In this document: piece after piece, positions 1-64,000 of the stretch | Layout of the letters: every line of letters begins with the position of its first letter | Position numbering within the stretch: the first letter of the stretch is position 1 | Virus record (IMG/VR): IMGVR_UViG_3300025867_000005 | Length of the DNA stretch: 64,000 bases | Reading direction: 5' to 3' (one strand) | Origin: a virus | Taxonomy: Duplodnaviria > Caudoviricetes | Notes under the pieces: generated by a model | Told to the model about the DNA's origin: nothing | Databases searched by the model: none | The model's input: only the letters and a program-made list of their open reading frames with translations | Translations under genes and position numbers: made by a program

Positions 1-73
1 GAGAAACGTTGGAAAATGTTAAGATCAATGTCAAACAGCTAAATGAAATCTTAGGGAAACAGGAGTAGAAATT

Positions 74-499
74 ATGGAATCTGAAAGTATATTGAAAAGC
101 ATGGTGTGTTGCGATGTCTTTAAAGTATTGAAGCTTTGCGAAACTGCCATTGAAGAAATCCGAGAAGAAAGGACAAGACTAGAAGAAGTTTTGATCCAGA
201 ACTTTAAGAACTGTCACAACGCGAAAGCCGACGCAAGGAATAATTCTTTTCTCGGAAGGTTTTACCCGATAGAGAAACTAGAAACAAGAGAAGATGCTGT
301 TTCTGAAATGGATAGACTCTATGAAAAAACCTATAACCATCAATGGCATTACGGAAACCCTAGATATTGCCATACAAGTTCCTACCGTTGGGAAGAATAT
401 GCAGAAATCATGAAAATCTTAACTTCTTGCAAAGTGAGCTGTGATGATAAAATTTACCTGTCGCAAGAAGGTGTTGATTTAATCAGTCGGAATTATTAA
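74..499 (+). CDS. hypothetical phage protein (paralogue of 60679..61110)
   Basis: ORF with AGGAG SD; shares LCE-A...N-S---RF pattern with 60679..61110. Confidence 0.75.
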   Translation: MESESILKSMVCCDVFKVLKLCETAIEEIREERTRLEEVLIQNFKNCHNAKADARNNSFLGRFYPIEKLETREDAVSEMDRLYEKTYNHQWHYGNPRYCHTSSYRWEEYAEIMKILTSCKVSCDDKIYLSQEGVDLISRNY

Positions 500-501
500 C
501 C

Positions 502-750
502 ATGAAAACGAATTCTGTTTTGAAGAATTACAGGCTTGAATGGCAAGACCGGAATGGTGAATGGAAAACGCAGATTCAAAATGAAGATATCCTATTTTTC
601 AATTCTGCTGTCCGGAGTCTGGTCTTAACGTCAAAACGGGAAGGTGACTGGATGCAATGGTCGAAATGGAGAATTGCGGAATACGAACTCCGCGAAGTTT
701 CAACAACCGAATTCATCTATGGACAGACGCCAGTTATTGATTTTCTTTAA
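502..750 (+). CDS. hypothetical protein
   Basis: tightly packed ORF after 74..499. Confidence 0.65.
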   Translation: MKTNSVLKNYRLEWQDRNGEWKTQIQNEDILFFNSAVRSLVLTSKREGDWMQWSKWRIAEYELREVSTTEFIYGQTPVIDFL

Positions 751-1223
751 TTCATAACAGTGATGACATCGGCTTCGACATCACCAGGACGCCTACCATC
801 GATGTCTACAACAGCCTTGCCGAACGGCTTTACAAGTTTAAGCTTGTCATGATTCCTCATCGTAGGATGGGCTTCTACAAGATCTAGGATCGCATCTGTG
901 ACCTTATCAGGGTTTACGTCACGTAGATCTTTTCTATACTGAGAATGACTAGTCCAGTCGATATCCACTTCCCTATTTCCTACTTGGTATTCGTCTCCCA
1001 ATTCATCTTGAGGATACAGGATTGCGCTATCTTTCAGGTCGATATCATCCCTCGGGTCTTTCGTCTTGTCGTAGGTTCTTACTTTTTCAATCATTTCCTG
1101 TCTTTTTACAGGATTGGAAACCTTTCTTTCTATTCTTCTGATAACATCTTCAACCCTGGCATTGATGATGTCAGATGCCATTCTGCTGATTTTAGATTCT
1201 TCTAAAGTTTTGTTCCTGCGCAT
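747..1223 (-). CDS. hypothetical protein, C-terminal part resembles DUF4258/RelE-like fold
   Basis: GGAG SD; WTSHSQYRKDLRDV...VITV pattern; lone - strand gene in a + strand early block. Confidence 0.6.
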   Translation of the reverse strand: MRRNKTLEESKISRMASDIINARVEDVIRRIERKVSNPVKRQEMIEKVRTYDKTKDPRDDIDLKDSAILYPQDELGDEYQVGNREVDIDWTSHSQYRKDLRDVNPDKVTDAILDLVEAHPTMRNHDKLKLVKPFGKAVVDIDGRRPGDVEADVITVMN

Positions 1224-1289
1224 TTCTGTAAATCTCCAATAGGTGTCCTGAATATCTTGACGGTATCGAAAAAATTACAGAGGACTTGC

Positions 1290-1318
1290 TTGACAAAATC
1301 GCACGTATTTGGTAATGT
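1290..1318 (+). promoter_or_regulatory. sigma70-like early promoter
   Basis: TTGACA-17-TAATGT with TG extension. Confidence 0.8.
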
Positions 1319-1348
1319 ATTGATATCAAAAGAAAGGGAAGGTGGAAT

Positions 1349-1591
1349 ATGGTACTTCATCAGCATCTGAGCGAAGACAAGAAATCAGTGGAATTCGGCA
1401 GGTGGAGCGGAAGCTGTGGAAATGAATACTGGGAAGTTTACTTTCGGGTTCCAGTCATTATCGCTTCCAGCCATCCTGCGTCCGAACCTTCCAGCGTCTT
1501 TGTTGATAACGGTCAACTCGGCGGCGGTAATTGCATCGGGGAAGTCCGGAAGAATGTTTTTTATCCCCTGTGTGACATTCTTAAGGATTAA
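1349..1591 (+). CDS. hypothetical protein
   Basis: ORF after promoter and purine-rich SD. Confidence 0.7.
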   Translation: MVLHQHLSEDKKSVEFGRWSGSCGNEYWEVYFRVPVIIASSHPASEPSSVFVDNGQLGGGNCIGEVRKNVFYPLCDILKD

Positions 1592-1596
1592 GAACC

Positions 1597-1791
1597 ATGA
1601 AAAATACTGAATTCCCTTTTCGTCACGGTGAATTTTGGATTGATATCACCTCTAGCGGACATGATCGGGTGAACTGCAATTGCGGTGCCTGTTTGGTTCG
1701 CCAACCCTATATGAACGGTTTGACATGGAATAAAGCCGTTATTGAATTTGAACTGCAACATCTCGAAATGGTAAAGGATGAAATCAAATGA
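1597..1791 (+). CDS. hypothetical protein (CxCG)
   Basis: ORF, ATGA overlap with next gene. Confidence 0.65.
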   Translation: MKNTEFPFRHGEFWIDITSSGHDRVNCNCGACLVRQPYMNGLTWNKAVIEFELQHLEMVKDEIK

Positions 1792-2507
1792 ATTTTCTTT
1801 TTTCTGAAGAGAATGATGTCTGGGTAGGAAAGTTTAAAAAGGGTCTTGATTCCGGCTGGTGTGCTATCCCTCTTCATTTGGAAGTCAAAGCACCGAAAAC
1901 CGCATTTGTCTACGGTGTAGGAAATGTCCATATCAAGAACGTGGAAATCCTTCGCTTTAAGGAGTTCAACTATTCTTTCCTTCGTGAAGTCTATGAAAAA
2001 TACGGTTTCGGGGTATTGGCGGTGATGCTTGGAGTCCGGTTTGAAGACATGGCAAGCCGTCAGGCATGGTATTTCCTTCGAGACATTATTTTTGAAGGGA
2101 CTCCCAAGATATTTGACAGATTTCAGCGGGTATTTGATGCAACGATGGCTTTCCAGAAGACACTCAAAGACAAATACGGGTTTGATCAGGCAATTAAGCC
2201 GTATGACAATCGTTGCTATTGTTACGGAGAAATCCCGTTCTTCTACAGTATCCTTCCGATCCATTACATGGGGCACATGGTTGACAGTTTCCCTATCAAG
2301 GCATTTCCTATTTTGGATGTTATCAAATATGAACGTGTTCTCAAATCCTTCATCTGTGCCGCTGTGCTTTCAAAAGTGATTGGACTTCCTGAAGGGGCAG
2401 AAATCAAACCAGACATGTCTGTCAGTCTTCCCGATATGTCTTGCAAGGATATGATTGACCTTATTTTCGGTGCAGGCAATGGTGAGATGATCGAAAAAAC
2501 GTTTTGA
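1788..2507 (+). CDS. hypothetical protein
   Basis: 239-aa ORF, coupled start. Confidence 0.75.
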   Translation: MNFLFSEENDVWVGKFKKGLDSGWCAIPLHLEVKAPKTAFVYGVGNVHIKNVEILRFKEFNYSFLREVYEKYGFGVLAVMLGVRFEDMASRQAWYFLRDIIFEGTPKIFDRFQRVFDATMAFQKTLKDKYGFDQAIKPYDNRCYCYGEIPFFYSILPIHYMGHMVDSFPIKAFPILDVIKYERVLKSFICAAVLSKVIGLPEGAEIKPDMSVSLPDMSCKDMIDLIFGAGNGEMIEKTF

Positions 2508-2512
2508 CAGAC

Positions 2513-2541
2513 TTGACATCATAACATTGTTTTGCTATTGT
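2513..2541 (+). promoter_or_regulatory. sigma70-like early promoter
   Basis: TTGACA-17-TATTGT, TG extension. Confidence 0.8.
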
Positions 2542-2575
2542 ATCGGACATCGGAACCAAAAGAAAGGCTGATGTT

Positions 2576-3187
2576 ATGGAATACAGAATTTGCGATTGGG
2601 AAGACAACGGATATAACGACAGTTATTTCTATGTCGGAATTTGGGATACAGAGAAGCACGAAATCCGTAGCGTGATGTATGGTTCAACGGCTTTCGGAGG
2701 AGGAACCCCTCTTAACACTTGGCCGATGTTGAAGGACGCAGATCCGGCAATCAAACAAGAATTCAAGGAATGGTATGTAAAGACCGTCTCCAAACAGTGT
2801 TTTGATGCCAATGACGCCAATCGTAATGAACCAAAATCTATCGGGCTTAGAGAAGATGTTATCATTATCCGTGACGTTAAGAAGATGAAGCCCGATAAGA
2901 AGACGATTCCTTCCGGAACCCGCGGTCGTGTGTTTTGGATTGCTAGTTACGGAAAGTTTTATGCCAAGGGATACAACAAACCTAACAGGAACAATACGAG
3001 CATCGGTATCGAGACCAATGACGGAGAACGTCTTTTCATCCCTCTTAATAGCGTAAGTCTTGACAAAGAAATTGAACCTATTGAAGAGATTGAAAACAGA
3101 ATCAAAATGACGGTTGAACAGAAAATTGCGACTGTCGGACCTCTGACGGGATGCCGGTCTTGGTTGTCTGGCGAATATTGGAACTAA
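2576..3187 (+). CDS. hypothetical phage protein
   Basis: 203-aa ORF after promoter and GAAAGG SD. Confidence 0.8.
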   Translation: MEYRICDWEDNGYNDSYFYVGIWDTEKHEIRSVMYGSTAFGGGTPLNTWPMLKDADPAIKQEFKEWYVKTVSKQCFDANDANRNEPKSIGLREDVIIIRDVKKMKPDKKTIPSGTRGRVFWIASYGKFYAKGYNKPNRNNTSIGIETNDGERLFIPLNSVSLDKEIEPIEEIENRIKMTVEQKIATVGPLTGCRSWLSGEYWN

Positions 3188-3195
3188 GGAGAAAA

Positions 3196-3366
3196 ATGAA
3201 TAAAGAAGAAATCTTGTTTAAGACAGTTAAGGCGCTTACGATTTACGGATGGCAGGTTAAAGAAACTGAAGAAGGGTGGCTTTGGACTTCCGCGACAGAC
3301 GAAAAGATTCTCTGTCAAGACTGTATCGAAGACATCCCTGTTTTCCCTGAAGGATTTGAACCTTAA
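3196..3366 (+). CDS. hypothetical protein
   Basis: AAGGAG SD before ATG 3196. Confidence 0.65.
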   Translation: MNKEEILFKTVKALTIYGWQVKETEEGWLWTSATDEKILCQDCIEDIPVFPEGFEP

Positions 3367-3376
3367 GGAGACAAGA

Positions 3377-3886
3377 ATGAACGAATTTTCTATCAGGTGT
3401 GTAAAAGAAGGAAAAGAATTCCTAATCTATTCGGATACAGAGACCGGAACTAAAATAGGTTTGGAATATCTTAAGGACATTTGCAAATCTGATGATTTTA
3501 CGCACGGCAATGCGGAACTTTTCCCGTGTAACGGCAGCAGTGAACGGTGGGGTATCCGTTGCATTCCAAAACGTTAGGATGATCTAGACTGGACACGAAT
3601 AATGACAATGCTTTCACGCGGTTTAAAACCATACGGAAATATCAAAGACGGAAAACAAATCCGTATTATTAGCCATATCCGTAAAGATAAGATTGAAATT
3701 TCAGAAGAGGAATACGACGAATATGTCTGTGATGTTTACGTAGACCTCTTCGGTGATTTTTATATGCCTAGTTTTTGTTTGGATAGAGGGATTGAATGCC
3801 GCCTATCCTGTCTTTCAGAAGATGGATATCGGCGCTCCTACGATTATCGACGAATTGTAAATTATGAACGGATTTGGAAAGAATGA
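3377..3886 (+). CDS. hypothetical protein(s): 3377..3577 and 3602..3886 are in frame, separated by one TAG (3575-3577)
   Basis: AAGGAG SD before 3377; weak SD before 3602; frame continues DDLDWTRI. Confidence 0.55.
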
Positions 3887-4161
3887 AAGATCGAAACGTT
3901 AGACGGAAACAGAAACGCAAGTTCTTCAAGAAGGCTTTGAAGATTATCAGGGATTCTTGGGTAGGTGATTATGCCACTTCCGAAGAAATGGAACAATTTG
4001 CACACAGGATTGAGAAGAACCGGAAATCGTGCAGTTGTCAAAAGTGCAGGAATCCTAGATACAGCAACGGCTATAAGGGTGACGGAAAATTGACAAAGCA
4101 GGAACTTCTCGAAAACCTGAGGGAGAAAGAAGAAGATGGAAAACACGGAAACCTGGATTAG
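3883..4161 (+). CDS. basic phage protein with CSCxxCxNPR motif
   Basis: KSCSCQKCRNPR; ATGA overlap. Confidence 0.75.
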   Translation: MKDRNVRRKQKRKFFKKALKIIRDSWVGDYATSEEMEQFAHRIEKNRKSCSCQKCRNPRYSNGYKGDGKLTKQELLENLREKEEDGKHGNLD

Positions 4162-4549
4162 CATTGAAGACTGTCAACATGGCGGCGTTTATGAAGTCGA
4201 TGCCAGGAATTTTAGCCTTGCCGCCTATAACTCAGAAATCAAGTCGTTTATCGGTATTAGATATAAATTCGGTTCTACTTTTCTAGACGAAGAAGAACAT
4301 TGGGATATGGGGGCTCCGCACGGAACCGTAAAGCCTATCCGATTCATTCAGATGCTTCCTGAAGGTATTCCCCCTGTTGAAATCATTAAGAAAGTAGATT
4401 CTAGAACCGGTGAAGGAATCCACTATATTGAAGGAGAAGAAACAATCGGCCTGTATGTTGATAAGAATGGGGAAATTGTTGATTTCAAATATGTTCGACA
4501 CGTTACCAATACCGCACTTTTTGAATTCTTGAAAAACTTTAAGCCCTGA
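4136..4549 (+). CDS. hypothetical phage protein
   Basis: 137-aa ORF. Confidence 0.75.
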   Translation: MENTETWISIEDCQHGGVYEVDARNFSLAAYNSEIKSFIGIRYKFGSTFLDEEEHWDMGAPHGTVKPIRFIQMLPEGIPPVEIIKKVDSRTGEGIHYIEGEETIGLYVDKNGEIVDFKYVRHVTNTALFEFLKNFKP

Positions 4550-4550
4550 C

Positions 4551-4579
4551 TTGACAGGCTAGTTTTGTTATGGTAATGT
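4551..4579 (+). promoter_or_regulatory. sigma70-like early promoter
   Basis: TTGACA-17-TAATGT, TG extension. Confidence 0.8.
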
Positions 4580-4602
4580 ATTGTCATTGAAAGGAACAAA
4601 CC

Positions 4603-4923
4603 ATGCACCATTCTTGTAATACGCTTGCCGCTGTCTATCATCTGAATAAGAAGGAATTCAAGGATTTCGCTTTGAAGAATATCAACAAGTATCATCTTGA
4701 CGTTGTTGACATGGATGCCGATGTTAAAGACATTTTCGTTTCTACATGGTTTGTCGATGACATTATCGAAGACTTTAAGAAGGTCTGTGAAGAATATCTG
4801 TTCGTCTTTGAAACTTCTAGCGGTAGGCATGAAGCCCATTTTTACGCTAGCAATAATGCTTCTGCAAAAGTTTCGGCAGAAATTTTCGCAAATGAAAACG
4901 GTTATACCTTTGTTGGACAATAA
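4603..4923 (+). CDS. hypothetical protein
   Basis: GAAAGGA SD. Confidence 0.75.
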   Translation: MHHSCNTLAAVYHLNKKEFKDFALKNINKYHLDVVDMDADVKDIFVSTWFVDDIIEDFKKVCEEYLFVFETSSGRHEAHFYASNNASAKVSAEIFANENGYTFVGQ

Positions 4924-4938
4924 CCATTTAGGAGAAAC

Positions 4939-5349
4939 ATGGAGAACAAGCCATTAAGTGTTGAAACTGCAAACCGTATCTTTGACATTCTTGTGTCGGA
5001 ATGTGGTGCATCTGAAACTATGCGGGATGATTTTATCTCCACAGAGACAACGGAAATCTGTAGTGAGTTCAGGTTCTGTGGAAATCTTGGTTTCGGAGGA
5101 AAGTTCTGGAACACCAATGGCAAACTGTATGTCAATTGCTACCCTGAGGACGAGACCCCTGAACGGGCTTGTATTATCGGCATTGCTAACGCAAAGCTTG
5201 CCCGGTTGCTGAAAGGGACAAAAATCACGTTGCAGATGCCTGTAGAAGCGGCAGAAAAGATTTTGAAGGGATGGCGGGAACGAGATCCAGTCCTTTTGGA
5301 TATGTTGAAGGAATTCGGAGTAAAGGAGATTACAGGGCATGAAGGTTGA
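4939..5349 (+). CDS. hypothetical phage protein
   Basis: AGGAG SD; EFRFCGNLGFGGKFW. Confidence 0.75.
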   Translation: MENKPLSVETANRIFDILVSECGASETMRDDFISTETTEICSEFRFCGNLGFGGKFWNTNGKLYVNCYPEDETPERACIIGIANAKLARLLKGTKITLQMPVEAAEKILKGWRERDPVLLDMLKEFGVKEITGHEG

Positions 5350-5479
5350 TTATGTCGCATTTTTGGGAATTTCTTGGTAGAAGCATGTCTTTCGGAATGT
5401 CGGAAGGAACTGTTACAGGATTCCGAGAATATGGCGCGATTTGTGTAACAGGAATATAGTCAATGTGTTATATTTTTAA
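5339..5479 (+). pseudogene. 46-codon ORF interrupted by in-frame TAG (5378-5380)
   Basis: AAGGAG SD; MKVDYVAFLGISW*KHVFRNVGR...YF; fills the gap up to the next promoter. Confidence 0.4.
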
Positions 5480-5489
5480 CCTTGGACTA

Positions 5490-5518
5490 TTGACAAATCG
5501 AATCTGATATGTTATCTT
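5490..5518 (+). promoter_or_regulatory. sigma70-like early promoter
   Basis: TTGACA-17-TATCTT, TG extension. Confidence 0.75.
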
Positions 5519-5552
5519 TGTCTTGTTCTTAAACCGAATAAGGAAAACAGAC

Positions 5553-5834
5553 ATGGACTTAAAAACCGCTTTCAATCACTTCAGACAGATCCTCGAAAAG
5601 ACAGCCGATATCAGCATTCCCAAAGGAATCGGAGGAATGTGGACCCCGGATGCTAAAGAAACTAACGGGGACTTGATTCGGTTTACTTATGCCGGAGGTT
5701 ATGAACAACATATCTTTTCCAACAAGTTCAATTTTGCGATTATAAACACAGAAGGCATGGACGGTGAAGTCATTACCCTTCATGGCAAAGAAGAAGATGT
5801 TGAAGCCTGCTTAGAATTCTATGGAGTGGAATGA
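5553..5834 (+). CDS. hypothetical protein
   Basis: AAGGA SD before ATG 5553. Confidence 0.7.
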   Translation: MDLKTAFNHFRQILEKTADISIPKGIGGMWTPDAKETNGDLIRFTYAGGYEQHIFSNKFNFAIINTEGMDGEVITLHGKEEDVEACLEFYGVE

Positions 5835-6304
5835 AGATACTTTTTCTAGACATTGATGACGTGCTTAACCATTACGGGTGTGAAGACAAAATCAAACATG
5901 CGGACGGAAGTCCCTACTATGCCCCCGGAACGGACAAAGCCTATCGCGGGATAGATGATAACCGTTTGGAATTTCTCAAAGAAATCCTTTACAAAACAGG
6001 GTGCAAAATCGTCGTCTGTTCCTCTTGGCGGGATGATCCTGTTTGTATGGATTATCTAAAGAAACGTCTTGGTAAAGACGCAGATCGTATTATAGGAAGT
6101 ACAGTCATTTCACAAGGCAAACTTTCTAGAGCTGATGAAATTAGAGATTGGCTTTCTAAAAATACTGATGTCGAAAAATTTGTTGTTCTTGATGACAGCG
6201 AGTGGAATGATTTGGAAGGTTTCGGAGACCGTTGGGTTAAACCTGAGACCTTTAAAGGTATGGATGAAACGCATATGGATGCGGTAATAAAGAAACTCTC
6301 TTAA
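5831..6304 (+). CDS. HAD-family phosphatase (RNA-repair 'Swiss army knife' type)
   Basis: ILFLDIDDVL, IVVCSSWR, R-DEI--WL, FVVLDD motifs. Confidence 0.85.
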   Translation: MKILFLDIDDVLNHYGCEDKIKHADGSPYYAPGTDKAYRGIDDNRLEFLKEILYKTGCKIVVCSSWRDDPVCMDYLKKRLGKDADRIIGSTVISQGKLSRADEIRDWLSKNTDVEKFVVLDDSEWNDLEGFGDRWVKPETFKGMDETHMDAVIKKLS

Positions 6305-6310
6305 ACCCCA

Positions 6311-6338
6311 TTGACAGTAGAACATTTTTTAGTATCTT
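6311..6338 (+). promoter_or_regulatory. sigma70-like early promoter
   Basis: TTGACA-16-TATCTT. Confidence 0.65.
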
Positions 6339-6375
6339 ATTGTCATGGAAACAAAAACGGTGAAAGGAACAAATT

Positions 6376-7185
6376 GTGAAAAATGATGCTTTTGGGGATA
6401 GGATGAAGGCTTATGAAGCCGCGACAGAAATCAATCTGATGCCGGGCCTTCCGGTTGTGGCAAGAATTGACGGAAGAAGCTTCCACACCTTCACACGGGG
6501 TATGAAAAGACCTTATGATGAAGGCATGTCAAACATGATGATAGATACCGCAAGGCGTCTTGCGATTGAAACGAATCCCGTCATTGCCTATACACAGAGT
6601 GATGAAATTACACTGATTTGGTACGCAGAGGGGAAATCACAGATTTGGTTTAACGGCAGGCACAGTAAGATGGTTTCTAACCTTGCCAGTCTCGCGACTC
6701 TGTATTTCTATCAGAGTTGTATGTGGCATAAACCCGACTATTGCACGAAGAACCCAAGCTTCGATTGTCGTGTATTCGGTGTCCCTACTAAGCAGGAAGC
6801 TTGCAACTGCCTGATCTGGAGAGAACAGGATGCGACGAAGAATGCCGTATCGATGTCGGCAAGGGCGTATTACAGCGACAAGGAATGTCACGGCAAAAAC
6901 GGAAGAGAAAAGCAGGAAATGCTTTTTCAGAAGGGTGTCAATTTCAACGATTATCCCCGTTTCTTCCGTAGAGGAACAATCCTTGTACCGGTTACAAAGA
7001 CGCACGGACGGGATGAATTGGATCTTTCTAAGCTGGGTCCGAAGCATCCTGCAAAGAACAATCCTAATTTCACCTTCGAACGGACGGAATGGGAATCTGT
7101 CGATTGGCCGGTTTTGACAAAGATCAGTAATCTCGTAGATATCATTTTTGACGGAGCGGTTCCGTGTACGAAAGCAAGCAAGTAA
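6376..7185 (+). CDS. thg1: tRNA(His) guanylyltransferase Thg1-like protein
   Basis: RMKAYE, RIDGRSFHTFT, YTQSDEI, FDCRVF, WREQDATKN motifs; GTG start with AAGGA SD. Confidence 0.93.
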   Translation: MKNDAFGDRMKAYEAATEINLMPGLPVVARIDGRSFHTFTRGMKRPYDEGMSNMMIDTARRLAIETNPVIAYTQSDEITLIWYAEGKSQIWFNGRHSKMVSNLASLATLYFYQSCMWHKPDYCTKNPSFDCRVFGVPTKQEACNCLIWREQDATKNAVSMSARAYYSDKECHGKNGREKQEMLFQKGVNFNDYPRFFRRGTILVPVTKTHGRDELDLSKLGPKHPAKNNPNFTFERTEWESVDWPVLTKISNLVDIIFDGAVPCTKASK

Positions 7186-7189
7186 GGGA

Positions 7190-8047
7190 ATGAATATGGA
7201 CAGATTTCAGCTTATGCAGACAGCGGACAATTTTTTGGCTAAATGTTTTCCAACTGTAGAAAAAACGGTTAGAAAACTCTGGTATAACCGTTTTCATTTT
7301 CAGGAACCACAAATGACGAAATGGGGTTTCAAAATGGCAGGAGAGAAGGAGATGATTGAGGCGAGGTATGAACCGCCCATTGAATCCTTCTTTGTCAAGT
7401 TGCTTCCACGCTTTGATATCTTTGTGAATATCGGGGCCAACATCGGATATTATTCTCTTTTGGCACGTCAACATGGAAAGAAAGTCATGGCTTTTGAACC
7501 CATGCCGGATAATCTAAAAATTTTCCTGCGGAATATCATGTCAAACACTGGCTTTGAAGACATCGAAGTCTTCCCGATTGCTTTGGCTGACAGGATCGGT
7601 GTGGTTGAAATTTTCGGCGGTGGAACCGGGGCCAGTCTTACTTCAGGATGGGCAGGTGTTAAGGATTACATGCGATCTTATGTCCCTGTTTCTACACTTG
7701 ATGGGACCATTGGGAACCGTCTAGGTGGGAAGAAGGCATTGATCATGGCAGATATGGAGGGGGCGGAATACAAGATGCTGTTAAAGGCAGAGAAGGCTTT
7801 AATCGCTAAGCCATACTGGATTATTGAAATCTCTGAATTGACGAAGCAAAACAGTGGAGAAAGGAACCCTAACACGAATAACATATTGCGTCTGTTTTGG
7901 GAAAAGGGATATCGAAGCTATGACATTGAAAAGGCTGTTGAAATTACACCTGACAATTTGGGCAAGCCATTCCCTCAGATGAATTCTTATCTCGGTAGCG
8001 GCAGCAACTTTTTCTTTTTCGACAAAGATGAGGAAATTCCTTCATGA
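7190..8047 (+). CDS. FkbM-family SAM-dependent methyltransferase
   Basis: FVNIGANIGYYS, AFEP, DMEGAE motifs. Confidence 0.88.
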   Translation: MNMDRFQLMQTADNFLAKCFPTVEKTVRKLWYNRFHFQEPQMTKWGFKMAGEKEMIEARYEPPIESFFVKLLPRFDIFVNIGANIGYYSLLARQHGKKVMAFEPMPDNLKIFLRNIMSNTGFEDIEVFPIALADRIGVVEIFGGGTGASLTSGWAGVKDYMRSYVPVSTLDGTIGNRLGGKKALIMADMEGAEYKMLLKAEKALIAKPYWIIEISELTKQNSGERNPNTNNILRLFWEKGYRSYDIEKAVEITPDNLGKPFPQMNSYLGSGSNFFFFDKDEEIPS

Positions 8048-8397
8048 AAACTGATTATGATTACCTTCGTCCGACAGACAGACGGAAGAAGATGGATTTA
8101 GAACTTGTTTTTGCTGTGTTGCGGGAAACACAAGGATCATTTTACAATGTAATGTTCAATCCTTTTGAAGCCGGAACTCTAAGGCATGAACGCTTTGAAC
8201 GTCATTATAAAAGGGAACAGACGAAATGGGTTGACATGGAAGCCCGCTTTGCAGATCTTGCGGAAGTCTACGGAGAATTCCGTCCAGATAGGCTTGGAAT
8301 GATTCCTAAAAGATATCCATTCAATCTTCTTCCAGAAAACAAACAGAAGGAAGCTATCAGCCGGCTCATTGCAGAATCAGGAGTTTTAGAAGAATGA
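8044..8397 (+). CDS. hypothetical protein
   Basis: coupled ORF. Confidence 0.75.
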   Translation: MKTDYDYLRPTDRRKKMDLELVFAVLRETQGSFYNVMFNPFEAGTLRHERFERHYKREQTKWVDMEARFADLAEVYGEFRPDRLGMIPKRYPFNLLPENKQKEAISRLIAESGVLEE

Positions 8398-8951
8398 AAA
8401 CAAGCGACACACCAAGATATTACTTCGGTTACGAAAATTCTCTTTTTATCGGACAGGACGGTGAAAATGATATATACCTGTGGTTTCAGTGGCACGACGG
8501 AAGGGGAGGAGATCTAGAGGGATATTATTCCAATCTCTTCCTCTTTGTGGACCGAGAAGTTTTTCGCGGTAGTCATTGTGAACAGCAGTTGTTGACTTAT
8601 GAATTTTTTCAAAACCCACAATCAGAAAAATTCATTGAAGTAATTGAATCTAGGGGTTGTGAAAGATACAAGAATGTGTTTTTCCTATCTCCGAAAAGGA
8701 TTAAAGAATTACTTTCGAAAAGCGGATACAAGAAGCTTCTAATCAAAGAAACACGTCAAAGGATTTGGGAAGACAGTGAAGTAATGATTGTTAAATCTGA
8801 GGACGAAGCAAAAGAAGAAGCTTCAAAAACAAGCTGTGTGGTAAGCATAGATTCGGTAGAAGAAATGGACTGGAATCTCTCCGATGTCTTTAAAATGCCC
8901 CATTTCACAAGTAAAAAGAGATTATCTGAATATTCAATTTATGGCTATTGA
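8394..8951 (+). CDS. hypothetical protein
   Basis: coupled ORF. Confidence 0.75.
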   Translation: MKTSDTPRYYFGYENSLFIGQDGENDIYLWFQWHDGRGGDLEGYYSNLFLFVDREVFRGSHCEQQLLTYEFFQNPQSEKFIEVIESRGCERYKNVFFLSPKRIKELLSKSGYKKLLIKETRQRIWEDSEVMIVKSEDEAKEEASKTSCVVSIDSVEEMDWNLSDVFKMPHFTSKKRLSEYSIYGY

Positions 8952-8976
8952 CAATACGGAAATCTTTTGGTAATGT
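8948..8976 (+). promoter_or_regulatory. sigma70-like early promoter
   Basis: TTGACA-17-TAATGT, TG extension. Confidence 0.8.
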
Positions 8977-9027
8977 ATCGGTATTGAAAGCAACCAAAGG
9001 GATTAACATCCTTGAAAGGAAACCGAT

Positions 9028-9459
9028 ATGAAAAAGATTCAGCCACGCATCATCGTCAGTCAAGAGTGGATCAGCTTGGTTTTGAACAAACGCCGTCTTA
9101 CCTGTAGCTATGGCGGTGTGAAGGCTGGTAGCGGTATCCCCAAGCACGTTTTTGACAAGTGGCACAAGGCCGTCATGTTATTTGACGAGGATACCATTAA
9201 GGAACTCGGAGTCGAGCCTGAAGGCGCAACAGTCCTTCCTATCGTGGAGGCTTTTGCCAAGAACATCGATACGATTTGGCCGGAGTGGAATCAAGAAATT
9301 ATTCTTCCCAAACCTGATGAAATTGTCAAGGTCTTCATGGGCAAGCGCCGTGGCAATGTTGATGCCAAGGTTATTTCTTCCAAGGGCAATTATGTCACTT
9401 GCATCTTCCTTGATGACCATGAAACGCACCATGTCCATTTCGACATGATTGTGAAGTAA
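9028..9459 (+). CDS. hypothetical protein (C-terminal SH3/KOW-like strand pattern)
   Basis: GAAAGGA SD. Confidence 0.75.
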   Translation: MKKIQPRIIVSQEWISLVLNKRRLTCSYGGVKAGSGIPKHVFDKWHKAVMLFDEDTIKELGVEPEGATVLPIVEAFAKNIDTIWPEWNQEIILPKPDEIVKVFMGKRRGNVDAKVISSKGNYVTCIFLDDHETHHVHFDMIVK

Positions 9460-9473
9460 ATTCCTTCACGGTA

Positions 9474-9502
9474 TTGACAAGTCCCATTAAAAGTGATAAT
9501 CT
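9474..9502 (+). promoter_or_regulatory. sigma70-like early promoter
   Basis: TTGACA-17-TAATCT, TG extension. Confidence 0.8.
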
Positions 9503-9529
9503 GTCTTCATTCGAAGAAAGGAATTTCTT

Positions 9530-9772
9530 ATGTACAAAGGTAAGATTGGTAATCAGAACAAGGTTCTTCGTGGCGATTCAGATGTCAATGCCGGAGATAC
9601 CTTTTATGTCGAAGGGGATAGCACCGGTCGATTCATGGCTCTCCGATACACGCCACTCCCGGAATCCAGCAAGGAGCCGGCTTATAAGAACTTCGTGGTT
9701 CTTCATGTTGGAATGGTTGCGAAGTGTATTCATGCCGCCGAAACCAATACCGTTATTCCTTGGGTGAAGTAA
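9530..9772 (+). CDS. hypothetical protein
   Basis: GAAAGGA SD. Confidence 0.7.
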   Translation: MYKGKIGNQNKVLRGDSDVNAGDTFYVEGDSTGRFMALRYTPLPESSKEPAYKNFVVLHVGMVAKCIHAAETNTVIPWVK

Positions 9773-9773
9773 A

Positions 9774-10085
9774 ATGAAACTTAGACTTAAAATTTCATCC
9801 ACTGACGCAAGAATGGCAGATTCAACGATTTCAGACATCTTGGATTACCTTGCTGGTATCGGTCTAAAGGATTCCGTAATCGGACCGATTCCTTTACCTG
9901 TCAGACTTTCAGGGAATGGTAAGCGTGGGATTGTAGCCGGATTCATGCCTGTCTATTCCCGTATTCTTGATGTTGAAATGGGGTCTGTAACAGATTTTGA
10001 AAAGCGGTCTGAACTACTTTTGGCTTTTCAGAAACTGTGTATTTCTAACCAAGTCGGAATCATGATGGAGGAAATCAAACGATGA
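9774..10085 (+). CDS. diverged ribosomal protein uS10 / NusE-like protein
   Basis: KLRLKISSTDARMAD...GPIPLP-R...YSRILDV...FQKL---NQVGIM aligns by eye with uS10 RIRIRLKAFDHRLID...GPIPLPTR...HLRLVDI...LMRL---AGVDVQ; 103 aa. Confidence 0.7.
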   Translation: MKLRLKISSTDARMADSTISDILDYLAGIGLKDSVIGPIPLPVRLSGNGKRGIVAGFMPVYSRILDVEMGSVTDFEKRSELLLAFQKLCISNQVGIMMEEIKR

Positions 10086-10279
10086 AGTATAAATCTTGTG
10101 CGCAATGGAATAGTGCCGAAACCGGAATTGAATACAGTGAAGATTTTCATGCTTCTCCGGAAGCCGCAGAATCTGTTTGTCGAATGTTAAAAAGACAGGG
10201 TTTTGGTGGTCAAGGCAAGTTCTTCCCCGTCAGGACTTGGACAGAACCGTTTGCGGAATTCGATTACGAAAAGTCTTGA
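10082..10279 (+). CDS. hypothetical protein
   Basis: GGAGG SD, ATGA overlap. Confidence 0.7.
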   Translation: MKYKSCAQWNSAETGIEYSEDFHASPEAAESVCRMLKRQGFGGQGKFFPVRTWTEPFAEFDYEKS

Positions 10280-10377
10280 AATTAAAGGATTCGATTTAGA
10301 AGTTTTTGAGAGGACATTCGAAAAGAACTGGGAATTTGTTTGTAAATACGTTGTATCATAATTGAAAGGAACAAAAA

Positions 10378-10611
10378 ATGGGACAGCATAAACGAGGGAC
10401 ATTCGAAGAGCGCAAACAGAAGGCTATTGAAAACAAAGCCAAACTTGAAAAAGAGACACTGGCTTTGGAAGAAGAGGCGAAGCGCAAGGCTCAGGAATGG
10501 TGGGCCGGACTTTCTGAAGAAGATCGTGAAAAGGAAATTCTGAAAGAAAAGAAATATCTTGAATTCCGACGGATGATGAATATGATTCTGCATCCGGCAA
10601 TGAGGCTTTAA
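10378..10611 (+). CDS. hypothetical charged helical protein
   Basis: GAAAGGA SD; MGQHKRGTFEERK. Confidence 0.75.
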   Translation: MGQHKRGTFEERKQKAIENKAKLEKETLALEEEAKRKAQEWWAGLSEEDREKEILKEKKYLEFRRMMNMILHPAMRL

Positions 10612-10614
10612 ACC

Positions 10615-10815
10615 ATGCCTACACAAGACCTGATACTCGGCGTGAAATACAGACATGATAAGTCTGATACCGTGATGAAAATCGAATCTGCAAGTGTGGA
10701 AGATCTTGATGACTGGATAACTCTAGTCAAACCAGAAGATTTCGCAAAAAGAGGATTTATACAAACGTGGAGAGGTACTTGTCAGGAATTCAGAGAAAAC
10801 TGGACGGAGGTTTAA
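10615..10815 (+). CDS. hypothetical protein
   Basis: packed ORF. Confidence 0.65.
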   Translation: MPTQDLILGVKYRHDKSDTVMKIESASVEDLDDWITLVKPEDFAKRGFIQTWRGTCQEFRENWTEV

Positions 10816-10816
10816 T

Positions 10817-11335
10817 ATGAATATTGATCTTACGGCGGTTTTACCGCCTTGGACAACTGGATATGCGGAAGGAGATTACACTAAAATCGGTGCTGTTCTT
10901 CCGACTAGGGATGGCAATCTTTTCGGGAATGCCGTTTTGATGTTCGAAGGCCAAAGCGGCATGTATGTAGACGGTGATTCAACAAGACCCGTGTCCGTTT
11001 ATACCATCATTACGGACGCAGGCAATTTGTCGGAACTGACACTTAGTGAATTGAAGGACGCCTTTCACCCTCCTATTTACATTACTGATATCAGGGATTG
11101 CCCGGCGTCAAGAGCTTACGAATACAAGAAGGGGATAATTGGCCAGCCACCCCGCGAAAAGGACATCAACAATGAACTCCTTGCGTCTTTGGAAGAGACA
11201 AGAAGGTTGCTTGGTCTTGTTACTTTTCTGTCAAGGAACTGTCATAATCATCCAGACAAAGAATCGGTTGACGGTATCAATGCCGTGCTCCGAAGAGCAA
11301 GAGAAGCTTGCGAATTAGCCCAAAAATCTCTTTAA
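10817..11335 (+). CDS. hypothetical phage protein
   Basis: GGAGG SD. Confidence 0.75.
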   Translation: MNIDLTAVLPPWTTGYAEGDYTKIGAVLPTRDGNLFGNAVLMFEGQSGMYVDGDSTRPVSVYTIITDAGNLSELTLSELKDAFHPPIYITDIRDCPASRAYEYKKGIIGQPPREKDINNELLASLEETRRLLGLVTFLSRNCHNHPDKESVDGINAVLRRAREACELAQKSL

Positions 11336-11341
11336 TCCTAG

Positions 11342-11370
11342 TTGACAAACGGAATCGGTTTTGCTAATAT
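11342..11370 (+). promoter_or_regulatory. sigma70-like early promoter
   Basis: TTGACA-17-TAATAT, TG extension. Confidence 0.8.
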
Positions 11371-11381
11371 CTTCAACATGA

Positions 11382-13334
<1,953 letters not shown>

Positions 13335-13349
13335 AGGATAGGTGAAATT

Positions 13350-13850
13350 ATGGATTGGAAATGGTTTATTGAACGTGCGGAAGAAATAAACGACCCTAAC
13401 GTAAAAGTCAGGATCTCTGTCGAAACAGAAAACGGATTTAGTAAATCTATGGATTTGACTGACTTTGTAGATTTCGTTTCTCAGTGTCAGAAAATCACAG
13501 ATTTTTCTAATCAAAACGGTCTCGATCCAAATACTTCTTTCGCAGATGCCGTAGGCTTGGGTATGGGGCTTATAAGGGAAAAGGCCTTTATTTCAAATAT
13601 CAAGAAGGGGTTGTCTTTAAAATACCCCGATCTCTATATTCGAATTGAATGGCATGAAGCCAATGAATACTTTATTGGTTTCTACGGATTTGAAGGAGAT
13701 GAAAAGGAAGTAGTGATCTTTTTGGACAATCTTCAGGAGACATTTGACAAAGACGAGAACTTTTATCTCTTGCCGTTTTTTCACACCTGCGAAGCTACCA
13801 AACGATATTATCCAAAATACGTCGGGAAAAAAGGCGTGGAAACTTTTTAG
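13350..13850 (+). CDS. hypothetical protein
   Basis: AGGTG SD. Confidence 0.7.
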   Translation: MDWKWFIERAEEINDPNVKVRISVETENGFSKSMDLTDFVDFVSQCQKITDFSNQNGLDPNTSFADAVGLGMGLIREKAFISNIKKGLSLKYPDLYIRIEWHEANEYFIGFYGFEGDEKEVVIFLDNLQETFDKDENFYLLPFFHTCEATKRYYPKYVGKKGVETF

Positions 13851-13899
13851 TCAAGCGAGTAAACAACAGAAACAGTCAACGTTAACGAAAGGAATTAAA

Positions 13900-14142
13900 A
13901 TGAAAATTGTAGCCGGAAGGTACGGAGAAGAGGAAAAGGAAATTGGGTTTAATCGTGTTAGGTTCGTTACTCCTGACGGGCATGGGATGTTTGAAGTCAA
14001 AATCGGCGATGATGGTGTCTCTATTGAGATTAGAGGGATTGAAAGCAGTTTCGTAAACGGGACAGTGTATACAGACGCACTTAACATCGAGCCAAATTGT
14101 TCAAATGTCGTGACAATTCGCACAAAAAAGTATGAGGGATAA
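13900..14142 (+). CDS. hypothetical protein
   Basis: AAAGGA SD before ATG 13900. Confidence 0.7.
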   Translation: MKIVAGRYGEEEKEIGFNRVRFVTPDGHGMFEVKIGDDGVSIEIRGIESSFVNGTVYTDALNIEPNCSNVVTIRTKKYEG

Positions 14143-14144
14143 AT

Positions 14145-14744
14145 ATGTATTTCAAGAATCTCGCAAGCAAAACCTATAACCCTGCTACCGATGATGTAAT
14201 TCGTGAAGAATTGGCATTCGCCGGTATCCCTCCTTATGACGGGTATGAAGAAGATTTCATACTCAATTTGACAGAGAAGTCAGAAGTTCAAACGAAAGTC
14301 ATTGCATTTTGGAACCTTTGGGAATTCCGCAGGGCTTGGAGATACTGGGTTTGTACTAGTAAATATGGTCTTCCTCTTGAATACGCCCTTCCTCTTCATC
14401 TTAATTTCGGAAGGGAAGTCAGGGTTGACGGAGATTGCGGTTGCCATAGTCCAGAAACCCGTATGGGATTTGGCATCACCTGTTATCACATTGACACTGC
14501 TGAAGGGTTGAAAGCCTTTGCAGATACCCTTAAGAAAATTGTAGAGGGTTCTAAATTTCCTAAAGTAATATGCGACGGCGAAGGAAAGAGGTATAACAGG
14601 ATTCATGTCAATGAAACCAACGGAAGCGCATCGTATGACAGTGATGGAACCGTTTTGGTGGTGAGTTACAGAAATACTGTTAGCGGAATCCGATATCTTG
14701 AAAAACATGGAGGCAGCGATACGCTTTTTGCTGTCGAACTTTAA
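14145..14744 (+). CDS. hypothetical phage protein
   Basis: 199-aa ORF, WEFRRAWRYW / YHIDT motifs. Confidence 0.75.
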   Translation: MYFKNLASKTYNPATDDVIREELAFAGIPPYDGYEEDFILNLTEKSEVQTKVIAFWNLWEFRRAWRYWVCTSKYGLPLEYALPLHLNFGREVRVDGDCGCHSPETRMGFGITCYHIDTAEGLKAFADTLKKIVEGSKFPKVICDGEGKRYNRIHVNETNGSASYDSDGTVLVVSYRNTVSGIRYLEKHGGSDTLFAVEL

Positions 14745-14745
14745 A

Positions 14746-14892
14746 TGAATGAAACGATAAAGAACGAAGGATTCATATTCCGCATAGTTCAGAAATTCTA
14801 TGTCATGCCGCCAAAATGGAAGCCTGGGAAGCATGTATTCAATAGGGATTTATGTTTCCATCCTCATATAAGCGACTACCTTGACATTTAAA
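14746..14892 (+). CDS. small hypothetical protein (48 aa)
   Basis: hand-translated MNETIKNEGFIFRIVQ...YLDI fills the gap. Confidence 0.4.
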
Positions 14893-14909
14893 AGAGATTC
14901 TGGTAAGAT
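14881..14909 (+). promoter_or_regulatory. sigma70-like early promoter
   Basis: TTGACA-17-TAAGAT, TG extension. Confidence 0.8.
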
Positions 14910-14933
14910 AGGCGGCATTGAAAGGATTTTACT

Positions 14934-15410
14934 ATGCAGTATAGCGCAGGAGTTTTGGTTTACCGTTTGAATCAGGAATTTAAGCCCGAATTTCTTCTTG
15001 CACATCCGGGTGGCCCGTATTACGCAGGCACTGATGAAAATTCTTGGAGTATCCCCAAGGGTGGAATTAACGAAGGTGAAGATGTAGAAGTTTGCGCAAG
15101 GCGTGAATTCAATGAGGAAACCAGCTTCACGGCTCCAGACAGTCTTCAGTTTTTGGGCGCTTTTAAGGTTCATCACACAAAGATCGTCAATGTTTTCATG
15201 GGAAGCGGAGATTTTGAACTCAGCGGTTTCAAAAGCAATACGTTTGAAATGGACTATTGCGGAAGAGTTGTCAATATTCCTGAAATCGAAAAGGTTGAAT
15301 GGCTTTGCTATGAAGATGCCTTGAAGAAGGCCAATCACGGACAGAAGCAAATCATCAAAGCCGCCATGCAAGTTATCAAAGAAAGCATCGGGTATCTCTG
15401 GGGAGACTAA
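14934..15410 (+). CDS. NUDIX hydrolase
   Basis: SAG, HPGGP, WSIPKG...ARREFNEET Nudix box. Confidence 0.92.
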   Translation: MQYSAGVLVYRLNQEFKPEFLLAHPGGPYYAGTDENSWSIPKGGINEGEDVEVCARREFNEETSFTAPDSLQFLGAFKVHHTKIVNVFMGSGDFELSGFKSNTFEMDYCGRVVNIPEIEKVEWLCYEDALKKANHGQKQIIKAAMQVIKESIGYLWGD

Positions 15411-15607
15411 TGCAACCTTTAGGAAGACGGAAACAAAAACACTTCGTTGGAAAGATTAACCGCAGATTCGGAAAGAAGCTTCTGAATTGGTGGGAAAACA
15501 GCATCCTTCCTTTTAAGGTTAGGGACAAAAAAGAAGCGGATAAACGGATTTCAGAAGAACTTTCTGAAAATACTTTTGTTGACACTATTGACAATTCTGA
15601 CAAGTAG
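15410..15607 (+). CDS. small basic hypothetical protein
   Basis: GGAG SD, TAATG overlap. Confidence 0.65.
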   Translation: MQPLGRRKQKHFVGKINRRFGKKLLNWWENSILPFKVRDKKEADKRISEELSENTFVDTIDNSDK

Positions 15608-15616
15608 TGGTATAGT
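15588..15616 (+). promoter_or_regulatory. sigma70-like early promoter
   Basis: TTGACA-17-TATAGT, TG extension. Confidence 0.8.
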
Positions 15617-15659
15617 ACCTGTATTGATGAACGGAAAACCGTTAACGAAGGAATTTGAA

Positions 15660-16031
15660 ATGAAAAAAATCAATACGGGTCTCGTCGGACAAGCAGCTTT
15701 CGTCGTGATGAACGATGTGATGGGTCAGTTGAGCGATGGTCTCTGGGAAAATTCCAGCTGTATGGAAAAGTATTGGAAGAATTCCAAGATCGAGATTGAC
15801 GATGGCGAAATCTTTATCAATGTCGGTGATTCTTTTAATTGCCCGTTTAATGACATGGCGGACAAAGAAGTCAAAGCTTGGTTTGCCAAGAAGATCAAGC
15901 AGGTTGTTAAGTATTTCGAACAGCCTTGGAAGCGGGATTGCAGGAATCAGGTGGACGGATTCTCTGATTCTCTTACCGTAGCGGACATCTACCGCGTTTA
16001 TGACACCCTTCTTGAGCGTAAGGCCCGGTAA
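15660..16031 (+). CDS. hypothetical phage protein
   Basis: AAGGA SD; GQLSDGLWEN motif. Confidence 0.75.
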   Translation: MKKINTGLVGQAAFVVMNDVMGQLSDGLWENSSCMEKYWKNSKIEIDDGEIFINVGDSFNCPFNDMADKEVKAWFAKKIKQVVKYFEQPWKRDCRNQVDGFSDSLTVADIYRVYDTLLERKAR

Positions 16032-16035
16032 CAGA

Positions 16036-16572
16036 TTATCCCGATACCTTATACGCGGCTGTTCTTAAAACCTGTTCCTGTTTCAGAAATTCCAGCATTT
16101 GGAGAAAGCGATTGTAGTCTCCGGTGCTGGAATATTTCCCTTTGTGCCTTTTAAAGAACACGAAGCTTTTGTCACTTCTTTCCAAACTTTGAATTCGGTT
16201 TTGATCTTCAGAAAGGCTGACATAGAAAAGCTTGGCATTGGGGCAATATGTTTGAATCCGATGGAAATCAGAATTTACTTTCGTTCTGGAATCGGCTATC
16301 AAACCCGACTTCTTTACTTCAAAACAAGCGATGACTTCTTCTGGCCTATAAATTAGATCCAGATAGGGGTCTGGGGTGTATGATACAATCAGAAGGTCTA
16401 CTTCAATCGGAACGTCTACGATGAAGGAATTTGGCTTGCTGGTCGTTAAACCGGCTTCCTGACAAACATTTCTTAAAAGCTCGGTAACAACGGCACCTGA
16501 AAATTTCTTGGAAGAATATCCCAATTTCTTTTCTGCTTCTGAAACCGTCTTCAAGAATTCCAAATCAGTCAT
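16036..16572 (-). CDS. PD-(D/E)xK nuclease-like protein
   Basis: E...IEVDLLIV...FEVK catalytic pattern. Confidence 0.6.
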   Translation of the reverse strand: MTDLEFLKTVSEAEKKLGYSSKKFSGAVVTELLRNVCQEAGLTTSKPNSFIVDVPIEVDLLIVSYTPDPYLDLIYRPEEVIACFEVKKSGLIADSRTKVNSDFHRIQTYCPNAKLFYVSLSEDQNRIQSLERSDKSFVFFKRHKGKYSSTGDYNRFLQMLEFLKQEQVLRTAAYKVSG

Positions 16573-16796
16573 TATTGCTTAGATTCTCTGTTGATTTCTT
16601 TAATCGTCAATTCGATTTCATCACAACTGTACTTCATTTGACGAATCCTGGCATTAGGAATCCAAATTCCCTCTACACCGTCCCTGGTCATACTGACGGC
16701 TTTAAGATTACCGTCATTGTAGCGATAAACGGTTCTTACACAACCGCTGCTGAACAAAGACAAGATAACGGCGGCTAAAACAATCAACTTTTTCAT
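16572..16796 (-). CDS. putative lipoprotein
   Basis: MKKLIVLAAVILSLFSSG-C lipobox-like. Confidence 0.7.
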   Translation of the reverse strand: MKKLIVLAAVILSLFSSGCVRTVYRYNDGNLKAVSMTRDGVEGIWIPNARIRQMKYSCDEIELTIKEINRESKQ

Positions 16797-16798
16797 AA

Positions 16799-17248
16799 TT
16801 AGTATTCTCCTTGGACAAGCATTCTTAGGTATTCCATAGATTCTTCATGTTCGGTATAAATGACACTCGCAGCCTCCAAAACAAAAGCATGCCTATGTAC
16901 ATTTATTTCCGGAAGGGTTAAAACGATGTGCTTGTGAAGGTGCTTTCCCCAAGCAAGTTCCATCATACTTCCGATGCTTACCATATTCGCCAAACTAAGA
17001 TTCGCATACAGGACATCAGCTTGTTCAACCATCCAATGATCTCGGTCAAAGATCGCATGATTAGTCGTGCATGGATTTTTATAATCAGAGGATCTGAATT
17101 CTTTTTCACAACGCAAGAAGCTTTTTCCGTACATCGGTGTCAAAACCTGATATCCGAATGCTTCTAGACGCTTCTGATTTTTCTTGTAGTAATTGAATAC
17201 GGTTTCTGCGCTGAGTCCGGAAATAGGGTGTACCATGTAGATTTTCAT
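16799..17248 (-). CDS. nucleoside 2-deoxyribosyltransferase-like (Rossmann) protein
   Basis: KIYMVHPI, IFDRD..V..AD, SIGSMMELAW motifs. Confidence 0.75.
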   Translation of the reverse strand: MKIYMVHPISGLSAETVFNYYKKNQKRLEAFGYQVLTPMYGKSFLRCEKEFRSSDYKNPCTTNHAIFDRDHWMVEQADVLYANLSLANMVSIGSMMELAWGKHLHKHIVLTLPEINVHRHAFVLEAASVIYTEHEESMEYLRMLVQGEY

Positions 17249-17258
17249 TATTCTCCTT

Positions 17259-17549
17259 TTACCGATAAGGGTTTTTATCCCTGCCGGTTTTCCTGTCGGT
17301 CTTGAACACCTTTTCAACCGGATGTTTCAAAAGCCATTTGACAAAGCGTTGATATTCTTCTGTTGACCTGATGCTTTCAACAGAATTATAGAAATCCCTT
17401 AGCCGATTATTCTCCCAAGTCTTATGAATGAAATTATGGCAACTTCCACAAGCCGGGATAGTATCCTTCCCGTCCTTCGATTTCGGAACAAGATGATGGT
17501 ATTGAATCAGTTCTTCCGGGATATCCCGTTTACAAAAACTACATTTCAT
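17259..17549 (-). CDS. HNH endonuclease family protein
   Basis: CSFC..HHLVPK..CGSCH..IH. Confidence 0.8.
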   Translation of the reverse strand: MKCSFCKRDIPEELIQYHHLVPKSKDGKDTIPACGSCHNFIHKTWENNRLRDFYNSVESIRSTEEYQRFVKWLLKHPVEKVFKTDRKTGRDKNPYR

Positions 17550-17875
17550 TTCTGTTTCCAATACCTGCATCCGAAGCTTTGCATAACATAAAGACCCTTG
17601 TTGTCTGCTGGAATACATGAATTATCCATTTCCAAAGCCAATTGGATAATTTTACAGAGACCTCCAAGCTGCCAGCCGCCTTCTTTTACGATATCCGTGT
17701 GCCATTTGAGTCTCTTAAAGTGCTTGCAACTTCCACAACACTGAGGATCTTCTTGAATCAGAGATTCCCTAATCTCTTTTTCAGATTTCCCGTTTAGGAT
17801 ATCAGAACTACAGGAACGTTTTGTATTTAAAGAAAATCGGTCAAATTCTGCCTGAATGTCATCTTCCGTGATCAT
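17546..17875 (-). CDS. Cys-rich hypothetical protein
   Basis: CCGSCKHF..C..C pattern; coupled. Confidence 0.7.
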   Translation of the reverse strand: MITEDDIQAEFDRFSLNTKRSCSSDILNGKSEKEIRESLIQEDPQCCGSCKHFKRLKWHTDIVKEGGWQLGGLCKIIQLALEMDNSCIPADNKGLYVMQSFGCRYWKQK

Positions 17876-19014
17876 AGATGAATCCCGTTTTTTGCTTTCA
17901 ACCAATTGACATATGCCTGATTTTCGCACATTCCCTTACCGGCATCATCGCTGATTTTGGCAACAGCTTGGCCGTCGAATTCCAGCATCTTCATAACGAT
18001 GTTCAATCCCTTGACACACAGATCATAGGTAAAGTCAGTTCCGATTCCGAAATAGATGTTACGGAACTTGCCGTAAAACACATCCACAAGCTTGAAGACC
18101 ATTTCCGGATTGAGGCTGTCGCTGAAACAGACATCCTTCGTACGGGGATCGATGCCCATGTTTTCGTAATGACCTAACACCTTGCTTCCCCAAGAGAAGG
18201 GACAACCGCTGTCATGCCGGACACCCGTATATAGGTTGGAAAGTTCCTCGTCGAATTCGCGAAGAAAGCAATCAATACCGAGGCAATCCGTCAAGGCAAT
18301 GCCGTACTTACCCTTGTATTCGTTTGCCCAAGCCCGAAGGATGAATGCCTGAGTCTTGGTAATGTCGGGGCTTAGAACCTGTCCTGCTTCTTCGATTTCA
18401 TGCGCCATAGTCCCGATACAAGGATAACCGCGTTCAATGGCCAAACCGATATTGCTGGTCCCGACGAAAGCATTCAAGTTCTTTGCAAGGTAATCCGTTA
18501 CCTCTGTATGCCAAGCCTTGCTGAAAGCCCTTCTGGTTCCCATTTCAATAAACCCGATTCCCTTTATAGGAAGCCCGTTGTAAAGCCTGACTTTCTTTTC
18601 AAGGCGCTTCCTGCCGTCAACAAGGATATCCTTGTTATTCGTCCAGCCGTTACGATCCGACCAAGCTTCCTGAATCTTGGAAAGGCTGTCGATTTCAAAC
18701 CAAGTCGCGTCTTCTACGTAACCACTGACACGATAGTCAAGATCCCCGTTCTTGTCTCTGCAAACAACATCACATGGCGAAAGGTTCATAAAGGAATCAG
18801 CATCGGCGATTCCCTTCCCTTTTAGGTATTCTGCCTGTCCCTTTGCACAGATCATAGGAGGAAGCTGCGGACCTGTGGGAAACAGATCGGCAAGACAGCC
18901 CAGCTTCTGGTCGCCGCGACTTTTGAAACCGAAAGTACAGGTATGCTTCCTGACTCCGAATTGCCGACGATAGACATTTGCCATCGTCGCCTTGTAAAAA
19001 TCCTGTCTGTTCAT
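17872..19014 (-). CDS. pncB: nicotinate phosphoribosyltransferase
   Basis: DFYK..M, EMGTRR, GTSN, GTMAHE, LTD, GVRHDSG, FSDSL, FGIGT, NIVMK, KISD..GK. Confidence 0.93.
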   Translation of the reverse strand: MNRQDFYKATMANVYRRQFGVRKHTCTFGFKSRGDQKLGCLADLFPTGPQLPPMICAKGQAEYLKGKGIADADSFMNLSPCDVVCRDKNGDLDYRVSGYVEDATWFEIDSLSKIQEAWSDRNGWTNNKDILVDGRKRLEKKVRLYNGLPIKGIGFIEMGTRRAFSKAWHTEVTDYLAKNLNAFVGTSNIGLAIERGYPCIGTMAHEIEEAGQVLSPDITKTQAFILRAWANEYKGKYGIALTDCLGIDCFLREFDEELSNLYTGVRHDSGCPFSWGSKVLGHYENMGIDPRTKDVCFSDSLNPEMVFKLVDVFYGKFRNIYFGIGTDFTYDLCVKGLNIVMKMLEFDGQAVAKISDDAGKGMCENQAYVNWLKAKNGIHL

Positions 19015-19019
19015 TATTT

Positions 19020-19751
19020 TCAGCCTTTCCAGTTATAGCTTTCGGTGAAAACAACACCTTTTTCCTTCATCTGTTTCGTCCATTCAGTCATGTCGAATCC
19101 GGGAATCGGGCTTGTGCAATCATTAAACACGATAATCTGAGTTTTGTCAAGTACATCGAAGTACTTCACCATATCGTCTACGGTTTGCTTGACACAGTGG
19201 CTAAGAGCTTCCCCGCAAACAAGAACCCTGTCATATCCGGAAATGTCTTTCAGAACATCCAGATTCTTACCCCTGCTAAAGGCGCTGTGCATTTCGAACC
19301 GGATATCCTGACCCTTTTCAACGAACCGGATGGGTTTGCCACATTTGACTTGCCAGTCATTGAGAACCGTCATCAAAGGAGTATAAACGCAATATCCGTG
19401 ATCTCCTTTAATGCAGTGTTCCGGCCAAATCATAACTGGTCCGTTCTTCTTAATGTCTGCCTTGACATAGACTTCACAGAAGCGAGGGGTAATCTTCTTA
19501 AGCATCACCTTGTCAACAAAGGTAAACGGTTTGACCTCACTTCCATCCTTCATTTGCCAGAAGCTTGGATGTCCGACGTGGATAACGCTATGGGCATCGA
19601 GACTGATCAAAACATCATCAATCTCTTTGCCATAAACCCCGATGAAGGAAATAAGCCTTGCCATATCCTGCTTGGCATTAGGAACCGGCAACATTCCGTT
19701 TTCTAAAACGAAATCATTCTGCGGATCAACAATAAACAGCAAATTCTTCAT
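19020..19751 (-). CDS. pncA: nicotinamidase (isochorismatase family)
   Basis: VDPQNDF, LDAH, WPEHC, KG, SAF, GEALSHCV. Confidence 0.9.
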   Translation of the reverse strand: MKNLLFIVDPQNDFVLENGMLPVPNAKQDMARLISFIGVYGKEIDDVLISLDAHSVIHVGHPSFWQMKDGSEVKPFTFVDKVMLKKITPRFCEVYVKADIKKNGPVMIWPEHCIKGDHGYCVYTPLMTVLNDWQVKCGKPIRFVEKGQDIRFEMHSAFSRGKNLDVLKDISGYDRVLVCGEALSHCVKQTVDDMVKYFDVLDKTQIIVFNDCTSPIPGFDMTEWTKQMKEKGVVFTESYNWKG

Positions 19752-20178
19752 TTTTCTCCTTATTCGTTTTCAGATTCACTGAAAGGATATTATCAAAACC
19801 TGACGTTGTTGTCAATGGTTTCCAGCACTTAATAGGGATGATGCCTTCCGGTATCTGATACATTGAGGAAAGCCAGAAGATAGAATCTTCTACAGGCTTA
19901 TCCTTACGCCTTTGGGAATTAGAAAGACACTGGCAGGGATCGTTTTCAAAGAAGATGTATTCGGTTTCAAAATCCCCATACCGTTCTCTAAGAACTTCTT
20001 CACCCTCTTCCCTTGTTTTCAATACACAGAGCATCGGATCTGAAACGACTAGCAAATCCACCCTTTCCAGAGGGAAGTCATCTAATCCTTTCGGATCATC
20101 GACAAGAACGCCACCAATGGTTTTGGCATAGCTAGTTTTCCCGCTTCCCGGCAGCCCCACGACAAATATAATCTTCAT
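19726..20178 (-). CDS. P-loop kinase (PNK/AAA_33-like)
   Basis: GLPGSGKT Walker A, DD, C..N..R lid. Confidence 0.75.
   Translation of the reverse strand: MKIIFVVGLPGSGKTSYAKTIGGVLVDDPKGLDDFPLERVDLLVVSDPMLCVLKTREEGEEVLRERYGDFETEYIFFENDPCQCLSNSQRRKDKPVEDSIFWLSSMYQIPEGIIPIKCWKPLTTTSGFDNILSVNLKTNKEKNEEFAVYC
19787..19815 (-). promoter_or_regulatory. sigma70-like early promoter for pncA-pncB
   Basis: TTGACA-17-TAATAT, TG extension. Confidence 0.8.
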
Positions 20179-20181
20179 ATC

Positions 20182-20367
20182 TTACCAAATAGGGTCGCCA
20201 CAGTCAGAATTTTTCACAAAGATATCTTCACCTCTGAAGCGAATCCGATATCCTGCGTCTTGAATCCCGTATACGTGATAATGGTCAGACGGGACAAGAA
20301 CGGTTCTGTCATCTCCCACATATTTGATAACCCGACAAAGAGTGTCTTCTCCTAAGAAAATCGTCAT
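20182..20367 (-). CDS. hypothetical protein
   Basis: ATG right after the TPM gene stop. Confidence 0.6.
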   Translation of the reverse strand: MTIFLGEDTLCRVIKYVGDDRTVLVPSDHYHVYGIQDAGYRIRFRGEDIFVKNSDCGDPIW

Positions 20368-20368
20368 T

Positions 20369-21070
20369 TTAACGCCCAGCGCCTCCACCCCCGCAGCTTC
20401 CTCCGCCAAACCCACCTCCACCAAACCCGCCGCTACTACCAAACCCACCACCTAAACTGCCACCTCCACCAAACCCGCTACCGGAATAAGTGTCGTCATC
20501 GATAAAAATAACATAGATTACAATCAGGATGAAGATACAGATAAGGACGGCACCTATGATCGACAAAGCTTTACTATACGTATCTTCTGTCTTTTCCGGA
20601 ACAGGGTTGCCCCCAAGTTTCAAAAACTCCTGTTCTACAAGGTTGACGATTTCAATGATCTTCGCATCAACCACTTGTTTCTCTAGTCCCTTATCAAGAA
20701 TCTGTCCGCATTTCGAATCCGTGAACAACCCTTCAAGACCATAGCCGACAAGCAATCTTACCTTGTTCGGTTTGTTCGCCCTGAAGTTCTTGGCATTGAT
20801 AAAGAGAAGCAATCCGTTGTTCTTTTCCTTGTCTCCGATACCCGTCGTATTGAAAAATTCCCTACCGTCAACAAGGGTGTCTTGACAGTCTTCTACTGTT
20901 TTGACAGTGAATTCAACCTTGCCGCCGTCATACAGCTTCTGACCGACGTTTTGAATATAAGCAACTGTTTCCGGTTTCAACAGATTAGCATCGTCGAAAC
21001 ATCCGCTGTACGGGATTCCAAACACAACGCTTACTACAGACAGCCAAACAAGAATTAGGATTTTCTTCAT
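20369..21070 (-). CDS. TPM-domain membrane protein with Gly-rich tail
   Basis: signal peptide, D.ANLL, GIGDKEKNNGLLL, VGYGLEG..TD, TM helix, GGGFGGGS.GGGGAG tail. Confidence 0.9.
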   Translation of the reverse strand: MKKILILVWLSVVSVVFGIPYSGCFDDANLLKPETVAYIQNVGQKLYDGGKVEFTVKTVEDCQDTLVDGREFFNTTGIGDKEKNNGLLLFINAKNFRANKPNKVRLLVGYGLEGLFTDSKCGQILDKGLEKQVVDAKIIEIVNLVEQEFLKLGGNPVPEKTEDTYSKALSIIGAVLICIFILIVIYVIFIDDDTYSGSGFGGGGSLGGGFGSSGGFGGGGFGGGSCGGGGAGR

Positions 21071-21095
21071 TTTCTTTATTCCTTTCGTTAACGCT

Positions 21096-21677
21096 TTACT
21101 CAAAACTTACAGTCACGCCATTCTGACGAGCCTTGTCACTGGCTTCAAAATACTGACGTTTTTCAACTTTGGCAATCCCTACAATCAGACTTGTGGGGAA
21201 GGTTCGGATTTTTGTATTCAGTTCCTTCGCCGTCTTGTTGTAATCCATACGGGCGACAGTAATTCGGTTTTCACAACCCTCTAGCTGATCTTGCAATTGA
21301 ATGAATTGCTTGTCTGCCTTAAGATTCGGGTAGTTCTCCGTCAACATCATCAGTCGTCCCAAAGCCTTGCTTAGTCCATCATTGGCTTCATACTTCTCTC
21401 CCGCCGTCTTCGCATTCAGAAGCTGAGACCTTGCCTTCGCAATGTCTTCCATCACACGGCTTTCGTGCTTGGCATATCCCTTGACTGTCGCCACAAGGTT
21501 AGGAATCAGTTTGTCCTTACGTTCCAACTGGTTATCAACCTCTGCCCATGCCGAATTGCATTTCTCGTCCATAACCTGCAATCCGTTATACGTCGCCAAA
21601 ATCGGCATAATAAACAGAAATGCAATCGCAAACAAGATTCCGAATACCGTCAAACAACCAACCATAGCACTTTTCAT
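21096..21677 (-). CDS. lemA: LemA family protein
   Basis: N-terminal TM, W..V...L.R...IPNLV.TVKGYA.HE, ENYPNLKA, ENRI..AR..YN. Confidence 0.93.
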   Translation of the reverse strand: MKSAMVGCLTVFGILFAIAFLFIMPILATYNGLQVMDEKCNSAWAEVDNQLERKDKLIPNLVATVKGYAKHESRVMEDIAKARSQLLNAKTAGEKYEANDGLSKALGRLMMLTENYPNLKADKQFIQLQDQLEGCENRITVARMDYNKTAKELNTKIRTFPTSLIVGIAKVEKRQYFEASDKARQNGVTVSFE

Positions 21678-21699
21678 TTTACCTTCTTTCTTTTTACCT

Positions 21700-22014
21700 T
21701 TACTTCCACATCTTTCCCATATCTGATGGAGAAAGTTCTTTTGTATCTGGAAGATTTGGAACATCCATTTTCTTCCATACGCCTACGTATCCTTCTTCCT
21801 GTTTTTCCTTATCGAAAGGCCGAAGAATAACAAACTGACCTTGACAAATCCCGATTAGTTTTTTGCCATGACCAATCGTTATGATTTCCACAGGATGCAA
21901 TCGGAATTCCGGAGGGATGCTTCCTGTAAAGTGGCCTCCCATCGTTCCGAAACTCCATTCACCGTACAGCCACCAAAACCCTTCGGAATCAGGGGGTGTT
22001 TTCTTCCAATTCAT
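21700..22014 (-). CDS. hypothetical protein
   Basis: coupled ORF. Confidence 0.7.
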   Translation of the reverse strand: MNWKKTPPDSEGFWWLYGEWSFGTMGGHFTGSIPPEFRLHPVEIITIGHGKKLIGICQGQFVILRPFDKEKQEEGYVGVWKKMDVPNLPDTKELSPSDMGKMWK

Positions 22015-22415
22015 ACCTCGTCCTCCTTAAATCCTTTCGCGAAATCAGGAAGTTCTTTCCGAATCTTTCGAAGGATGATTTTAGGCTCGAATCCCTTGCC
22101 GTTGTTCAGGATGGCATCGTCGATTTCAGCTTCTGTTACAAATCCCAACTGAAGACCACGCAGACACGCCCAAAACAGGCGGATATCCTGATAGCAACAA
22201 TCCTTGTAAAGGACCCAGATGTTTGACCCGTAGATACCAAATGTGTCAAGCAATAGAGCCGGTCCTAACGCTCCCAGCGCGCAATCGGGGTCTACGTCTT
22301 TTACTGCCGTCAGACTTTGAAGCAGAACGTTCAAAGCTCCTGGATTTCCTTCTGAAATCTTGTAAATGATGTCATTGAAGCTGTCCATCAAATCGATACG
22401 GTTTTTCGTTTTCAT
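22011..22415 (-). CDS. hypothetical phage protein
   Basis: SEGNPGA..LD..GIYGS.IW.LYKD.C. Confidence 0.78.
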   Translation of the reverse strand: MKTKNRIDLMDSFNDIIYKISEGNPGALNVLLQSLTAVKDVDPDCALGALGPALLLDTFGIYGSNIWVLYKDCCYQDIRLFWACLRGLQLGFVTEAEIDDAILNNGKGFEPKIILRKIRKELPDFAKGFKEDEV

Positions 22416-22450
22416 GTTTCAATAAGCCTTTCTTGCTTTTGATAAACAAG

Positions 22451-22479
22451 ACTATATCAAAGGTTCCCTAATCTGTCAA
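22451..22479 (-). promoter_or_regulatory. sigma70-like early promoter
   Basis: TTGACA-17-TATAGT, TG extension. Confidence 0.8.
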
Positions 22480-23130
22480 GTGGGTCAGAAGATTATTCCA
22501 ACCTCTGATAAGGAATTCGGCATATGCCTTTGAATCTTCTCCGTACCATCCGATGCTGTATGGATGATGGAATTCTACAAGTTCAAGCCTTCCGTTTTCC
22601 AATCTCCCAACGTCTAATGCCCCGTATACATCTTTGGGCATTTCCAATTCCAAGACGGGTGCCGGTTCGTCTTCATCACAACCTTGATACCAGCCTGTTT
22701 CAAGAATCTTGCCGCCACAGACGTAATATCTCCATTCCTGTTCGAACTTAACCACATCGGAAACCCAATATCCATCCGCCAGATATTCTTCTGAAAGCCG
22801 TCCCTTCTCCTTTACAAACCCCGTGAAGGCTTTGTATTCTCCTGCTGGCTTGATAAAACATTTGCGGACAGGTGCGGTTACAACAAGCTTAATCTTCCTA
22901 GAAATCAGGGATGACGCCCAAGACGGATAATAATCGGGTTCGAAACAGTGTTCTAAGACGGATTCTATGAAGTCTGTGCTTCCCACAAAAAGACTCTTGT
23001 TAATGTCAAAGTCTTTCACTGTCTTAGAAACACGAAACGGCGTGCCGGTTAAGGCACACCATTTATGCATCGCAAGGAATTCCCTTCCACTGATTCCTTG
23101 TTCAAAAACAACGATTTCCGGATTAAACAC
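22468..23130 (-). CDS. ATP-grasp domain protein (R2K/DUF4343-like)
   Basis: FIKP..K.FTG, EWRYYV, ALDVG, LVE; likely GTG start at 23130. Confidence 0.8.
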   Translation of the reverse strand: MFNPEIVVFEQGISGREFLAMHKWCALTGTPFRVSKTVKDFDINKSLFVGSTDFIESVLEHCFEPDYYPSWASSLISRKIKLVVTAPVRKCFIKPAGEYKAFTGFVKEKGRLSEEYLADGYWVSDVVKFEQEWRYYVCGGKILETGWYQGCDEDEPAPVLELEMPKDVYGALDVGRLENGRLELVEFHHPYSIGWYGEDSKAYAEFLIRGWNNLLTHLTD

Positions 23131-23353
23131 TTCTGGATTTTTCCTTGAAGTCTGGACATTCAAAGACAGGAGTAGTCATGTTGTTTAGAACGCAAAGTTC
23201 ATAAAGTTCATTGGCCATCTTACAGTTGTCTTCTGTCCCTGGTTTGAATTTTCCACAACTGAAACAAAGACAATGTTCCCTGTGTTTGCCTTTAAGCAGA
23301 GTCCTTGTCCAAACCATTCTGCCGTGATGCATATACTGTTCGAATTCGTTCAT
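23123..23353 (-). CDS. Cys-rich hypothetical protein
   Basis: AGGAG SD; HCLCFSC. Confidence 0.7.
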   Translation of the reverse strand: MNEFEQYMHHGRMVWTRTLLKGKHREHCLCFSCGKFKPGTEDNCKMANELYELCVLNNMTTPVFECPDFKEKSRSV

Positions 23354-23363
23354 TTTCACTCCT

Positions 23364-23570
23364 TTAAAAAGGTGCTTGAGGCAAATGAGGGTTTTGGATT
23401 TCTTTTTGTGCCCAATCCCGTAAACATTCCAAAGAGCAAAACTGTGAATCAATATGGTCTATGTCCCGACAATTGCTTAGAAAGAAATATGAAGGGTCTC
23501 CCATAACACCTTTCACTTCGATTACCTTTCCGCAGTTTTCACAAGTTACTCTCGTAACGTTTTCAATCAT
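23364..23570 (-). CDS. small Zn-binding protein
   Basis: CENC..FCSLEC. Confidence 0.7.
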   Translation of the reverse strand: MIENVTRVTCENCGKVIEVKGVMGDPSYFFLSNCRDIDHIDSQFCSLECLRDWAQKEIQNPHLPQAPF

Positions 23571-23835
23571 TTATTTTCTCCTCTAGTTGCTTTTCAAGCT
23601 TTTTAATGTATTGTGTACGGATATTGTAGGGGTCGCAATATTCACAAGGCTGATATTCCTTACCGGTCTTCATATCATAAATTCCACCGTGCCAGTTTCC
23701 ACAGAAACTATGCATCCCGCAGAAACAAAGACGATCCCAGAACCAATGATAGTTGCCTTCCCTGCATTTGTTAAACAGAAAAGGCAAGGTCTTAATCATC
23801 ATCCTTTTCCATAATGGGCAATATCCACTAGACAT
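23563..23835 (-). CDS. hypothetical protein
   Basis: GGAGG SD; LCFCGMH..CEYC. Confidence 0.65.
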   Translation of the reverse strand: MSSGYCPLWKRMMIKTLPFLFNKCREGNYHWFWDRLCFCGMHSFCGNWHGGIYDMKTGKEYQPCEYCDPYNIRTQYIKKLEKQLEEKIND

Positions 23836-24298
23836 GTATGACCTCCGCGAAATCTTCTGTCAGCCCTATCAGCTTAACGCCAGCTTCTTTCAACATTATT
23901 TCAGCGATTCTGCAATTCTCTTCCCAGTCGCCTTTTCCTTCGAATTTGCCTTCCATCGTAAGAACCTTACAGATTCCTGACTGGATTATTGCTCTTGCGC
24001 AATCAGAACATGGCCAACCTTTCCCTGAAATATAAATCTTGGCTTGATCCAAACTTATACCATAACGTGCGGCACTGTAGATTGCGTTGCGTTCTGCGTG
24101 TTCACAATAGAAATATTTCTGAGGTCTCTGGTGTCTGTCTTCAGCGTCGTCATTAACAAGTCTTGGGAAACCGTTATATCCTGTCGAAATGATCGTGTTG
24201 AATTTGTTTACAATAACACAGCCAACTTTAGTAGACCTGTCTTTTGACTTGGTGGCAGTCAAATTGGCGATTTCCATGAAATACTTATTCCAGTACAT
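23828..24298 (-). CDS. dCMP deaminase
   Basis: W..YF, SKD.STKVG, GYNG.P, HAE.NAI, PC..C, IIQSGI. Confidence 0.92.
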   Translation of the reverse strand: MYWNKYFMEIANLTATKSKDRSTKVGCVIVNKFNTIISTGYNGFPRLVNDDAEDRHQRPQKYFYCEHAERNAIYSAARYGISLDQAKIYISGKGWPCSDCARAIIQSGICKVLTMEGKFEGKGDWEENCRIAEIMLKEAGVKLIGLTEDFAEVIHV

Positions 24299-24301
24299 GT
24301 T

Positions 24302-24796
24302 TCATTTCCTTGAAATTATTACTGCCAGATTCTTCCCGTCAAATTCTGTCTTCTGCTCAATTTTTGAGACATCACTGAGATCAGACACGATTTTATCAAA
24401 GACTGCCTTCCCCAAATCAGTATGCTGAAGGTCCCTTCCCTTGAAACGCATAGTGATTCTTACCTTATGCCCTTCACCGAGGAATTCCCTGATTTGACGG
24501 GTTTTGGTATTGACATCATTGCTTTCTACATTCGGACTGAACTGAACTTCCTTGACAGCCGCCTGTTTGTTCAGTTTTTTCTGTTCCTTTTCCCGTTTTT
24601 GCTGTTCATAGCAGAATTTTCCGTAATCCATGATCTTACAGATTGGGGGTCTTTGGTTTTCGTTTATCTCTACCAAGTCCTTACCGGCTTGTAGTGCCAT
24701 TTCCTGAGCTACCTTATTATCAACGACACCTATCATTTCACCGTTTTCTCCGATCAGACGGACCTGAGGAAGACGGATTTGCATATTGAGTCTCAT
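24302..24796 (-). CDS. infC: translation initiation factor IF-3
   Basis: N..IR..VRLI...G...G, DLVEI....PP.CKIMDYGKF.Y, KEV......I...D, FL..GHKV....F.GR. Confidence 0.95.
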   Translation of the reverse strand: MRLNMQIRLPQVRLIGENGEMIGVVDNKVAQEMALQAGKDLVEINENQRPPICKIMDYGKFCYEQQKREKEQKKLNKQAAVKEVQFSPNVESNDVNTKTRQIREFLGEGHKVRITMRFKGRDLQHTDLGKAVFDKIVSDLSDVSKIEQKTEFDGKNLAVIISRK

Positions 24797-24883
24797 TACT
24801 TTTTAGTTATTCCCTTCATGTTTCTTGTTTGAAAAGTGGAAAGCCACGTCAAGAAATAGATTCAAGAAGTGGCTTTTTTAAAA

Positions 24884-25516
24884 TTACGGAAGGATGGAAT
24901 CGAATCCGCAAGCCGCGACTCTAGCCGTCAGCTTCTTATTGAAACGAAGCCGCAGGTTTCCGTTACACGGGTCAATGACATACTTAATGTCTTCACATCC
25001 ATAGTAACAGTTAAATTGATAAGCTCTAGACTGACAACCGGCATTGGCTGAAACGTCCTGACAAGTTCCTACGGCATCACATGTAAGACTTTCGACCCTT
25101 ACCGTTGACTGATTTCCACAACCCGTAACCACACCGTCACCGCAGGTTCCGCTTCCGGAACAATCCAAGTTGAGGTTCCCAGCGCAGATCTTCGCGGAGC
25201 AACAAACCTTCTTCCCGTTCCTTCCGATTCTGTTAAGAATTCCGACATCCAGAGTCCCTTGAACCTGTTCCTTACATCCGTCCTGATTGAAATCGCCAGT
25301 CAAGACGATTTGCGCAGGGTTCGTTGAAAGGAATCCATTGTTGTCATATTCAAGACAGGCGAACCCGCTGAAAGTCTTTGTTTTGTATTCCCTTGACTGT
25401 CCTGAAATTACAGGAACCTTGCAAGAAAGCTTGACATCATAGACATCCTGCTTCCCTGCAAACACAGACACCGCCGTAAGACCGGCCACCAACATAGAAA
25501 CGATCATCTTCTTCAT
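24884..25516 (-). CDS. secreted Cys-rich hypothetical protein
   Basis: AAGGAG SD; MKKMIVSMLVAGLTAVSVFA signal peptide; many Cys. Confidence 0.8.
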   Translation of the reverse strand: MKKMIVSMLVAGLTAVSVFAGKQDVYDVKLSCKVPVISGQSREYKTKTFSGFACLEYDNNGFLSTNPAQIVLTGDFNQDGCKEQVQGTLDVGILNRIGRNGKKVCCSAKICAGNLNLDCSGSGTCGDGVVTGCGNQSTVRVESLTCDAVGTCQDVSANAGCQSRAYQFNCYYGCEDIKYVIDPCNGNLRLRFNKKLTARVAACGFDSILP

Positions 25517-25535
25517 ACTCTTTTCTCCTTTTCTT

Positions 25536-26693
25536 TTATTTCGCGGAAAACGTAATCCGGTTTCCGTGATGTACAATAGTTTGTCTCCCTGCTTTTTTTG
25601 TCAGATACGAAGCGATTTTCTTCATTGTCTCATAACTGTAATCTTCTTCTTCCGGATCGAAGTCCCGAAAAAGGCTGACAGTTTTGACATATTTCCTAAG
25701 AATGAATTCGTGTTCAGAAGGTTTCATTCTCATGTGGTTGAATTTTGTCATTATTTTGATCAAGTAATCATCATAGACTTCTTTGCTAACATATTCTTCG
25801 AATCGGTTTAGGATGTCGAAATAGACTTCTTTCATCTTTTTCCACTGCTTGGTTTCTGTTTGAAGATAGATACATAATTCCTTACCTACTTCAACGGAAT
25901 ACCCTAGCCAATAACAAAGACCATGTTTCTCACGGATGTTTTCAATAAGCGGACTGAAGAACCCGTCAGACATCAGATTCGCGAAGAATCTAAGGCTCAA
26001 TTCAGTGAAACCGCAGTTCTTCCTGTTGATTTTAGACAGCAGTATTTGGAAATCAGACTGTCTCTTTACTTCTGAAGTTACGGTTTTGTTTACGAATTTA
26101 GCAGAAAGGACCCTCTCTTTCACATCGGGTTCACAGACTTCAATCTCCCAATGAAGGGATGAAAACAAATGCTTCACGCTCTTTCCGCCTACAAAAACTA
26201 CACACGTAGGTTTAGAAAAATGTTCCACGTAGAACATTTTGAACTTCTTATATGTTATTGCTTCGATATCTTCTCGGCTACCGATAGGGCCGTCATACCC
26301 GAAAATCTCTCGATTTGCCCTTATCTGTATATTATAGTCATTGATAAATGAATCATACTCTTGCAGAATGATAGACTTTTCTTCTTCAAACTCTTTTTCA
26401 GTAGGGACGTAAGACAGACATTCTTTAACATAGTCCCGTGCGAACCTTGCGATTTCAAGATCCCCGCTTCTGCAATAGAAACAAACGCAATCATCATCTG
26501 TAAAGGCATTGGTTTCGATATTGTAGATGTTGATTACCTTCCTGAATTCCTTTTCCTTCTTGCACTTCAGATGTTCCGCAAGATGGCTGATACCACGGAA
26601 TCCTTTCTTTTCAAAAAGGCCTCCCGCTTTGTAAATGGCATAAATGGCGGCGAAACCGCTTGATTCTTCTTCAAAAAACACTCCTGATTCCAT
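25536..26693 (-). CDS. M16-family (insulinase-like) zinc peptidase
   Basis: GISHLAEHL (HxxEH), NAFT, EK.II.QE, IREK.GL.Y. Confidence 0.88.
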   Translation of the reverse strand: MESGVFFEEESSGFAAIYAIYKAGGLFEKKGFRGISHLAEHLKCKKEKEFRKVINIYNIETNAFTDDDCVCFYCRSGDLEIARFARDYVKECLSYVPTEKEFEEEKSIILQEYDSFINDYNIQIRANREIFGYDGPIGSREDIEAITYKKFKMFYVEHFSKPTCVVFVGGKSVKHLFSSLHWEIEVCEPDVKERVLSAKFVNKTVTSEVKRQSDFQILLSKINRKNCGFTELSLRFFANLMSDGFFSPLIENIREKHGLCYWLGYSVEVGKELCIYLQTETKQWKKMKEVYFDILNRFEEYVSKEVYDDYLIKIMTKFNHMRMKPSEHEFILRKYVKTVSLFRDFDPEEEDYSYETMKKIASYLTKKAGRQTIVHHGNRITFSAK

Positions 26694-26744
26694 TACTTTA
26701 TTCCTTTTTTTGATATTTGACGCAAAGATACAGAGGGAAAACAC

Positions 26745-29700
26745 ATGATCGATACCGTCAAAACAATTATTCTTTGCCTGTCAATCCAGGCAATTTGCTT
26801 GTTCGCCAACTCCGCACAACAAACCGTCTTCGTTACAAAACAAGATAGGGAAGCGATTAGAAATATCCAAAGCCGCACGAATTTTTACGAAAGGGCCGTC
26901 GTCACCAACGGAACAGAAAACTTCAGGCTTGATGACAACGGAATTTCGATTTCCAACGTCTCTTTGAAGAACCTTACATTTCCAAATGGTTCTGTAAGCA
27001 ATTATTTCTGGGGTAAGGAAATCATTGTAGATTCAGAAGGGAAAGGTAATTTCTCCACAATACAAGGGGCGGTTGACTATATCGACGGGATTCATGATAC
27101 AAATGACAGTATTGAAATCAGTGTAAGGGTTGTAGCTGGTAGCTATTATGAAAATGTAGTGGTAAGAAAAAAGAATATCATTATAAGAGGTGATGATAGG
27201 AGAAGTAAACTTTGGGGAAGTTTAACTATTATGGATTCTCCGACATTTGTTTCTGGTTTGTATATTCGTAGCGTGGACGGAAAAACTCCAGTAACCTATA
27301 CAAATGTAAACTCCTCTGTGCTTGGAAGCCTGCATAACTGTTATATCCTTAATGCTATAAATGTGGATACGAACACTTATTGCTTTGCTGTTGCTAATTG
27401 CAACGTTAAGGTGAACCTAAATAATACGGAACTTTATACCGCTAACAGACATTCAGGAGAAAATGCAAAATCTGTTCTGTTCTATATGAGCGGACCCGGT
27501 GGCGGAAACTTGGAAGTACATGGATGCAGGCTTAAAACATCTTCTTTAGGACCTGAAAAGAACAATGATGAAATTCTTGCTATTCTTGACGGTACTTCCA
27601 ACATGCAGATCGAAAATTCCACATGGACACCGGTTCACGACGAATATCCATCAGTCATTATTAATGACAATTCTTGGGTCGGCTGGTTCGAAAGTGCCTG
27701 CGAAACTGATCAGAATCTTGACAGACATATTGAAGTAAAAGGAACAAGTCCGAACAAGATATGGTATTACCCTAAAGAAGTCGGAAGTCTTAAAGTCACC
27801 GGAAATCTTAGATTGGGAACTGGAGATTCACATATTCGGCTTTTCAGCGACGGAACCAATACTTTCCAAGAAGATGTCAATTCTGTAACAAGCATGTTGC
27901 TTACGGCAAACAACGGCGGTCTTACCAACGAAAATGACAGCATTGCCCTTAACGCTCTTTCGATATTCGCGGATACCAACAGGGTTGAAACTTTGTGGTC
28001 GAGAGACAGGACGGAATTTCGAGACGCGACAGGCGGTGTTTGGAGAATCTACACCATTGTTTCTAATGAACTTCCGGTTGTCGTTACCCAACATTATGAT
28101 ACCATTGCTCTTGATTCAACTCTTACCAATTACCTCAAACAGACGGATTTGTCAGGGACTATAACGAATATCATCTTCGGTTTGGGATACGTTTCAAACT
28201 ATCAGGAGAATGTGACGTTAGGAGGTGTCGGTCTCGGAACTTATGAAAAAGATTCCATTGCTGCAAGCAATTTGTTTCTAGGAGGAACCGCTATTGTTTC
28301 CAATGATTTGGATGTGTCTGGGGCGACAAGAACTACAGATTTATATGCGGAAAGGATCGGGGTGAAGACAAACACTCCGCAGGAAGCCCTTCATATCAAT
28401 GGGAACGCCTTAATAGAATCAAACCTTACCGCTTCTTCTGTTCATTCCACTTCCGGAGATCTGTATCTACAAGGCACAAATTTCGGCCCCAGGATTGTCA
28501 ACAGCATTACAAACGGACAGGATAATGTAACGCTTGCGGGAACCGTATTCTCATCAACCGGGAATAGGGTTGTTTTCCCAAACAACGCAACCTATATACG
28601 AAGCGATGGAACTCTTTACGGGCACGTTCTTGGAACTTATGATGCCGTTACCGCGCAACTGGTAGATTCTCCTGTTTATGGCAACGCTCCGTTTGGACTC
28701 CAGTTTGGTTCTTCCGCAATGATAAGCTGGTCAGCGGCTCAAATGTGGGCAGAAAAGGACACCTTTATTTATAGAGATTCTTTTGGAACGGTTGGAATTT
28801 CAAGCAATCTCGTTGTTATTGGAACGAATACGGCTTACTCTTTCAGCACGACAAACTTTTATGGACTTGGCCCGACTATTGCCAATGCTCAGCTTAATCT
28901 TTTCAGCGACGGAACCAACACCTTTAGTAAAGACGTTAACGGAAGCAATTCAATGTTTTTAACGACATCTAATGGAGGCATTACAAACGGGCAAGACAAC
29001 GTTAGTTTCGGGACAATTTCCTCATCGAACCTGACGAGTATCGGGACTGTCGTTATGACGAATGGTTCTGTTTTTATTCAAGGTGCTGAAAACCGTGAAG
29101 GTCATGCTCCACTTGTTGTTCAAAATACTACACCCTATTCTGATCCTTGGTCACAATATGCTCAGATCTGGCTAAATTCTGCTGGAGTAACTTTCGCACG
29201 TATGCGTGTTGATGGAACGTTTATGATGAACGGCAGGATTGACGGAACACATTTCAACGCAGATGGTAGCCAAGGCGCTGGTTTCAATTATTTTGGGAAT
29301 GCTGGGGCGTCCATATATGGCGGTGTTTTGACAACTCCTACTTGGGGTATTGATTATCCGGCACTAGGAATTATAGATTTTAACACCTACGGAACCAACA
29401 GAATGAGAATCGGTGCCGATGGGGATATCACAATCAGCAATAATCTAACCGTTGCAAGGACCAACACAGCTTATGAAATCTTCGCAAGCAATACCGCACA
29501 TGCCAAAGACTTTTTATTGTCAGATGAATTGGGAATGACAGATACAATTAATGTCGTAAGCGGAATTTATCGGAATTATACCGATACCAATCCCATTGTT
29601 GTCGTAGATCCTAATGTCAGTATTTACAAGATAAACGTTTCAGAACCTTCTGCCTTTTCAAATGATTTGTCAAGACTGAATTTAAACAACAGAATCGCGG

Positions 29701-30344
29701 AATGGGAATTGTGGATAAACTTTACTTCTACAAATGCCCTTTCATCTACATTTCAAGGATTCGAATTCCAACATGAAACTGATTTTAGCGTCACGGGTTG
29801 CTATAAATTCGTTTGCAGCACAACCGATGGAATTACGGTACAAGCCAGACAGACGTATCCGACTATTTATGAAGTTAATGCTGTTCCGTATTGCCGAGGG
29901 GATAATAATTTCGCGTATAGTGCATATCTGAATGTCCTTGATGACGGCACAACAAATGGCGCTGTTATCGCTTTTCTCAAGCCTGACAAACACACCTATT
30001 ACATGGTAAAGATGAATGTAGGTTTCGGAAATCCGGATTGTGCGACAAACACGGTCAGTATAAGAGTCGGCACTTCAGTATATGGCGGTGGTGACAGATT
30101 GCTTCCTGAAGTCGCAGTTTCACTTCAAAATCCGAGTGAATGGTGGGCTGGCGCAACGACAGGATTCATAATGTTCCCGCCAATAGCCACTAATGGATGG
30201 TGGGATTACGAACAAATTACGCATTGGGGATTTTTTGAAGCCACAAGATTAGCAAATAACGGAAATGTTAGCTGTCAAAGGTTGTTTCTACGTCAAGCCA
30301 ATGAACTTGAAATTAAGGCTTGGGAACAGAAGAATCTGCCATAA
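26745..30344 (+). CDS. large fibre/tailspike-like protein with N-terminal signal peptide and pectate-lyase-like beta-helix segment
   Basis: IIVD..G.GNF.TIQ.A..G.Y.E beta-helix start; IGVKTNTP..ALHI.G; ITNG repeats. Confidence 0.7.
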   Translation: MIDTVKTIILCLSIQAICLFANSAQQTVFVTKQDREAIRNIQSRTNFYERAVVTNGTENFRLDDNGISISNVSLKNLTFPNGSVSNYFWGKEIIVDSEGKGNFSTIQGAVDYIDGIHDTNDSIEISVRVVAGSYYENVVVRKKNIIIRGDDRRSKLWGSLTIMDSPTFVSGLYIRSVDGKTPVTYTNVNSSVLGSLHNCYILNAINVDTNTYCFAVANCNVKVNLNNTELYTANRHSGENAKSVLFYMSGPGGGNLEVHGCRLKTSSLGPEKNNDEILAILDGTSNMQIENSTWTPVHDEYPSVIINDNSWVGWFESACETDQNLDRHIEVKGTSPNKIWYYPKEVGSLKVTGNLRLGTGDSHIRLFSDGTNTFQEDVNSVTSMLLTANNGGLTNENDSIALNALSIFADTNRVETLWSRDRTEFRDATGGVWRIYTIVSNELPVVVTQHYDTIALDSTLTNYLKQTDLSGTITNIIFGLGYVSNYQENVTLGGVGLGTYEKDSIAASNLFLGGTAIVSNDLDVSGATRTTDLYAERIGVKTNTPQEALHINGNALIESNLTASSVHSTSGDLYLQGTNFGPRIVNSITNGQDNVTLAGTVFSSTGNRVVFPNNATYIRSDGTLYGHVLGTYDAVTAQLVDSPVYGNAPFGLQFGSSAMISWSAAQMWAEKDTFIYRDSFGTVGISSNLVVIGTNTAYSFSTTNFYGLGPTIANAQLNLFSDGTNTFSKDVNGSNSMFLTTSNGGITNGQDNVSFGTISSSNLTSIGTVVMTNGSVFIQGAENREGHAPLVVQNTTPYSDPWSQYAQIWLNSAGVTFARMRVDGTFMMNGRIDGTHFNADGSQGAGFNYFGNAGASIYGGVLTTPTWGIDYPALGIIDFNTYGTNRMRIGADGDITISNNLTVARTNTAYEIFASNTAHAKDFLLSDELGMTDTINVVSGIYRNYTDTNPIVVVDPNVSIYKINVSEPSAFSNDLSRLNLNNRIAEWELWINFTSTNALSSTFQGFEFQHETDFSVTGCYKFVCSTTDGITVQARQTYPTIYEVNAVPYCRGDNNFAYSAYLNVLDDGTTNGAVIAFLKPDKHTYYMVKMNVGFGNPDCATNTVSIRVGTSVYGGGDRLLPEVAVSLQNPSEWWAGATTGFIMFPPIATNGWWDYEQITHWGFFEATRLANNGNVSCQRLFLRQANELEIKAWEQKNLP

Positions 30345-30384
30345 AATTTGATATCCACTCTCTTTGAAAGAGGGGAGATTAGAC

Positions 30385-33300
30385 ATGATAAAGAAACTGA
30401 TTCTTGCCGCTTTTATGGCATTCGCGTTAGACGCATATTCAGAAACTAGCATTAAAGATTGGCTTTTGACCTTAAAGGCTAGTTCTGAACAGGCTGCTGC
30501 CCATATCGGGACGGCTTGGAAACACCTTACATCTGAAGAAAAGATTCGGGTTGGCAATGCCGTAACCAATCATCAAGATACCGTTGATTTCGGAGATATA
30601 AATATCTCTGGCACTACTATCAAGAGAAGCGCTCCAGAAGATTACTGGAAATCAATCACAATCCCAAGTTTGTCAGTCTTGGATACCGCATGGATCGGAA
30701 CCGTTTCCGTCAATAATTCGATCAGTGATCAATCATGGGGAAACACAAAAATAGCTTGGGATTATCAGCGCGGTCTTGTGTTTTCAACCTCCCCGTATTT
30801 GGGTGTTCAAACAGAAAGAGCGATTATCGGACTGGATGGTAACGTCGGGATATCTAACAACCTTCTTGTCAGTGGTTACGGACAGGCGGGAGGAATCCTT
30901 CTGTCGAACGGGACGGTAGTTCTTCCGGTAAACGGTGCCACGATGACAGAACCTGGGCAAATCGGATGGGATTCCGTATGGCAGACGCCTTCCATTAGAC
31001 TTAACGACCATGTAACCGGACAGATTTTCATGGAAGATTTCGTTTTCGTCACCAACATTACAGATATCGCTATTCCTGACGGTGCGGCGGTCTATGCGAT
31101 CGGGGTCGCAGGAAATTATCAATGTGTCTATCTTGCTACTTCTACAAATATCCTTTGCAGAACCGCGACGAAGGGTTTGACAACCGAACCGATTCCCCCA
31201 CACGGAAGCGGACATGTAACTGTTCGAGGAGGTGTCAACTTCAGTGACACCTCTATGTTTGAAGTCAAAGATGTCGTTTATCTCTCAACGACTCCGGGCG
31301 TCCTTACTTCTGTTTTGCCTCAATTTCCAGAAGACCAAATTTCTATGGGTAGTGTAGATATCGTATCTTCGACAACCGGGCGTATCAGTGTCAATATCCG
31401 TGCGATTGACAGAAAAGAAGAAAACCTTGTCGGAACCCTTTATGCCTACAATTCTAAACTTTCAGATATCAATGGTTATCATCTTCTTTCCAACGAATTT
31501 GAAAGTGTTGAAGGATATACGACATACACGACTAACGGAGTGACTAACGGACAAACGGTAATTTCTTATCTTTCTCCTGTTTCCAGAGTTACTACTTTGG
31601 CAGGAGGTGTATCGGCGACAATACGGATTTATTCAACAATAAACAAAGACGGTAATAATCCCGGAGGATTGACCGCTAAGTTGTCCGTTTATACAACGAA
31701 CATGACGGTTTTGGCATCCTATACTTCAGGATATCTTGGTTTGGATCAGAACGAAATAAAACGAGATGTGCAAATTTCAATCCTTAGCAACCAGACTTTT
31801 ACCGTTCCCGTAAGGTTCTCTTTAGACCTTATTGCACAGCATACATCAGCGACTAGAAATTATTCTGTATTTGCGGAAGACGGAAGGCCGTTAAGTGTAG
31901 AAGTTCCTCTTCCTTCCGGACAGTTTGCTTTCCGAAGCGATTTGGAAAACTATGTCCTTAAAACGACATATAACGCCGGTATGTCAAATAAACTTGATGT
32001 TTCAAACGGCACGGCGACAAATCTTACGGTTGTCAAGCCGCTTATCGTCAAAGGGACAGACCATTCGAATCAAGACGTGTTCTTCCCTCAGTCAAACGGC
32101 GTACAGGTTGTAGGCGACCCGGATCAGGATTTATTCTACGGACTAGGCGGAACAATAGGAAAGCCCGCTTGGTGGATGCAGACCTACAGGAACGAAAACA
32201 GTTCTGGAACCAACAGCCCGGAATTCATGTATTTCAGCAATGCCAGAATCGCCAAAGACATCATGATTCTTTCCGAAGGCGGTAGAATGTCAGTCAACAA
32301 GACATCGAATATCCTTGACTATCACAGCGATTACCAAGGATATCAAATGGGAGCGCTCAATGACTTGAAGTTTAGCGGAGTATATTCATATTCCAAACAG
32401 AGGAAATATGATGTCTATATTTCAAGTCTCGGGAATCCAGACAGATGGAGCTGGAAAAAGAGTTATGACAATGGGTTGACATGGGTAGAGTCTGGTGTCA
32501 CAAATGAATGCTCAACAACAAATATGGTTGTTGAAAACGGTGTCCGTGTAAGTTTTGATTATGTCACTGGACACAATCTTCATGATGCGTGGATAAGAAC
32601 CGGATATGCCCAGCTTCCACCAGCTACCGTTCATATGGCACCACAGGCATATGAAGAAATAGGGTTCACGACCAACTACAACAATGAAAGCGGATGGGAA
32701 GACCTTACCTATACAATGGCGTCTACAGTGCATTCCAGTGACAGGTACGCATTGACAAATACATCTTCTGCCATTTATCTCGGAAGGGGAATAAAAATGA
32801 ATTCCACCTTCTACAATCTTGCGGAATACGGTGTCGGCCTTGCGCTTGTTTTCGAATATTGGAACGGAAGCACATGGATGCCGATTACCGTAGGCAGTCA
32901 TCATCTTAGTGACGGAACCGCCAATTTCACCCAGTCAGGACAGGTGTCTTGGGACAAATTCCTTATTTCCGATTGGAAGACAGGGGGTGTGACAAAATAC
33001 AGCGGAGAAGATTTGTTCTGGCTTAGAGTCCGCACTTCCGTAACTCCTTCCATCCCGGCGAAAATCAAGAACATTACCCCTCAGGGAAAAGTGAGATTCG
33101 GAATAATGGGAAGACAGTACGATGACGATTACAGCTTTTATGTTGACGGTTTCGGAAGCAGCTATCAGATCAAGGGTTATCAGTCTGATACCGGTTCTAC
33201 TTTTGAAGCCAACCAGCTTATTACCGCCGGGGCCGTCAATAAGCTTCTTGATGCCTTCAGAACCTTCAATTTGTATTTTTCTACGAATTTCAATCCTGTT

Positions 33301-36300
33301 TCAGCCCCCAACAGATTGCTGACTTCAATGGCAGTGCCGGTTTGGAAAACCACAACGGCATTAAGCCCAGGCACAAACCTTGTCGCCTGTTTTGTTTCTA
33401 CGAACACCATAGGGAGCACCTTGATTCCGGCAGGAACCAAGTATTCAACAACTTATTACGCTTCTAAAACAACGTCTCAGGGAGCAAACGCCTATTGGGA
33501 ACTTATCGAAGTAGGCGACGGAATCACAAACGTTATTGCAAGTTCAGCGGAAACTCCACTTGTTCAGACGACTCCTACCATCATTTCCACATCCGTATAT
33601 CCGGCAACGAACTTCAACGTACAGTCATCCCATTATCTCGGCGTAAGAGTTTACGGAATTCGTCCGGGAAATGCCGTAAGCATGGTGCTTTACGGTGGCG
33701 GCAATTACGGGTCTTCTCTTTCAAGTCCAAGCGTCGGAACTACAGGCGGCGGGGCGGGAATTATAGACGCACCCTTAGACGGAATAGCTTACGGAAGGAA
33801 GAATCAGACTTGGGTCCAGGTCTTGGAACCCAACGGAAGCGGAGCTTCACTTAGCGGTGTCGTAAAGGAAACAGATCCTAAATATGTCAACGCCCTTACC
33901 AACGAAACAGATTCAAAGGCTCTTTCTTCTCTTGCGGATTTCGCCGCAACAAATCAGGCCAAAGCCGTTTATTCCCAAGACGGGGGACAATGGATAGACG
34001 CTACTGGTGGCGTTTGGAGAATCTATACTAATGTCTGGAAACTTACGCTTTCAGATATGGGAATTTCTATGGTTATCCCGAACCTTGGAAACCCTCTTCC
34101 TTCTTCTCGGTTTGAGATTTCAAATGTCAGTGGGGTCACCGGATTGACGTTTGTTGTAGCTCCTAGAGACGTAGGAATTGATGTCGTCGGGTTTGCTTAT
34201 CTACACAATAATGAAATGAGTTATTGGGAAGATGATTCTGTTCCTCTTGCCGAAACAAATATCATATTGGACACTTTTATCGGAAGTTTCCCTCAGAATC
34301 CAGGATATTTGAGATACGAAGCGATTGCGACCCAACTTGTAGACGGAGTTGTTTTCAAAAGTGATACCACAAACTTTGCGACAGCCGCACAGGGATTGAA
34401 GGCAGATACAGCTATTCAATCGGCTTACGGCATCACTGTTTCTTCAAACAATTTTGTTGTCGGTGTCGGCACTAGAAACACAACGATATGGCCTAACCAA
34501 ATTACTGTTTCTCAGGCGGCTGGTGTCAGCGGAGGTATAGATTCGGACGGGTTGTTTGAAAACTTTAATACCCCTCCTTATACCAGACATTTTGATTTCC
34601 CTTTAACAGCAGGTATCCTCGCCAGCCTCGCGGATGTCACGAACAGGACTGTCAACCAGATCATAATGACGACAAACGCTATGGGAATGGCCACGAATAT
34701 GAGATGGAGGGAATCCTCTGTATGGAAGTCCTATCCTTTAGGCGGCGCTTCAGAACTTCCTACCGGAGTAATTACCAACGGCTATCTTGGTGACATAGGA
34801 TTCACCAACAATCTTACGGTAGCAGGAACTAATTTCGCATCTGTATTTAATTCGGCTTCAGGAGACTTCTATCTACAGGGAACGAATTTCGGACCAAGGA
34901 TTGCAAACAGTATTACAAACGGGATGAACGAAATAACTTTAGGAGGTATTGTCCTGAGCAATGATACCGTTAATGGAGATTACGGTAATTTTACATATTC
35001 TGTTCAGTTAGGGAATCTTTCAAGCATTCAGCATCGGTCGGCTGACGGGAATGACATGATTTTCTCAGGATGGTCAAGTGATTTTAGTCACGCCTTCGAC
35101 CGTTTCAGATTATTTGCAGACGGAGGGGCTATCTTCCCTACTGGAAACGTTTATACCGTAAATTCCGGAACCATCACCAATCAGGTCGTTGTTTCCCCTG
35201 TCGGAAGCAACCAGGTTTCCCAACTTTGGAAAGGCAGCAATACGGAATTTCAGGCTCTAGTCGTTACAGATCCGAATAGCCTCTATGTTGTCTCTGATGA
35301 CAACAGCGTATACAGTGACAATGGAATCTATCATCCGGTAGAAACCTACAATGTATTCCTTGCTCCTGTGACGACCATTGTCTCGCTCGCACAGGATAAG
35401 ACGGTTTACAGAATCAACGTCGATACGAATGCCATTCTTGCAGTAGATTCTTCAGCCATGAATCTAACAGATAGGGAAGCAAAATTTGACCTCGAATTGA
35501 ATGTTTCGGAACCCAACCTTCCTATCAGTTTCGTCGGGTTTGAATTCAGTCAGACTCCTGACCTTTCGGCAACGGGGATATACAGATACGTATGTAATGT
35601 TATTGACAACCAGAAAGTCATTGTAACCATCCCTACTATTACCGGTCTAGCCTATGTTCCTTATACCGGAGCCACAGGCACCGTTGATATCGGAACCAAT
35701 TCAATCAAGATCGGAGGCAACGCCCTTGTCGACAAAGTTCTGACGGTAAACGGATATGCAGAGGTTTCAAACAGGATAGAACTTCTTGGACCAGGAAGTT
35801 ATATCGGAGGTTTGGATGTTCTTTCAGGAGATTATTCTGGAAGCACGAAAGCTGTGTCTGGAACCTTCCTTTATCAAGAGCTGTACACTTCTTTCACGAA
35901 TTCCGTTACGAATTCAATGCAGATTTCAGATCAGCATCTTTCCCAGATGTTGCAAACGAATATCAATCCTAGAATTCTGTCTGTTGAGTCAAATTCCTTG
36001 GAATTTTCAGAATGGCTGCCTACAAACACATATGTAAAAGTGGAAGAAGATCCGATTGCCGGACCCAGAATCACAGAACTCGAAAACCATACGAATAACT
36101 GGAACCAAGCTTATTCATGGGGAAACCATGCGGTTGCCGGATATCTTCTGATTTCTGACTTCACGGAATGGAAATCCACAAATACCTATGTGAAGACGGA
36201 AGTAGATCCACATTTCTTCGAATGGCTGGGAACAAATACTTATCCGAAGACAGACAGCGGGGCTTCAGCCTTCCGCTATTACAACTACGGAAATCCGGAA

Positions 36301-37065
36301 ACGGAAGAAAGTCCGGAAGCGTGGTTTACATTCGATGCCGGAACCATCACAGCATTCGATTATGTCGCGGGAAGAGAAAAGGTTGTCATACCTTGGGAAA
36401 TCGGAGGTGTGCCTGTTGTGAAAATCGGGAATTCAGCGTTTTCAGGAGATTCGATTACCAACGTCTATGTTCCTAGAAGCGTGACGAATATCGGAAATTC
36501 GGCTTTCATGAACTGCGCCAGTCTTGCGGCTGTCTATTATTCCTGTGACGTTCCCGTTGAAGGAGTCGGAATATTTCTGTCTGCCCCCGGCGTTACAAAC
36601 TATATCGTCAATCTGTTTGCCAAGAACTGGGGAACGGAATACGGAAGCCGTCCTGTCGTAAGGGCATCTGTCTATTCCGACAGCTTCTATCAAGGTGGCC
36701 AGCTTGTAGCGACGACGCAATACGTCAATCAGGTTATTTCTTCAACGATATCTCCTGAAACCGACCCCTATATGGAATGGACGGGGCAGGTCGTTCCAAG
36801 CGGAAGCAGCGCAACAATTACGGCGGCACACGGAAGTCTTCCTTATCTTATCCTTACGAGGACGACTACCTTGTCTATAGATTCAACTGGCTTCGGCACA
36901 TCTGGCGTCAGTAGGATTTCTTTAAGCGTTCAGGCTGGAAGTTATACCTTGAATATGGACGAAAATATCACGCTATCGACAGAAATAAGTCTCCCTACTA
37001 CAGGGTGGGGAACTATTTTGTTGCGTAGAGTATCAAACGATGCATGGAAGGCGGCACAACTTTGA
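30385..37065 (+). CDS. very large tail-fibre-like protein with signal peptide and C-terminal BspA-like LRR segment
   Basis: GGAG SD before ATG 30385; DAPLDG.AYGRK..W, FATAAQG.KADTA, YVPYTGAT, ETDP motifs; VIP.EI.G.PV..IG..AF. Confidence 0.75.
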   Translation: MIKKLILAAFMAFALDAYSETSIKDWLLTLKASSEQAAAHIGTAWKHLTSEEKIRVGNAVTNHQDTVDFGDINISGTTIKRSAPEDYWKSITIPSLSVLDTAWIGTVSVNNSISDQSWGNTKIAWDYQRGLVFSTSPYLGVQTERAIIGLDGNVGISNNLLVSGYGQAGGILLSNGTVVLPVNGATMTEPGQIGWDSVWQTPSIRLNDHVTGQIFMEDFVFVTNITDIAIPDGAAVYAIGVAGNYQCVYLATSTNILCRTATKGLTTEPIPPHGSGHVTVRGGVNFSDTSMFEVKDVVYLSTTPGVLTSVLPQFPEDQISMGSVDIVSSTTGRISVNIRAIDRKEENLVGTLYAYNSKLSDINGYHLLSNEFESVEGYTTYTTNGVTNGQTVISYLSPVSRVTTLAGGVSATIRIYSTINKDGNNPGGLTAKLSVYTTNMTVLASYTSGYLGLDQNEIKRDVQISILSNQTFTVPVRFSLDLIAQHTSATRNYSVFAEDGRPLSVEVPLPSGQFAFRSDLENYVLKTTYNAGMSNKLDVSNGTATNLTVVKPLIVKGTDHSNQDVFFPQSNGVQVVGDPDQDLFYGLGGTIGKPAWWMQTYRNENSSGTNSPEFMYFSNARIAKDIMILSEGGRMSVNKTSNILDYHSDYQGYQMGALNDLKFSGVYSYSKQRKYDVYISSLGNPDRWSWKKSYDNGLTWVESGVTNECSTTNMVVENGVRVSFDYVTGHNLHDAWIRTGYAQLPPATVHMAPQAYEEIGFTTNYNNESGWEDLTYTMASTVHSSDRYALTNTSSAIYLGRGIKMNSTFYNLAEYGVGLALVFEYWNGSTWMPITVGSHHLSDGTANFTQSGQVSWDKFLISDWKTGGVTKYSGEDLFWLRVRTSVTPSIPAKIKNITPQGKVRFGIMGRQYDDDYSFYVDGFGSSYQIKGYQSDTGSTFEANQLITAGAVNKLLDAFRTFNLYFSTNFNPVSAPNRLLTSMAVPVWKTTTALSPGTNLVACFVSTNTIGSTLIPAGTKYSTTYYASKTTSQGANAYWELIEVGDGITNVIASSAETPLVQTTPTIISTSVYPATNFNVQSSHYLGVRVYGIRPGNAVSMVLYGGGNYGSSLSSPSVGTTGGGAGIIDAPLDGIAYGRKNQTWVQVLEPNGSGASLSGVVKETDPKYVNALTNETDSKALSSLADFAATNQAKAVYSQDGGQWIDATGGVWRIYTNVWKLTLSDMGISMVIPNLGNPLPSSRFEISNVSGVTGLTFVVAPRDVGIDVVGFAYLHNNEMSYWEDDSVPLAETNIILDTFIGSFPQNPGYLRYEAIATQLVDGVVFKSDTTNFATAAQGLKADTAIQSAYGITVSSNNFVVGVGTRNTTIWPNQITVSQAAGVSGGIDSDGLFENFNTPPYTRHFDFPLTAGILASLADVTNRTVNQIIMTTNAMGMATNMRWRESSVWKSYPLGGASELPTGVITNGYLGDIGFTNNLTVAGTNFASVFNSASGDFYLQGTNFGPRIANSITNGMNEITLGGIVLSNDTVNGDYGNFTYSVQLGNLSSIQHRSADGNDMIFSGWSSDFSHAFDRFRLFADGGAIFPTGNVYTVNSGTITNQVVVSPVGSNQVSQLWKGSNTEFQALVVTDPNSLYVVSDDNSVYSDNGIYHPVETYNVFLAPVTTIVSLAQDKTVYRINVDTNAILAVDSSAMNLTDREAKFDLELNVSEPNLPISFVGFEFSQTPDLSATGIYRYVCNVIDNQKVIVTIPTITGLAYVPYTGATGTVDIGTNSIKIGGNALVDKVLTVNGYAEVSNRIELLGPGSYIGGLDVLSGDYSGSTKAVSGTFLYQELYTSFTNSVTNSMQISDQHLSQMLQTNINPRILSVESNSLEFSEWLPTNTYVKVEEDPIAGPRITELENHTNNWNQAYSWGNHAVAGYLLISDFTEWKSTNTYVKTEVDPHFFEWLGTNTYPKTDSGASAFRYYNYGNPETEESPEAWFTFDAGTITAFDYVAGREKVVIPWEIGGVPVVKIGNSAFSGDSITNVYVPRSVTNIGNSAFMNCASLAAVYYSCDVPVEGVGIFLSAPGVTNYIVNLFAKNWGTEYGSRPVVRASVYSDSFYQGGQLVATTQYVNQVISSTISPETDPYMEWTGQVVPSGSSATITAAHGSLPYLILTRTTTLSIDSTGFGTSGVSRISLSVQAGSYTLNMDENITLSTEISLPTTGWGTILLRRVSNDAWKAAQL

Positions 37066-38201
37066 AAACATTAATTTTAACCCTATTACTCCCTCTTTAC
37101 TGTTTCGGGTCTTTCAACCAAGACTTTGATGAAAATTTTCTTTCGGCTCTCTCGACACAGCCGACAGGAACGGTTTTGACTTTCACATATGAAACCACAT
37201 ATCCGTCTGCAATCGTATTAGGGTCAACTTACTCTGGGCCAGCAGATGCGTCAAAAGCATTATATAATGCTGGAAACGGATGGAAACAGTACTCTTCAAA
37301 AACGATAAACGTGTCATCGAAGAAAATCTTTTTCAAGGGAGACTGGAGGACAGGTGCCGGAACTATTGCACAACTTTTCAACCAAACGTTTACAAACAAT
37401 CATTATGTCTCGATGTCCGGAGGATTTGATATCAACGGAAGCTATAAACCAAATATGTTTCAATCTGTTTTCTACGGATGTAACGGAATACGAAGCATAC
37501 CTTCTGGACTTTTCGGAAGCGTAACCGGGATGCCGCAAATAGGAATGTGTCAGTCGACGTTTAGTAGCTGTAATGCCATTACGGGCGCTATCCCAAGCAA
37601 TTTGTTTGGAAACATTGAAGGACCGTATGCTAATAATATGTTCGCATATACTTTTTATAACTGTTCGAAACTGACAAACGACATTCCTGCCAATCTTTTC
37701 GGATCGGTAACAGGGGCTCCTGCATATGCGATGTTCCAATCAACATTCAGCGGGTGTACCTCTTTACGGACGATACCTGATTATCTGTTCGGAGACCTCA
37801 AAGGAGCTCCATCCGGATACATGTTTGATAAAACGTTTTACAATTGTAGAGGGATTACAAATCTGCCATATGGAATCTTTGGAAGTTTTGGAAACGGGTT
37901 GATCGGACCTCCTGCTCCTGATATGTTTAGTCAAACATTCCGAGACTGTATAGGTCTTACAACTCTGCCTTATGCATTATTCCAAGGTCTTACCACTGGC
38001 ACAGCTCAAAACAACATGTTTCTGTATACCTTTTACGGCTGTAAAAATATCACATCGAGTTCTGCGACTTTAAACAGCGGCGTAAAACTCTATACCAAAT
38101 TCCCTGCTCCAGACTTTACGTTCGTTCATATCGGCGGATGTTTCAAAGATTGTACAAGCATGTCAGACTATGCCACGATGCCAGATGTCTGGAAACAATA
38201 A
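37062..38201 (+). CDS. exported BspA-like leucine-rich-repeat protein
   Basis: TTG start overlapping upstream TGA; hydrophobic N-terminus; ~31-aa MF..TF..C..L...IP..LFG repeats. Confidence 0.8.
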   Translation: MKTLILTLLLPLYCFGSFNQDFDENFLSALSTQPTGTVLTFTYETTYPSAIVLGSTYSGPADASKALYNAGNGWKQYSSKTINVSSKKIFFKGDWRTGAGTIAQLFNQTFTNNHYVSMSGGFDINGSYKPNMFQSVFYGCNGIRSIPSGLFGSVTGMPQIGMCQSTFSSCNAITGAIPSNLFGNIEGPYANNMFAYTFYNCSKLTNDIPANLFGSVTGAPAYAMFQSTFSGCTSLRTIPDYLFGDLKGAPSGYMFDKTFYNCRGITNLPYGIFGSFGNGLIGPPAPDMFSQTFRDCIGLTTLPYALFQGLTTGTAQNNMFLYTFYGCKNITSSSATLNSGVKLYTKFPAPDFTFVHIGGCFKDCTSMSDYATMPDVWKQ

Positions 38202-38235
38202 AGAAAATCTGTTTTTCAATGGGGGACCAATCAAA

Positions 38236-39372
38236 ATGTCTAAAACTTTTACACTCACCATATTGTCTGTCCTATCGGCTTTCATTTGTACGGCGGAGCT
38301 TTATGTCAAGGATTCAGGTCATACAAACAAAGCTTTCGTTTATGTCAAGCAAAGAGAAGGGTCTATTACCAACGGTTCTAATATCTGTGCCGTCTACAGC
38401 GGAGACAAGCTTGTAAGCAATCCGAGAAGGAAAAGTTTTCCAACCAGTCTTGAACCTATTCTTACATTTACGTATTTAAGTGGACATCCGTCTTCAATAA
38501 ATCTTTTTTCCTCCTATCCCGGCCCCGCCAATCCAGATAAGGCTTTTTATGATTCCGGACAGGGTTGGACGACCTATACGGGTCGTACGATTCCTGTCTA
38601 CGGGAACCGTGTCAGATTCAAAGGAGATTGGAGAGACAGCGAAGGAAGATTTTATCGGATGTTCGATTCTACTTTCGGAAGAGACAATCCTGTAAAACTT
38701 ACAGGAAAATTCGACACAAGAGGTTTGCAGTTTGTCCCTGAAATGTTCTATTCTACCTTTCAGACTTGTTCCGGCCTTACCGGACCTATTCCAAAAGACC
38801 TTTTCGGAGACGTATCCGGGACGCCACAAGCATATGTGTTTTATTCCACATTTTACTTTGACGGAAATCTTTCTGAAATTCCACCTGGTCTTTTCAGCAG
38901 GCTTTCAGGAAATTATGCGGATTCCATGTTCCGATACACATTCTACGGCTGTATAGGGATTACAAATTCAATCTCAGACAATTTCTTCGGAAATCTTTCA
39001 GGGAATCCTTCACAGTACATGTTTACCGCGACATTCGGAGGTTGTCAAAAACTTACGGGAGATATTCCGAACAAGCTTTTCGGAAACATTTCGGGAACTC
39101 CTGCGACCGGCATGTTCAGAGAAACATTTATGAACTGCACAAAGCTTTCAGGGAACATCCCTGTCGGCTTGTTCGGAGATATATCAGGCACGCTTCCTAC
39201 CTATGCTTTTTTATCGACATTCATCAATTGCTACGATCTTACAGGGCCTTCGGCGTTAATGCCGGACGGCACAACCTATCTTTATCAACAGTTTTCTGGA
39301 TATACCACCACCTGTTACCAGAATTGCACCAACCTTTCGGATTATGCTTCGATTCCGACTGGATGGAAGTAG
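38236..39372 (+). CDS. exported BspA-like LRR protein (paralogue)
   Basis: signal-like N-terminus; same FKGDWR domain, repeats and Y..IP..WK end. Confidence 0.8.
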   Translation: MSKTFTLTILSVLSAFICTAELYVKDSGHTNKAFVYVKQREGSITNGSNICAVYSGDKLVSNPRRKSFPTSLEPILTFTYLSGHPSSINLFSSYPGPANPDKAFYDSGQGWTTYTGRTIPVYGNRVRFKGDWRDSEGRFYRMFDSTFGRDNPVKLTGKFDTRGLQFVPEMFYSTFQTCSGLTGPIPKDLFGDVSGTPQAYVFYSTFYFDGNLSEIPPGLFSRLSGNYADSMFRYTFYGCIGITNSISDNFFGNLSGNPSQYMFTATFGGCQKLTGDIPNKLFGNISGTPATGMFRETFMNCTKLSGNIPVGLFGDISGTLPTYAFLSTFINCYDLTGPSALMPDGTTYLYQQFSGYTTTCYQNCTNLSDYASIPTGWK

Positions 39373-39433
39373 GAATTGCTTATGTCTGTTTTGAAAACTC
39401 TTTTGATAAAAGTAACAACTTAGAGGTGAAGAC

Positions 39434-39892
39434 ATGATCATTTATACAGCGATTAAAGAGTTTGTCATCAAACCGGAAAACATCTTGGTTTCGATAGGCG
39501 ACACTCTCAATAAGTTTGAAAACGCCGTTATGGTTTCAGTAGGTGGACAAAACCTTACTGAGCGTACGTTTTATATGTGGGTAGGAATGCCTGAAAGTTT
39601 GGACTATCTATCAGAATCTTCCATCCTTCCTGATCCGCCTGTTCCAGGCGACGGCAATACGGCAGGAGGCACAGAAACATTAGCAGCGGGATTGGAAAGC
39701 CTTACTGTTACAGGAAAAGGCTGGTCATTTACCCCTTCTTCCGTTGTAGCGATTGTATGCAAACCGGCCAATGGGTCCAACATTATAGCTTCAATCATCA
39801 GCGGGTCGATTTCTTCCAACGGATTCACGGCGGAATTTTCCGCTCCTATTCCTGATTCAAGTTATACTTTATTGTATATCGCTTCTGCTTAA
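39434..39892 (+). CDS. putative virion structural protein
   Basis: GAGGTG SD; beta-rich C-terminal domain (ISSNGFTAEFSAP). Confidence 0.65.
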   Translation: MIIYTAIKEFVIKPENILVSIGDTLNKFENAVMVSVGGQNLTERTFYMWVGMPESLDYLSESSILPDPPVPGDGNTAGGTETLAAGLESLTVTGKGWSFTPSSVVAIVCKPANGSNIIASIISGSISSNGFTAEFSAPIPDSSYTLLYIASA

Positions 39893-39907
39893 TATATGGA
39901 GGTAGAG

Positions 39908-41524
39908 ATGAGAAAGATTTTGTTTTCATGTGTCGCTTTTTTGCTTTTCGGACTTTCCTGCTTTGCGGCTGGAGAAACCCCGATATCCAATCTGAAACTG
40001 ATGACAACTGCCAACGGAAACCTTAATTCCTTTACGAATTTGGGAACCCTTCAATCATCTACTGGCGCTTTTTCTGTTGTTAATGTCGGAGGCGTTACTC
40101 ATAACAGTATGGGAGAAACGACAATCCTTGAAACTTGGACAAACGAAGTCGGGAACGTCACGTCCCAAAAGGTCGTTACGGCAGGAACAACCAACCTGTC
40201 TTATTACGGAGCCGGAACTGGTTCTGGAGGTATTACAAACGGACAGACTGGGGATATCGTTCTAGGAGACGTTAAGATATCCGGTTCGTCAATTTCATCT
40301 GCTCTTGATCCTAGTACGGGAGTTATAAATTTGTTTGAAGGATCGTACTTGATAGATTCTAAGCTTGGATCGGCTTTTGGCGGACGTTATAATACTCCAT
40401 CGATTATTTCATATGGACAGAATGGTGGTGTCGGAGACGCTGACCTATATCGTGGATTTAGTTATAAATACGGACCTCTGGTTTATCAAGTTATGCATGA
40501 CGGTAGCATTATGACTTCCAATAGCATCACGGCTTATGGAACCAATACGGCTTTACGTTTTCAAACAGTAAAAAATGGCGTTACTTCTGTTGTGGTAACA
40601 TCTGATTCCTCTGTTTCGAATACCGTGGAGAAACTTTGGAAGGGTAATGCTGCTGAAGTCACAGCTATTACGAATGTAGAACCCGACACGATATATTTCG
40701 CAGCAAGTGATTCTACAGTTTTTTCAGATACTGGAATTTATCATCCGACTGAGATTTACAATGTTTATACCGATCCTCAGACGACTGTCGTGTTAGTTGT
40801 AGAATCTAAGAACGTATATAAGATCAATGTCAACACCAATTCAATTATTGTTATGGATGCTTCAACTCTTAATTTCACAAACAGAGAAGCAAAATTTGAA
40901 CTAGACCTGAATATAACCGTTACGAATATCCCATCGATTACGTTTGTCGGGTTTGAATTCCAACAGGAACCTGATTTTACCGTAACGGGTTGTTATAAAT
41001 TTGCATGTAGCATGATAGACACTACCACTGTACAGGCTAGGCAGACTTATCCGACAGTGTATGAATGGAAAAAACTTATAGGAGTTTCAGATACTGGACA
41101 GAATGAACCACGTAATGGGGTAATAATTAAAGTCATTGTTGCATCAGAAATAACTAATTTCTTTCAGTTTTATGTCCCAGATCGTGAAGCATTAATTTTA
41201 GACATGAGAGCGTTTATTTATTATCTTGACAGAGACACACCATTTCATATTTCCTATGCAAGATCTGAGCTATCTGATTACTCTACTTTTCAAGATCCAA
41301 TAACTAATTATGTTCCAAGTGCAAATCAGAGTGGAATAAGTTCTGGATATACTGGTACAAAAATGTTCGTTCCTCATGTTGATCAGGACTTCACTGAATT
41401 GGGATTGAAAATAGTTATCATGAAACCTGCAATATCCAATGGTGACTGGATGTTATATACACCATTTTCTCGTAGAGCTAACGAACTAGAAATCAAGGCT
41501 TACAATGCTGGCTGGAGACCTTAA
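39908..41524 (+). CDS. fibre-like protein with signal peptide; shares modules with 26745 and 30385 proteins
   Basis: MRKILFSCVAFLLFGLSCFA; GIYHP.E.YNV, REAKF.L.LN, QARQTYPT, ANELEIKA. Confidence 0.75.
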   Translation: MRKILFSCVAFLLFGLSCFAAGETPISNLKLMTTANGNLNSFTNLGTLQSSTGAFSVVNVGGVTHNSMGETTILETWTNEVGNVTSQKVVTAGTTNLSYYGAGTGSGGITNGQTGDIVLGDVKISGSSISSALDPSTGVINLFEGSYLIDSKLGSAFGGRYNTPSIISYGQNGGVGDADLYRGFSYKYGPLVYQVMHDGSIMTSNSITAYGTNTALRFQTVKNGVTSVVVTSDSSVSNTVEKLWKGNAAEVTAITNVEPDTIYFAASDSTVFSDTGIYHPTEIYNVYTDPQTTVVLVVESKNVYKINVNTNSIIVMDASTLNFTNREAKFELDLNITVTNIPSITFVGFEFQQEPDFTVTGCYKFACSMIDTTTVQARQTYPTVYEWKKLIGVSDTGQNEPRNGVIIKVIVASEITNFFQFYVPDREALILDMRAFIYYLDRDTPFHISYARSELSDYSTFQDPITNYVPSANQSGISSGYTGTKMFVPHVDQDFTELGLKIVIMKPAISNGDWMLYTPFSRRANELEIKAYNAGWRP

Positions 41525-41526
41525 TC

Positions 41527-43962
41527 ATGATTATTAAAAATATATTCTTTATAGTATTATTATCATGTATTTCTGTCTTCGGACAAATCTATCAGATGCC
41601 TAATACTGATGTTACTAATGGATTAATTGCTCATTATAAATTAGACGAAATGTCATATGATGGGACCGCTGGTGAAGTTAAAGACAGTAGTGGTAATGGG
41701 AATAATGGGACTAGTTATGGAGGCGTTCTTACCAACCCTGGGAAAATAGGCAGAGCGGGATATTTTGATAGTGTAAGTCATATTAATGCCATGTTACCTT
41801 CCGTATTGGAAATGCCAGTATCCTTATCATTATGGGTTAATTTTGAAGAAAATAAATTAATCACATCAGTTTCAACCGTTATTTCTTTTGAATCGTATAG
41901 GCCAAGAATCAGTTTTACGACATATAGAGGATATCTTTCGTATGAAATATATCATTCAAGTCTAGGCGGAGATATTATATTTAAAGTAGGTAGCATAGGG
42001 GATAATAAATGGCATCTAATGACACTAGTACTATCATCAACAAACTCTATATGCTATGTAGACGGGACTAAGAATATGCCATTGATTGATGCTGTTTGTC
42101 CTTCGTTTTTAAACGGTTGGATTCGTCTAAGTTCAGTGACTGATGATAATTCCCAAAAATTCAATGGTCTTATTGATGATGTCCGTATTTACGACCGAGC
42201 ACTGTCTCCTGAAGAAGTCATTAAACTTTACAATCTAGGATTTCCTAAGAAACAGATAGTGGTATATAGTCCTAAAACTATTCCCTATGAATGTCTTCCC
42301 ACAAATGGACTGATTGCCCATTGGAAGCTTGATGAAACGAGTTATAATGGAACTCAGGGAGAAGTTAAGGATAGTTCTGGAAACGGAAATAATGGGACAA
42401 GTCTTGGACATGTAATTACCAATCCAGGAAAGATTGAACGCTGCGGGATATTCGATGGCCTAGATACGGGAGTGTATGTGCCCGCCCTTGACAACTATTT
42501 AGACACAAAATCCGCCGCTACATTTTCTTGTTGGATTAAAACATCTAAAGTCCAGCATCGTAAACTGATCTTGGGATGGTGGTGTTCTTATGATAATTGC
42601 ATAAGGCTTGAAAGCGGATATTTACGTTTTTTTTTGAAAACAGACACAACACCATATTCAACAATACAGATTGAAGAATCCCAAATAAATGATGGAAAAT
42701 GGCATTTCTTATGTGGAACATATGACGGCGCGAAGCAAGTGCTTTTCGTAGATGATGATTTTCAATCGGTTGATCTGACGGGTATCATAGTGTCTCCCGA
42801 CATATTTGGGTTTGGCACTATCGGGACTCTTTCTGAGTATAGCTTTGACGGTTCTATAGATGATGTCCGCGTCTATAACCGTGCTTTGTCTCATAAAGAA
42901 GTTCAAGAACTTTATAACGCTAGACCGATTAAGGATTCAGCAGTAGCAGTGTATAGTGGAAATACATTGGTCAGTAATCCGTTGAAGAAGGATTACCCGA
43001 ATACTGTTTCGGAGAATATCGAGCCGGTCACGCTGACATTTAAGTATGTCAGCACATATCCAGCGGCCATAACGATTGGTAGAGGTTCGTATGGACAGCC
43101 TGCCGATCCGTCCAAAGCTCTGGTAGACGCCGGTGACGGCGTGTTTGTACCGTGGACAAGCAACACGATAACGCTCAAAGGTAAGCAGATCAGATTTAGG
43201 GGTGACTGGCGCAATACAGCAGGAAACTTCATGGAATTGTTCAGTAGCACTTTCATTGGCGGACATTATGTCACAATGTCAGGTGGGTTTGATTTTGAGG
43301 GTGCGCCAGCGGCCTACATGTTCCAATCCACTTTCTATGGCTGCTCAAATCTGACAGGTCCGATTCCATCTGGTTTGTTCGGCGCGATTTCTGGCACGCC
43401 AGCGGCCAACATGTTCAATAGCACTTTCACTGGCTGCTCAAGGCTGACAGGTCCGATTCCATCTGGTTTGTTCGGTAATATCTCCGGTGCGCCAGCGGCC
43501 AACATGTTCTATGTCACTTTCTATGAGTGCTCAAATCTGACAGGTCCGATTCCATCTGGTTTGTTCGGTAATATCTCCGGTGCGCCAGCGGCCAACATGT
43601 TCAATAGCACTTTCACTGGCTGCTCAAGGCTGACAGGTCCGATTCCATCTGGTTTGTTCGGCAATATGTCTGGCACGCCAGCGGCCGACATGTTCAATAG
43701 CACTTTCACTGACTGCTCAAGGCTGACAGGTCCGATTCCATCTGGTTTGTTCGGTAATATCTCCGGTGCGCCAGCGGCCAACATGTTCAATAGCACTTTC
43801 TATAGGTGCCCAAATCTGACAGGTGAATCCGCCTTGATGCCAGACGGCACAACACACTTATATGAGCAGTTTCCGACTGCCAGCGGAACTGACTGTCAGC
43901 GATGCTATTACAACGCGACCGGGCTGAACGATTACGCGACAATGCCAAGCGCGTGGAAGTAA
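41527..43962 (+). CDS. exported protein: two LamG/ConA-like domains plus BspA-like LRR domain
   Basis: TNGLIAH.KLDE..DSSGNGNNGT..F.G.IDDVR.Y.RALS twice; C-terminal 31-aa repeats. Confidence 0.85.
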   Translation: MIIKNIFFIVLLSCISVFGQIYQMPNTDVTNGLIAHYKLDEMSYDGTAGEVKDSSGNGNNGTSYGGVLTNPGKIGRAGYFDSVSHINAMLPSVLEMPVSLSLWVNFEENKLITSVSTVISFESYRPRISFTTYRGYLSYEIYHSSLGGDIIFKVGSIGDNKWHLMTLVLSSTNSICYVDGTKNMPLIDAVCPSFLNGWIRLSSVTDDNSQKFNGLIDDVRIYDRALSPEEVIKLYNLGFPKKQIVVYSPKTIPYECLPTNGLIAHWKLDETSYNGTQGEVKDSSGNGNNGTSLGHVITNPGKIERCGIFDGLDTGVYVPALDNYLDTKSAATFSCWIKTSKVQHRKLILGWWCSYDNCIRLESGYLRFFLKTDTTPYSTIQIEESQINDGKWHFLCGTYDGAKQVLFVDDDFQSVDLTGIIVSPDIFGFGTIGTLSEYSFDGSIDDVRVYNRALSHKEVQELYNARPIKDSAVAVYSGNTLVSNPLKKDYPNTVSENIEPVTLTFKYVSTYPAAITIGRGSYGQPADPSKALVDAGDGVFVPWTSNTITLKGKQIRFRGDWRNTAGNFMELFSSTFIGGHYVTMSGGFDFEGAPAAYMFQSTFYGCSNLTGPIPSGLFGAISGTPAANMFNSTFTGCSRLTGPIPSGLFGNISGAPAANMFYVTFYECSNLTGPIPSGLFGNISGAPAANMFNSTFTGCSRLTGPIPSGLFGNMSGTPAADMFNSTFTDCSRLTGPIPSGLFGNISGAPAANMFNSTFYRCPNLTGESALMPDGTTHLYEQFPTASGTDCQRCYYNATGLNDYATMPSAWK
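43303..43825 (+). repeat. 93-bp tandem repeat, about 5.6 copies, encoding LRR units
   Basis: units start at 43303, 43396, 43489, 43582, 43675, 43768; core CTGACAGGTCCGATTCCATCTGGTTTGTTCGG identical in five units. Confidence 0.95.
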
Positions 43963-43995
43963 TGCGGCGGTGAGGACTGTTTAAACAGGAGAATT

Positions 43996-44295
43996 TTGAA
44001 AATGAGCGAGGCATCATCTACCAAACAGAAACTAGACGAATTCCGGGCGTCGTTGCCGCCTGGCGACGAGCACACCGAGCCGACGCGGGAAATGCTCAGG
44101 GTTACGTCGTACGCCTGTAATGGTGCGCCTGACAAGCAGCAGGCCCTTGCTAACGCGGTTGTCGCATTTCAGTCATTCGGAGGACAATTAACTGGATTCG
44201 TTTATGAACAAATAATCTACACCAGAGACATAAGTGATGAAGAACTTCAACAGGTAAATAACTATTTGATTAAGAAGTGGAAAATAAAATTCTAA
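43996..44295 (+). pseudogene. chimeric ORF ending in a relic LamG-type C-terminus
   Basis: GC-rich 5' half; 3' end G.VYEQIIYTRDISDEE..QV..YL..KW is a typical LamG end. Confidence 0.45.
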
Positions 44296-44307
44296 GGAGA
44301 GTAACAG

Positions 44308-45036
44308 ATGCAATACGCTAAATTCGTTTCAGGCACAGAAATAAAATTACCGATAGAAGAAGATTATCTTGAAGATGGCATTACGTTTAAAGACCCAAGC
44401 CTATGGTATGAAGTCATTGAATCTTCTAAACCTACAGATGTCAGTGTCTTCAAAGATTACGTCTGTCATTATTCCCTAGTTTCTTGGAATTTCGGAGAAC
44501 CTAAACAAATAGTCCAGTCTTGGAAAACTGTCATAACGGAACCGGTTGGAAGAGTCGGGAAGCTTGTTGACGGCAACATTATAATGCCATCAAAAAATGA
44601 AAAGATCAATGGTTCTATCATCTGCAATTATGATAGGCTTCCCAACAGTAGAAAAATGGAAGACGGATGGATTCTTATTGAAGAAACGGAATCCCCTACC
44701 GATGGAAAGTCATATGTGCAAAAGGGTGAAATAATCCCAGATGCCGTCTATGGAAGCCGGATTAAAATCGTTTGGGAAGAACAGCCGGAAGTCGTCCCTG
44801 TAACCAGACAGAGAGTTCTGGATTTACGTGCAAAGTATGTTTCTACAACCCACAGTCTTTGTCAATTGGCAGGAGTTGAAGTCAAAGACAAGCTTGAAGA
44901 CACTGAATATGAAACCACGGTTATCAAGGCGATGTCAACAGATGCAGGTACCGCGATGATGCTTACTCAGACCATTATGTATTGTTTCTTCCAGCTCAAA
45001 ATGGAAGACGGAGGTGATGCATGGGACAGGATATAA
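44308..45036 (+). CDS. putative fibre assembly/chaperone protein
   Basis: AAGGAG SD; acidic, duplicated Y......I...W modules; follows the fibre genes. Confidence 0.55.
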   Translation: MQYAKFVSGTEIKLPIEEDYLEDGITFKDPSLWYEVIESSKPTDVSVFKDYVCHYSLVSWNFGEPKQIVQSWKTVITEPVGRVGKLVDGNIIMPSKNEKINGSIICNYDRLPNSRKMEDGWILIEETESPTDGKSYVQKGEIIPDAVYGSRIKIVWEEQPEVVPVTRQRVLDLRAKYVSTTHSLCQLAGVEVKDKLEDTEYETTVIKAMSTDAGTAMMLTQTIMYCFFQLKMEDGGDAWDRI

Positions 45037-45269
45037 AACAGTATTTTTATCTTGAATCACCGACGAGAGGATATGTCGGGATTACCAACCTTTTCAAGTT
45101 GAATATGCAGATTATCTTCAATGCTACAGACCCGACGTTTTTCAAATCCAAACAGAAATGTGAAGATTTCGCGAAGATGCTTTGTTATCAAGTCGCCGAT
45201 ATCGAAGTACGGAGCACCGATGGTCTTGAAAATTGGTATGTCAAATTGCTAGAACTTTACGCGATTTAA
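45021..45269 (+). CDS. hypothetical protein
   Basis: GGAGGT SD. Confidence 0.65.
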   Translation: MGQDIKQYFYLESPTRGYVGITNLFKLNMQIIFNATDPTFFKSKQKCEDFAKMLCYQVADIEVRSTDGLENWYVKLLELYAI

Positions 45270-45272
45270 TCA

Positions 45273-45638
45273 CTATTCATTTAAAAACCGACCGGAAAAC
45301 GAAATGAACTTTTCGTACACTCGGTAGGATTTTTCACCTAGCACATCAAACAGTTCTGACAGTAGATTCAAAACCCGCTGTAAGCTATAAAGGGAAAGGA
45401 AGATTGTCAAACTTACGGGATAAAAAATGGACATCTTCACGCCTCTTTTTGAAATCCTTATCTTCTTCTTTGAAACGCTAGAAATGATTACTATCGGACA
45501 AAAGAAAAATGAAAAAAGGGAAGCTTTCATCGTTTTACCAAAGCCGGTAAATTCATATGCATAGGAGTTTACTGCAAAACAGAAACAGTCTGCGACATAC
45601 CAATATACCAAGATTCCGATTAGCCAATAATTAGACAT
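45273..45638 (-). CDS. hypothetical membrane protein
   Basis: hydrophobic segments; AAGGA SD. Confidence 0.65.
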   Translation of the reverse strand: MSNYWLIGILVYWYVADCFCFAVNSYAYEFTGFGKTMKASLFSFFFCPIVIISSVSKKKIRISKRGVKMSIFYPVSLTIFLSLYSLQRVLNLLSELFDVLGEKSYRVYEKFISFSGRFLNE

Positions 45639-46182
45639 TACGATATTCCTTTAATTTCTTCTGTGCTTCATCTGTATTGATCCATCCGCAAGGCTTCAAT
45701 TCAGGGCAGAAACCCCTATAGATACATTCTGGTACACAACAGCTTGCAAGTGCCGGGTCTGCCGTCTTAAGAGAATCCACAACGGCTTGCCATGCCTGTC
45801 TGGTTTCCGGACTAGCTTGGTTACAAAGCCTGCGGCGGCTGATGAACATAATTGCTTGTGCATTGGCTTCGCATTCATGCTCTACCAAAGCGCCTTGCGG
45901 CAATTCGTCTCTATTCACTCCTGTCCTATCACTTCTCTGTGTTCTTACCCAGTGTTCAATACCGAATTTATGCCTGACAATGTGCGTCGAACACCAATAC
46001 TTCAAGTCCTTCCACTTCCAATTAAAAACAAGCTTACGGATAGGAGAATGTTCAGCTAGCAACATTTTCCTTTTCCAAGTGTCGCTCGGTTCATTTGTTC
46101 CTGGTTCCATATGAATAGTCGTTCTTGCTGCATCTGCCACTTCCCGCCATGTTCCCTTAGATTTCATATTTTCAACTTGCAT
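45631..46182 (-). CDS. thyX: flavin-dependent thymidylate synthase (short form)
   Basis: A.HSP, STHIVRH..G.....TQR, RRLC..A..ETR, P.C...G.CPE...CG. Confidence 0.85.
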   Translation of the reverse strand: MQVENMKSKGTWREVADAARTTIHMEPGTNEPSDTWKRKMLLAEHSPIRKLVFNWKWKDLKYWCSTHIVRHKFGIEHWVRTQRSDRTGVNRDELPQGALVEHECEANAQAIMFISRRRLCNQASPETRQAWQAVVDSLKTADPALASCCVPECIYRGFCPELKPCGWINTDEAQKKLKEYRNV

Positions 46183-46183
46183 A

Positions 46184-46651
46184 TCATTCTCCTATCACAA
46201 AGCCATTCTCTTCAAAAATAGGCCTTAGTTTGTTTTCGAACAACTCTTTAGAAACAATTCCGTCTTTAAGAAATTCGGACTTGCTTATCATTGACGGACA
46301 GTAGGTTTTCTTTATTCCGGCAAGAAGTTCGTACCAGCTAGGCAGACCACCGAAATTCCTGTCATCGATATAGATATCCGCGACTATTTTCCTCGGATCA
46401 TAACCTTCAGAAATCTGTTCAGAATTGGTGTTAACTCCTTTGAAGCAATACAAAATCCCGTTTTCTTTAAGAAAGTCCATTGCTTCTTCCAACGACTTTC
46501 CATACCTACAGGTCCAAAGCCTGAGTTCGAAACCCAGCCTGTGAAGTTCAGAAACAACTTCTTTACAACCGGGTCTGAAAACGAAAAGGTTTCCACATCC
46601 TGGTTTTGTAATTGTGCCGTCAAAGTCTATCGCGATTACGGGAATCTGCAT
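46184..46651 (-). CDS. HAD-family phosphatase (BT0820-like)
   Basis: IAIDFDGTI, LWTCR, RKI.AD.YIDDR. Confidence 0.88.
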   Translation of the reverse strand: MQIPVIAIDFDGTITKPGCGNLFVFRPGCKEVVSELHRLGFELRLWTCRYGKSLEEAMDFLKENGILYCFKGVNTNSEQISEGYDPRKIVADIYIDDRNFGGLPSWYELLAGIKKTYCPSMISKSEFLKDGIVSKELFENKLRPIFEENGFVIGE

Positions 46652-47139
46652 TAGTTACCCGTACTTCCGAATCCGTTGCCGCTTCTGATGGTGTTCAAGG
46701 CATCCATATCTTCCCCGCTTATTTCAATAGTCAAAGGAGATTCAAACCTGACGACGACCAATTGCGCGACTTTATCTCCTTTATTGACGGTATAAACACT
46801 GGTTCCGTGATTGATAAGGATTACCTTCAATTCGCCAGTATATCCGCTATCCAAAATTCCCGGTGCGTTTCCTACCGTCAAGGAATATTTGCTGGCCAAT
46901 CCCGATCTCGGGCAAACCAAGCCGACACATCCGGAAGGGATTTTCACACGGCATCCAGATCCGATTGTTACAGATGTTCCAGGTATGATGACGGAATCCT
47001 CATTGCTGAAGATGTCAAATCCTGCATCCCCCGGAAGCGCCTGAAGAGGGATTTTGGCACCTTCTCCTATTTTAGCTACTTTTATTTCCGTTATTCCGTT
47101 CCTCTTGCAGGCACAATCTTCAATTTGTTCTCTCGGCAT
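46651..47139 (-). CDS. dut: dUTPase
   Basis: DAGFDI, PRSGLA, GILDSGYTGE, GDKVAQL, RSGNGFGSTG. Confidence 0.96.
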   Translation of the reverse strand: MPREQIEDCACKRNGITEIKVAKIGEGAKIPLQALPGDAGFDIFSNEDSVIIPGTSVTIGSGCRVKIPSGCVGLVCPRSGLASKYSLTVGNAPGILDSGYTGELKVILINHGTSVYTVNKGDKVAQLVVVRFESPLTIEISGEDMDALNTIRSGNGFGSTGN

Positions 47140-47230
47140 TTTAGACCTTTCCTTTTTTTGATAGTTCATACCCATTATAGACGGCAAACCTTAAGTTTTC
47201 AGATCAGCCGTCAGCAAAGCGGAGAAAAGG

Positions 47231-49132
47231 ATGTCATTACAAATAACAGAAAAGGATTTCAGATTTTACTTGTTTATGTTAAAACAAGTTTCTTCTGCCT
47301 ATGCCACCGCTCCCGATCTTGATTTCAGCGGGATGACAACCAAAAAATTCTATGACAGTATTTATGAAAACGGAGTGGCATCTGTTTGTGTTCCTCTTGT
47401 AAATTCAACAAATGCCTGTGACAATATTAACTATGTCTACGATCTTACTTCTTTTTCCCTATATCTTACAGCGATTGATAATGCCTTCGAGACATATTTT
47501 TCTGATTTTGGAAACGGAATCACATCCATAGGAACATTTATGTTGGCGAATGACCTTTCTGTCAACCAAGTAACTGACAGTTTCTATTACGACATAGTAG
47601 GTACGCATTTCTATTCCGGAACAGTTTTCAAACCAGAAGGAACGGTGCATTATACCTACACATATGATACAGAAACAGATTCTTGGACTGGTGCGTATAC
47701 AAACAGAACCTATACGGGAACCGTTTATTCTCATTCCTCAACTTCCGGTCTGATGACTAAGCCTCAGAAAATGAAACTTTCAGCAAGTCTTTCAGACCTT
47801 CTGGTCCTTGCTACTTTTGAAACAGAAGGTGAAGATTACAAGATGATTGCTTTCCTGGACAGTGACGGAACCGCCGTAACTACTGAAACAGAAGTTATTG
47901 GACTTTCTTCCATTGAAATCTTGAATCAACAGACAAACGATTTAAAAGATATCGCGCTTCTTGACGGTTGCAACATTCAAGTCAAATATACAACCGATTA
48001 CGAACTATCCGACAGTTTTACAACGGTTGCAAGTTCTTCCACAACGCTTACCCACGGAACACGGATAAAGGGGAGCACAGGATCTTACATCATTCAGAAC
48101 CAGGATTTTAAATACCTTCTGTTTGCAGAACCTGCTGAAGGATATTATTTTACTGGCTGGACAAACGGCGGAGCCAATCCCAAATATCAGTCTTATCCTG
48201 ATGCTGAGGACGTACCTTTGTTTTCTGCATATGTCAATGTCTCATCCAGCACCGTTTTAGACGGGACAACGGGAACGGTTTCAGATATCTCTATTGATTA
48301 TATCGGCAAACAACCAAAGACAAGTGGAACCCAGCAATTCATCCCTTGTACCTTCTATCCTACGGCGATATACGATGATACCAAATACATCGTTGTATCT
48401 ATCGGATGGGCTGACAATCTCGGTGCAAGCGGAACCCTGACCAACGGACAATCTTTTGAAATTACAGAAGGACAGACCCAGATTGATTTCACCTTTACCT
48501 TCAAAACAGCGGCGATTGTTTCCATTACGTCTTCCCCTGCTTTAATCCCTGACGGCTACAACCTTCACACGTTGCCAGCGGCATACGTCCTTAATGGTGG
48601 TGGCTATAAGCCTTCGAATGCCGTAGGCGACGTTGTAGACATCAAAGCGTGGCTTGCAGAAAACCTTCCTTCTTCTATCTATGTTTTCAACAGATGGTCA
48701 GATGCAGAAGCCGGCAATTATTCGGCGATCAAAGCTTCCCAAACCCTGACGGCTGAAAACAGTTTTCAAGTCGAATTGGTCAATCTCGGGGCAAGTCCTG
48801 TGGAACATACGATTGTTCTGACGGCCGGTAACACATATCCGAATTTCAAGGTCTATGACTATACCAACTTGAATAGTAGCGGTTCTCCGACAGAACTCCA
48901 AAAAACGATAGGTGGTAATCCGGAAATTCCTTATGCCGTTTATCACGGTGCCAATATCCTGTTCCGTGTGTCACAAGGCGGTTCTGGGTTGGAAATGTTC
49001 AAGTTCACAATCAGTCTTGACGGTAATGTCATCCATACAGAATCCGGCAATCCGAACACCTGGACATATGACATTGTTATGACTGCTATTTCCGCAAATC
49101 ATACAATCGGATTATTGATTGAAAACATTTAA
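47231..49132 (+). CDS. putative virion structural protein (633 aa), Ig-like/InlB-B-like repeats
   Basis: Thr/Ser/Tyr rich; AEPAEGYYFTGW; N-terminal domain paralogous to 49146. Confidence 0.7.
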   Translation: MSLQITEKDFRFYLFMLKQVSSAYATAPDLDFSGMTTKKFYDSIYENGVASVCVPLVNSTNACDNINYVYDLTSFSLYLTAIDNAFETYFSDFGNGITSIGTFMLANDLSVNQVTDSFYYDIVGTHFYSGTVFKPEGTVHYTYTYDTETDSWTGAYTNRTYTGTVYSHSSTSGLMTKPQKMKLSASLSDLLVLATFETEGEDYKMIAFLDSDGTAVTTETEVIGLSSIEILNQQTNDLKDIALLDGCNIQVKYTTDYELSDSFTTVASSSTTLTHGTRIKGSTGSYIIQNQDFKYLLFAEPAEGYYFTGWTNGGANPKYQSYPDAEDVPLFSAYVNVSSSTVLDGTTGTVSDISIDYIGKQPKTSGTQQFIPCTFYPTAIYDDTKYIVVSIGWADNLGASGTLTNGQSFEITEGQTQIDFTFTFKTAAIVSITSSPALIPDGYNLHTLPAAYVLNGGGYKPSNAVGDVVDIKAWLAENLPSSIYVFNRWSDAEAGNYSAIKASQTLTAENSFQVELVNLGASPVEHTIVLTAGNTYPNFKVYDYTNLNSSGSPTELQKTIGGNPEIPYAVYHGANILFRVSQGGSGLEMFKFTISLDGNVIHTESGNPNTWTYDIVMTAISANHTIGLLIENI

Positions 49133-49145
49133 TTAGAGAGAAAAT

Positions 49146-51047
49146 ATGGCAACAACACTTACAAAACAGAATCTAGCGAATATCTTTGACAGGGTTCTCG
49201 ACATCTTCGACACTTTGAAATCTGAACAAGATTCTCTGTTCACGGCAATACAGACTTGCAATATTGACTTGGCAAGTCATTTTTCTTATCGTGGAGAGGC
49301 GGACATAGAAGCACCGTTGATGCTAGCGCTTCAAAATTACAGGGATTATGTCAAGACCTGCACGACAGGATATACAAGCCTTTCAAGGTATGCTCAATTC
49401 CGCACCATGTTCACAGCATTCAGTACGTATTTCAGAACAGAGACCGTGCTTACCGACAAAACAATTAACGGGTTCATGGCTTACAACGATCTTAAGGTTT
49501 CAGACAAAGTAAATAGGATCTACCAAGGGATAACGGGCAATTACCTTCAGGCGAGAAACGTATTGCCTCCTGAAGACATGGCTTTCGCTTCGGCGGTTTC
49601 CGTTATCCCTTCCATTGGCGCAGATCCGATATGGCAGATTTCATTACCTGAAACTTCAGTTTTCAACAACACAAGTTATGTCGCTACTTCTGTAACGGGT
49701 AATACCTATAGTCCTTTCCCGATAAAAATAGTTCCGTCTGCTGAACTTACAGGGGTTGTTTTTACTTTGACATGGAGTGACGATACAACCACGACTTTTG
49801 ATTTCTCCTCAACGACACTCCCGGTATCCGGCTATTATGTAGAGACTTATCATTCCGGAATAAAGTCAATCGCTTTGGTTTCGGGAGTTATAGGAAACAT
49901 AGGCTTGACCTTCTATACGAATTTCACATACGTAAAATTCTTGTCACCTTTGGGATGGTGCAATCCTGGTGAAGAAATGATTCAAGCATATTTAACGGAT
50001 GTCAACGGTATCCGTTTGTTTTTCGGCAATACCCAATTCGTTCCGAAGAACGTTTTGGCACAACTGTATCTAAGGATAAAGCCGTCTCTTTTGGGAGACC
50101 TTAACGGTACATTCTTTATAGGAAACACACAGCTTAATTTAGGAACGGATGATGGAACCGGTTGGTATGTTTCCACGACAGAAATAACACCGACAGCGGT
50201 TGTCAATGTTCAGGCAAAGTCATTAGAAATAGCGCCTCTTCCTGGTGGACCTGTAGCGTAGTCTTTCACCGGGACCGTAGACGGAAGTTTTGAAAACCAA
50301 AACAATTACACTCCTGTTGGAACACCGACATCTATAGACACTGTAGAAGTAACAGTCGGACAGCCGTCTGGACTTTCGGGAACTCTTGCTTGTTCTTCTT
50401 TGAACCAATCAGGAAATTTTTCTTCAGCGATATTTAGAGAATCTGCAACAAACAATGGCAACATAACAGGACTGGCATCCTTCTATCCTGGAGGTAGTTT
50501 GGGTTCTTGAAGTTATCCTTCAAATAGTGGTGGAACTTGTGCTGCCGCTCAGTGTTTTTGGCTTCAAGCGGATAATGACTTAGGTGGAACCGTTACCAAT
50601 GAATATTATTGGGGATATCTTGACAATCCAAATCCTTCAACAGACTTTACTTACGTAGATGTCGGTGATTATATTGAAATAACGGATTCTTTTGCAATGA
50701 ATGAAAATGTTATTGTCCCATCTACAATTGACGGGAAATCTGTAACAACTATTACTATTAACCCTCAATCATATATGAAGACTCTGTATTTGAATGAGGG
50801 AATAACATTGTTTAAACCCTGGTTTTCAGACACTCTGATAAAAAACATAAGTGTTCCGGCAAGTATAGAAACAATTGAACCTGGTATATGGAATGCGCCT
50901 GTTTCAGTTGCCATGTTTTTTGAAGGTAACGCTCCTTCTTGTTTAGGGACTCCCGGTGGCGACAATGGTATTGTTATCTACCGACACACTGGTTCTACCG
51001 GGTTTGATGTAGCCCCTTGGAATGCTTATCCACAAATTGTCTACTAA
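49146..51047 (+). CDS. putative structural protein with C-terminal BspA-like domain, interrupted by in-frame TAG (50259-50261) and TGA (50508-50510)
   Basis: one frame from 49146 to TAA 51047 with only these two stops; DFTY......IEIT.....NVIVPSTIDGKSVTTI spans the 50697 ATG. Confidence 0.7.
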
Positions 51048-51062
51048 GGCAACTGAATATGC

Positions 51063-51254
51063 TTACCAGCCGTTTGCTTTTGCAATGAAGTAAAACACAA
51101 CGGCGATCAAAACTGACAGTGGAAGGAATGTCGTTGACAGGACTTCCGCCTGTCTAGAATACTTTTCAAATCCTTCTTTTTCCGACAGGATTGACAGAAT
51201 AAGGACGATGGCAGAAACAACAAAAAACGGGATACAGACGACAAGCTTAATCAT
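51063..51254 (-). CDS. small membrane protein (2 TM)
   Basis: AAGGA SD; two hydrophobic stretches. Confidence 0.65.
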   Translation of the reverse strand: MIKLVVCIPFFVVSAIVLILSILSEKEGFEKYSRQAEVLSTTFLPLSVLIAVVFYFIAKANGW

Positions 51255-51438
51255 TTTTTCCTTCTTTCCTGTTAAAACGTAGATATGATGCCGCAGTTGT
51301 TTCTCCGAAATCAAAAGCCCTGCCGCAATATTTCTTCGCGATTTTCCTTTTGACATCCGCTTCATCTACGGCTTCCCAAAAATCAAACATTCCGGTTTCG
51401 AAAACCGTACTCCAAAAATATCTCATTTCTTTATGCAT
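51247..51438 (-). CDS. hypothetical protein
   Basis: packed ORF. Confidence 0.6.
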   Translation of the reverse strand: MHKEMRYFWSTVFETGMFDFWEAVDEADVKRKIAKKYCGRAFDFGETTAASYLRFNRKEGKND

Positions 51439-51441
51439 GTT

Positions 51442-51861
51442 TTACTTCCCGAGGATATCTGACAGGGTATCGCTGTCAAGCATTGGATCAGCCTACCGGT
51501 TTTGCCCCTGACAGGCATAGACATCTTTTTCACCATCGCTATGCCGGTATAGGATATATACGTTATTCGGATGCCGTTTACCAGAAACCTGTCCGATACA
51601 AGAACTCCCGATTTGAACATAAAGGAAGCGTCCGTCTTTCTTCATTGTCAGAGTCACTTCTCCACTGACTGCAACGCCGCCGCGATTCACGGATACGAAA
51701 TCCCCACGATCACGGGAGTTAGTCCAACCCCAAACCGCGAGATTGATACCTACGGCCTTAAGAAAGGCTTTGGTTTCACGCAAGAACTTATCCTTGGTGA
51801 AGTCATCATAGGAAACACAAGGGCCACATCCCCAATCTTTTGTCAAAGTCTTTGCATTCAT
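51442..51861 (-). CDS. phage protein (N.GG.AVSGE.TL motif); in-frame TAG at 51493-51495, frame continues to TAA 51442
   Basis: AAGGAG SD before ATG 51861; the extension ends 3 nt before the next ATG. Confidence 0.65.
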
Positions 51862-51887
51862 TCTTTTCTCCTTGTTTGAATAAACAC

Positions 51888-51916
51888 AAGGTATCACAAA
51901 GAGATGGATTTGTCAA
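51888..51916 (-). promoter_or_regulatory. sigma70-like early promoter
   Basis: TTGACA-17-TACCTT, TG extension. Confidence 0.75.
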
Positions 51917-51922
51917 TAGGGA

Positions 51923-52177
51923 TTAAGAATCCTGTCCTAAGATTTCAAGAGTATAGATGCTTCCTTCTTCTGTACAGAAGGTAAGGATGTCATCTAAAAC
52001 ATCTGTTTCTGTCACCTTGGAAGTAGTTACGTACCTCGTAATCTCCAAACCCAAGACATTGCTTTTCATCGAAAAGCGTTTTCCGACAGACGGAAGGACT
52101 TCCGTTTCTCCTTCTACGGAAATAACAGGAAGATTTCCGTTCGTCTTTCCGTCAACAACCGTCAACTTAACTTTCAA
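51923..52177 (-). CDS. hypothetical protein
   Basis: TTG start with AAGGA SD. Confidence 0.65.
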   Translation of the reverse strand: MKVKLTVVDGKTNGNLPVISVEGETEVLPSVGKRFSMKSNVLGLEITRYVTTSKVTETDVLDDILTFCTEEGSIYTLEILGQDS

Positions 52178-52901
52178 TCAATTTGTCCTTTCTAAAACTG
52201 TACTTGTTAAACCCATGTGTCTCTGCTTTTAGGACATCGCTAATCTTTACGTCCTTCATGTCGGTAACAACCATGTCATTGCAGATGAAACGTTCAAGCA
52301 TCTGGAATGCAGTGAAGGCATCCATATACTTCGTGAAAAATTCAAAATCTTTCAGACACGGATTGAGATAAGCAACGTGGCAAAAGGTTCCATTTTCCAC
52401 AACCCGTTCAAATTCTTCCTTCTTACAATATGGAAGACAGCCAAAAATGACAATCGGGGTTCTGAAAAACAAACAAATATCTTTCGGAGGCAACCGCGTA
52501 AGAATTTTCCCGTTTAGATCAACCCTTTCCCAAATACGGTTTTGTGTGTCGAAATACGACTTCGGGAAACCATCTTGATAAAATTCACTCTTTGAAAAGT
52601 CTGCGAAATTGTAGAAACAGTGAGTCTCATACTGTCCAACGACATCGGAATTCGAATAGACATAACGACGAACCATGATCACTGGTATCTCAATACCACA
52701 GAAGAAAATCGTGAACATCGAAACTTCTTGCTCTGGAATTTTGATTTTCCAAAACCATGAATTTATCTGTTGCGGGTATGCCAAAGGATTCTTAACCGCT
52801 TGTTTATCACGCTGCCATGCCCTATTCCAGCTTTGATCGCTGAGATATGGATTCCTTGCATAGATGTCGTATCCGTCTTTGAATTTTGAAATGAGTTTCA
52901 T
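52167..52901 (-). CDS. hypothetical phage protein
   Basis: MKLISKFKDGYD...K.E.HGF.K.SFRK. Confidence 0.75.
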   Translation of the reverse strand: MKLISKFKDGYDIYARNPYLSDQSWNRAWQRDKQAVKNPLAYPQQINSWFWKIKIPEQEVSMFTIFFCGIEIPVIMVRRYVYSNSDVVGQYETHCFYNFADFSKSEFYQDGFPKSYFDTQNRIWERVDLNGKILTRLPPKDICLFFRTPIVIFGCLPYCKKEEFERVVENGTFCHVAYLNPCLKDFEFFTKYMDAFTAFQMLERFICNDMVVTDMKDVKISDVLKAETHGFNKYSFRKDKLIES

Positions 52902-52959
52902 TTTTTCTGCCTTTTTCTTTACCATAATTTGTTATGGTAAAGATGTCAATTGGCATTCA

Positions 52960-53673
52960 TCAGATTTTCGCTTTTTGAAGGAAGTCTTCCCATTCCTTGA
53001 AATAAAAACCCCAATTCTTTTTAGCATATTCCGTTGTCATAAACCATTTCAACCAACGCAGATTCAAGACATCATTATTGACTTCAATGTATTTGGGATT
53101 GTGTTTAATATACGGCGCTCCTATGAGAAAGGCGTTTTCCGTTTCATGATTAAATTTTTCTTCAGGCGTAAGGAAATCTTCACAGCAGAAATTACCGTAA
53201 ATCTTCTTGACCTTTTCTGCGGCCTTTATAATGGATTTTTCAAAACTGCGGTTCCCGCCTTCCGGACCACTGAACATCCGCCAGTTTCTCCTGTCATAAA
53301 TTTCGAGGTAGTTGTCTTCAGATATGTGTGGGCCTTTCCAGATGAAGAAAGAAATTTCCCACCAGTATTCGACATGGTGGCTTTCCCACGGTTCGCCGAA
53401 AAGATCCGAATACTTGACATCTACGCTTGGACAAGCATCATCCTTTTCATATTCAGGAAGAAGGTGTTTAAACCGCTCCCAGTTCTTCTTTTGTCTAGGG
53501 TAAACGCTAATCCCGTCTTTAGCGGATTCAGTATATCCGTGTTTGCAGACATCATTCATTCCGAACCAGAAACCGGAACATATCGGATTGTCTGTTTCAC
53601 AAGCGAAAGCCGGATGGTTTTTCAAAAAATCAATGGCTTCTATCGCTTTCAATTTATCGGTTTTGTTGCTCAT
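52960..53673 (-). CDS. hypothetical protein
   Basis: GAGG SD before ATG 53673. Confidence 0.75.
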   Translation of the reverse strand: MSNKTDKLKAIEAIDFLKNHPAFACETDNPICSGFWFGMNDVCKHGYTESAKDGISVYPRQKKNWERFKHLLPEYEKDDACPSVDVKYSDLFGEPWESHHVEYWWEISFFIWKGPHISEDNYLEIYDRRNWRMFSGPEGGNRSFEKSIIKAAEKVKKIYGNFCCEDFLTPEEKFNHETENAFLIGAPYIKHNPKYIEVNNDVLNLRWLKWFMTTEYAKKNWGFYFKEWEDFLQKAKI

Positions 53674-53686
53674 ATCATTCCCTCGT

Positions 53687-54574
53687 TTAAAAAATAAGGC
53701 TCGATTTTTCATCCCATTGTGAATAGAGTTTCATGTTAGGACGCAATACCAAATACTTATAGACACCCGACTTTTGATCTTTCGCCATGCAATCATTATC
53801 CACAACATAGCTGATTCCATCCAGACTATATTGAAGTTGTCCGTATTCCAAAACATTCAGAAGCTTTCCGTTTGCCTTGATATGGTCTTCAATCTTCTTC
53901 AGTTCAGATTCTATAGTCGCTTCTTTTTCTACCCATTTGGCTTGAGGAGTTCCTGGACATACGTAAAGTTTCCTGAAAGTGACCTGATCCGGTTGGAAAG
54001 TCTTAAGCTGCTGAAACATTGAATCACCGTCTTTATCGAAGTCGGAAAGAATTGACTTATTCATGTTTAGACTAAGCCGGAGATTAAAGCCGATGTCCTT
54101 TATTTGAGAAACCAAATCAGGAAGATTTACTTTAAGGTAATCCGGGCTGCAATTAATCTCGGCATTCCTGCCTGAATCTAAACTGGAAACTGAAAGAGAA
54201 ATCGTCGTAATTCCGTAGTCCTGTAAATACAGCAATCTGTCCCTATCTAAGCCGACCCCAGTCGTCTGAATTTCAATCCATTTAAAACTAGAAGGCAAAG
54301 CTTGGTTAATAATCGAGAACTTACGCAGGAACGGCATGTTCTGCTGAGGTTCGTTTTGACCGGTAAGCATAACGGTATTGCATCCGTTATCCCTTGCGAA
54401 TTCCATACGCTTTCTGAATTCACTTTCATACCGCTCCTGTTGAAATGGAGTCCCTGTCGGTGGGCACGGATAGTCTTCATGATGCATCTTGGAAACACAG
54501 AATCGACAAGCGTTTACACAACGCCGTTCACCTTCTGGAAGAGGTACACAAATACTAAGGCTTTGAATTTTCAT
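53687..54574 (-). CDS. radical SAM protein
   Basis: CVNACRFC (CxxxCxxC), LTG..EP, IEIQTTG. Confidence 0.9.
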   Translation of the reverse strand: MKIQSLSICVPLPEGERRCVNACRFCVSKMHHEDYPCPPTGTPFQQERYESEFRKRMEFARDNGCNTVMLTGQNEPQQNMPFLRKFSIINQALPSSFKWIEIQTTGVGLDRDRLLYLQDYGITTISLSVSSLDSGRNAEINCSPDYLKVNLPDLVSQIKDIGFNLRLSLNMNKSILSDFDKDGDSMFQQLKTFQPDQVTFRKLYVCPGTPQAKWVEKEATIESELKKIEDHIKANGKLLNVLEYGQLQYSLDGISYVVDNDCMAKDQKSGVYKYLVLRPNMKLYSQWDEKSSLIF

Positions 54575-54780
54575 TATTTACCTGCTTTCACTGTATAAAA
54601 CGGAAACCAATCTATGTTACCGATCTTATCTGCTTGTTTTAGGAAGCCATCAACATCACAGGAATAGCATTCAAGAATCGCAACCAGCATCTCTGTGTAT
54701 TTTTCATAAATCGGATAACAACCATAGGAACCGAGTTCTCTGGTGTTAAAACGTTCATTCTTTTTTGTGTAATATTTCAT
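54574..54780 (-). CDS. hypothetical protein
   Basis: GAGGG SD; TAATG overlap. Confidence 0.65.
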   Translation of the reverse strand: MKYYTKKNERFNTRELGSYGCYPIYEKYTEMLVAILECYSCDVDGFLKQADKIGNIDWFPFYTVKAGK

Positions 54781-54813
54781 AACAAAAAACCCTCTTTGCG
54801 ATTAGATGTCAAT

Positions 54814-54842
54814 ACATTATCACAAAAGAGGGTTGTTGTCAA
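54814..54842 (-). promoter_or_regulatory. sigma70-like early promoter nested in an inverted repeat
   Basis: TTGACA-17-TAATGT; AACCCTCTTT...AAAGAGGGTT arms. Confidence 0.75.
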
Positions 54843-54852
54843 CTGTCTTGGT

Positions 54853-55077
54853 TCAAACTTTTGTTACGACAACGACAAAACTTGACTTCCCTTGAAAATC
54901 CATAACTTTGGAATCCCCAAAACAAGCGTAATCCGTCATACAGACATCCACGGTTTCACATAACCGATTCATTCTGTCTTCTGTAATTCCGTTATATCCT
55001 GAATTTGCTACTGTCATACAATACGTCCCGCGATACTCTGTATCCGACAGGGACTTTAGAAGGTTACTGAATTTCAT
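54853..55077 (-). CDS. hypothetical protein
   Basis: AAGGAG SD. Confidence 0.65.
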   Translation of the reverse strand: MKFSNLLKSLSDTEYRGTYCMTVANSGYNGITEDRMNRLCETVDVCMTDYACFGDSKVMDFQGKSSFVVVVTKV

Positions 55078-55103
55078 TGAATTTTAACTCCTTTTGGCTT
55101 AAA

Positions 55104-57494
55104 TCAATCGTTGTCGGGATCATCTGACATCATCACGATTTTCGGTTGAAAAATTCCACAAATCCCAACCAAATCCTTTTGCGCATCCATCACACCGGCA
55201 ACATCTTTATAGGCCATCGGGCATTCATCTAACCCACCATCAAGGAGTTCTACGCCTTTGGCATTAAGGAATTCCTGCATCTCCTTCTTCGAGAAAGTTT
55301 CCTTTGCCTGTTTTCTCGACATCGTGCGTCCGCTTCCGTGACTACAACTGCAAAGGCTGGCTTCATTTCCATTTCCTTTGACGTAGTATGAAGGCGTTCC
55401 CATACTTCCGCCGATTAAGGCTTCTTGGTTCAATTGGGCCTGAACCGCACCTTTTCGATGGACAATCACATCCATTTCCTTGCCATTGATAATGTGTTTT
55501 TCTTTCCAAGCGAAATTGTGATTCGTAAAAACGGTATAAGACGGACTCAATCCCAAGAATTTACTGATACGGTAATGAATCATTTCATGGCTCACTCTTG
55601 CGAAAGCCGCACACAATTCCATCGCCGCCCAATATTCTTTACCGCTATCGGTGTCCAAATCAAGCCACGCCCAACCATGAAAATCCTTGTTGTCAAAATT
55701 TTCGCAAGCGAGTTCATGGTAAAGTTTGGCGATCTTATATCCGACACCACGGCTACCGCTATGGCTAAGCAATGCAAGGTTAGGGATATCTCCGTCAATC
55801 ATTTCTGTAAGTGTTCCGAAGTCTACGAAGTGATTCCCGCTTCCCGAAGTACCGATCTGGTTTTCGGCGAGCTTTTTGATGTTGTATTTCTTCAACATCG
55901 GGATATCAGTCCACAGACTGCTTTCAAGAACTGTGGTTTCAAATCCACTGGGAATGAGGCCCTTCTTCTCATTCAATCCCACACCGAAGCAGGTCTGTTT
56001 CTGCAAAGCGTCCTTCATCTTCATTCTGAAAGCGTTATTCCTTTCAGGGAAACTTACTCCTTCGAACACTGACATTTTCATGCTACAATTATGCACAAAA
56101 ACGCCGCTCGCAAGCGCAAAATTATGGAAATCTTCAACTTCCAAACAGAATACATCTGATTTTCTGTCGATTTTATTTACAGAAATAACTTTGTGGTTGT
56201 TATGTTTATGCTTCTTGTGATTATATAAGCCGATATTGCTTTTAACAAGTTCTCCGCAAATATCACAAGCACGTAGTTTATTCGCAATTTCTTTCCGGAT
56301 AACTGACGCTCTTTCTGTTTGCAGGAATTCTTTTAAATACTTTTTTCCCCTTTGTCCGTTCCCACTGACAATTTCTTTGAATTCTACTGGGTGTTCTTTT
56401 TGGAACTTTAATGAATTTTCCCTCGCAATAGACTGTTTTTTAGCCTTAAATCTTTGATCATAAAACCCATCTTTTTTAAGCTTTTTTATTCTATTGTTTT
56501 TAAATTCTTTACTCCTAAGAAAATCGATTCTTTCTTTCGCATGTAAAGAAGAATGATCTTTAGTGGACATTATGCGTAAATTTTCTGGACGGTTATCATA
56601 TTGATTTCCATTTGCATGATGGATAACAAATCCTTTTTCAAGTTTTCCGTTATAAATTTCAGAAACAAAAGAATGTGTTCTTTGCGTTTTCTTTACATTA
56701 GGCTGATAGATGTATTCATATCCATCTCTATCTGAGTATGAACGATAAAATGGCATAAGGCTATCTTTATATACTAAGTTCTGCGCTTCTTTATACCTAC
56801 CGTCTCTTAGCATAAATAAGTGATCTGGCGTACAAACAATTTCTTCCCCTCCAGAAATTCTTACAGAAACTAGACTTGCATTCTCTTTCACCTTAAACGC
56901 TTTCGCCTTCGCCGGAACAATCATCCCGCTATTATTAATAGAATATACCCAAAAACTTTCAATTTCATTGGTCAATTCTTTAAAACTTTTCTGAGTCCCG
57001 TCTAGCATCGCGACTCTTGTTTCAGGAGGAAAACAGGAAATATCCACTCCTACGGCATTAGGAATAACTTGGTTTGCAGTAGCAAGGATTCCCCCAATCG
57101 GCAAAGAATAACCCTGATGCGCGTCACTAGAAAGGGCACCAGCAACGGCGACAGGTAGCCGCATAGCGGTAATCATCTGATCAATCGCACCCTGTTCAAT
57201 ATGTTCCTTGCCGAAGATATTGAAGGGGAGATTTTCATTCCTGAGTTGAATGTTCTTCTTCTCTTTTTCTTCTTTGTAATCGAAGAACACTTTCATCAAA
57301 TCCAAACTTGCCGGGCAATCTCCGTGACAAGTGTTGATTTTCTTAGGAAGTTTACCGCTAAGGAAGCCTTCACAGATTTGACGGATTCCTTGCTCTGTAA
57401 AATCTCCGTTTGTGTTGATAATCTTTAGAAGCCGTCCAAAATAAGAATCAGGAAGCATTCCCAACGTGATTAAAAAGTCGCCTTTGATCTTCAT
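55104..57494 (-). CDS. rtcB: RtcB RNA ligase containing an intein
   Basis: DAHQGY.LPIGG, PNAVGVDI-(intein)-C, GTSGSGNHF, SHSGSRG, HNFA, VHRKGA, GSMG, SHGSGR, DE.P.AYK; start ATG 57494 with AAGGAG SD. Confidence 0.95.
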   Translation of the reverse strand: MKIKGDFLITLGMLPDSYFGRLLKIINTNGDFTEQGIRQICEGFLSGKLPKKINTCHGDCPASLDLMKVFFDYKEEKEKKNIQLRNENLPFNIFGKEHIEQGAIDQMITAMRLPVAVAGALSSDAHQGYSLPIGGILATANQVIPNAVGVDISCFPPETRVAMLDGTQKSFKELTNEIESFWVYSINNSGMIVPAKAKAFKVKENASLVSVRISGGEEIVCTPDHLFMLRDGRYKEAQNLVYKDSLMPFYRSYSDRDGYEYIYQPNVKKTQRTHSFVSEIYNGKLEKGFVIHHANGNQYDNRPENLRIMSTKDHSSLHAKERIDFLRSKEFKNNRIKKLKKDGFYDQRFKAKKQSIARENSLKFQKEHPVEFKEIVSGNGQRGKKYLKEFLQTERASVIRKEIANKLRACDICGELVKSNIGLYNHKKHKHNNHKVISVNKIDRKSDVFCLEVEDFHNFALASGVFVHNCSMKMSVFEGVSFPERNNAFRMKMKDALQKQTCFGVGLNEKKGLIPSGFETTVLESSLWTDIPMLKKYNIKKLAENQIGTSGSGNHFVDFGTLTEMIDGDIPNLALLSHSGSRGVGYKIAKLYHELACENFDNKDFHGWAWLDLDTDSGKEYWAAMELCAAFARVSHEMIHYRISKFLGLSPSYTVFTNHNFAWKEKHIINGKEMDVIVHRKGAVQAQLNQEALIGGSMGTPSYYVKGNGNEASLCSCSHGSGRTMSRKQAKETFSKKEMQEFLNAKGVELLDGGLDECPMAYKDVAGVMDAQKDLVGICGIFQPKIVMMSDDPDND
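56088..57035 (-). mobile_element. intein (316 aa) with HNH homing endonuclease and C2H2-like Zn finger
   Basis: CFPPETRV..LDG block A, CTPDH.F block B, HH..G...DN..ENL, CDIC..H...H, VFCLEVE..HNF....VFVHN|C; AT-richer than flanks. Confidence 0.93.
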
Positions 57495-57522
57495 GTCTTT
57501 TATCTCCTTTGTTATGCCGTAT

Positions 57523-57551
57523 ACTATATAGAATTTTATCCTACTTGTCAA
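57523..57551 (-). promoter_or_regulatory. sigma70-like early promoter for rtcB
   Basis: TTGACA-17-TATAGT. Confidence 0.78.
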
Positions 57552-57738
57552 TACCGTCAAGACACAAATCAAGACTATCTCCCATTTTATAGAAAGATCG
57601 TCCGTTTTTATCCCACATCAGGTTCTTGATTCTGATTTTAGGGACTTCCTTGATAACAACCTGACCACGATAGGGATATTCTGTTTCTCCTTCTACCGTC
57701 CTGAAATTGATGACCCTTTTCCCTGATTTAGTTTGCAT
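57541..57738 (-). CDS. hypothetical protein
   Basis: GGGGA SD; W...G.......LDL motif. Confidence 0.65.
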   Translation of the reverse strand: MQTKSGKRVINFRTVEGETEYPYRGQVVIKEVPKIRIKNLMWDKNGRSFYKMGDSLDLCLDGIDK

Positions 57739-57758
57739 CTTTTCCCCTAATAGGACAA

Positions 57759-57783
57759 GAAAACGGACATTGTGTCCGTTTTC
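57759..57783. terminator. hairpin, likely intrinsic terminator after 57820..58344
   Basis: perfect 11-bp stem GAAAACGGACA-ttg-TGTCCGTTTTC. Confidence 0.7.
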
Positions 57784-57819
57784 CCGTTCCTTCTTTAATG
57801 TTTTCCGTCTATATGGACA

Positions 57820-58344
57820 TTATGCCTTGACACCGGCTTCCGCCTCAAACTTGACAACTTCTTCCTCTTCGAGATGAATCGCGGCGTCAAGCACGGCATC
57901 AGCGCCGTTGGCATCGCGGAACTTCTCTAGCTTGTCTGCGGTAGTCTTGACTTCCCAATTCTCCTTGCAGAGAATGCCAGCCGCCGTAAGAACAGCAATA
58001 GCCTTGGCAATGTCATTGGGGTTCTCGATTCCGATATTCCGCTTGACATCCAAGAGGCCGATGTAGTTGCCTCCAAGTACGCGGGCCTTCAGGTCCTCCG
58101 TTGCTTCAACCGTCACCTTACGGCGAAGGCTGAGAAGAACACTATCTTCTGTTCCCTTGACGGTAAGACGGGCGCTCTGGGCGGTTTCGGGGATCTTGAC
58201 GGTCTTATCAAGGATAGTCTCACGGAACTCCTTCTGTTCCTCCGACAGTTTGACAAGCTTACGCCCGATTTCACAACCCTTAACAACGGCATCCGCATAC
58301 TTGCCACTGACTGCGACTTCAACGACTTTCGCTTTCTTAGCCAT
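57820..58344 (-). CDS. hypothetical Lys/Ala/Glu-rich protein, probably highly expressed
   Basis: own promoter, 5' hairpin and terminator; GC3-rich codons. Confidence 0.8.
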   Translation of the reverse strand: MAKKAKVVEVAVSGKYADAVVKGCEIGRKLVKLSEEQKEFRETILDKTVKIPETAQSARLTVKGTEDSVLLSLRRKVTVEATEDLKARVLGGNYIGLLDVKRNIGIENPNDIAKAIAVLTAAGILCKENWEVKTTADKLEKFRDANGADAVLDAAIHLEEEEVVKFEAEAGVKA

Positions 58345-58415
58345 ATTCTCACCAGACCTTTCTTAGGAACCATTTGGGGTTTATAAGAAACCCCTTTGGT
58401 TCTTTTGATACCGGT

Positions 58416-58444
58416 ACTTTAGCAAAGTTCGTTCACTTTGTCAA
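58416..58444 (-). promoter_or_regulatory. sigma70-like early promoter
   Basis: TTGACA-17-TAAAGT, TG extension. Confidence 0.8.
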
Positions 58445-58495
58445 GTGGCAGAATCTTTTTTTCTCTAAAAAAGTGTTCGTCTATTCCTACTTGAA

Positions 58496-58880
58496 TTACG
58501 CACCACGTTCGTCTGCACGTTCATTGATAATGGCAAGCTGGCCGCAGGCCGCACCGGCCTCAACCTCGGCCTTCGTGGCAATCGCAACCGCATTGTCATA
58601 ACCAGCGTCTTCCAACTGTTTCTGAATCTTTTTCAATTTCTTTTTTCCATTTTGGGGCTTCTGTGACTGATGTGACGGCGAAAATAACCTCTCCTCCGGG
58701 GTTGTCATAGACGTTGTAATGATGCACGATACCGGCCTCAATTACAGAATCTTTAGGGAACATCGGAAGACATTCCTGAAGAGCATTTAAAGGAATTCCA
58801 GACTGTCCCGGAGTCGCACAAAGTAGCCATCCGTATTCGTATCTGACAATCTTATACAGTTCTTTCACTATTCTTTCCAT
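58496..58880 (-). CDS. hypothetical protein with apparent +1 frameshift in an A5 run (58629-58633)
   Basis: MERIVKE...WKKEIEK joins IQKQLEDAGYDNAV...GA if one A is removed. Confidence 0.55.
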
Positions 58881-59953
58881 TTCTTTAAAATAAAGGGATT
58901 GATTCCCCATGATTTTATGAGCAACTGCGTAGGGTCAAGTAAAATATCCTTGTCTTGTTCGTAACTCTTACTTGCCGTCTTCTGCCCACATGGATACAGT
59001 TCGATATGAAGCATTGAAGTATTGTGGCCAGGAATATCAGGGCGTTCTTTTCCGGGTTTCAACACCCGCTTGACAGTGCCGATCAAAGCTCCGCAAGAGA
59101 CTTCCATTCCTACCTTAATCCCAAATGACGGTTCAATCTCACCATAGCATACGGTTCCGAATCTGTGTTGAATCAAAACGCATTTCGTGTCTTCCCACCA
59201 AGGGGAATCATCTCCTTTGCCCGTAAAATCTTCAATGCTTACCACGATTCCGGGTGCCATGCTATAAACAGGGGTATCGTTTTCGCAATACAAATCGACA
59301 CCGGTATGGGGTGAAAACTTGCGTTCCCCGAGGAAAGATCCGGGATGATTTTCCCCAATAGGGATACCCGCACAATCTTCAACGTCCATTGGGAAAGAAG
59401 GGGCAGTCCATTCGTCCACGATTTCTTTAATTGTGTCGATTTCCGCCAAGGCACCCATTCCCTTATCCCCACATGCCAAAACCTTTTCTTGTGGCGGAAC
59501 AAGTTTTACATTCCAGTTTTCAAGCTTTTTCAGGTGTTCATCCGTCTCGGGATGATCCCACATATAGGAATTCATTGCAGGTGCGACGATGACTGGCTTA
59601 TTCCTATGCCAAGCCCGATAGACACTAGAGGCCAGATCATCGCAAATTCCATTTGCCATTTTAGAAAGGAAGTCTGCACTTGCGATAACAAGCAAGACAT
59701 CATTGTTCTTAGCGATTTGAATATGCGGAATTTCATCTTCCTTGTTATAGCCGCCAATCGGAGGTCTCGGCCATTCGGAGTCATCGTCCAAGAAAGATTC
59801 AGCGAAAGGAGAACCGATCCCCTGTGGAGCGTAAAAATACTTTGCCTTCTTCGTAAAGACGGGGGTAACATTATAGTCACCACAAAAGGCTTTGTAGATT
59901 TTAGGAGCTAGTTTAGAAGCGACAGTTCCGGTAAAAACAATACAGATATTCAT
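58868..59953 (-). CDS. coaC: phosphopantothenoylcysteine decarboxylase (CoaC) fused to an M23-peptidase-like domain
   Basis: TGTVA, HI, SADFLSK.A.GI.D.L, APAMN..MW.HP, LACGD.G.G; then HTGVDL, VY....G.V, V..G..V..G..IG, LHIE. Confidence 0.88.
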   Translation of the reverse strand: MNICIVFTGTVASKLAPKIYKAFCGDYNVTPVFTKKAKYFYAPQGIGSPFAESFLDDDSEWPRPPIGGYNKEDEIPHIQIAKNNDVLLVIASADFLSKMANGICDDLASSVYRAWHRNKPVIVAPAMNSYMWDHPETDEHLKKLENWNVKLVPPQEKVLACGDKGMGALAEIDTIKEIVDEWTAPSFPMDVEDCAGIPIGENHPGSFLGERKFSPHTGVDLYCENDTPVYSMAPGIVVSIEDFTGKGDDSPWWEDTKCVLIQHRFGTVCYGEIEPSFGIKVGMEVSCGALIGTVKRVLKPGKERPDIPGHNTSMLHIELYPCGQKTASKSYEQDKDILLDPTQLLIKSWGINPFILKKWKE

Positions 59954-60675
59954 TGATCCATTCCTTTCTTGAACACAAACTCTTTCATTATTTCATCTTT
60001 CAGCGTTTTGTGGGAAATTATCAATGGACTTGTACGTCCATTGATAATTGCGATTTCATGATTGCCGTTCAAAATACTCCTGAGATCATTCGCGCATACC
60101 AAATCAAGACTGTTATCTACAAAACTCTTTTCTGCGGCTTCCAAAAGTTCAGATTCTTTAACGTCTACAAGCAGTTTGAAACCGATGATAAAAGCCTTTT
60201 CTCCTGCCCACTTACGGACACTGGAAATGACTTTGGGTAAAGGCTTAAGAACAATATTCAGATTTTCCTTTGTTCTGATTTTACCCTTAACAACTGTTTC
60301 CGGTGCATAGTCACTCACGGCGGCGGCAAGAATAATAAGATCGGGCTTGTAAATCGCAATCAAGTGTTCAAGCCCACTCTGATAGTCTTCGAAAGACTTA
60401 TAGGTATGTTCCTTATAGTGGTGGGAAAAAGCTTCCCATCGGCCTTTTGCGTTTTCAAAACACTTAAGGTTTTCATCGATTGACTCGGAAGCAAAGTCAA
60501 TTTCTGCTTTCATCGGGGATTTCGATTTCTCCGCACGGAAGAAAATGACTTCATCTCCAGACAACAGGAAATCTTTGGCAAGACGGGTTCCGAGAGTCCC
60601 GTTGCTCATGTTTCCGATATGCCTGACGCTATCAATCGCTATTCTTGTTCCACCACTTGTAATCAATACTTTCAT
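59950..60675 (-). CDS. coaB: phosphopantothenate--cysteine ligase (CoaB)
   Basis: VLITSGGT...ID.VR.I.N.S.G..G, AAAVSDY, KI, PKVI, GFKL, AND. Confidence 0.92.
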   Translation of the reverse strand: MKVLITSGGTRIAIDSVRHIGNMSNGTLGTRLAKDFLLSGDEVIFFRAEKSKSPMKAEIDFASESIDENLKCFENAKGRWEAFSHHYKEHTYKSFEDYQSGLEHLIAIYKPDLIILAAAVSDYAPETVVKGKIRTKENLNIVLKPLPKVISSVRKWAGEKAFIIGFKLLVDVKESELLEAAEKSFVDNSLDLVCANDLRSILNGNHEIAIINGRTSPLIISHKTLKDEIMKEFVFKKGMDQ

Positions 60676-60678
60676 TCT

Positions 60679-61110
60679 TTATTTCACTTCCGCTTCTACA
60701 CAAATATCACTTAATGTCTGGGTCTCGATTTCAACATCCATATCTGGGAATTCTTTTCCTAGAATGCTGAGTCTATTAATCTGGTTTTCCCAACCGGAAC
60801 GTTCTCCATAAAAACTTTTCCTGAGATAAGTTGTCCTTACTTCACCCCATTCATCATATTTCTCTTTTGAAAAACGCAAATCCATTTCTTTGCAAACTGA
60901 ATCTGTACTTAGGAACATTTCCTTCGGCTTCATTCCGAAAAAACGAACAAAGATACTTTGGTTCCACTTTCTTACTTCTTCATTAAATCGTTTGTGACAA
61001 TCAAGAATCTTTTCTTGAACTTCTTTTTCCCTCTTGGCATAAATGCCCTTCTTCGCTCTTTCACAAAGTTCAAAGAGGACACTTCCTTTAATCTTTACAC
61101 AAGCATTCAT
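60679..61110 (-). CDS. hypothetical phage protein (paralogue of 74..499)
   Basis: similar helical N-terminus and length. Confidence 0.72.
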   Translation of the reverse strand: MNACVKIKGSVLFELCERAKKGIYAKREKEVQEKILDCHKRFNEEVRKWNQSIFVRFFGMKPKEMFLSTDSVCKEMDLRFSKEKYDEWGEVRTTYLRKSFYGERSGWENQINRLSILGKEFPDMDVEIETQTLSDICVEAEVK

Positions 61111-61112
61111 TT

Positions 61113-61418
61113 TTAAACACTTCCTTCTTTTGATAAGTTATTCCACCAATCAACTCCGTCTTGCGGGACACTTGTATATCCCCAATACGTTTCCCCGTCT
61201 TCTGTCGGGACAGCAGCGACCAACCACCCTATAGAATGTTCAAATTCAGAATCAGGCACTTTCTGTTTTTGATCTTCAAGGGCGCAGGACCTGCATAAAA
61301 GTTCTACGGCTACGGCACAAGTTTGATATTGCCGATAGAGCCTTACATGATGTTTTCCGCATTTTGAACAAACGTATTCTTCGGGAATTTCCAATTTCTT
61401 ATAGTTAAATGACTTCGT
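61113..61418 (-). CDS. Zn-ribbon phage protein; best SD points to an ACG start at 61418 (alternative TTG 61394)
   Basis: C..CG...LYR.Y, IGWLVAAVPTED..TYWGYTSVP..GV.WW; GAGGTG upstream of ACG. Confidence 0.7.
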   Translation of the reverse strand, partial: TKSFNYKKLEIPEEYVCSKCGKHHVRLYRQYQTCAVAVELLCRSCALEDQKQKVPDSEFEHSIGWLVAAVPTEDGETYWGYTSVPQDGVDWWNNLSKEGSV

Positions 61419-61824
61419 TTCTCACCTCTTCTATAATTGAGCTTCTATTGTTTACTGACACCGTATAGTTCCCGCGTTTCAGCCTTTTAAAGAATTCCCC
61501 CACGAAATTTTCAACAGTCTTGTTGCTGTGCCTGTCTACGTTTTCCTTAAGCTTGCTTTGATCCATATTCTTGAAAGTTTTATATCTCTGGATCTGCCCT
61601 TCACGATTCCAACATACAAATCGGAATTGTATAAGTAGTTCTCCTACTTTCTTTTTGAATCCTACGATTTCATAACTAAAACAAATCTGCTTGCTGAAAA
61701 TCCGTTTTAGGATTCCCTCACACAACACATTATCGCAATTTCCAAGCTTACCTGGAAATTTAACAATGACGGCGAAAATCTTTTCTGTTTTTACACAAAG
61801 AACCTCTTTTAACACCCTAAGCAT
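61405..61824 (-). CDS. hypothetical protein
   Basis: GGAG SD. Confidence 0.65.
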   Translation of the reverse strand: MLRVLKEVLCVKTEKIFAVIVKFPGKLGNCDNVLCEGILKRIFSKQICFSYEIVGFKKKVGELLIQFRFVCWNREGQIQRYKTFKNMDQSKLKENVDRHSNKTVENFVGEFFKRLKRGNYTVSVNNRSSIIEEVRNEVI

Positions 61825-62381
61825 TTTTCTCCATTCTTAAAGCGTTCAACTGCTTCCCAAGCTTCTTTTTCCGTATTCCATTTTTCCCTGCCTTCGAGAA
61901 CAAGTGTTCCATAGCCTTTAACAATATAGAAGTGTTTACAGTCCGGCCAACGGGAAACTTTAATATCATTGATTTCTTGTGGGAAATAATTCGCTTCTTT
62001 TTCTTCTATCGTTTCAAGATCATTTGTCCACTGAAAATAACCGCCGTTTTCATTTATCAGGATTCTTCCATATTTGATTAAAAAAGTTTCTCTTATCCCG
62101 GCTATCCTATCCATTGTTTGGGCGAAGACTATTGCAGGGATATCGCCCTTTTTAAGATTCATTGCCAGTGCTTTCAACAAAGGCACGATGTTATTTCCCG
62201 GCTTACAATGATATTCCCCTTTGCAAGAAAAGTCCTTGGACGATACAAATTCCATAATCATTCTTGCATTGCGAGACGAAAACCATTTTTCAAGAACAAG
62301 AAGTATTTCTGTGTTCGTGACATCTGCCATCCAAGGATAAGATATCCCCGTCTTATTATTCTTAACTTTGATGAATTTCAT
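61809..62381 (-). CDS. hypothetical phage protein
   Basis: ATGA overlap; I..SRWP...H.Y. Confidence 0.72.
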   Translation of the reverse strand: MKFIKVKNNKTGISYPWMADVTNTEILLVLEKWFSSRNARMIMEFVSSKDFSCKGEYHCKPGNNIVPLLKALAMNLKKGDIPAIVFAQTMDRIAGIRETFLIKYGRILINENGGYFQWTNDLETIEEKEANYFPQEINDIKVSRWPDCKHFYIVKGYGTLVLEGREKWNTEKEAWEAVERFKNGEKCLGC

Positions 62382-62581
62382 ATGATCGGATGCTTTAGGG
62401 GAGAAGGGATGCTGAAACAACGCTTCGCCCATATCTGCTTTCTCTTCATCGTTTTAAGCATTGCATTCGCTTTTCTAACTTCAGTGAAGAAACCGATCAC
62501 AGTGTTGCTAAACTCTTTCATTTCTGTTTTCTCCTGGTTAATGCGTTTCAAGATTTGAATAATTTGAATAATGTCTTCCAC
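62378..62581 (-). CDS. hypothetical protein
   Basis: packed ORF, GTG start. Confidence 0.5.
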   Translation of the reverse strand: MEDIIQIIQILKRINQEKTEMKEFSNTVIGFFTEVRKANAMLKTMKRKQIWAKRCFSIPSPLKHPII

Positions 62582-63026
62582 AAGCCTTCAACAGTTCCGT
62601 GTAGACCCTACGGTTATGATTCACTCTCATATTAATAGCTTTGAAGTCTTCATACTTTATTCCAAACAGTTCAGAAGCGAAAAGACCGACAGCTCCACTT
62701 CTGCTGATACCGGCACCACAATGCACGATTAGATCCAGGTCTTCCCCAGTGGTTTCTACATTCTGATTTAACCCGTCAAGGAAATTGAAAATCTTCACAG
62801 CGGTTTCAGGAGAAATGACTTTTTCCCCGTCTTTATCTTTGTCTACGTCATCAAATTCAACATTCAAGACTCTCTTGCCGTCTTTAAGAAAATGATTCCA
62901 ACCCATCCCGCTGTTTTCAATGCTGATAACAGCAAAGTTGCTGGAATCGACATATTCCTGTGTTAAGGAAAGTCTTAAGCAGTTTTCAACGAATTCTTTG
63001 CGAGAAAGGACGTAAATCGTTTTCAT
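62538..63026 (-). CDS. protein-tyrosine/dual-specificity phosphatase-like protein
   Basis: VISI, F.D, VHCGAGISRSGA (CX5R), N..VY. Confidence 0.9.
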   Translation of the reverse strand: MKTIYVLSRKEFVENCLRLSLTQEYVDSSNFAVISIENSGMGWNHFLKDGKRVLNVEFDDVDKDKDGEKVISPETAVKIFNFLDGLNQNVETTGEDLDLIVHCGAGISRSGAVGLFASELFGIKYEDFKAINMRVNHNRRVYTELLKACGRHYSNYSNLETH

Positions 63027-63154
63027 TCTTCAATCTCCACTTTCTTATCCCGTTTGTACTTCTTCTCCGATTCCTTAACCCGTGTACGAGGATTCACCAC
63101 CCATGTCTTTCGGATGTGTTTTACGGGAGAATCCTTTTGTGTCTTTGTTTTCAT
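63023..63154 (-). CDS. small basic protein (43 aa), probably leaderless
   Basis: MKTKTQKDSPVKHIRKTWVVNPRTRVKESEKKYKR...; ATG 7 nt after the -10 box; ATGA overlap with next gene. Confidence 0.65.
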   Translation of the reverse strand: MKTKTQKDSPVKHIRKTWVVNPRTRVKESEKKYKRDKKVEIEE

Positions 63155-63161
63155 ACCATAT

Positions 63162-63190
63162 ACTTTATCACATCTTAATTAGATTGTCAA
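63162..63190 (-). promoter_or_regulatory. sigma70-like early promoter
   Basis: TTGACA-17-TAAAGT, TG extension. Confidence 0.8.
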
Positions 63191-63238
63191 TGGGTTGAAT
63201 GTATTTTGATAAAGGAAGAAAGTAAAGGAGACCACTTT

Positions 63239-63829
63239 ATGAACTTTTACAACTTGAAATCCAAATTCCTTACTATTTTCGGGGACATCAAAATCTACAA
63301 ATACCCGATGTTCTTCATCTATTGCCCGACATCATTCCAAGCGAAGGGTAAACAGACGAGGGATGCTATTTCCGTTCTTCAGCCAGGGGACTTGATTCTC
63401 AGAGGATATACCGATTATCTTGACGGCAGGTTCCAGCCAGGGAAATACAGTCATACCGGGATTTATGTCGGGGATGGCAAGATGATACACGCCGTCGCGG
63501 AAGGCGTATCAGAAATCGATGTGATAGACTTCCTTCGTTGTGACTGCTTCTGTATCCTTCGGCCTTCCGGAGGGCAGGAACAGGCAATAGAACGCGCCCA
63601 CAAGTACTTAGGCACACCGTATGACTTCAACTTTGAAACATGGAACAATAAAATGTATTGCCATGAACTTGCCGCAAGGTGTTACAATGAACTGAAAATC
63701 GCCAAGACGATACCGGTAGTCTGTAAAGTCATTAAGGGGAAACCGGCGTATCTCGCAGATTCTTTCTTGGAAAGCCCTGACTTCAAGGTTGTTTATCAAT
63801 TTCCGGAAGAAACATCTCAGAAAAGTTAA
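63239..63829 (+). CDS. permuted papain-like (YiiX/YebB, NlpC/P60) amidase
   Basis: LQPGD.IL, YSH.GIY.G....IHA, G..YDF.F, YC.EL; AAGGAG SD. Confidence 0.88.
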   Translation: MNFYNLKSKFLTIFGDIKIYKYPMFFIYCPTSFQAKGKQTRDAISVLQPGDLILRGYTDYLDGRFQPGKYSHTGIYVGDGKMIHAVAEGVSEIDVIDFLRCDCFCILRPSGGQEQAIERAHKYLGTPYDFNFETWNNKMYCHELAARCYNELKIAKTIPVVCKVIKGKPAYLADSFLESPDFKVVYQFPEETSQKS

Positions 63830-63999
63830 ATGCTAACTTCATAGCAGTCATTATGTGAGGTGTTCAAATCGAAAGGGAGGCTGTCTTTAATCATTCCTTC
63901 TTCTTTCACGATTGTCTTCAGGGATTCTACGTCAAATGCGTTTTTTAGGATGAAGGCTTTCCTTTGTTCCGATGTCATTTTGATGATATCTATCCCGTT
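63826..63999 (-). CDS. 3' end of a hypothetical gene (partial at window edge)
   Basis: open frame ...IIKMTSEQRKAF...EVSI*. Confidence 0.5.
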   Translation of the reverse strand, partial: NGIDIIKMTSEQRKAFILKNAFDVESLKTIVKEEGMIKDSLPFDLNTSHNDCYEVSI

Positions 64000-64000
64000 G

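Follow-up and report, generated by a model that had tools for sequence, protein, structure and literature searches.

A jumbo phage gene for a diverged homologue of uS10/NusE with a trimmed hairpin and a predicted NusB surface

S10/NusE is a textbook case of moonlighting, serving both the ribosome and transcription antitermination. To our knowledge, these two jobs have so far been separated only by engineering, in the S10-delta-loop variant, and antitermination has been little studied in Bacteroidota. The window analyzed here, a stretch of 64,000 nucleotides of viral DNA, carries on its plus strand a gene (9774..10085, ATG to TGA with the stop codon included) for a 103-aa protein, P0001, that resembles S10. 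The question raised by this locus is whether such a phage protein would serve in the host ribosome or would act on transcription apart from it.

The gene and its place in the phage genome

A protein identical to P0001 is encoded on contigs of 303 to 304 kb, and the window belongs to a jumbo phage with a genome of about 304 kb. The window holds virion-protein and lysis-type genes, an RNA-repair set (HAD_SAK_2, a Thg1-like gene, an FkbM methyltransferase and RtcB with an HNH intein), as well as a NAD-dependent ligase and genes of NAD-salvage type; no tRNA gene and no Rfam family was found within the 64 kb. A relative's contig falls into the bin of a Paludibacteraceae MAG obtained from a landfill, and this is the sole ground for taking Bacteroidales as the probable host. 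Two NusG paralogues in this MAG (L015 and L016) apparently belong to the host and not to a phage, L016 lying among glycosyltransferase-like ORFs.

The P0001 gene lies outside any S10 operon, its surroundings being a block of small phage genes flanked by the Thg1-like gene and the NAD-dependent ligase gene. On the same strand upstream are two conserved neighbors with no function assigned, a 143-aa ORF (9028..9459; syntenic, 75 to 82% identity) and an 80-aa ORF (9530..9772; syntenic in L001 to L005), whose protein is 85 to 94% identical in relatives. These two ORFs and the P0001 gene are kept together between the Thg1-like and ligase genes in several related contigs. Only 1 nt separates the stop codon of the 80-aa ORF from the start of P0001, and the ATG of a 65-aa ORF downstream (10082..10279, plus strand) overlaps the P0001 stop codon (ATGA). 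This last ORF is not conserved, with 25% identity to the ORF in the same position of L001 and L002. The 80-aa protein gave no lead in Pfam or PHROGs and nothing usable in the Atlas feature search. The C-terminus of the 143-aa protein looks NusG-KOW-like by eye, and the idea of a KOW protein was dropped on the following results. The Pfam hints of the SH3/KOW type are faint (GPKOW_C at E 0.14 and, for the homologue in L001, Myosin_N at E 0.023), phmmer against the PDB found no matches, the AF2 model reached a pLDDT of 54, and hhalign against the MAG NusG gave a probability of 0.3%. The Atlas feature search with the 143-aa protein again gave nothing usable.

The public gene call for this locus (P0002, 90 aa) begins at Met14 and thus misses strand β1. 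Because all relatives open with MKLR(L/I)K, we take the ATG at 9774 as the real start. Between the P0001 gene and its L001 allele, pN is 0.243 and pS is 0.79 (saturated), giving a pN/pS of about 0.31, and the gene is therefore under constraint. Its dN of 0.29 is 2.5 to 8 times that of the flanking genes. The dS of the adjoining 80-aa gene is only 0.17, so a recombination boundary apparently lies at or beside the P0001 gene.

Kinship with uS10 and the ribosome-anchoring features

The original prediction had read this ORF as a phage-borne uS10/NusE homologue from its core motifs, and all of these (KLRLKISS.D.R..D, GPIPLP.R, SRILDV and a final hydrophobic strand) are found in the 103 residues. 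P0001 has no match in Pfam at E ≤ 10 and only a meaningless one in PHROGs (E 0.067). In the PDB sequence search, 34 of 34 matches were uS10, the best being the loop-deleted Aquifex NusE (3r2c_J; E 0.004, residues 2 to 76). In NCBIfam, only the S10 equivalogs matched, three models in all (E 1e-3 to 2e-2, residues 2 to 44), with a score of 19.1 bits, far under the cut-off of 72.75 (TIGR01049 / NF001861). Residues 1 to 44 (9774..9905, plus strand), which form the β1-α1-β2 core with GPIPLP and are spanned by profile matches over residues 2 to 44 or 46, are the part still recognizable as S10, and most of the predicted NusB interface described below is located there. The GPIPLPVR motif at residues 37 to 44, at the end of β2, is invariant in the four relatives.

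The P0001 family is tiny, with four clusters at 90% identity among 5.8 billion sequences. P0003 and P0005, which are 63 to 65% identical to P0001, come from syntenic phage contigs, and P0003 and P0004 match the same NCBIfam S10 models more strongly than P0001 does. P0004 (85 aa) was found in a library of 1.8 billion proteins with 48% identity to P0001 over residues 1 to 70 (E 4e-4). It passes the Pfam model Ribosomal_S10 (PF00338; 27.4 bits against a cut-off of 21.2, profile positions 1 to 97 of 98) and aligns over its full length with dozens of uS10 chains of known structure, and by these alignments it can be regarded as a clean bridge from P0001 to the uS10 family. Since its neighbor gene belongs to a phage-only PHROG, P0004 is probably phage-borne too. 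A 162-aa neighbor of P0004 was considered as a counterpart of the 162/172-aa ORFs near the P0001 gene and turned out to be unrelated to them.

The AF2 model of P0001 (pLDDT 77.7) shows the S10 order of elements, with strands at residues 2 to 9, 35 to 46, 58 to 68 and 95 to 101 and helices at 12 to 28 and 75 to 92; residues 47 to 57 are coil with a pLDDT of 64 to 68. The alignment behind this model had 5 rows only, canonical S10 sequences among them, and the sequence evidence is independent of it. In the Foldseek comparison that had been proposed for this protein, nearly all of the top 50 chains belonged to the uS10 family, and they spanned all domains of life (E 6.5e-7, prob 1.0). VIA-align also placed uS10 chains as the best matches (Z 11 to 12), among them the loop-deleted NusE 3r2d_J (Z 11.2, rmsd 1.7 Å over 78 of 79 residues, 31% identity); the mitoribosomal chains heading this list appear to be mL48. 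The nearest structural cluster in the ESM Atlas is a natural NusB+S10 fusion (TM 0.71 by query). With matches to uS10 in the PDB, in NCBIfam, in Pfam through P0004, and in both structural searches, the claim of a phage-borne uS10/NusE homologue stands, and we place P0001 with the uS10 family as a diverged homologue, not as an orthologous ribosomal protein uS10.

P0001 was aligned with two S10 proteins, the canonical P0006 and L009 from the Paludibacteraceae MAG. Its segment from PLPxR to β3 has 16 residues, against 24 in canonical S10, and the two segments are unrelated in sequence. The predicted swap of the canonical loop for a shorter stretch was thus borne out. This Gly-rich stretch, LSGNGKRGIVAGFMPV, covers residues 45 to 60 (9906..9953, plus strand; placed by alignments and segment lengths) and takes the place of the 24-residue hairpin, and the segment in the same position of P0004 has about 12 to 13 residues. 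Residues 61 to 103 (9954..10082, plus strand) comprise β3, about 7 inserted residues, α2 and β4 according to the alignment and the AF2 secondary structure, and are the most diverged half of P0001 in the alignment with canonical S10. It is because of the roughly 7 extra residues between β3 and α2 that the total length of P0001 still looks canonical.

In Aquifex NusE, R11, R45 and K46 touch 16S rRNA (PMC3177189). The equivalents in P0001 are Ser8, Arg44 and Leu45, so that one of the three is kept, and the equivalent of Aquifex K9 is retained as Lys6. The alignment to 3r2c_J pairs Arg13, Asp16 and Arg44 of P0001 with R16, D19 and R45 of Aquifex NusE. The net charge is +2 for P0001 (pI 8.9), 0 for P0004 and +10 for the MAG S10 (pI 10.05), to which P0001 shows an overall identity of 22%. 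Together, the changes in the hairpin, the basic residues and the charge are those that would be expected if rRNA binding were no longer selected, and P0001 appears to have lost most of the ribosome-anchoring features of uS10.

The NusB surface and the competing explanations

For complex prediction, one chain was the MAG NusB, taken from its conserved Met onward (316 aa) and accompanied by 25 NusB sequences of Bacteroidales; the other was a five-row alignment of the P0001 family. The P0001:NusB pair scored 0.78 (0.77 to 0.78 in three runs), against 0.00 for the best of three controls; in calibration, 58 of 80 solved complexes attained this mark, as did 2 of 110 mismatched pairs, which is a rough guide here, own alignments having been supplied. 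At least 93% of the contacts agree between the runs, and the partner pLDDT is at least 76. On the P0001 side, the predicted interface involves residues 4, 12-13, 16, 19-20 and 23 (α1), 32, 36-43 (GPIPLPV) and parts of β3 and β4, while on the NusB side it involves residues 12-13, 16-17 and 20-22 of helix 1 and the loops 240-245 and 278-282. In the model, then, the Bacteroidales NusB docks on the canonical NusB:NusE surface, in keeping with the NusE mimicry of the original prediction. Tyr16 of the MAG NusB is presumably the equivalent of E. coli NusB Tyr18. The NusB change Y18D is located at the NusB:NusE interface (PMC3177189). Because NusB:NusE complexes have already been solved (3D3B, 3R2C), the prediction shows likeness and not binding, and its pass may mirror memory of the NusB:NusE family.

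Residues common to P0001 and canonical S10 (P0006) are concentrated at this interface, where they make up 12 of 23 positions, vs 15 of 80 elsewhere (p 0.002); for residues common to P0001 and the MAG S10, the counts are 9 of 23 and 14 of 80, respectively (p 0.03). Inside the 30S subunit, uS10 buries this same α1/β2 surface, and the conservation of GPIPLP extends to where NusB is absent, so the conservation of this surface is not specific to NusB, and the enrichment alone cannot part a NusB-binding role from a ribosomal one. The lost hairpin, the lost basic contacts and the lost charge do separate the two. NusE His15 and Arg16 lie at the pocket of NusB and boxA-U8 (PMC3177189). Arg16 corresponds to Arg13 in P0001 (Gly in P0004), and His15, which braces NusB E81, corresponds to Ala12; since the host-lineage S10 of the MAG has Tyr-Asn at these two positions, with Tyr in the place of His15, the loss of this histidine probably weighs little. 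Sites resembling boxA with up to 3 mismatches to the E. coli rrn consensus numbered 30 against 27.4 expected, no more than chance would give, in the 64 kb covered of the roughly 304 kb. No N-like protein, and no nut/boxA site by the E. coli boxA consensus, was identified in the window.

According to this analysis, the role of P0001 is probably in transcription and not in the ribosome, and we lean, by a little more than an even chance, toward an off-ribosome NusE-like partner of host NusB that alters Nus-dependent antitermination. Without most of the 30S-anchoring features, P0001 would work off the ribosome, and the retained α1/β2 surface would pair with host NusB as NusE does in the NusB:NusE:boxA complex, by which the phage would own a ribosome-independent supply of a NusE-like subunit. 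The likely result, which we infer together with its direction, would be a change in how the host RNA polymerase carries out Nus-dependent processive antitermination. In one direction, free NusE would be supplied for complexes on phage transcripts, leading to antitermination on long phage operons; in the other, NusB would be trapped in complexes unable to couple to NusG and RNA polymerase, and host rRNA synthesis would suffer. The supply direction is slightly favored because loop-deleted S10 supports lambda antitermination, according to the passages of PMC3177189 that cite Luo 2008. The diverged C-terminal half of P0001 would fit the trap. Regarding the earlier idea of a NusE mimic that either hijacks or blocks antitermination, the mimicry is favored by the uS10/NusE homology, the trimmed and unrelated hairpin and the predicted NusB docking.

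In E. coli S10, the C-terminal half bears the NusG-CTD face. That this half, with its insertion, is the most diverged in P0001, and that the gene has a non-synonymous rate 2.5 to 8 times that of its neighbors, as expected for a partner-chasing or conflict protein, would suit another explanation, in which the S10 fold is re-used for a partner other than NusB, such as a phage KOW protein, a phage RNA, or a host defense factor for which P0001 would be a decoy. We consider this rather doubtful. S10 paralogues with new roles do exist, namely, the mitoribosomal chains that are apparently mL48. The same phage genome also offers a candidate partner: about 23.5 kb past the end of the window, reached through contigs with identical proteins, lies a 186-aa ORF (L049:16597-17157). 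Its product matches KOW2_Spt5 below threshold (E 0.011), and a stretch of 44 residues aligns with the KOW of the MAG NusG at 30% identity (pairwise E 0.017). The ORF is overlapped by a 198-aa ORF with sub-threshold matches to sigma-70 region 4. The 186-aa protein is a plausible candidate for a second partner of P0001 and is offered as a lead. However, these KOW and sigma hints fall below the curated cut-offs, the phage protein has a His at the position that presumably corresponds to Phe165 of E. coli NusG, and the NusB interface passed cleanly in silico.

The phage might also make a replacement uS10 that is built into the host 30S subunit to give a specialized ribosome, as with phage bS21 and bL12, which do enter ribosomes (PMC6375957). 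The conserved α1/β2 surface is the one that uS10 uses inside the 30S subunit, the short hairpin stub still has Lys50 and Arg51, the equivalents of R45 (Arg44) and K9 (Lys6) are retained, and the phage invests heavily in translation and RNA repair (Thg1, HAD_SAK, RtcB and R2K ATP-grasp). Nevertheless, the hairpin is 8 residues shorter with every conserved loop residue gone, two of the three basic residues of the globular part that contact rRNA are lost, and the net charge is +2 instead of +10. Moreover, P0001 has 22% identity to the host-lineage S10, compared with about 30 to 54% for the ribosome-entering phage bS21 and bL12, and uS10 stands outside the exchangeable, loosely bound set that viruses tend to carry and is absent from the 14 viral ribosomal proteins reported (PMC6375957). 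These differences make incorporation into the 30S subunit improbable. Least credible by far is the view that the gene is a captured rpsJ that has lost its function and is decaying. The divergence is extreme, P0001 itself has no Pfam match, and its four clusters at 90% identity are few among 5.8 billion. Against this view, every copy has an intact frame, synteny is kept and the gene is translationally coupled to its neighbors, the pN/pS of 0.31 comes with saturation at synonymous sites, the AF2 model gives the fold with confidence (pLDDT 77.7), and conservation is gathered on one surface.

Returning to P0001 as an off-ribosome partner of NusB, a bolder form of this proposal can be drawn, which we hold to be unlikely as a whole. 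In it, huge phages would repeatedly have evolved a transcription-only NusE, and P0001, host NusB and the phage KOW protein, encoded beside the sigma-region-4-like protein, would form a phage-owned module of the Nus type, with which the host RNA polymerase would read through long operons independently of the ribosome-bound S10 pool.

Known systems and viral collections

The closest known thing to P0001 is the engineered S10-delta-loop, in which E. coli residues 46-67 or Aquifex residues 47-68 are replaced by Ser (PDB 3D3B, 3R2C/3R2D, 2KVQ) and which binds NusB (PMC3177189). Both have the globular body of S10 without the long ribosome-inserting hairpin, and the engineered protein is the best PDB sequence match of P0001 and the one with the highest identity (31%) among the structural matches. 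In contrast to it, P0001 is natural and phage-encoded, has a 16-residue Gly-rich stub and not a single Ser, carries about 7 extra residues, and shares about 20 to 30% identity. With cellular uS10/NusE, P0001 shares the fold, the order of strands and helices, GPIPLP, the equivalents of Arg16, Asp19 and Arg45, and the predicted NusB surface. It differs from the cellular protein in its profile scores below the cut-off, its trimmed and unrelated hairpin, its charge of +2 vs +10, and the absence of an S10 operon around its gene.

A survey of viral ribosomal proteins reported 14 in total, among them bS21, bL12, bL9 and HPF (Mizuno et al. 2019, PMC6375957); uS10 is not listed there, though the Ribosomal_S10 HMM was used. 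Those proteins are, like P0001, ribosomal-protein homologues carried by phages, but they resemble host proteins and enter ribosomes, whereas P0001 is very diverged and appears to have lost its ribosome-binding features. The NusB+S10 fusion cluster of the ESM Atlas comes from Verrucomicrobiota (223 aa, 59 members, PF00338 in 100% and PF01029 in 97%). Like P0001, it is a dedicated copy of the S10 fold, apparently tied there to NusB and not to the ribosome; unlike P0001, which stands alone and would need host NusB, it is cellular and covalently joined to NusB. The fused longer forms of S10 among the best 120 were only rpsJ with tuf, fusA or rplC, with no NusB fusion, and we take them as gene-call artefacts, nearly all being single-sequence clusters.

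Lambda N works with NusA, NusB, NusE and NusG at nut sites. If the NusB partnership of P0001 holds, both phages would have the same target, Nus-dependent processive antitermination. Phages of the lambda type use an unrelated adaptor and RNA sites and borrow the host S10, whereas the phage of P0001 would encode a copy of a Nus factor itself. If true, this would mean that phages can bring a Nus factor of their own and do not only borrow that of the host, and P0001 would be a ready-made separation-of-function allele for NusB/NusE/NusG biology in Bacteroidota. A natural, phage-borne, ribosome-independent NusE would be notable and is easily tested, its link to transcription being in silico so far.

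No report of a phage uS10 was found in the literature and databases searched. Scanning the IMG/VR viral contigs with the P0001 family alignment gave no confirmed relative, tblastn against INPHARED with P0001 gave nothing, and BFVD gave no clear S10 match (best E 6.7e-4 at a TM of about 0.5). A comparison of 224 jumbo-phage genomes never mentions S10, NusE, NusB or NusG. The INPHARED matches obtained with a canonical S10 query look like bacterial contamination and not phage uS10, as they are annotated rpsJ, are short fragments, or lie on contigs labelled Salmonella. In PHROGs v4, the unannotated phrog_35964 has no match to P0001, P0003 or P0005 and aligns with canonical S10 over the full length (E 1e-8 to 1e-10), and full-length S10-like genes have therefore already gone unnoticed in viral collections.

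Divergence and annotation of the S10-like gene

By comparing window 9530..10085 with positions 5757..6309 of the related phage contig L001, we found that the divergence jumps between two adjoining genes. The conserved 80-aa ORF directly upstream of the S10-like gene shows a dS of 0.17 and 94% amino acid identity between the two phages, whereas in the S10-like gene itself the synonymous sites are saturated and the amino acid identity is 63%. A recombination boundary or an allele replacement at the S10-like gene would explain this jump.

The public gene call at this locus (9774..10085), the 90-aa P0002, starts at Met14 and thereby lacks strand β1 of the S10 fold, which makes the S10-like protein still harder for automated annotation to recognize. 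In the PHROGs collection, phrog_35964 (103 positions), labeled "unknown function," matches canonical S10 from end to end with E values of 1e-8 to 1e-10; therefore, full-length S10-like genes sit unannotated in viral collections. The match between this family and P0004, the 85-aa relative that bridges the window's S10-like protein to Ribosomal_S10, is weak.

RNA repair genes and the ligase locus

A set of RNA end-healing and sealing genes surrounds the S10-like gene (window 5831..8047, 11397..13334, and 55104..57572). The first of these regions holds a HAD_SAK_2 phosphatase (5831..6304), a Thg1-like 3'-5' polymerase (6376..7185), and an FkbM-type methyltransferase (7148..8047); the second is an NAD-dependent DNA ligase, and the third is an RtcB split by an HNH-containing intein. 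The NAD-dependent ligase is one unbroken gene of 645 to 646 aa in the window and in the related contig L002, and it is fragmented in L001 (8153..11605) and in the matching region of two further relatives, L003 and L004. The pieces in the related phages measure 234, 349, and 554 aa: the first is an adenylation fragment, the second is a DUF7487 gene, and the third is the remainder, which gives a hint of intein splicing. In the same relatives (L001, L003, and L004), a 147-aa ORF with a MutS_I domain lies directly downstream of the S10-like gene.

Candidate transcription module and R2K neighborhood

About 23.5 kb past the window end, on contig L049 of the same phage genome, a 186-aa ORF and an overlapping 198-aa ORF occupy positions 16597..17750. 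The former carries a KOW segment with a subthreshold match, and the latter gives sigma-70 region 4 matches that are all subthreshold. Judged from these sequence matches, the pair is a candidate phage transcription module, and the S10-like protein may partner with it.

Window 20369..23163 includes a gene of the R2K-clade ATP-grasp type (22468..23163), with LemA (21096..21764) and TPM-phosphatase (20369..21103) genes nearby. R2K enzymes are described as predicted peptide ligases in a section of PMC7824862 on how phages take over host transcription and translation.

Cofactor genes and a virion-type protein with possible tandem repeats

Cofactor metabolism is represented by an NAPRT-like gene together with an isochorismatase-like gene (window 17872..19751) and by a DFP C-terminal domain gene adjoining a flavoprotein/Peptidase_M23 gene (58868..60675).

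Within window 43237..43795, the 13-mer TGCTATTGAACAT has copies at 43411, 43597, 43690, and 43783, as minus-strand matches inside ORF 41527..43962, and at 43237 there is a variant that differs by one base. A spacing of 93 bp separates the last three copies from one another, and the gap from 43411 to 43597 is twice that distance; this spacing suggests that the encoded 811-aa virion-type protein contains tandem repeats of about 31 residues.

Follow-up and report, generated by a model that had tools for sequence, protein, structure and literature searches.

What does it mean that fibre- and adhesin-like genes of a tailed phage open with secretion signals, when the textbook route for tailed-phage proteins does not lead fibre-type proteins outside the cytoplasm? 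The question is raised by a stretch of 64,000 nucleotides (the window) of a 304-kb T4-like phage originating from activated sludge, in which six plus-strand genes (26745, 30385, 37062, 38236, 39908 and 41527) begin with an n-h-c leader preceded by an SD-like site. The six leaders are present as quoted in a preliminary description of this DNA, and the phenomenon is wider than was proposed there, extending to a seventh gene on the minus strand (24884-25516) and to eight loci. The genes concerned and their neighbours are as follows.

24884..25516, minus: Cys-rich, predicted exported 210-aa protein (n-h-c rule; leader MKKMIVSMLVAGLTAVSVFA followed by GKQD)
25536..26693, minus: M16 (pitrilysin-like) peptidase, leaderless, divergent neighbour of the module (Pfam)
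26745..30344, plus: 1199-aa beta-helix protein; leader, predicted cut between ANSA and QQ
30385..37065, plus: 2226-aa mosaic fibre; leader, predicted cut between DAYS and ETS
37062..38201, plus: predicted exported 379-aa PARCEL-repeat protein; TTG start, leader cut between CFG and SF
38236..39372, plus: predicted exported 378-aa PARCEL-repeat paralogue; leader cut between CTA and EL
39434..39892, plus: 152-aa conserved partner, leaderless (homologue in locus L001)
39908..41524, plus: 538-aa fibre; leader, predicted cut between CFA and AGETP
41527..43962, plus: predicted exported 811-aa adhesin-like protein; leader cut between VFG and QIYQ
43996..44295, plus: 99-aa ORF whose translation resembles a LamG-domain end, probably a remnant
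44308..45036, plus: 242-aa conserved core gene of the module, leaderless (about 20 relatives)

Leaders, starts and predicted cleavage sites

A GGAGG-like site lies 6-9 nt 5' of each start, and an independent gene caller in a public collection picked the same starts (proteins of 2226, 379, 378, 152 and 538 aa), evidence that backs the called starts over the downstream ones contemplated previously; the TTG start of gene 37062 lies 4 nt inside the stop of the preceding gene. In a lenient n-h-c scan six of seven module ORFs passed, versus 10 of the 75 other ORFs of the window (Fisher p = 1.4e-4), several of the latter through internal starts only or as membrane proteins. When the strict form of this rule, which is our own and not a trained predictor, was applied to the 111 genes of the window module and of seven related loci, 25 passed, all of them encoding proteins of LRR, LamG or fibre-like type or small unassigned ones (some Cys-rich), and among the same 111 no portal, gp13, S77 protease, scaffold, Gp23 capsid or glycosyltransferase gene did so.

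The leaders, whose retention in related phages had been raised as a check, are kept in every relative fetched, with varying sequence and constant architecture, their h-regions measuring 11-17 aa. Conservation sets in at the predicted cut, as in QQTVF/QESVF (the L007 homologue of the 26745 protein begins with MLKNILLSFLVAFPILA followed by QESVF), AGETPISNL/AGDTPIANL and QIYQ..TDVTNGLIAH, and the mature start of the 30385 protein, (E/D)TSIKD(W/F)L, is kept in the relative P0029 and closely so in P0033 (DISVKDFL). Glutamine occupies the rule-picked +1 position in 8 of 25 leaders (P = 4e-6 against a 4% background) and in 26 of 71 family members, and Q after the cut is the Bacteroidetes Q-rule for substrates of signal peptidase I (PMC5837995). 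These features support the view that the leaders act as real Sec/signal peptidase I signals, and export of the module proteins is well supported, although we infer both export and cleavage from sequence. Because such signals occur on fibre-, depolymerase-like and adhesin-like proteins and not on head or neck proteins, the former are probably made outside the cytoplasm, the compartment in which the particle is built. The host is probably a member of the Bacteroidota, a call that we keep tentative because SD-like sites are unusual for Bacteroidota genes.

Receptor-binding-type bodies and their partners

The beta-helix, LamG domains and BspA-type LRRs announced in the preliminary description were all recovered. 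Residues 50-400 of the 26745 protein were modelled, of which about 90-350 form a right-handed parallel beta-helix whose best match is the pectin methylesterase 1gq8 (E 3e-6), followed by CBA120 TSP4, Fri1 gp49 and phage 7-7-1 fibres (E 2.5e-3 to 4.4e-3). The modelled helix is of the kind found in phage tailspikes and pectin methylesterases, and a PDB sequence search with this protein found no sequence-level match to solved structures. Behind leader and helix follow fibre segments, a trimer module (882-1043), a tip and a conserved C-terminal peptide. In the 30385 protein, where all body motifs quoted earlier were found, the APxDGxxYxRK motif is accompanied by a trimer module (1591-1803) and a BspA-type LRR_5 region (about 1980-2090; 28.8 bits, cut-off 27.7). 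The 37062 protein contains the PARCEL repeat TIGR02167 (40.2 bits, cut-off 30) and also matches phrog_9915, whereas the 38236 protein is 36% identical to it and 50% identical to the C-terminus of the 41527 protein, which combines two LamG domains (PF13385, 113.9 bits) with PARCEL repeats (93-bp array, 43300-43824).

The 39908 protein consists of a conserved N-domain of about 110 aa, a trimer module (about 210-390), a variable tip and a conserved C-terminal peptide. That such chains might be trimeric fibres had been suggested for modelling, and a homotrimer of residues 210-538 scored 0.77, against 0.00 for the best of three controls, with runs agreeing in at least 58% of contacts and a partner pLDDT of at least 63; when the tool was calibrated, 20 of 30 solved homo-pairs but only 1 of 23 single chains attained the mark, counts that are a rough guide at best for a prediction with three copies and our own alignment. 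A profile search of a metagenomic protein library with the trimer module returned 144 protein clusters, and 40 of the 49 members of at least 600 aa carry a leader. The alignment shows conserved flanks enclosing a variable tip, and modules are heavily shuffled between relatives: segments 547-1167 and 153-526 of the 30385 protein are 72% and 49% identical to L009 and L007, respectively, in a different module order, and the N-terminus of the 39908 protein, leader included, shares 48% identity with P0009, whose chain goes on into a 26745-type beta-helix. Taken together, the data support a module of receptor-binding-type proteins, comprising trimeric fibres, a beta-helix depolymerase-like spike and LamG/PARCEL-LRR adhesins. 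None of them matches a known virion-attachment domain, which speaks against incorporation into the particle.

Genes 39434 and 44308, described earlier as signal-less, indeed have no leader. The 39434 protein is 41% identical to L001 8674, and its C-terminal half may resemble small fibre-tip or lectin domains, a lead only, from ESM Atlas rows for Gp53-like_C, H_lectin and K1-lyase_C (TM by row 0.56-0.75). The 44308 protein is modelled (pLDDT 90) with a beta-rich N-domain and three long C-terminal helices; this model had no match in the PDB, and weak BFVD rows carry the label 'tail assembly chaperone'. On these weak structural leads, the adaptor and chaperone roles suggested for the pair are no more than possibilities. 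In the window and seven loci the 44308 gene or its homologue lies 3' of a leader-bearing LamG and/or LRR gene, directly except in the window, where the 99-aa ORF intervenes; in L001 it follows an LRR gene and the LamG gene comes next. On the other side of the module, the 24884-25516 protein has 16 Cys within 190 mature residues and a homologue inside the L001 fibre module (29% identity, E 3e-20), and the M16 peptidase (Peptidase_M16_C, E 3e-10; Peptidase_M16, E 2.4e-4; HLAEH motif, with HxxEH at aa 37) occupies the same place in L007.

Phage context and related systems

At least nine independent contigs, from different samples, contain the module, and in each it stands among phage genes (Portal_T4, gp13, Gp23, S77 protease, CCA enzyme, T4_Y16D). 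Between Portal_T4 and T4 gp13, with protease, scaffold and Gp23 as neighbours, L004 and L008 carry both the leader genes and the 44308 homologue, and the 783-aa L004 gene so placed aligns with the whole 41527 protein at 49% identity; in L001 the module follows a large gene in portal position (no Pfam match) and a CCA-adding enzyme. Since exported moron genes are known inside late operons (e.g., lambda lom), gene position is weak evidence of a link to the particle.

Tailed phages do export proteins through the host Sec pathway, namely SAR endolysins, spanins, T5 Llp and lambda Lom and Bor, but there is no fibre, tailspike-like or receptor-binding-type protein among them. In Porphyromonas phages Q likewise follows the cut, as in Bacteroidota hosts, but the genes named encode capsid, spanin and unknown proteins and no tail parts (Matrishin et al., 2023; PMC10367356). 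The closest layout is that of the mosaic adhesive trimer (MAT) proteins of Bdellovibrio bacteriovorus, in which a signal peptide precedes a conserved, beta-rich N-terminal domain (about 130 aa) and a phage-fibre-like trimeric body with swapped tips; they show that such fibres can be made via the Sec route (Caulton et al., 2024; PMC10769870). The 39908 protein and P0009 are laid out alike, although MATs are chromosomal products that a predatory bacterium displays on its own surface and the present genes are those of a lytic-type T4-like phage; no MAT structure came up when the 26745 and 30385 proteins, the two largest, were searched against PDB sequences. A secreted bacterial enzyme with a tailspike-like beta-helix, Pantoea WceF, is described in PMC7949094.

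The PARCEL/BspA-like repeat (F..C..L..IP..LF) is also found at the C-terminal end of tail proteins of cultured phages that infect Escherichia or Klebsiella, namely gp231 of Escherichia phage ukendt (Phapecoctavirus) and a P2-like gpI fusion of Klebsiella phage ST16-OXA48phi5.4 (tblastn, E 1e-7 to 1e-9, 26-31% identity). The ending of gp231, ...SDY..IP.G(W/Y)K, recurs in the PARCEL proteins here, and the APxDGxxYxR motif known from the 30385 protein is present in the adjoining tail fibre of ukendt. Both phage proteins, however, are leaderless with a baseplate or tail N-terminal part, whereas the domain here comes either immediately after the signal peptide or after LamG domains.

Where the exported proteins might act

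We favour, at a probability of about 40%, the reading that exported receptor-binding-type proteins later join the virions. Host Sec would translocate them unfolded and signal peptidase I would remove the leaders, after which they would fold and trimerise in the periplasm of the probably Bacteroidota host, where a pyroglutamate N-terminus could be gained and disulfides could form in Cys-rich members. The DNA-filled particle would meanwhile be built in the cytoplasm, and the two pools would meet once a holin opens the inner membrane, the fibres then docking, perhaps via the conserved leaderless 39434 and 44308 proteins. Leader conservation and fibre-like bodies are direct observations of this analysis; docking after holin action we purely infer. 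Such a route seems feasible, in that T4 fibres join finished particles last, also in extracts, and holin lesions are large. We know of no tailed phage that assembles in this way, and a literature search found no paper describing this route or signal peptides on phage tail proteins.

The same export evidence would serve equally if the proteins never entered the virion and acted as free proteins in periplasm or lysate or on the envelope, a possibility that we rate only a little below the favoured reading. They might save progeny from being lost by degrading or masking the receptors that the phage itself uses on the dying cell and its debris, exclude superinfection, or stick the infected cell to neighbouring hosts. 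LamG, BspA/PARCEL LRR and carbohydrate-esterase-like beta-helix domains are common in ordinary secreted bacterial proteins, in the LamG-PARCEL proteins the leader is followed by neither a fibrous nor an anchor segment, and two leaderless fibre-like genes nearby, 47231 and 49146, could encode the true tail fibres, all of which counts against a place in the virion. Phages are known to export proteins that stay outside the virion, such as T5 Llp and lambda Lom and Bor. In Porphyromonas phages, genes with Q-rule signal peptides have been read as envelope modifiers (PMC10367356). However, a factor for masking or exclusion would be expensive if it took some 5,600 residues of mosaic, trimeric fibre with swapping tips, the trimer module with its conserved flanks enclosing a variable tip and the conserved N-domains right after the cut are the design of an attached fibre, two conserved cytoplasmic partners lie inside the module, and T4-like relatives keep these genes in the head-neck cluster. 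The exported fibre system proposed in the preliminary description is supported in part, as regards its conserved, Q-enriched export signals and fibre-type bodies; display on the infected cell lacks support, since domain searches of the module proteins found no outer-membrane or T9SS sorting domain.

That the N-termini stay uncleaved, tethering the proteins to the inner membrane on its periplasmic side up to its depolarisation or destruction, is improbable. SAR endolysins, tethered and then released, offer a phage precedent, and an h-region or two reach a considerable length (17 aa in the 39908 protein), but most measure 11-16 aa and are rich in L/I/V/F instead of Gly/Ala as SAR domains are, conservation begins exactly at the predicted cut, and the small -3/-1 residues and the enrichment of Q at +1 would have no meaning without cleavage. 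Still less probable is that nothing is exported, whether through mis-called starts or with the hydrophobic N-terminus as a cytoplasmic assembly element of ordinary tail fibres: our rule is untrained and 9 of the 49 long family members have no leader, yet the only one of these that could be checked, P0056, has an in-frame upstream start giving MRFFYIVLVSLLTLCVYA followed by QRV. Moreover, the genes are tightly packed or overlapping behind their SD-like sites, the leader stays intact from the alternative upstream starts 30364, 37044 and 39896, and all 25 large LRR, LamG or fibre genes across eight loci retain it. Signal peptides on BspA-type LRR and LamG proteins are typical of bacterial surfaces, but bacterial adhesin DNA mis-assembled onto the phage, or a recent host insert unrelated to its life cycle, is hardly credible given the recurrence of the module in phage contigs, an even G+C content over the block and two sludge runs that contain 95-96% of the sampled words of 39434-43962.

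Leaders and start sites in the fibre module

The preliminary description had credited six + strand genes of the fibre module, starting at 26745, 30385, 37062, 38236, 39908 and 41527, with signal-peptide-like leaders, and this was borne out: the six quoted N-termini were all recovered in translations of the window, and all six genes pass a strict n-h-c rule, as does one further gene:

24884-25516, - strand, seventh leader gene, with 16 Cys in 190 mature residues

The rule is a fixed one of our own making, applied together with comparative evidence, and not a trained predictor; its criteria for a type I signal are a basic n-region, a hydrophobic h-region of about 7-15 amino acids or slightly longer and small residues at positions -3 and -1, all within the first 15-32 residues. 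The h-regions span 11-17 amino acids, 56-85% of which are L, I, V, F, M or C, and L/I/V/F-rich stretches of this length are more in keeping with cleaved signals than with membrane anchors or SAR tethers; a SAR-type tether was rejected on the composition. A lipoprotein (SPII) reading of the 39908 and 41527 leaders was likewise rejected because the leader Cys is not conserved: judged by a lipobox criterion of L-[AS]-[GA]-C with a conserved Cys, it is not in a lipobox context and is absent from a related protein (P0009, from locus L001) and from a 783-aa gene of locus L004.

A GGAGG-like site is located 6-9 nt 5' of every start, the same starts are chosen by an independent gene caller, and the in-frame upstream starts at 30364, 37044 and 39896 would still leave the leader N-terminal, all of which speaks against the objection, raised in the preliminary description itself, that the true starts lie downstream of the hydrophobic stretches. 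The 37062 gene has a TTG start and a 4-nt overlap with the stop of the preceding gene. In a lenient scan, set loose on purpose, six of seven module ORFs pass versus 10/75 other ORFs of the window (Fisher p = 1.4e-4). The 39434 and 44308 genes, two conserved partners within the module, are without a leader.

Conservation of the leaders and the Q-rule

The comparative set comprised the window module and seven related loci from different samples (L001 and L004-L009), with 111 called genes in total. The rule is passed by 25 of these, all encoding LRR_5, LamG, fibre-like or small unassigned (some Cys-rich) proteins, and by none of the portal, neck, protease, scaffold, capsid, glycosyltransferase, 39434-like or 44308-like genes among the 111. 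What the leaders have in common is architecture and not sequence, and conservation sets in at the predicted cut. Around the predicted cut (marked by a slash) the 26745 protein reads ANSA/QQTVFVTK in the window and its L007 counterpart PILA/QESVFMTK; for the 39908 protein the corresponding sites are CFA/AGETPISNL and, in L001, VFS/AGDTPIANL, and a third site, VFG/QIYQ..TDVTNGLIAH, is common to the window and L008.

The same architecture extends to the family defined by the segment common to the 26745, 30385 and 39908 proteins (hereafter the trimer module), a profile of which recovered 144 clusters among 1.84 billion representatives. The rule is passed by 71 of the 129 members that start with M, and by 40 of 49 among those of at least 600 aa; Gln occupies position +1 in 26 of the 71. 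Retention of the leader by homologues, proposed earlier as a check, is therefore seen both across the eight loci, where 25/25 large LRR, LamG or fibre genes have it, and in most long family members. The only long "leaderless" member that could be inspected, a 1375-aa fibre (P0056; L014, 9941-10060, on a 316,857-bp contig), has a public call that starts at MPIENG, and an in-frame start 22 codons 5' of it gives a Q-rule leader. Metagenomic callers thus sometimes clip leaders, and counts of "leaderless" members are upper bounds. Two further readable contexts of family members are both phage contigs, and a third contig is too short to judge.

Gln was found at +1 in 8/25 of the rule-picked sites, which were chosen blind to Q, and in 10/25 when the best site was taken; the former corresponds to P of about 4e-6 at a 4% background, to be read with the caveat that all loci were found via one marker gene and are hence related, so that the 25 leaders are not independent events. 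The Q-rule has been described as peculiar to substrates of signal peptidase I in Bacteroidetes (PMC5837995). Enrichment of Gln at this position is explicable only by actual cleavage of the site in the periplasm. Scans of eight proteins with Pfam and NCBIfam revealed no T9SS C-terminal sorting domain (Por_Secre_tail type) and no outer-membrane domain, and the mature proteins should therefore be periplasmic. Taken at the level of sequence, Sec export and cleavage by signal peptidase I are well supported and very probable for the leader proteins. The host is probably a member of the Bacteroidota, a phylum to which only the Q-rule points and against which the SD-like sites speak mildly.

Protein bodies and phage context

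Behind the leaders, the proteins show the habits of phage receptor-binding proteins, i.e., trimeric or beta-helical folds, homology to tail proteins and exchange of modules; both the trimer and the folds are modelled structures. For the 26745 protein, the model of residues 50-400 is a right-handed beta-helix, with pLDDT >85 for a large part of aa 90-310 (model residues 41-260). It matches pectin methylesterase 1gq8 best (E 3e-6), and phage tailspikes and fibres match as well. In the 26745, 30385 and 39908 proteins the common module spans about 180 aa; next come an unrelated tip (about 150 aa) and a conserved C-terminal peptide. Whether the mature chains could form trimeric fibres had been raised in the preliminary description, and for 39908 residues 210-538 the modelling favours it: three copies gave a homotrimer score of 0.77 (best control 0.00) with a tool whose mark is reached by 20/30 solved homo-pairs and 1/23 single chains, a calibration only roughly valid for three copies and an own alignment. 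At least 58% of contacts recur between runs, partner pLDDT is at least 63, and the predicted interface lies in the conserved module.

PARCEL/BspA-type repeats end the 37062, 38236 and 41527 proteins. The 37062 protein reaches 40.2 bits for TIGR02167 (curated cut-off 30) and the 30385 protein 28.8 bits for PF13306 (cut-off 27.7); the 38236 and 41527 proteins fall short of the cut-off, yet they are 36-50% identical paralogues. Two stretches of the 41527 protein match Laminin_G_3 (PF13385; 113.9 bits, gathering cut-off 27.6). Within the 41527 gene, at window positions 43300-43824, a 93-bp (31-aa) PARCEL repeat is present in 5.4 tandem copies with 88% matches, which looks like a young or homogenised array. 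PARCEL domains are also found, by tblastn, at the C-terminus of tail proteins that, in contrast, are leaderless and belong to cultured phages, namely gp231 of the Phapecoctavirus ukendt and, in a Klebsiella phage, a P2-like baseplate gpI fusion; the last residues of ukendt gp231 are the same as in the PARCEL proteins of the window. Exchange of modules is apparent from residues 547-1167 of the 30385 protein, which match a 1887-aa L009 protein with 72% identity but at a different position, and from P0009, in which a 39908-type leader and N-domain are joined to a 26745-type beta-helix. The conserved N-domains lie directly after the cut, and none matches a known attachment domain in Pfam or structure-sequence searches. 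No enrichment was seen for the Bacteroidota O-glycosylation motif D[ST][AILMTV] (0.43 per 100 aa versus 0.38 expected from composition), and the N-x-S/T density of 1.61 is close to the composition expectation of 1.40.

The window comes from a metagenomic contig of 304,450 bp, and two activated-sludge runs contain 95-96% of the sampled words of 39434-43962; no RNA data set was listed among the public runs that matched. Its flanks carry phage-type accessory genes: an NAD-dependent ligase, RtcB with an HNH insert, a nicotinate/nicotinamide phosphoribosyltransferase-like gene, IF3, dCMP deaminase, LemA and a TPM-domain protein. Megablast of 26000-46000 against INPHARED phages gave no match, leaving no cultured phage with close DNA similarity, IMG/VR scans with the 39908 and 26745 proteins and the two partner alignments gave no relatives, and tblastn of the 44308 protein against phages gave nothing. 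Relatives found via the 44308 protein carry Portal_T4, T4 gp13, gp15, an S77 prohead protease, a scaffold and Gp23, and their capsid protein is about 33% identical to gp23 of T4-like cyanophages. Gp23, Portal_T4 and gp13 occur on the same contig as the module in L004, L008 and L012, and no hallmark gene lies within the window. Judged by these hallmark genes and the capsid likeness of its relatives, the element is a deep-branching T4-like jumbo phage. The conserved core consists of a leader-bearing LamG and/or LRR gene followed by a leaderless 44308 homologue. In L004 and L008 it sits between the portal gene and gp13, adjoining the protease, scaffold and capsid genes; in L001 it comes after a large gene in portal position (no Pfam match) and a CCA-adding enzyme, and in the window and L007 it has been relocated beside an M16 peptidase gene. 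The stretch inspected 5' of the L004 portal carries metabolic genes and no tail genes.

Proposed assembly route, possible free action and module neighbours

Standard teaching places the morphogenesis of tailed phages wholly in the cytoplasm. In the mechanism proposed here, the fibres, a depolymerase-like spike and lectin-type adhesins would be exported by Sec and cut by signal peptidase I, then capped, folded and trimerised in the periplasm while the particle is built in the cytoplasm, and they would attach to completed particles after the inner membrane has been opened by the holin. In T4, the fibres are the last parts to attach, which also happens in extracts, and holins make large lesions. 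Periplasmic folding and trimerisation with docking after holin opening is our best guess, with a probability of about 0.4. As a main rival, the leader proteins may be exported and never join virions, acting as free receptor-binding or receptor-destroying factors. This is nearly as probable as docking, and is kept alive by two fibre-like genes nearby that could be conventional tail fibres or decaying copies:

47231-49132, fibre-like gene without leader
49146-51047, fibre-like gene without leader

Apart from a weak Flg_new_2 match, these two genes gave no family match. It is possible, though less likely than not, that periplasmic assembly with late docking holds throughout a clade of T4-like jumbo phages (probably infecting Bacteroidota), whose host-recognition apparatus would then be a second, compartment-split, post-holin assembly line.

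Such compartment-split assembly is a route not described for tailed phages, and in the literature searched no description of exported tail fibres or tailspikes was found. The closest described system is the MAT fibre family of Bdellovibrio, in which a signal peptide and a conserved N-domain precede a phage-like trimeric fibre with swapped tips (PMC10769870); MAT fibres are cellular, whereas the module belongs to a phage. Q-rule signal peptides have been reported for Porphyromonas phage genes, though not for tail parts (PMC10367356), and in a survey of phage DGR targets a missing signal peptide was taken to indicate phage origin (PMC6199706).

If export of receptor-binding proteins were the routine in entire phage clades, host-range determinants would fold periplasmically (with disulfides, pyroglutamate capping and perhaps glycosylation), virion assembly would include a post-holin step, annotation and host-prediction pipelines would misfile such genes as bacterial surface proteins, and recombinant fibre production would need periplasmic expression. 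If the proteins act free instead, they would form an extensive and fast-evolving class of receptor-binding factors secreted by phages. Gln at +1 is also a cheap clue to the host phylum of uncultured phages.

With regard to the leaderless partners, the 44308 protein models with pLDDT 90 as a beta-rich domain and three long helices. The model has no match in the PDB (best E 0.096), Pfam yields nothing across 18 members of the family, and BFVD/Atlas gave weak matches (TM 0.2-0.3; "tail assembly chaperone", DUF4376). For the 39434 protein, ESM Atlas matches to its C-terminal half point to small domains of fibre-tip and lectin type, which is a lead only. Two further genes adjoin leader genes:

25536-26693, - strand, M16 (pitrilysin-type) peptidase without leader, carrying an HLAEH zinc motif, divergent from the module and present beside it in L007 also
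43996-44295, 99-aa TTG-start ORF between the 41527 and 44308 genes, resembling the C-terminal part of a LamG domain

The peptidase might conceivably process the exported proteins; in L001 a C39 peptidase, not M16, is upstream of the module. The short ORF may be a LamG remnant, since in relatives a whole leader-bearing LamG gene adjoins the 44308 homologue.

The heptamer TTTGATA looks like a promoter element at 26709, 30347 and 39402, i.e., 32-38 nt upstream of the 26745, 30385 and 39434 starts. Read from the coordinates, it also occurs about 40 nt upstream of the non-structural ORF starts 19751(-) and 22415(-), and thus provides no timing information; it is not enriched in the window (24 occurrences versus 17.1 expected, with 6/100 shuffles reaching 24). 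Other envelope-directed products are encoded outside the module:

16572-16796, - strand, 74-aa lipoprotein with lipobox SSGC
20369-21070, - strand, TPM-domain protein with leader
21096-21764, - strand, LemA membrane protein

Four relatives carry glycosyltransferase clusters (GT2, GT1, LicD, pyruvyl transferase) downstream of the module or capsid gene, at a distance of a few genes, and these may serve glycan modification of host or phage:

L004 17231-20337, glycosyltransferase cluster
L005 9974-14770, glycosyltransferase cluster
L006 4884-8781, glycosyltransferase cluster
L008 9975-12467, glycosyltransferase cluster

Follow-up and report, generated by a model that had tools for sequence, protein, structure and literature searches.

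The gene at positions 49,146 to 51,047 of the 64,000-nucleotide stretch of phage DNA analysed here (hereafter, the window) has probably undergone a recent nonsense truncation, which would leave a 371-aa protein without its leucine-rich-repeat (LRR) tip of the BspA type. This looks like the ordinary shedding of a binding tip that the phage can do without, and not a new way of decoding stop codons. An earlier note on this DNA had proposed recent nonsense decay as one of several readings of the two in-frame stops, and this reading agrees with the relatives of the gene, in which both positions are occupied by sense codons, for Tyr and Trp.

In the proposed sequence of events, the ancestor would have carried a single gene for a modular fibre-like or adhesin-like protein, in which two single-base nonsense mutations would have occurred, from TAT (Tyr372) to TAG, and from TGG (Trp455) to TGA. 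Translation would now end at the TAG, giving a product of 371 aa that would retain the conserved N-terminal helical bundle and two beta-sandwich domains, while the beta-rich shaft and the putative ligand-binding tip, formed by BspA-type leucine-rich repeats, would be lost. The 786 nt downstream would then represent a young, untranslated remnant. We infer both the termination at the TAG and the frequency of this allele.

The phage itself is uncultured, has a genome of 304 kb, and comes from an anaerobic digester. Its gene content suggests a giant phage, with a large tRNA operon and genes for giant fibre-like proteins, an NAD-dependent DNA ligase, a dUTPase, and an RtcB that carries an intein and an HNH nuclease. 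A blastn search with positions 47000-52000 against the phage collection returned no match, and neither did a scan of IMG/VR for exact patterns of this phage.

Layout of the interrupted gene

Read in a single frame, 49146-51047 comprises 633 codons and is interrupted internally by just two stops (Table 1), and the frame, coordinates, and sequence contexts reported in the earlier note proved exact on retranslation. The frame runs on after the TAG for 262 codons without a frameshift. Neighbouring reading frames in the same phase are common in the window, where 10 of the 77 ORFs have an open extension of at least 50 codons, and it is the homology to an uninterrupted gene of 747 aa in a related phage that places the continuity of the 633 codons beyond chance. 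Judged by this homology, the ORF that ends at the TAG, the gap that follows it, and the downstream ORF of 116 aa are all parts of one ancestral gene.

Table 1. Coordinates of the interrupted gene, its parts, and the related features discussed in the text.
Feature	Position	Strand	Remark
Upstream 633-aa partner gene	47231..49132	+	Weak InlB B-repeat-like match
Present-day ORF, 371 aa + TAG	49146..50261	+	Likely expressed product; 371-aa gene in public assemblies
In-frame TAG	50259-50261, codon 372	+	Replaces conserved Tyr
Remnant segment 1, 82 codons	50262..50507	+	Start of beta-rich, shaft-like region
In-frame TGA	50508-50510, codon 455	+	Replaces conserved Trp
Remnant segment 2, 178 codons + TAA	50511..51047	+	Conserved linker, then short BspA-type leucine-rich-repeat tip
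Linker in remnant segment 2	codons 456-500	+	89% amino-acid identity to orthologue
BspA-type leucine-rich-repeat tip, ~135 aa	~codons 499-633	+	Downstream of both stops
116-aa ORF	50697..51047	+	Gene-finder call; same frame as 49146..50261
Terminal stop TAA	51045-51047	+	Ends the 633-codon frame
Third in-frame stop, TAG	51495-51493	-	Near end of neighbouring 134-aa gene, opposite TAT (Tyr)
747-aa orthologue in related phage	L005:4882-7125; L007/L008 G001:C2:76911-79154		TAT and TGG at the stop positions

The start codon assigned to the downstream ORF, the ATG at 50697, falls within the LRR domain, in its N-terminal cap, and the alignment to the intact orthologue spans it without a break. Because this ATG is internal to the cap, the 116-aa ORF is probably an artefact of the broken gene, which bears out the doubt that the earlier note had raised about this start. 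The whole of 49146-51047 is better annotated as one nonsense-disrupted gene, with no protein call for the 116-aa ORF.

The coincidence of length between the read-through product and the upstream gene, both of 1902 nt, had also been remarked upon, as possibly fortuitous. The equality itself is correct, but it is a coincidence: the orthologue encodes 747 aa, and the window copy is shorter, in frame, by approximately 114 codons of the repetitive middle region (segment 1), which happens to bring it to the length of the upstream gene. The proteins encoded by the two genes share only approximately 65 weakly similar N-terminal residues, at 28 bits, and the two genes are syntenic in all the relatives.

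Two other features of this region were considered and rejected. A minus-strand ORF of 52 aa in the gap (50306-50464) is not homologous to the 52-aa ORF found at the corresponding place in L002, and the equal length is a coincidence. No pair of template and variable repeats was found within 10 kb, and an explanation by a diversity-generating retroelement or repeat was rejected.

The predicted structure of the protein is modular. The AlphaFold2 model of residues 1-371 (pLDDT 68) has a helical bundle at residues 7-130, followed by beta-sandwich domains at 146-266 and 279-359, and a disordered tail at 361-371. The TAG is accordingly in a linker, with all the folded N-terminal domains upstream of it. 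The C-terminal part of the read-through product is modelled with a pLDDT of 82-92 over residues 424-489 and 499-633, and of 80-92 for remnant segment 2, and the position of the TGA corresponds to a beta-strand of a domain whose fold is predicted with confidence.

The assignment of the tip to the BspA type is based on several lines of comparison. The C-terminal domain of the orthologue matches the Pfam family LRR_5 (PF13306) at 30.8-34.5 bits, above the cut-off of 27.7; the window copy has no match to this family, even at an E value of 10, and its tip matches P0011, a protein rich in LRR_5 repeats (phmmer, E 9e-33). A fold search with the C-terminal model returned nothing at E values of 0.001 or below, and the weak top matches were all structures of BspA-type LRR proteins. 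No piece of the gene was assigned to a family in PHROGs, or in Pfam above the cut-off, and the Foldseek matches of the N-terminal part were weak and generic, to tandem beta-sandwich or adhesin-like proteins, with a TM of 0.25 or less. The tip shares both its cap and its pattern of repeats with surface proteins such as TpLRR and the cell-surface LRR proteins of Bacteroides, from which it differs in being very short (~135 aa), in having no LRR_5 match of its own, and in lying behind two stops. The gene adjoins a module of giant fibre-like genes, and a similar LRR tip is present in the neighbouring giant protein of 2233 aa. The protein may act as an accessory adhesin or fibre borne on the virion.

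Relatives and the age of the stops

The most telling comparison is provided by a related phage, recorded as an IMG/VR contig (L005), a JGI contig (L007), and GenBank JALNVE010000002.1 (L008, with the handle G001:C2), the last of which was binned with a genome of the Paludibacteraceae. In this phage, the gene is uninterrupted and syntenic, following directly after the orthologue of the upstream 633-aa gene, and its protein aligns with the read-through product over the whole length. Codon 372, which is TAG in the window, is TAT (Tyr) in L005, while codon 455, TGA in the window, is TGG (Trp). The same residues are found in more distant homologues of full length, P0007 (728 aa) and P0009 (834 aa), with the Tyr in the motif P[VI][AS]Y.F and the Trp in W[ST]YP, and both are also conserved in P0074 and P0075. 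Given the presence of Tyr and Trp in the orthologue and in these homologues, both stops represent single-base changes of conserved aromatic codons. The comparison with related genomes that the earlier note had recommended thus shows that the stops are not conserved.

Synonymous sites are saturated in the N-terminal part, with a dS above 2 and an omega of 0.07 between the window and L005, and in codons 456-500, downstream of both stops, pS reaches 0.54 and omega is 0.075 relative to the orthologue. With P0007 and P0009 as outgroups, 18 changes in residues 373-500 occur in the window alone and 17 in the intact copy alone. The LRR tip was compared with 53 BspA-type outgroups, and the median score was 43.1 bits for the window copy and the intact copy alike.

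No relaxation of selection or decay following the first lesion is measurable in these comparisons; the first lesion is followed by a second stop, but the frame is kept and the rate has not accelerated. As the remnant has not decayed, the stops must be either very recent or read through, and the sequence comparisons as a whole argue that they are recent. The earlier note had associated a pseudogene with sense codons in the relatives together with relaxed selection in this region. The sense codons were found, while the relaxation was not, a combination that fits only very recent breaks. Selection on the extension is itself explained by the intact ancestral state, given the sense codons at both sites in the relatives.

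Three nonsense changes within 1.24 kb, counting one in the neighbouring gene, and not a single indel, make a pattern that is slightly odd for neutral decay; on a rough estimate, one would expect no fewer frameshifts than nonsense changes.

Genetic code, tRNAs, and rival explanations

Genome-wide recoding is absent from this phage. With the standard code (table 11), 92% of the window is coding, and the genes of 1199, 2233, and 811 aa are all open under this table. The ORFs of the window (n = 77) end in TAA in 45 cases, in TGA in 23, and in TAG in nine, which means that TAG and TGA are the normal terminators of 32 of the 77. The search for tRNAs, by ARAGORN and Rfam, covered the window and the 77 kb to its left, that is, 141 of the 304 kb, including the whole of the tRNA operon. 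There are no tRNA genes inside the window. The operon runs from L021:8829 to L019:8771 and contains approximately 34 tRNAs, to which two read by hand can be added, a Phe(GAA) and a Tyr(GUA) that lacks the D-arm. The suppressor tRNAs that the earlier note had suggested looking for did not appear, there being no CUA, UCA, or UUA anticodon among the ~34 tRNAs of these 141 kb.

A census of stops was carried out by tblastn in both directions, between 138.6 kb of the relative (contigs C2, C4, and C19 of G001) and 140.9 kb of the phage, with the exclusion of extensions upstream of true starts and of antisense or alternative-frame ORFs, which accounted for most of the “*” symbols. The genuine in-frame stops at conserved sense positions were the TAG and the TGA of the broken gene and one more, the TAG near the end of the neighbouring gene (Table 1). 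All three lie within 1.24 kb, a clustering that is not what a genome-wide suppressor would give. The TGA aligns with Trp, and TAG aligns twice with Tyr, both of which would also result from single-base nonsense mutations. In this Tyr-rich proteome, 22-37% of the single-base routes to TAG start at a Tyr codon; the probability that two of two TAGs would derive from Tyr is 0.05-0.14, which is not significant, and stops at residues that near-cognate tRNAs would restore are to be expected from single-base nonsense changes.

Two other places in the window were noted. An amber candidate at 5378 was rejected, since its TAG is out of frame with the local ORFs, and a candidate at 3575 consists of two small ORFs in the same frame.

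In recoded phages (Lak, crAss-like, and other gut phages), TAG is reassigned to Gln and TGA to Trp, and the coding density under the standard code is low (Borges et al., 10.1101/2021.08.26.457843). The phage analysed here resembles them in being large and rich in tRNAs, in having an in-frame TAG and TGA in a gene of the late or structural type, and in the alignment of the TGA with Trp. It differs in that two different stops are involved, with TAG at Tyr and not at Gln, in the lack of a suppressor tRNA in the operon, in the high density under the standard code, and in the restriction of the three in-frame stops, in ~140 kb, to a single short interval. Neither the reassignments nor the low density of the recoded phages fits here, which also counts against readthrough. 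Stops in the late genes of a tRNA-rich giant phage may mimic recoding, which calls for caution in genome scans, and one intact orthologue, together with a tRNA census, settles the question.

Functional readthrough would involve the low-level decoding of the stops by near-cognate tRNA-Tyr and tRNA-Trp, by the unusual tRNAs of the phage, or by an unseen suppressor, resulting in a minority form of 633 aa beside the major form of 371 aa. This is unlikely, even though the frame is intact up to the terminal stop, conservation is strong past the second stop, with no acceleration of the rate, both stops replace residues that near-cognate decoding would insert, a second TAG-for-Tyr occurs 1.2 kb away, and the phage encodes the D-arm-less tRNA-Tyr(GUA). 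Two stops in series would multiply the loss of product, however, and the TGA falls in a beta-strand of a folded domain, so that the middle isoform, of 454 aa, would be a broken domain. No significant RNA structure was found in the 100 nt after each stop in comparison with shuffled sequences (z-scores of -1.18 and -0.58 for the TAG and the TGA, and +0.28 for the third stop). The lack of CUA, UCA, and UUA anticodons in the operon, the routine use of TAG and TGA as terminators, and the confinement of the in-frame stops to one locus, when they might have been spread across the late genes, all point in the same direction. The gene of the relative is free of stops, and a broken strain of this relative, L006, uses TAA, which is the tightest of the stop codons. 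The programmed readthrough into three isoforms that was proposed in the earlier note is thus not supported, in view of the serial arrangement of the stops, the mid-domain TGA, the TAA of L006, the lack of a structure after the stops, and the lack of a suppressor tRNA in the 141 kb. It is quite improbable that the three stops are tolerated, or even used, because odd tRNAs such as the D-arm-less tRNA-Tyr(GUA), or a factor encoded elsewhere in the genome, make decoding leaky in infected cells, with Tyr occasionally placed at UAG and Trp at UGA. If this did occur, a small share of the virions would bear the full protein with its LRR tip, and the nonsense codons at the junction would determine, as a form of bet-hedging, the proportions of particles that adsorb and particles that do not. 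A well-known case of programmed readthrough is that of phage Q-beta, in which the UGA of the coat gene is read through to produce the minor capsid protein A1. In both cases, the frame would continue behind a leaky stop, and a structural protein would thereby gain a domain for interaction with the host, but Q-beta has one stop, which is conserved in all its relatives, whereas the orthologue has neither of the two stops found here, one of which cuts into a folded domain.

The other explanations fare no better. The stops might be errors of assembly, sequencing, or consensus, or else minority alleles, in which case the majority gene would be intact, and some room for this is provided by the polymorphism of the related phage population at the site of the TAG linker (L006), and by the frequent variability of receptor-binding genes among strains in metagenomes. 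This is nevertheless a very improbable account, given that JGI contig Ga0116171_10000001 (303,951 bp, sample 3300009692), which has the gene at 5843-6958 and is rotated relative to the contig of the window, is identical in 11,116 of the 11,116 bases fetched. Contigs of 0.2-1 Mb from the JGI, MGnify, ENA, and Logan assemblies encode the 371-aa product without any change, and the 116-aa product also occurs in contigs from these sources, while 5.8 billion protein clusters contain no intact allele of 204-650 aa, and three independent base errors, each creating a stop, would be very unlikely within 1.24 kb. There is only a slim chance that the gene is functionally split, with downstream pieces such as the 116-aa ORF being expressed alone, and either joining the N-terminal protein non-covalently or acting on their own. 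Some phages do encode their fibre tips as separate genes, and the 116-aa ORF has been called in several assemblies, but a product that began at 50697, inside the LRR cap, would be without strands of the cap. Between the TGA and 50697, there is no in-frame start codon, the sequence upstream of 50697 is unlike the AGAGA-rich leader found at the true start of the gene, and no start codon in the middle piece of 82 codons would yield a product long enough to be of use. The least credible explanation is that A-to-I editing of the mRNA restores the sense codons. Each of the stops is one A-to-G change away from TGG, which was the basis for the restoration to Trp proposed in the earlier note, but the ancestral residue at codon 372 is Tyr; the TAG arose from a codon for this residue, which the relative still has as TAT, and TGG was not its source, which makes a restoration to Trp unfitting. 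The only bacterial mRNA editing known to us is that of TadA, which acts on a TACG in a loop; this context is missing at both sites, and no stable hairpin includes either of them.

The module junction and comparable losses

Comparison of the members of the family suggests that the linker interrupted by the TAG is a point of module exchange. One member, P0003 (263 aa), consists of the first part of the family protein alone, and another, P0010 (414 aa), switches to an unrelated tail at this linker. As the TAG lies in the exchange linker, and these members of 263 and 414 aa end nearby, the 371-aa product is probably stable, and the tip would probably be dispensable in the digester habitat.

A parallel case is found in L006 (Ga0172381_10009907), a strain of the relative in which codon 366 has changed from CAA to TAA, at a distance of six codons upstream from where the window has its TAG. 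This strain is otherwise 99.76% identical to the intact strain, and its truncated ORFs, of 365 and 366 aa, are present in a public protein collection. Of all the nonsense changes that could arise in the gene, only 2-3% would hit the linker, and the occurrence of a second nonsense change in such a small target is a hint that truncation exactly at the junction survives. The L006 stop is independent, and it suggests that the phage tolerates losing the tip, or may even gain by it, whether through selection or through neutral change. The gene of the window would be a case from nature in which an uncultured giant phage has shed an accessory binding tip through point mutation at the junction of two modules, and the second, independent case in the related phage population suggests that such tips are expendable in dense digester communities.

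The closest known analogue appears to be the side tail fibre gene of lambda, stf, which is broken in the laboratory strain lambda PaPa and intact in Ur-lambda (PMC2762979; Ur-lambda structure paper, PMC12617516). In both cases, a small mutation inactivates the gene of an accessory host-binding appendage (the “disposable” fibres) and the phage remains fully viable, while the single gene comes to be annotated as two ORFs because of the break, and its intact form is retained in relatives. Loss is also repeated and independent in both, and may be favoured where high adsorption is harmful. Loss-of-function mutations in stf arise quickly, for example, and have the advantage when conditions are crowded and resemble a biofilm (Gallet, Shao and Wang 2009, PMC2762979). 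The differences lie in the type of mutation, which is nonsense substitution here and frameshift in homonucleotide runs in stf, and in the protein, which is unrelated in sequence, without Pfam or PHROG matches, and has a putative place on the virion. The setting also differs, with an uncultured 304-kb digester phage here and a laboratory strain there. The suggested expendability of the tip matches the experiments on the side tail fibres of lambda.

Nonsense changes in and beside the broken gene

The gene that neighbours the broken adhesin- or fibre-like gene also ends at an in-frame TAG, which occupies the site of a tyrosine codon (TAT) in the orthologue of the relative, and beyond which 16 further codons, 8 of them identical, remain homologous up to the common end. 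This stop, which lies within 1.24 kb of the two stops of the broken gene, is a third recent nonsense change. A premature stop is also found in a strain of the relative (L006), where a TAA interrupts the orthologue of the broken gene at the same domain junction, accompanied by a Glu-to-Val change close by and an indel of approximately 390 bp farther downstream; elsewhere this strain is 99.76% identical to the intact one.

Features located in the window and in related sequences
Feature	Location	Strand	Basis or detail
Neighbouring 134-aa gene, stop TAG at 51495-51493	window 51445-51897	-	comparison with the relative's 137-aa orthologue
CAA to TAA, codon 366 of the 747-aa orthologue	L006:3079 (Ga0172381_10009907)		
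2233-aa giant protein	window 30364-37065	+	C-terminal leucine-rich-repeat (LRR) tip at residues 1966-2080
tRNA operon, ~34 genes	L021:8829 to L019:8771 (JGI record ~192,287-211,064)		
tRNA-Tyr(GUA)	L020:4817-4907 (JGI record ~197,419-197,509)		
RtcB RNA ligase gene split by intein	window 55104-57572	-	PHROG and Pfam matches, both halves
Two small same-frame ORFs	window 3356-3886	+	separated by TAG (3575-3577) and 8 codons

Tips of the fibre-like proteins and related phages

The LRR tip of the giant protein resembles that of the orthologue of the broken gene, and the relative encodes a shorter counterpart of this protein (an open frame of 1838 aa), so shuffling of tips seems to occur between the fibre-like genes. 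In a second, more distant phage (L002, L003, and L004, the last being Ga0116171_10126484), which comes from the same sample as the phage of the window, the gene is represented by a 263-aa version (42% identity) consisting of the N-terminal module only.

The genome bin of a “Paludibacteraceae bacterium” (JALNVE01) contains at least 139 kb from the related giant phage (contigs C2, C4, and C19 of L008/G001), and an identical protein has also been assigned to “Omnitrophota”; this may be a hint of the host (Bacteroidota) or plain mis-binning.

The tRNA operon and other features

Small ORFs and genes encoding HNH or zinc-finger nucleases are scattered among the tRNA genes of the operon. Anticodons with A34 are present for Gly(ACC), Leu(AAG), and Arg(ACG); long insertions occur in several of the tRNAs, which are 86–99 nt in length. 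The only tyrosine tRNA seen in the operon, which was detected by neither ARAGORN nor Rfam, has a long variable arm and a D arm replaced by only 10 nt; no tryptophan tRNA was seen there. The intein within the RtcB gene carries an HNH endonuclease domain.
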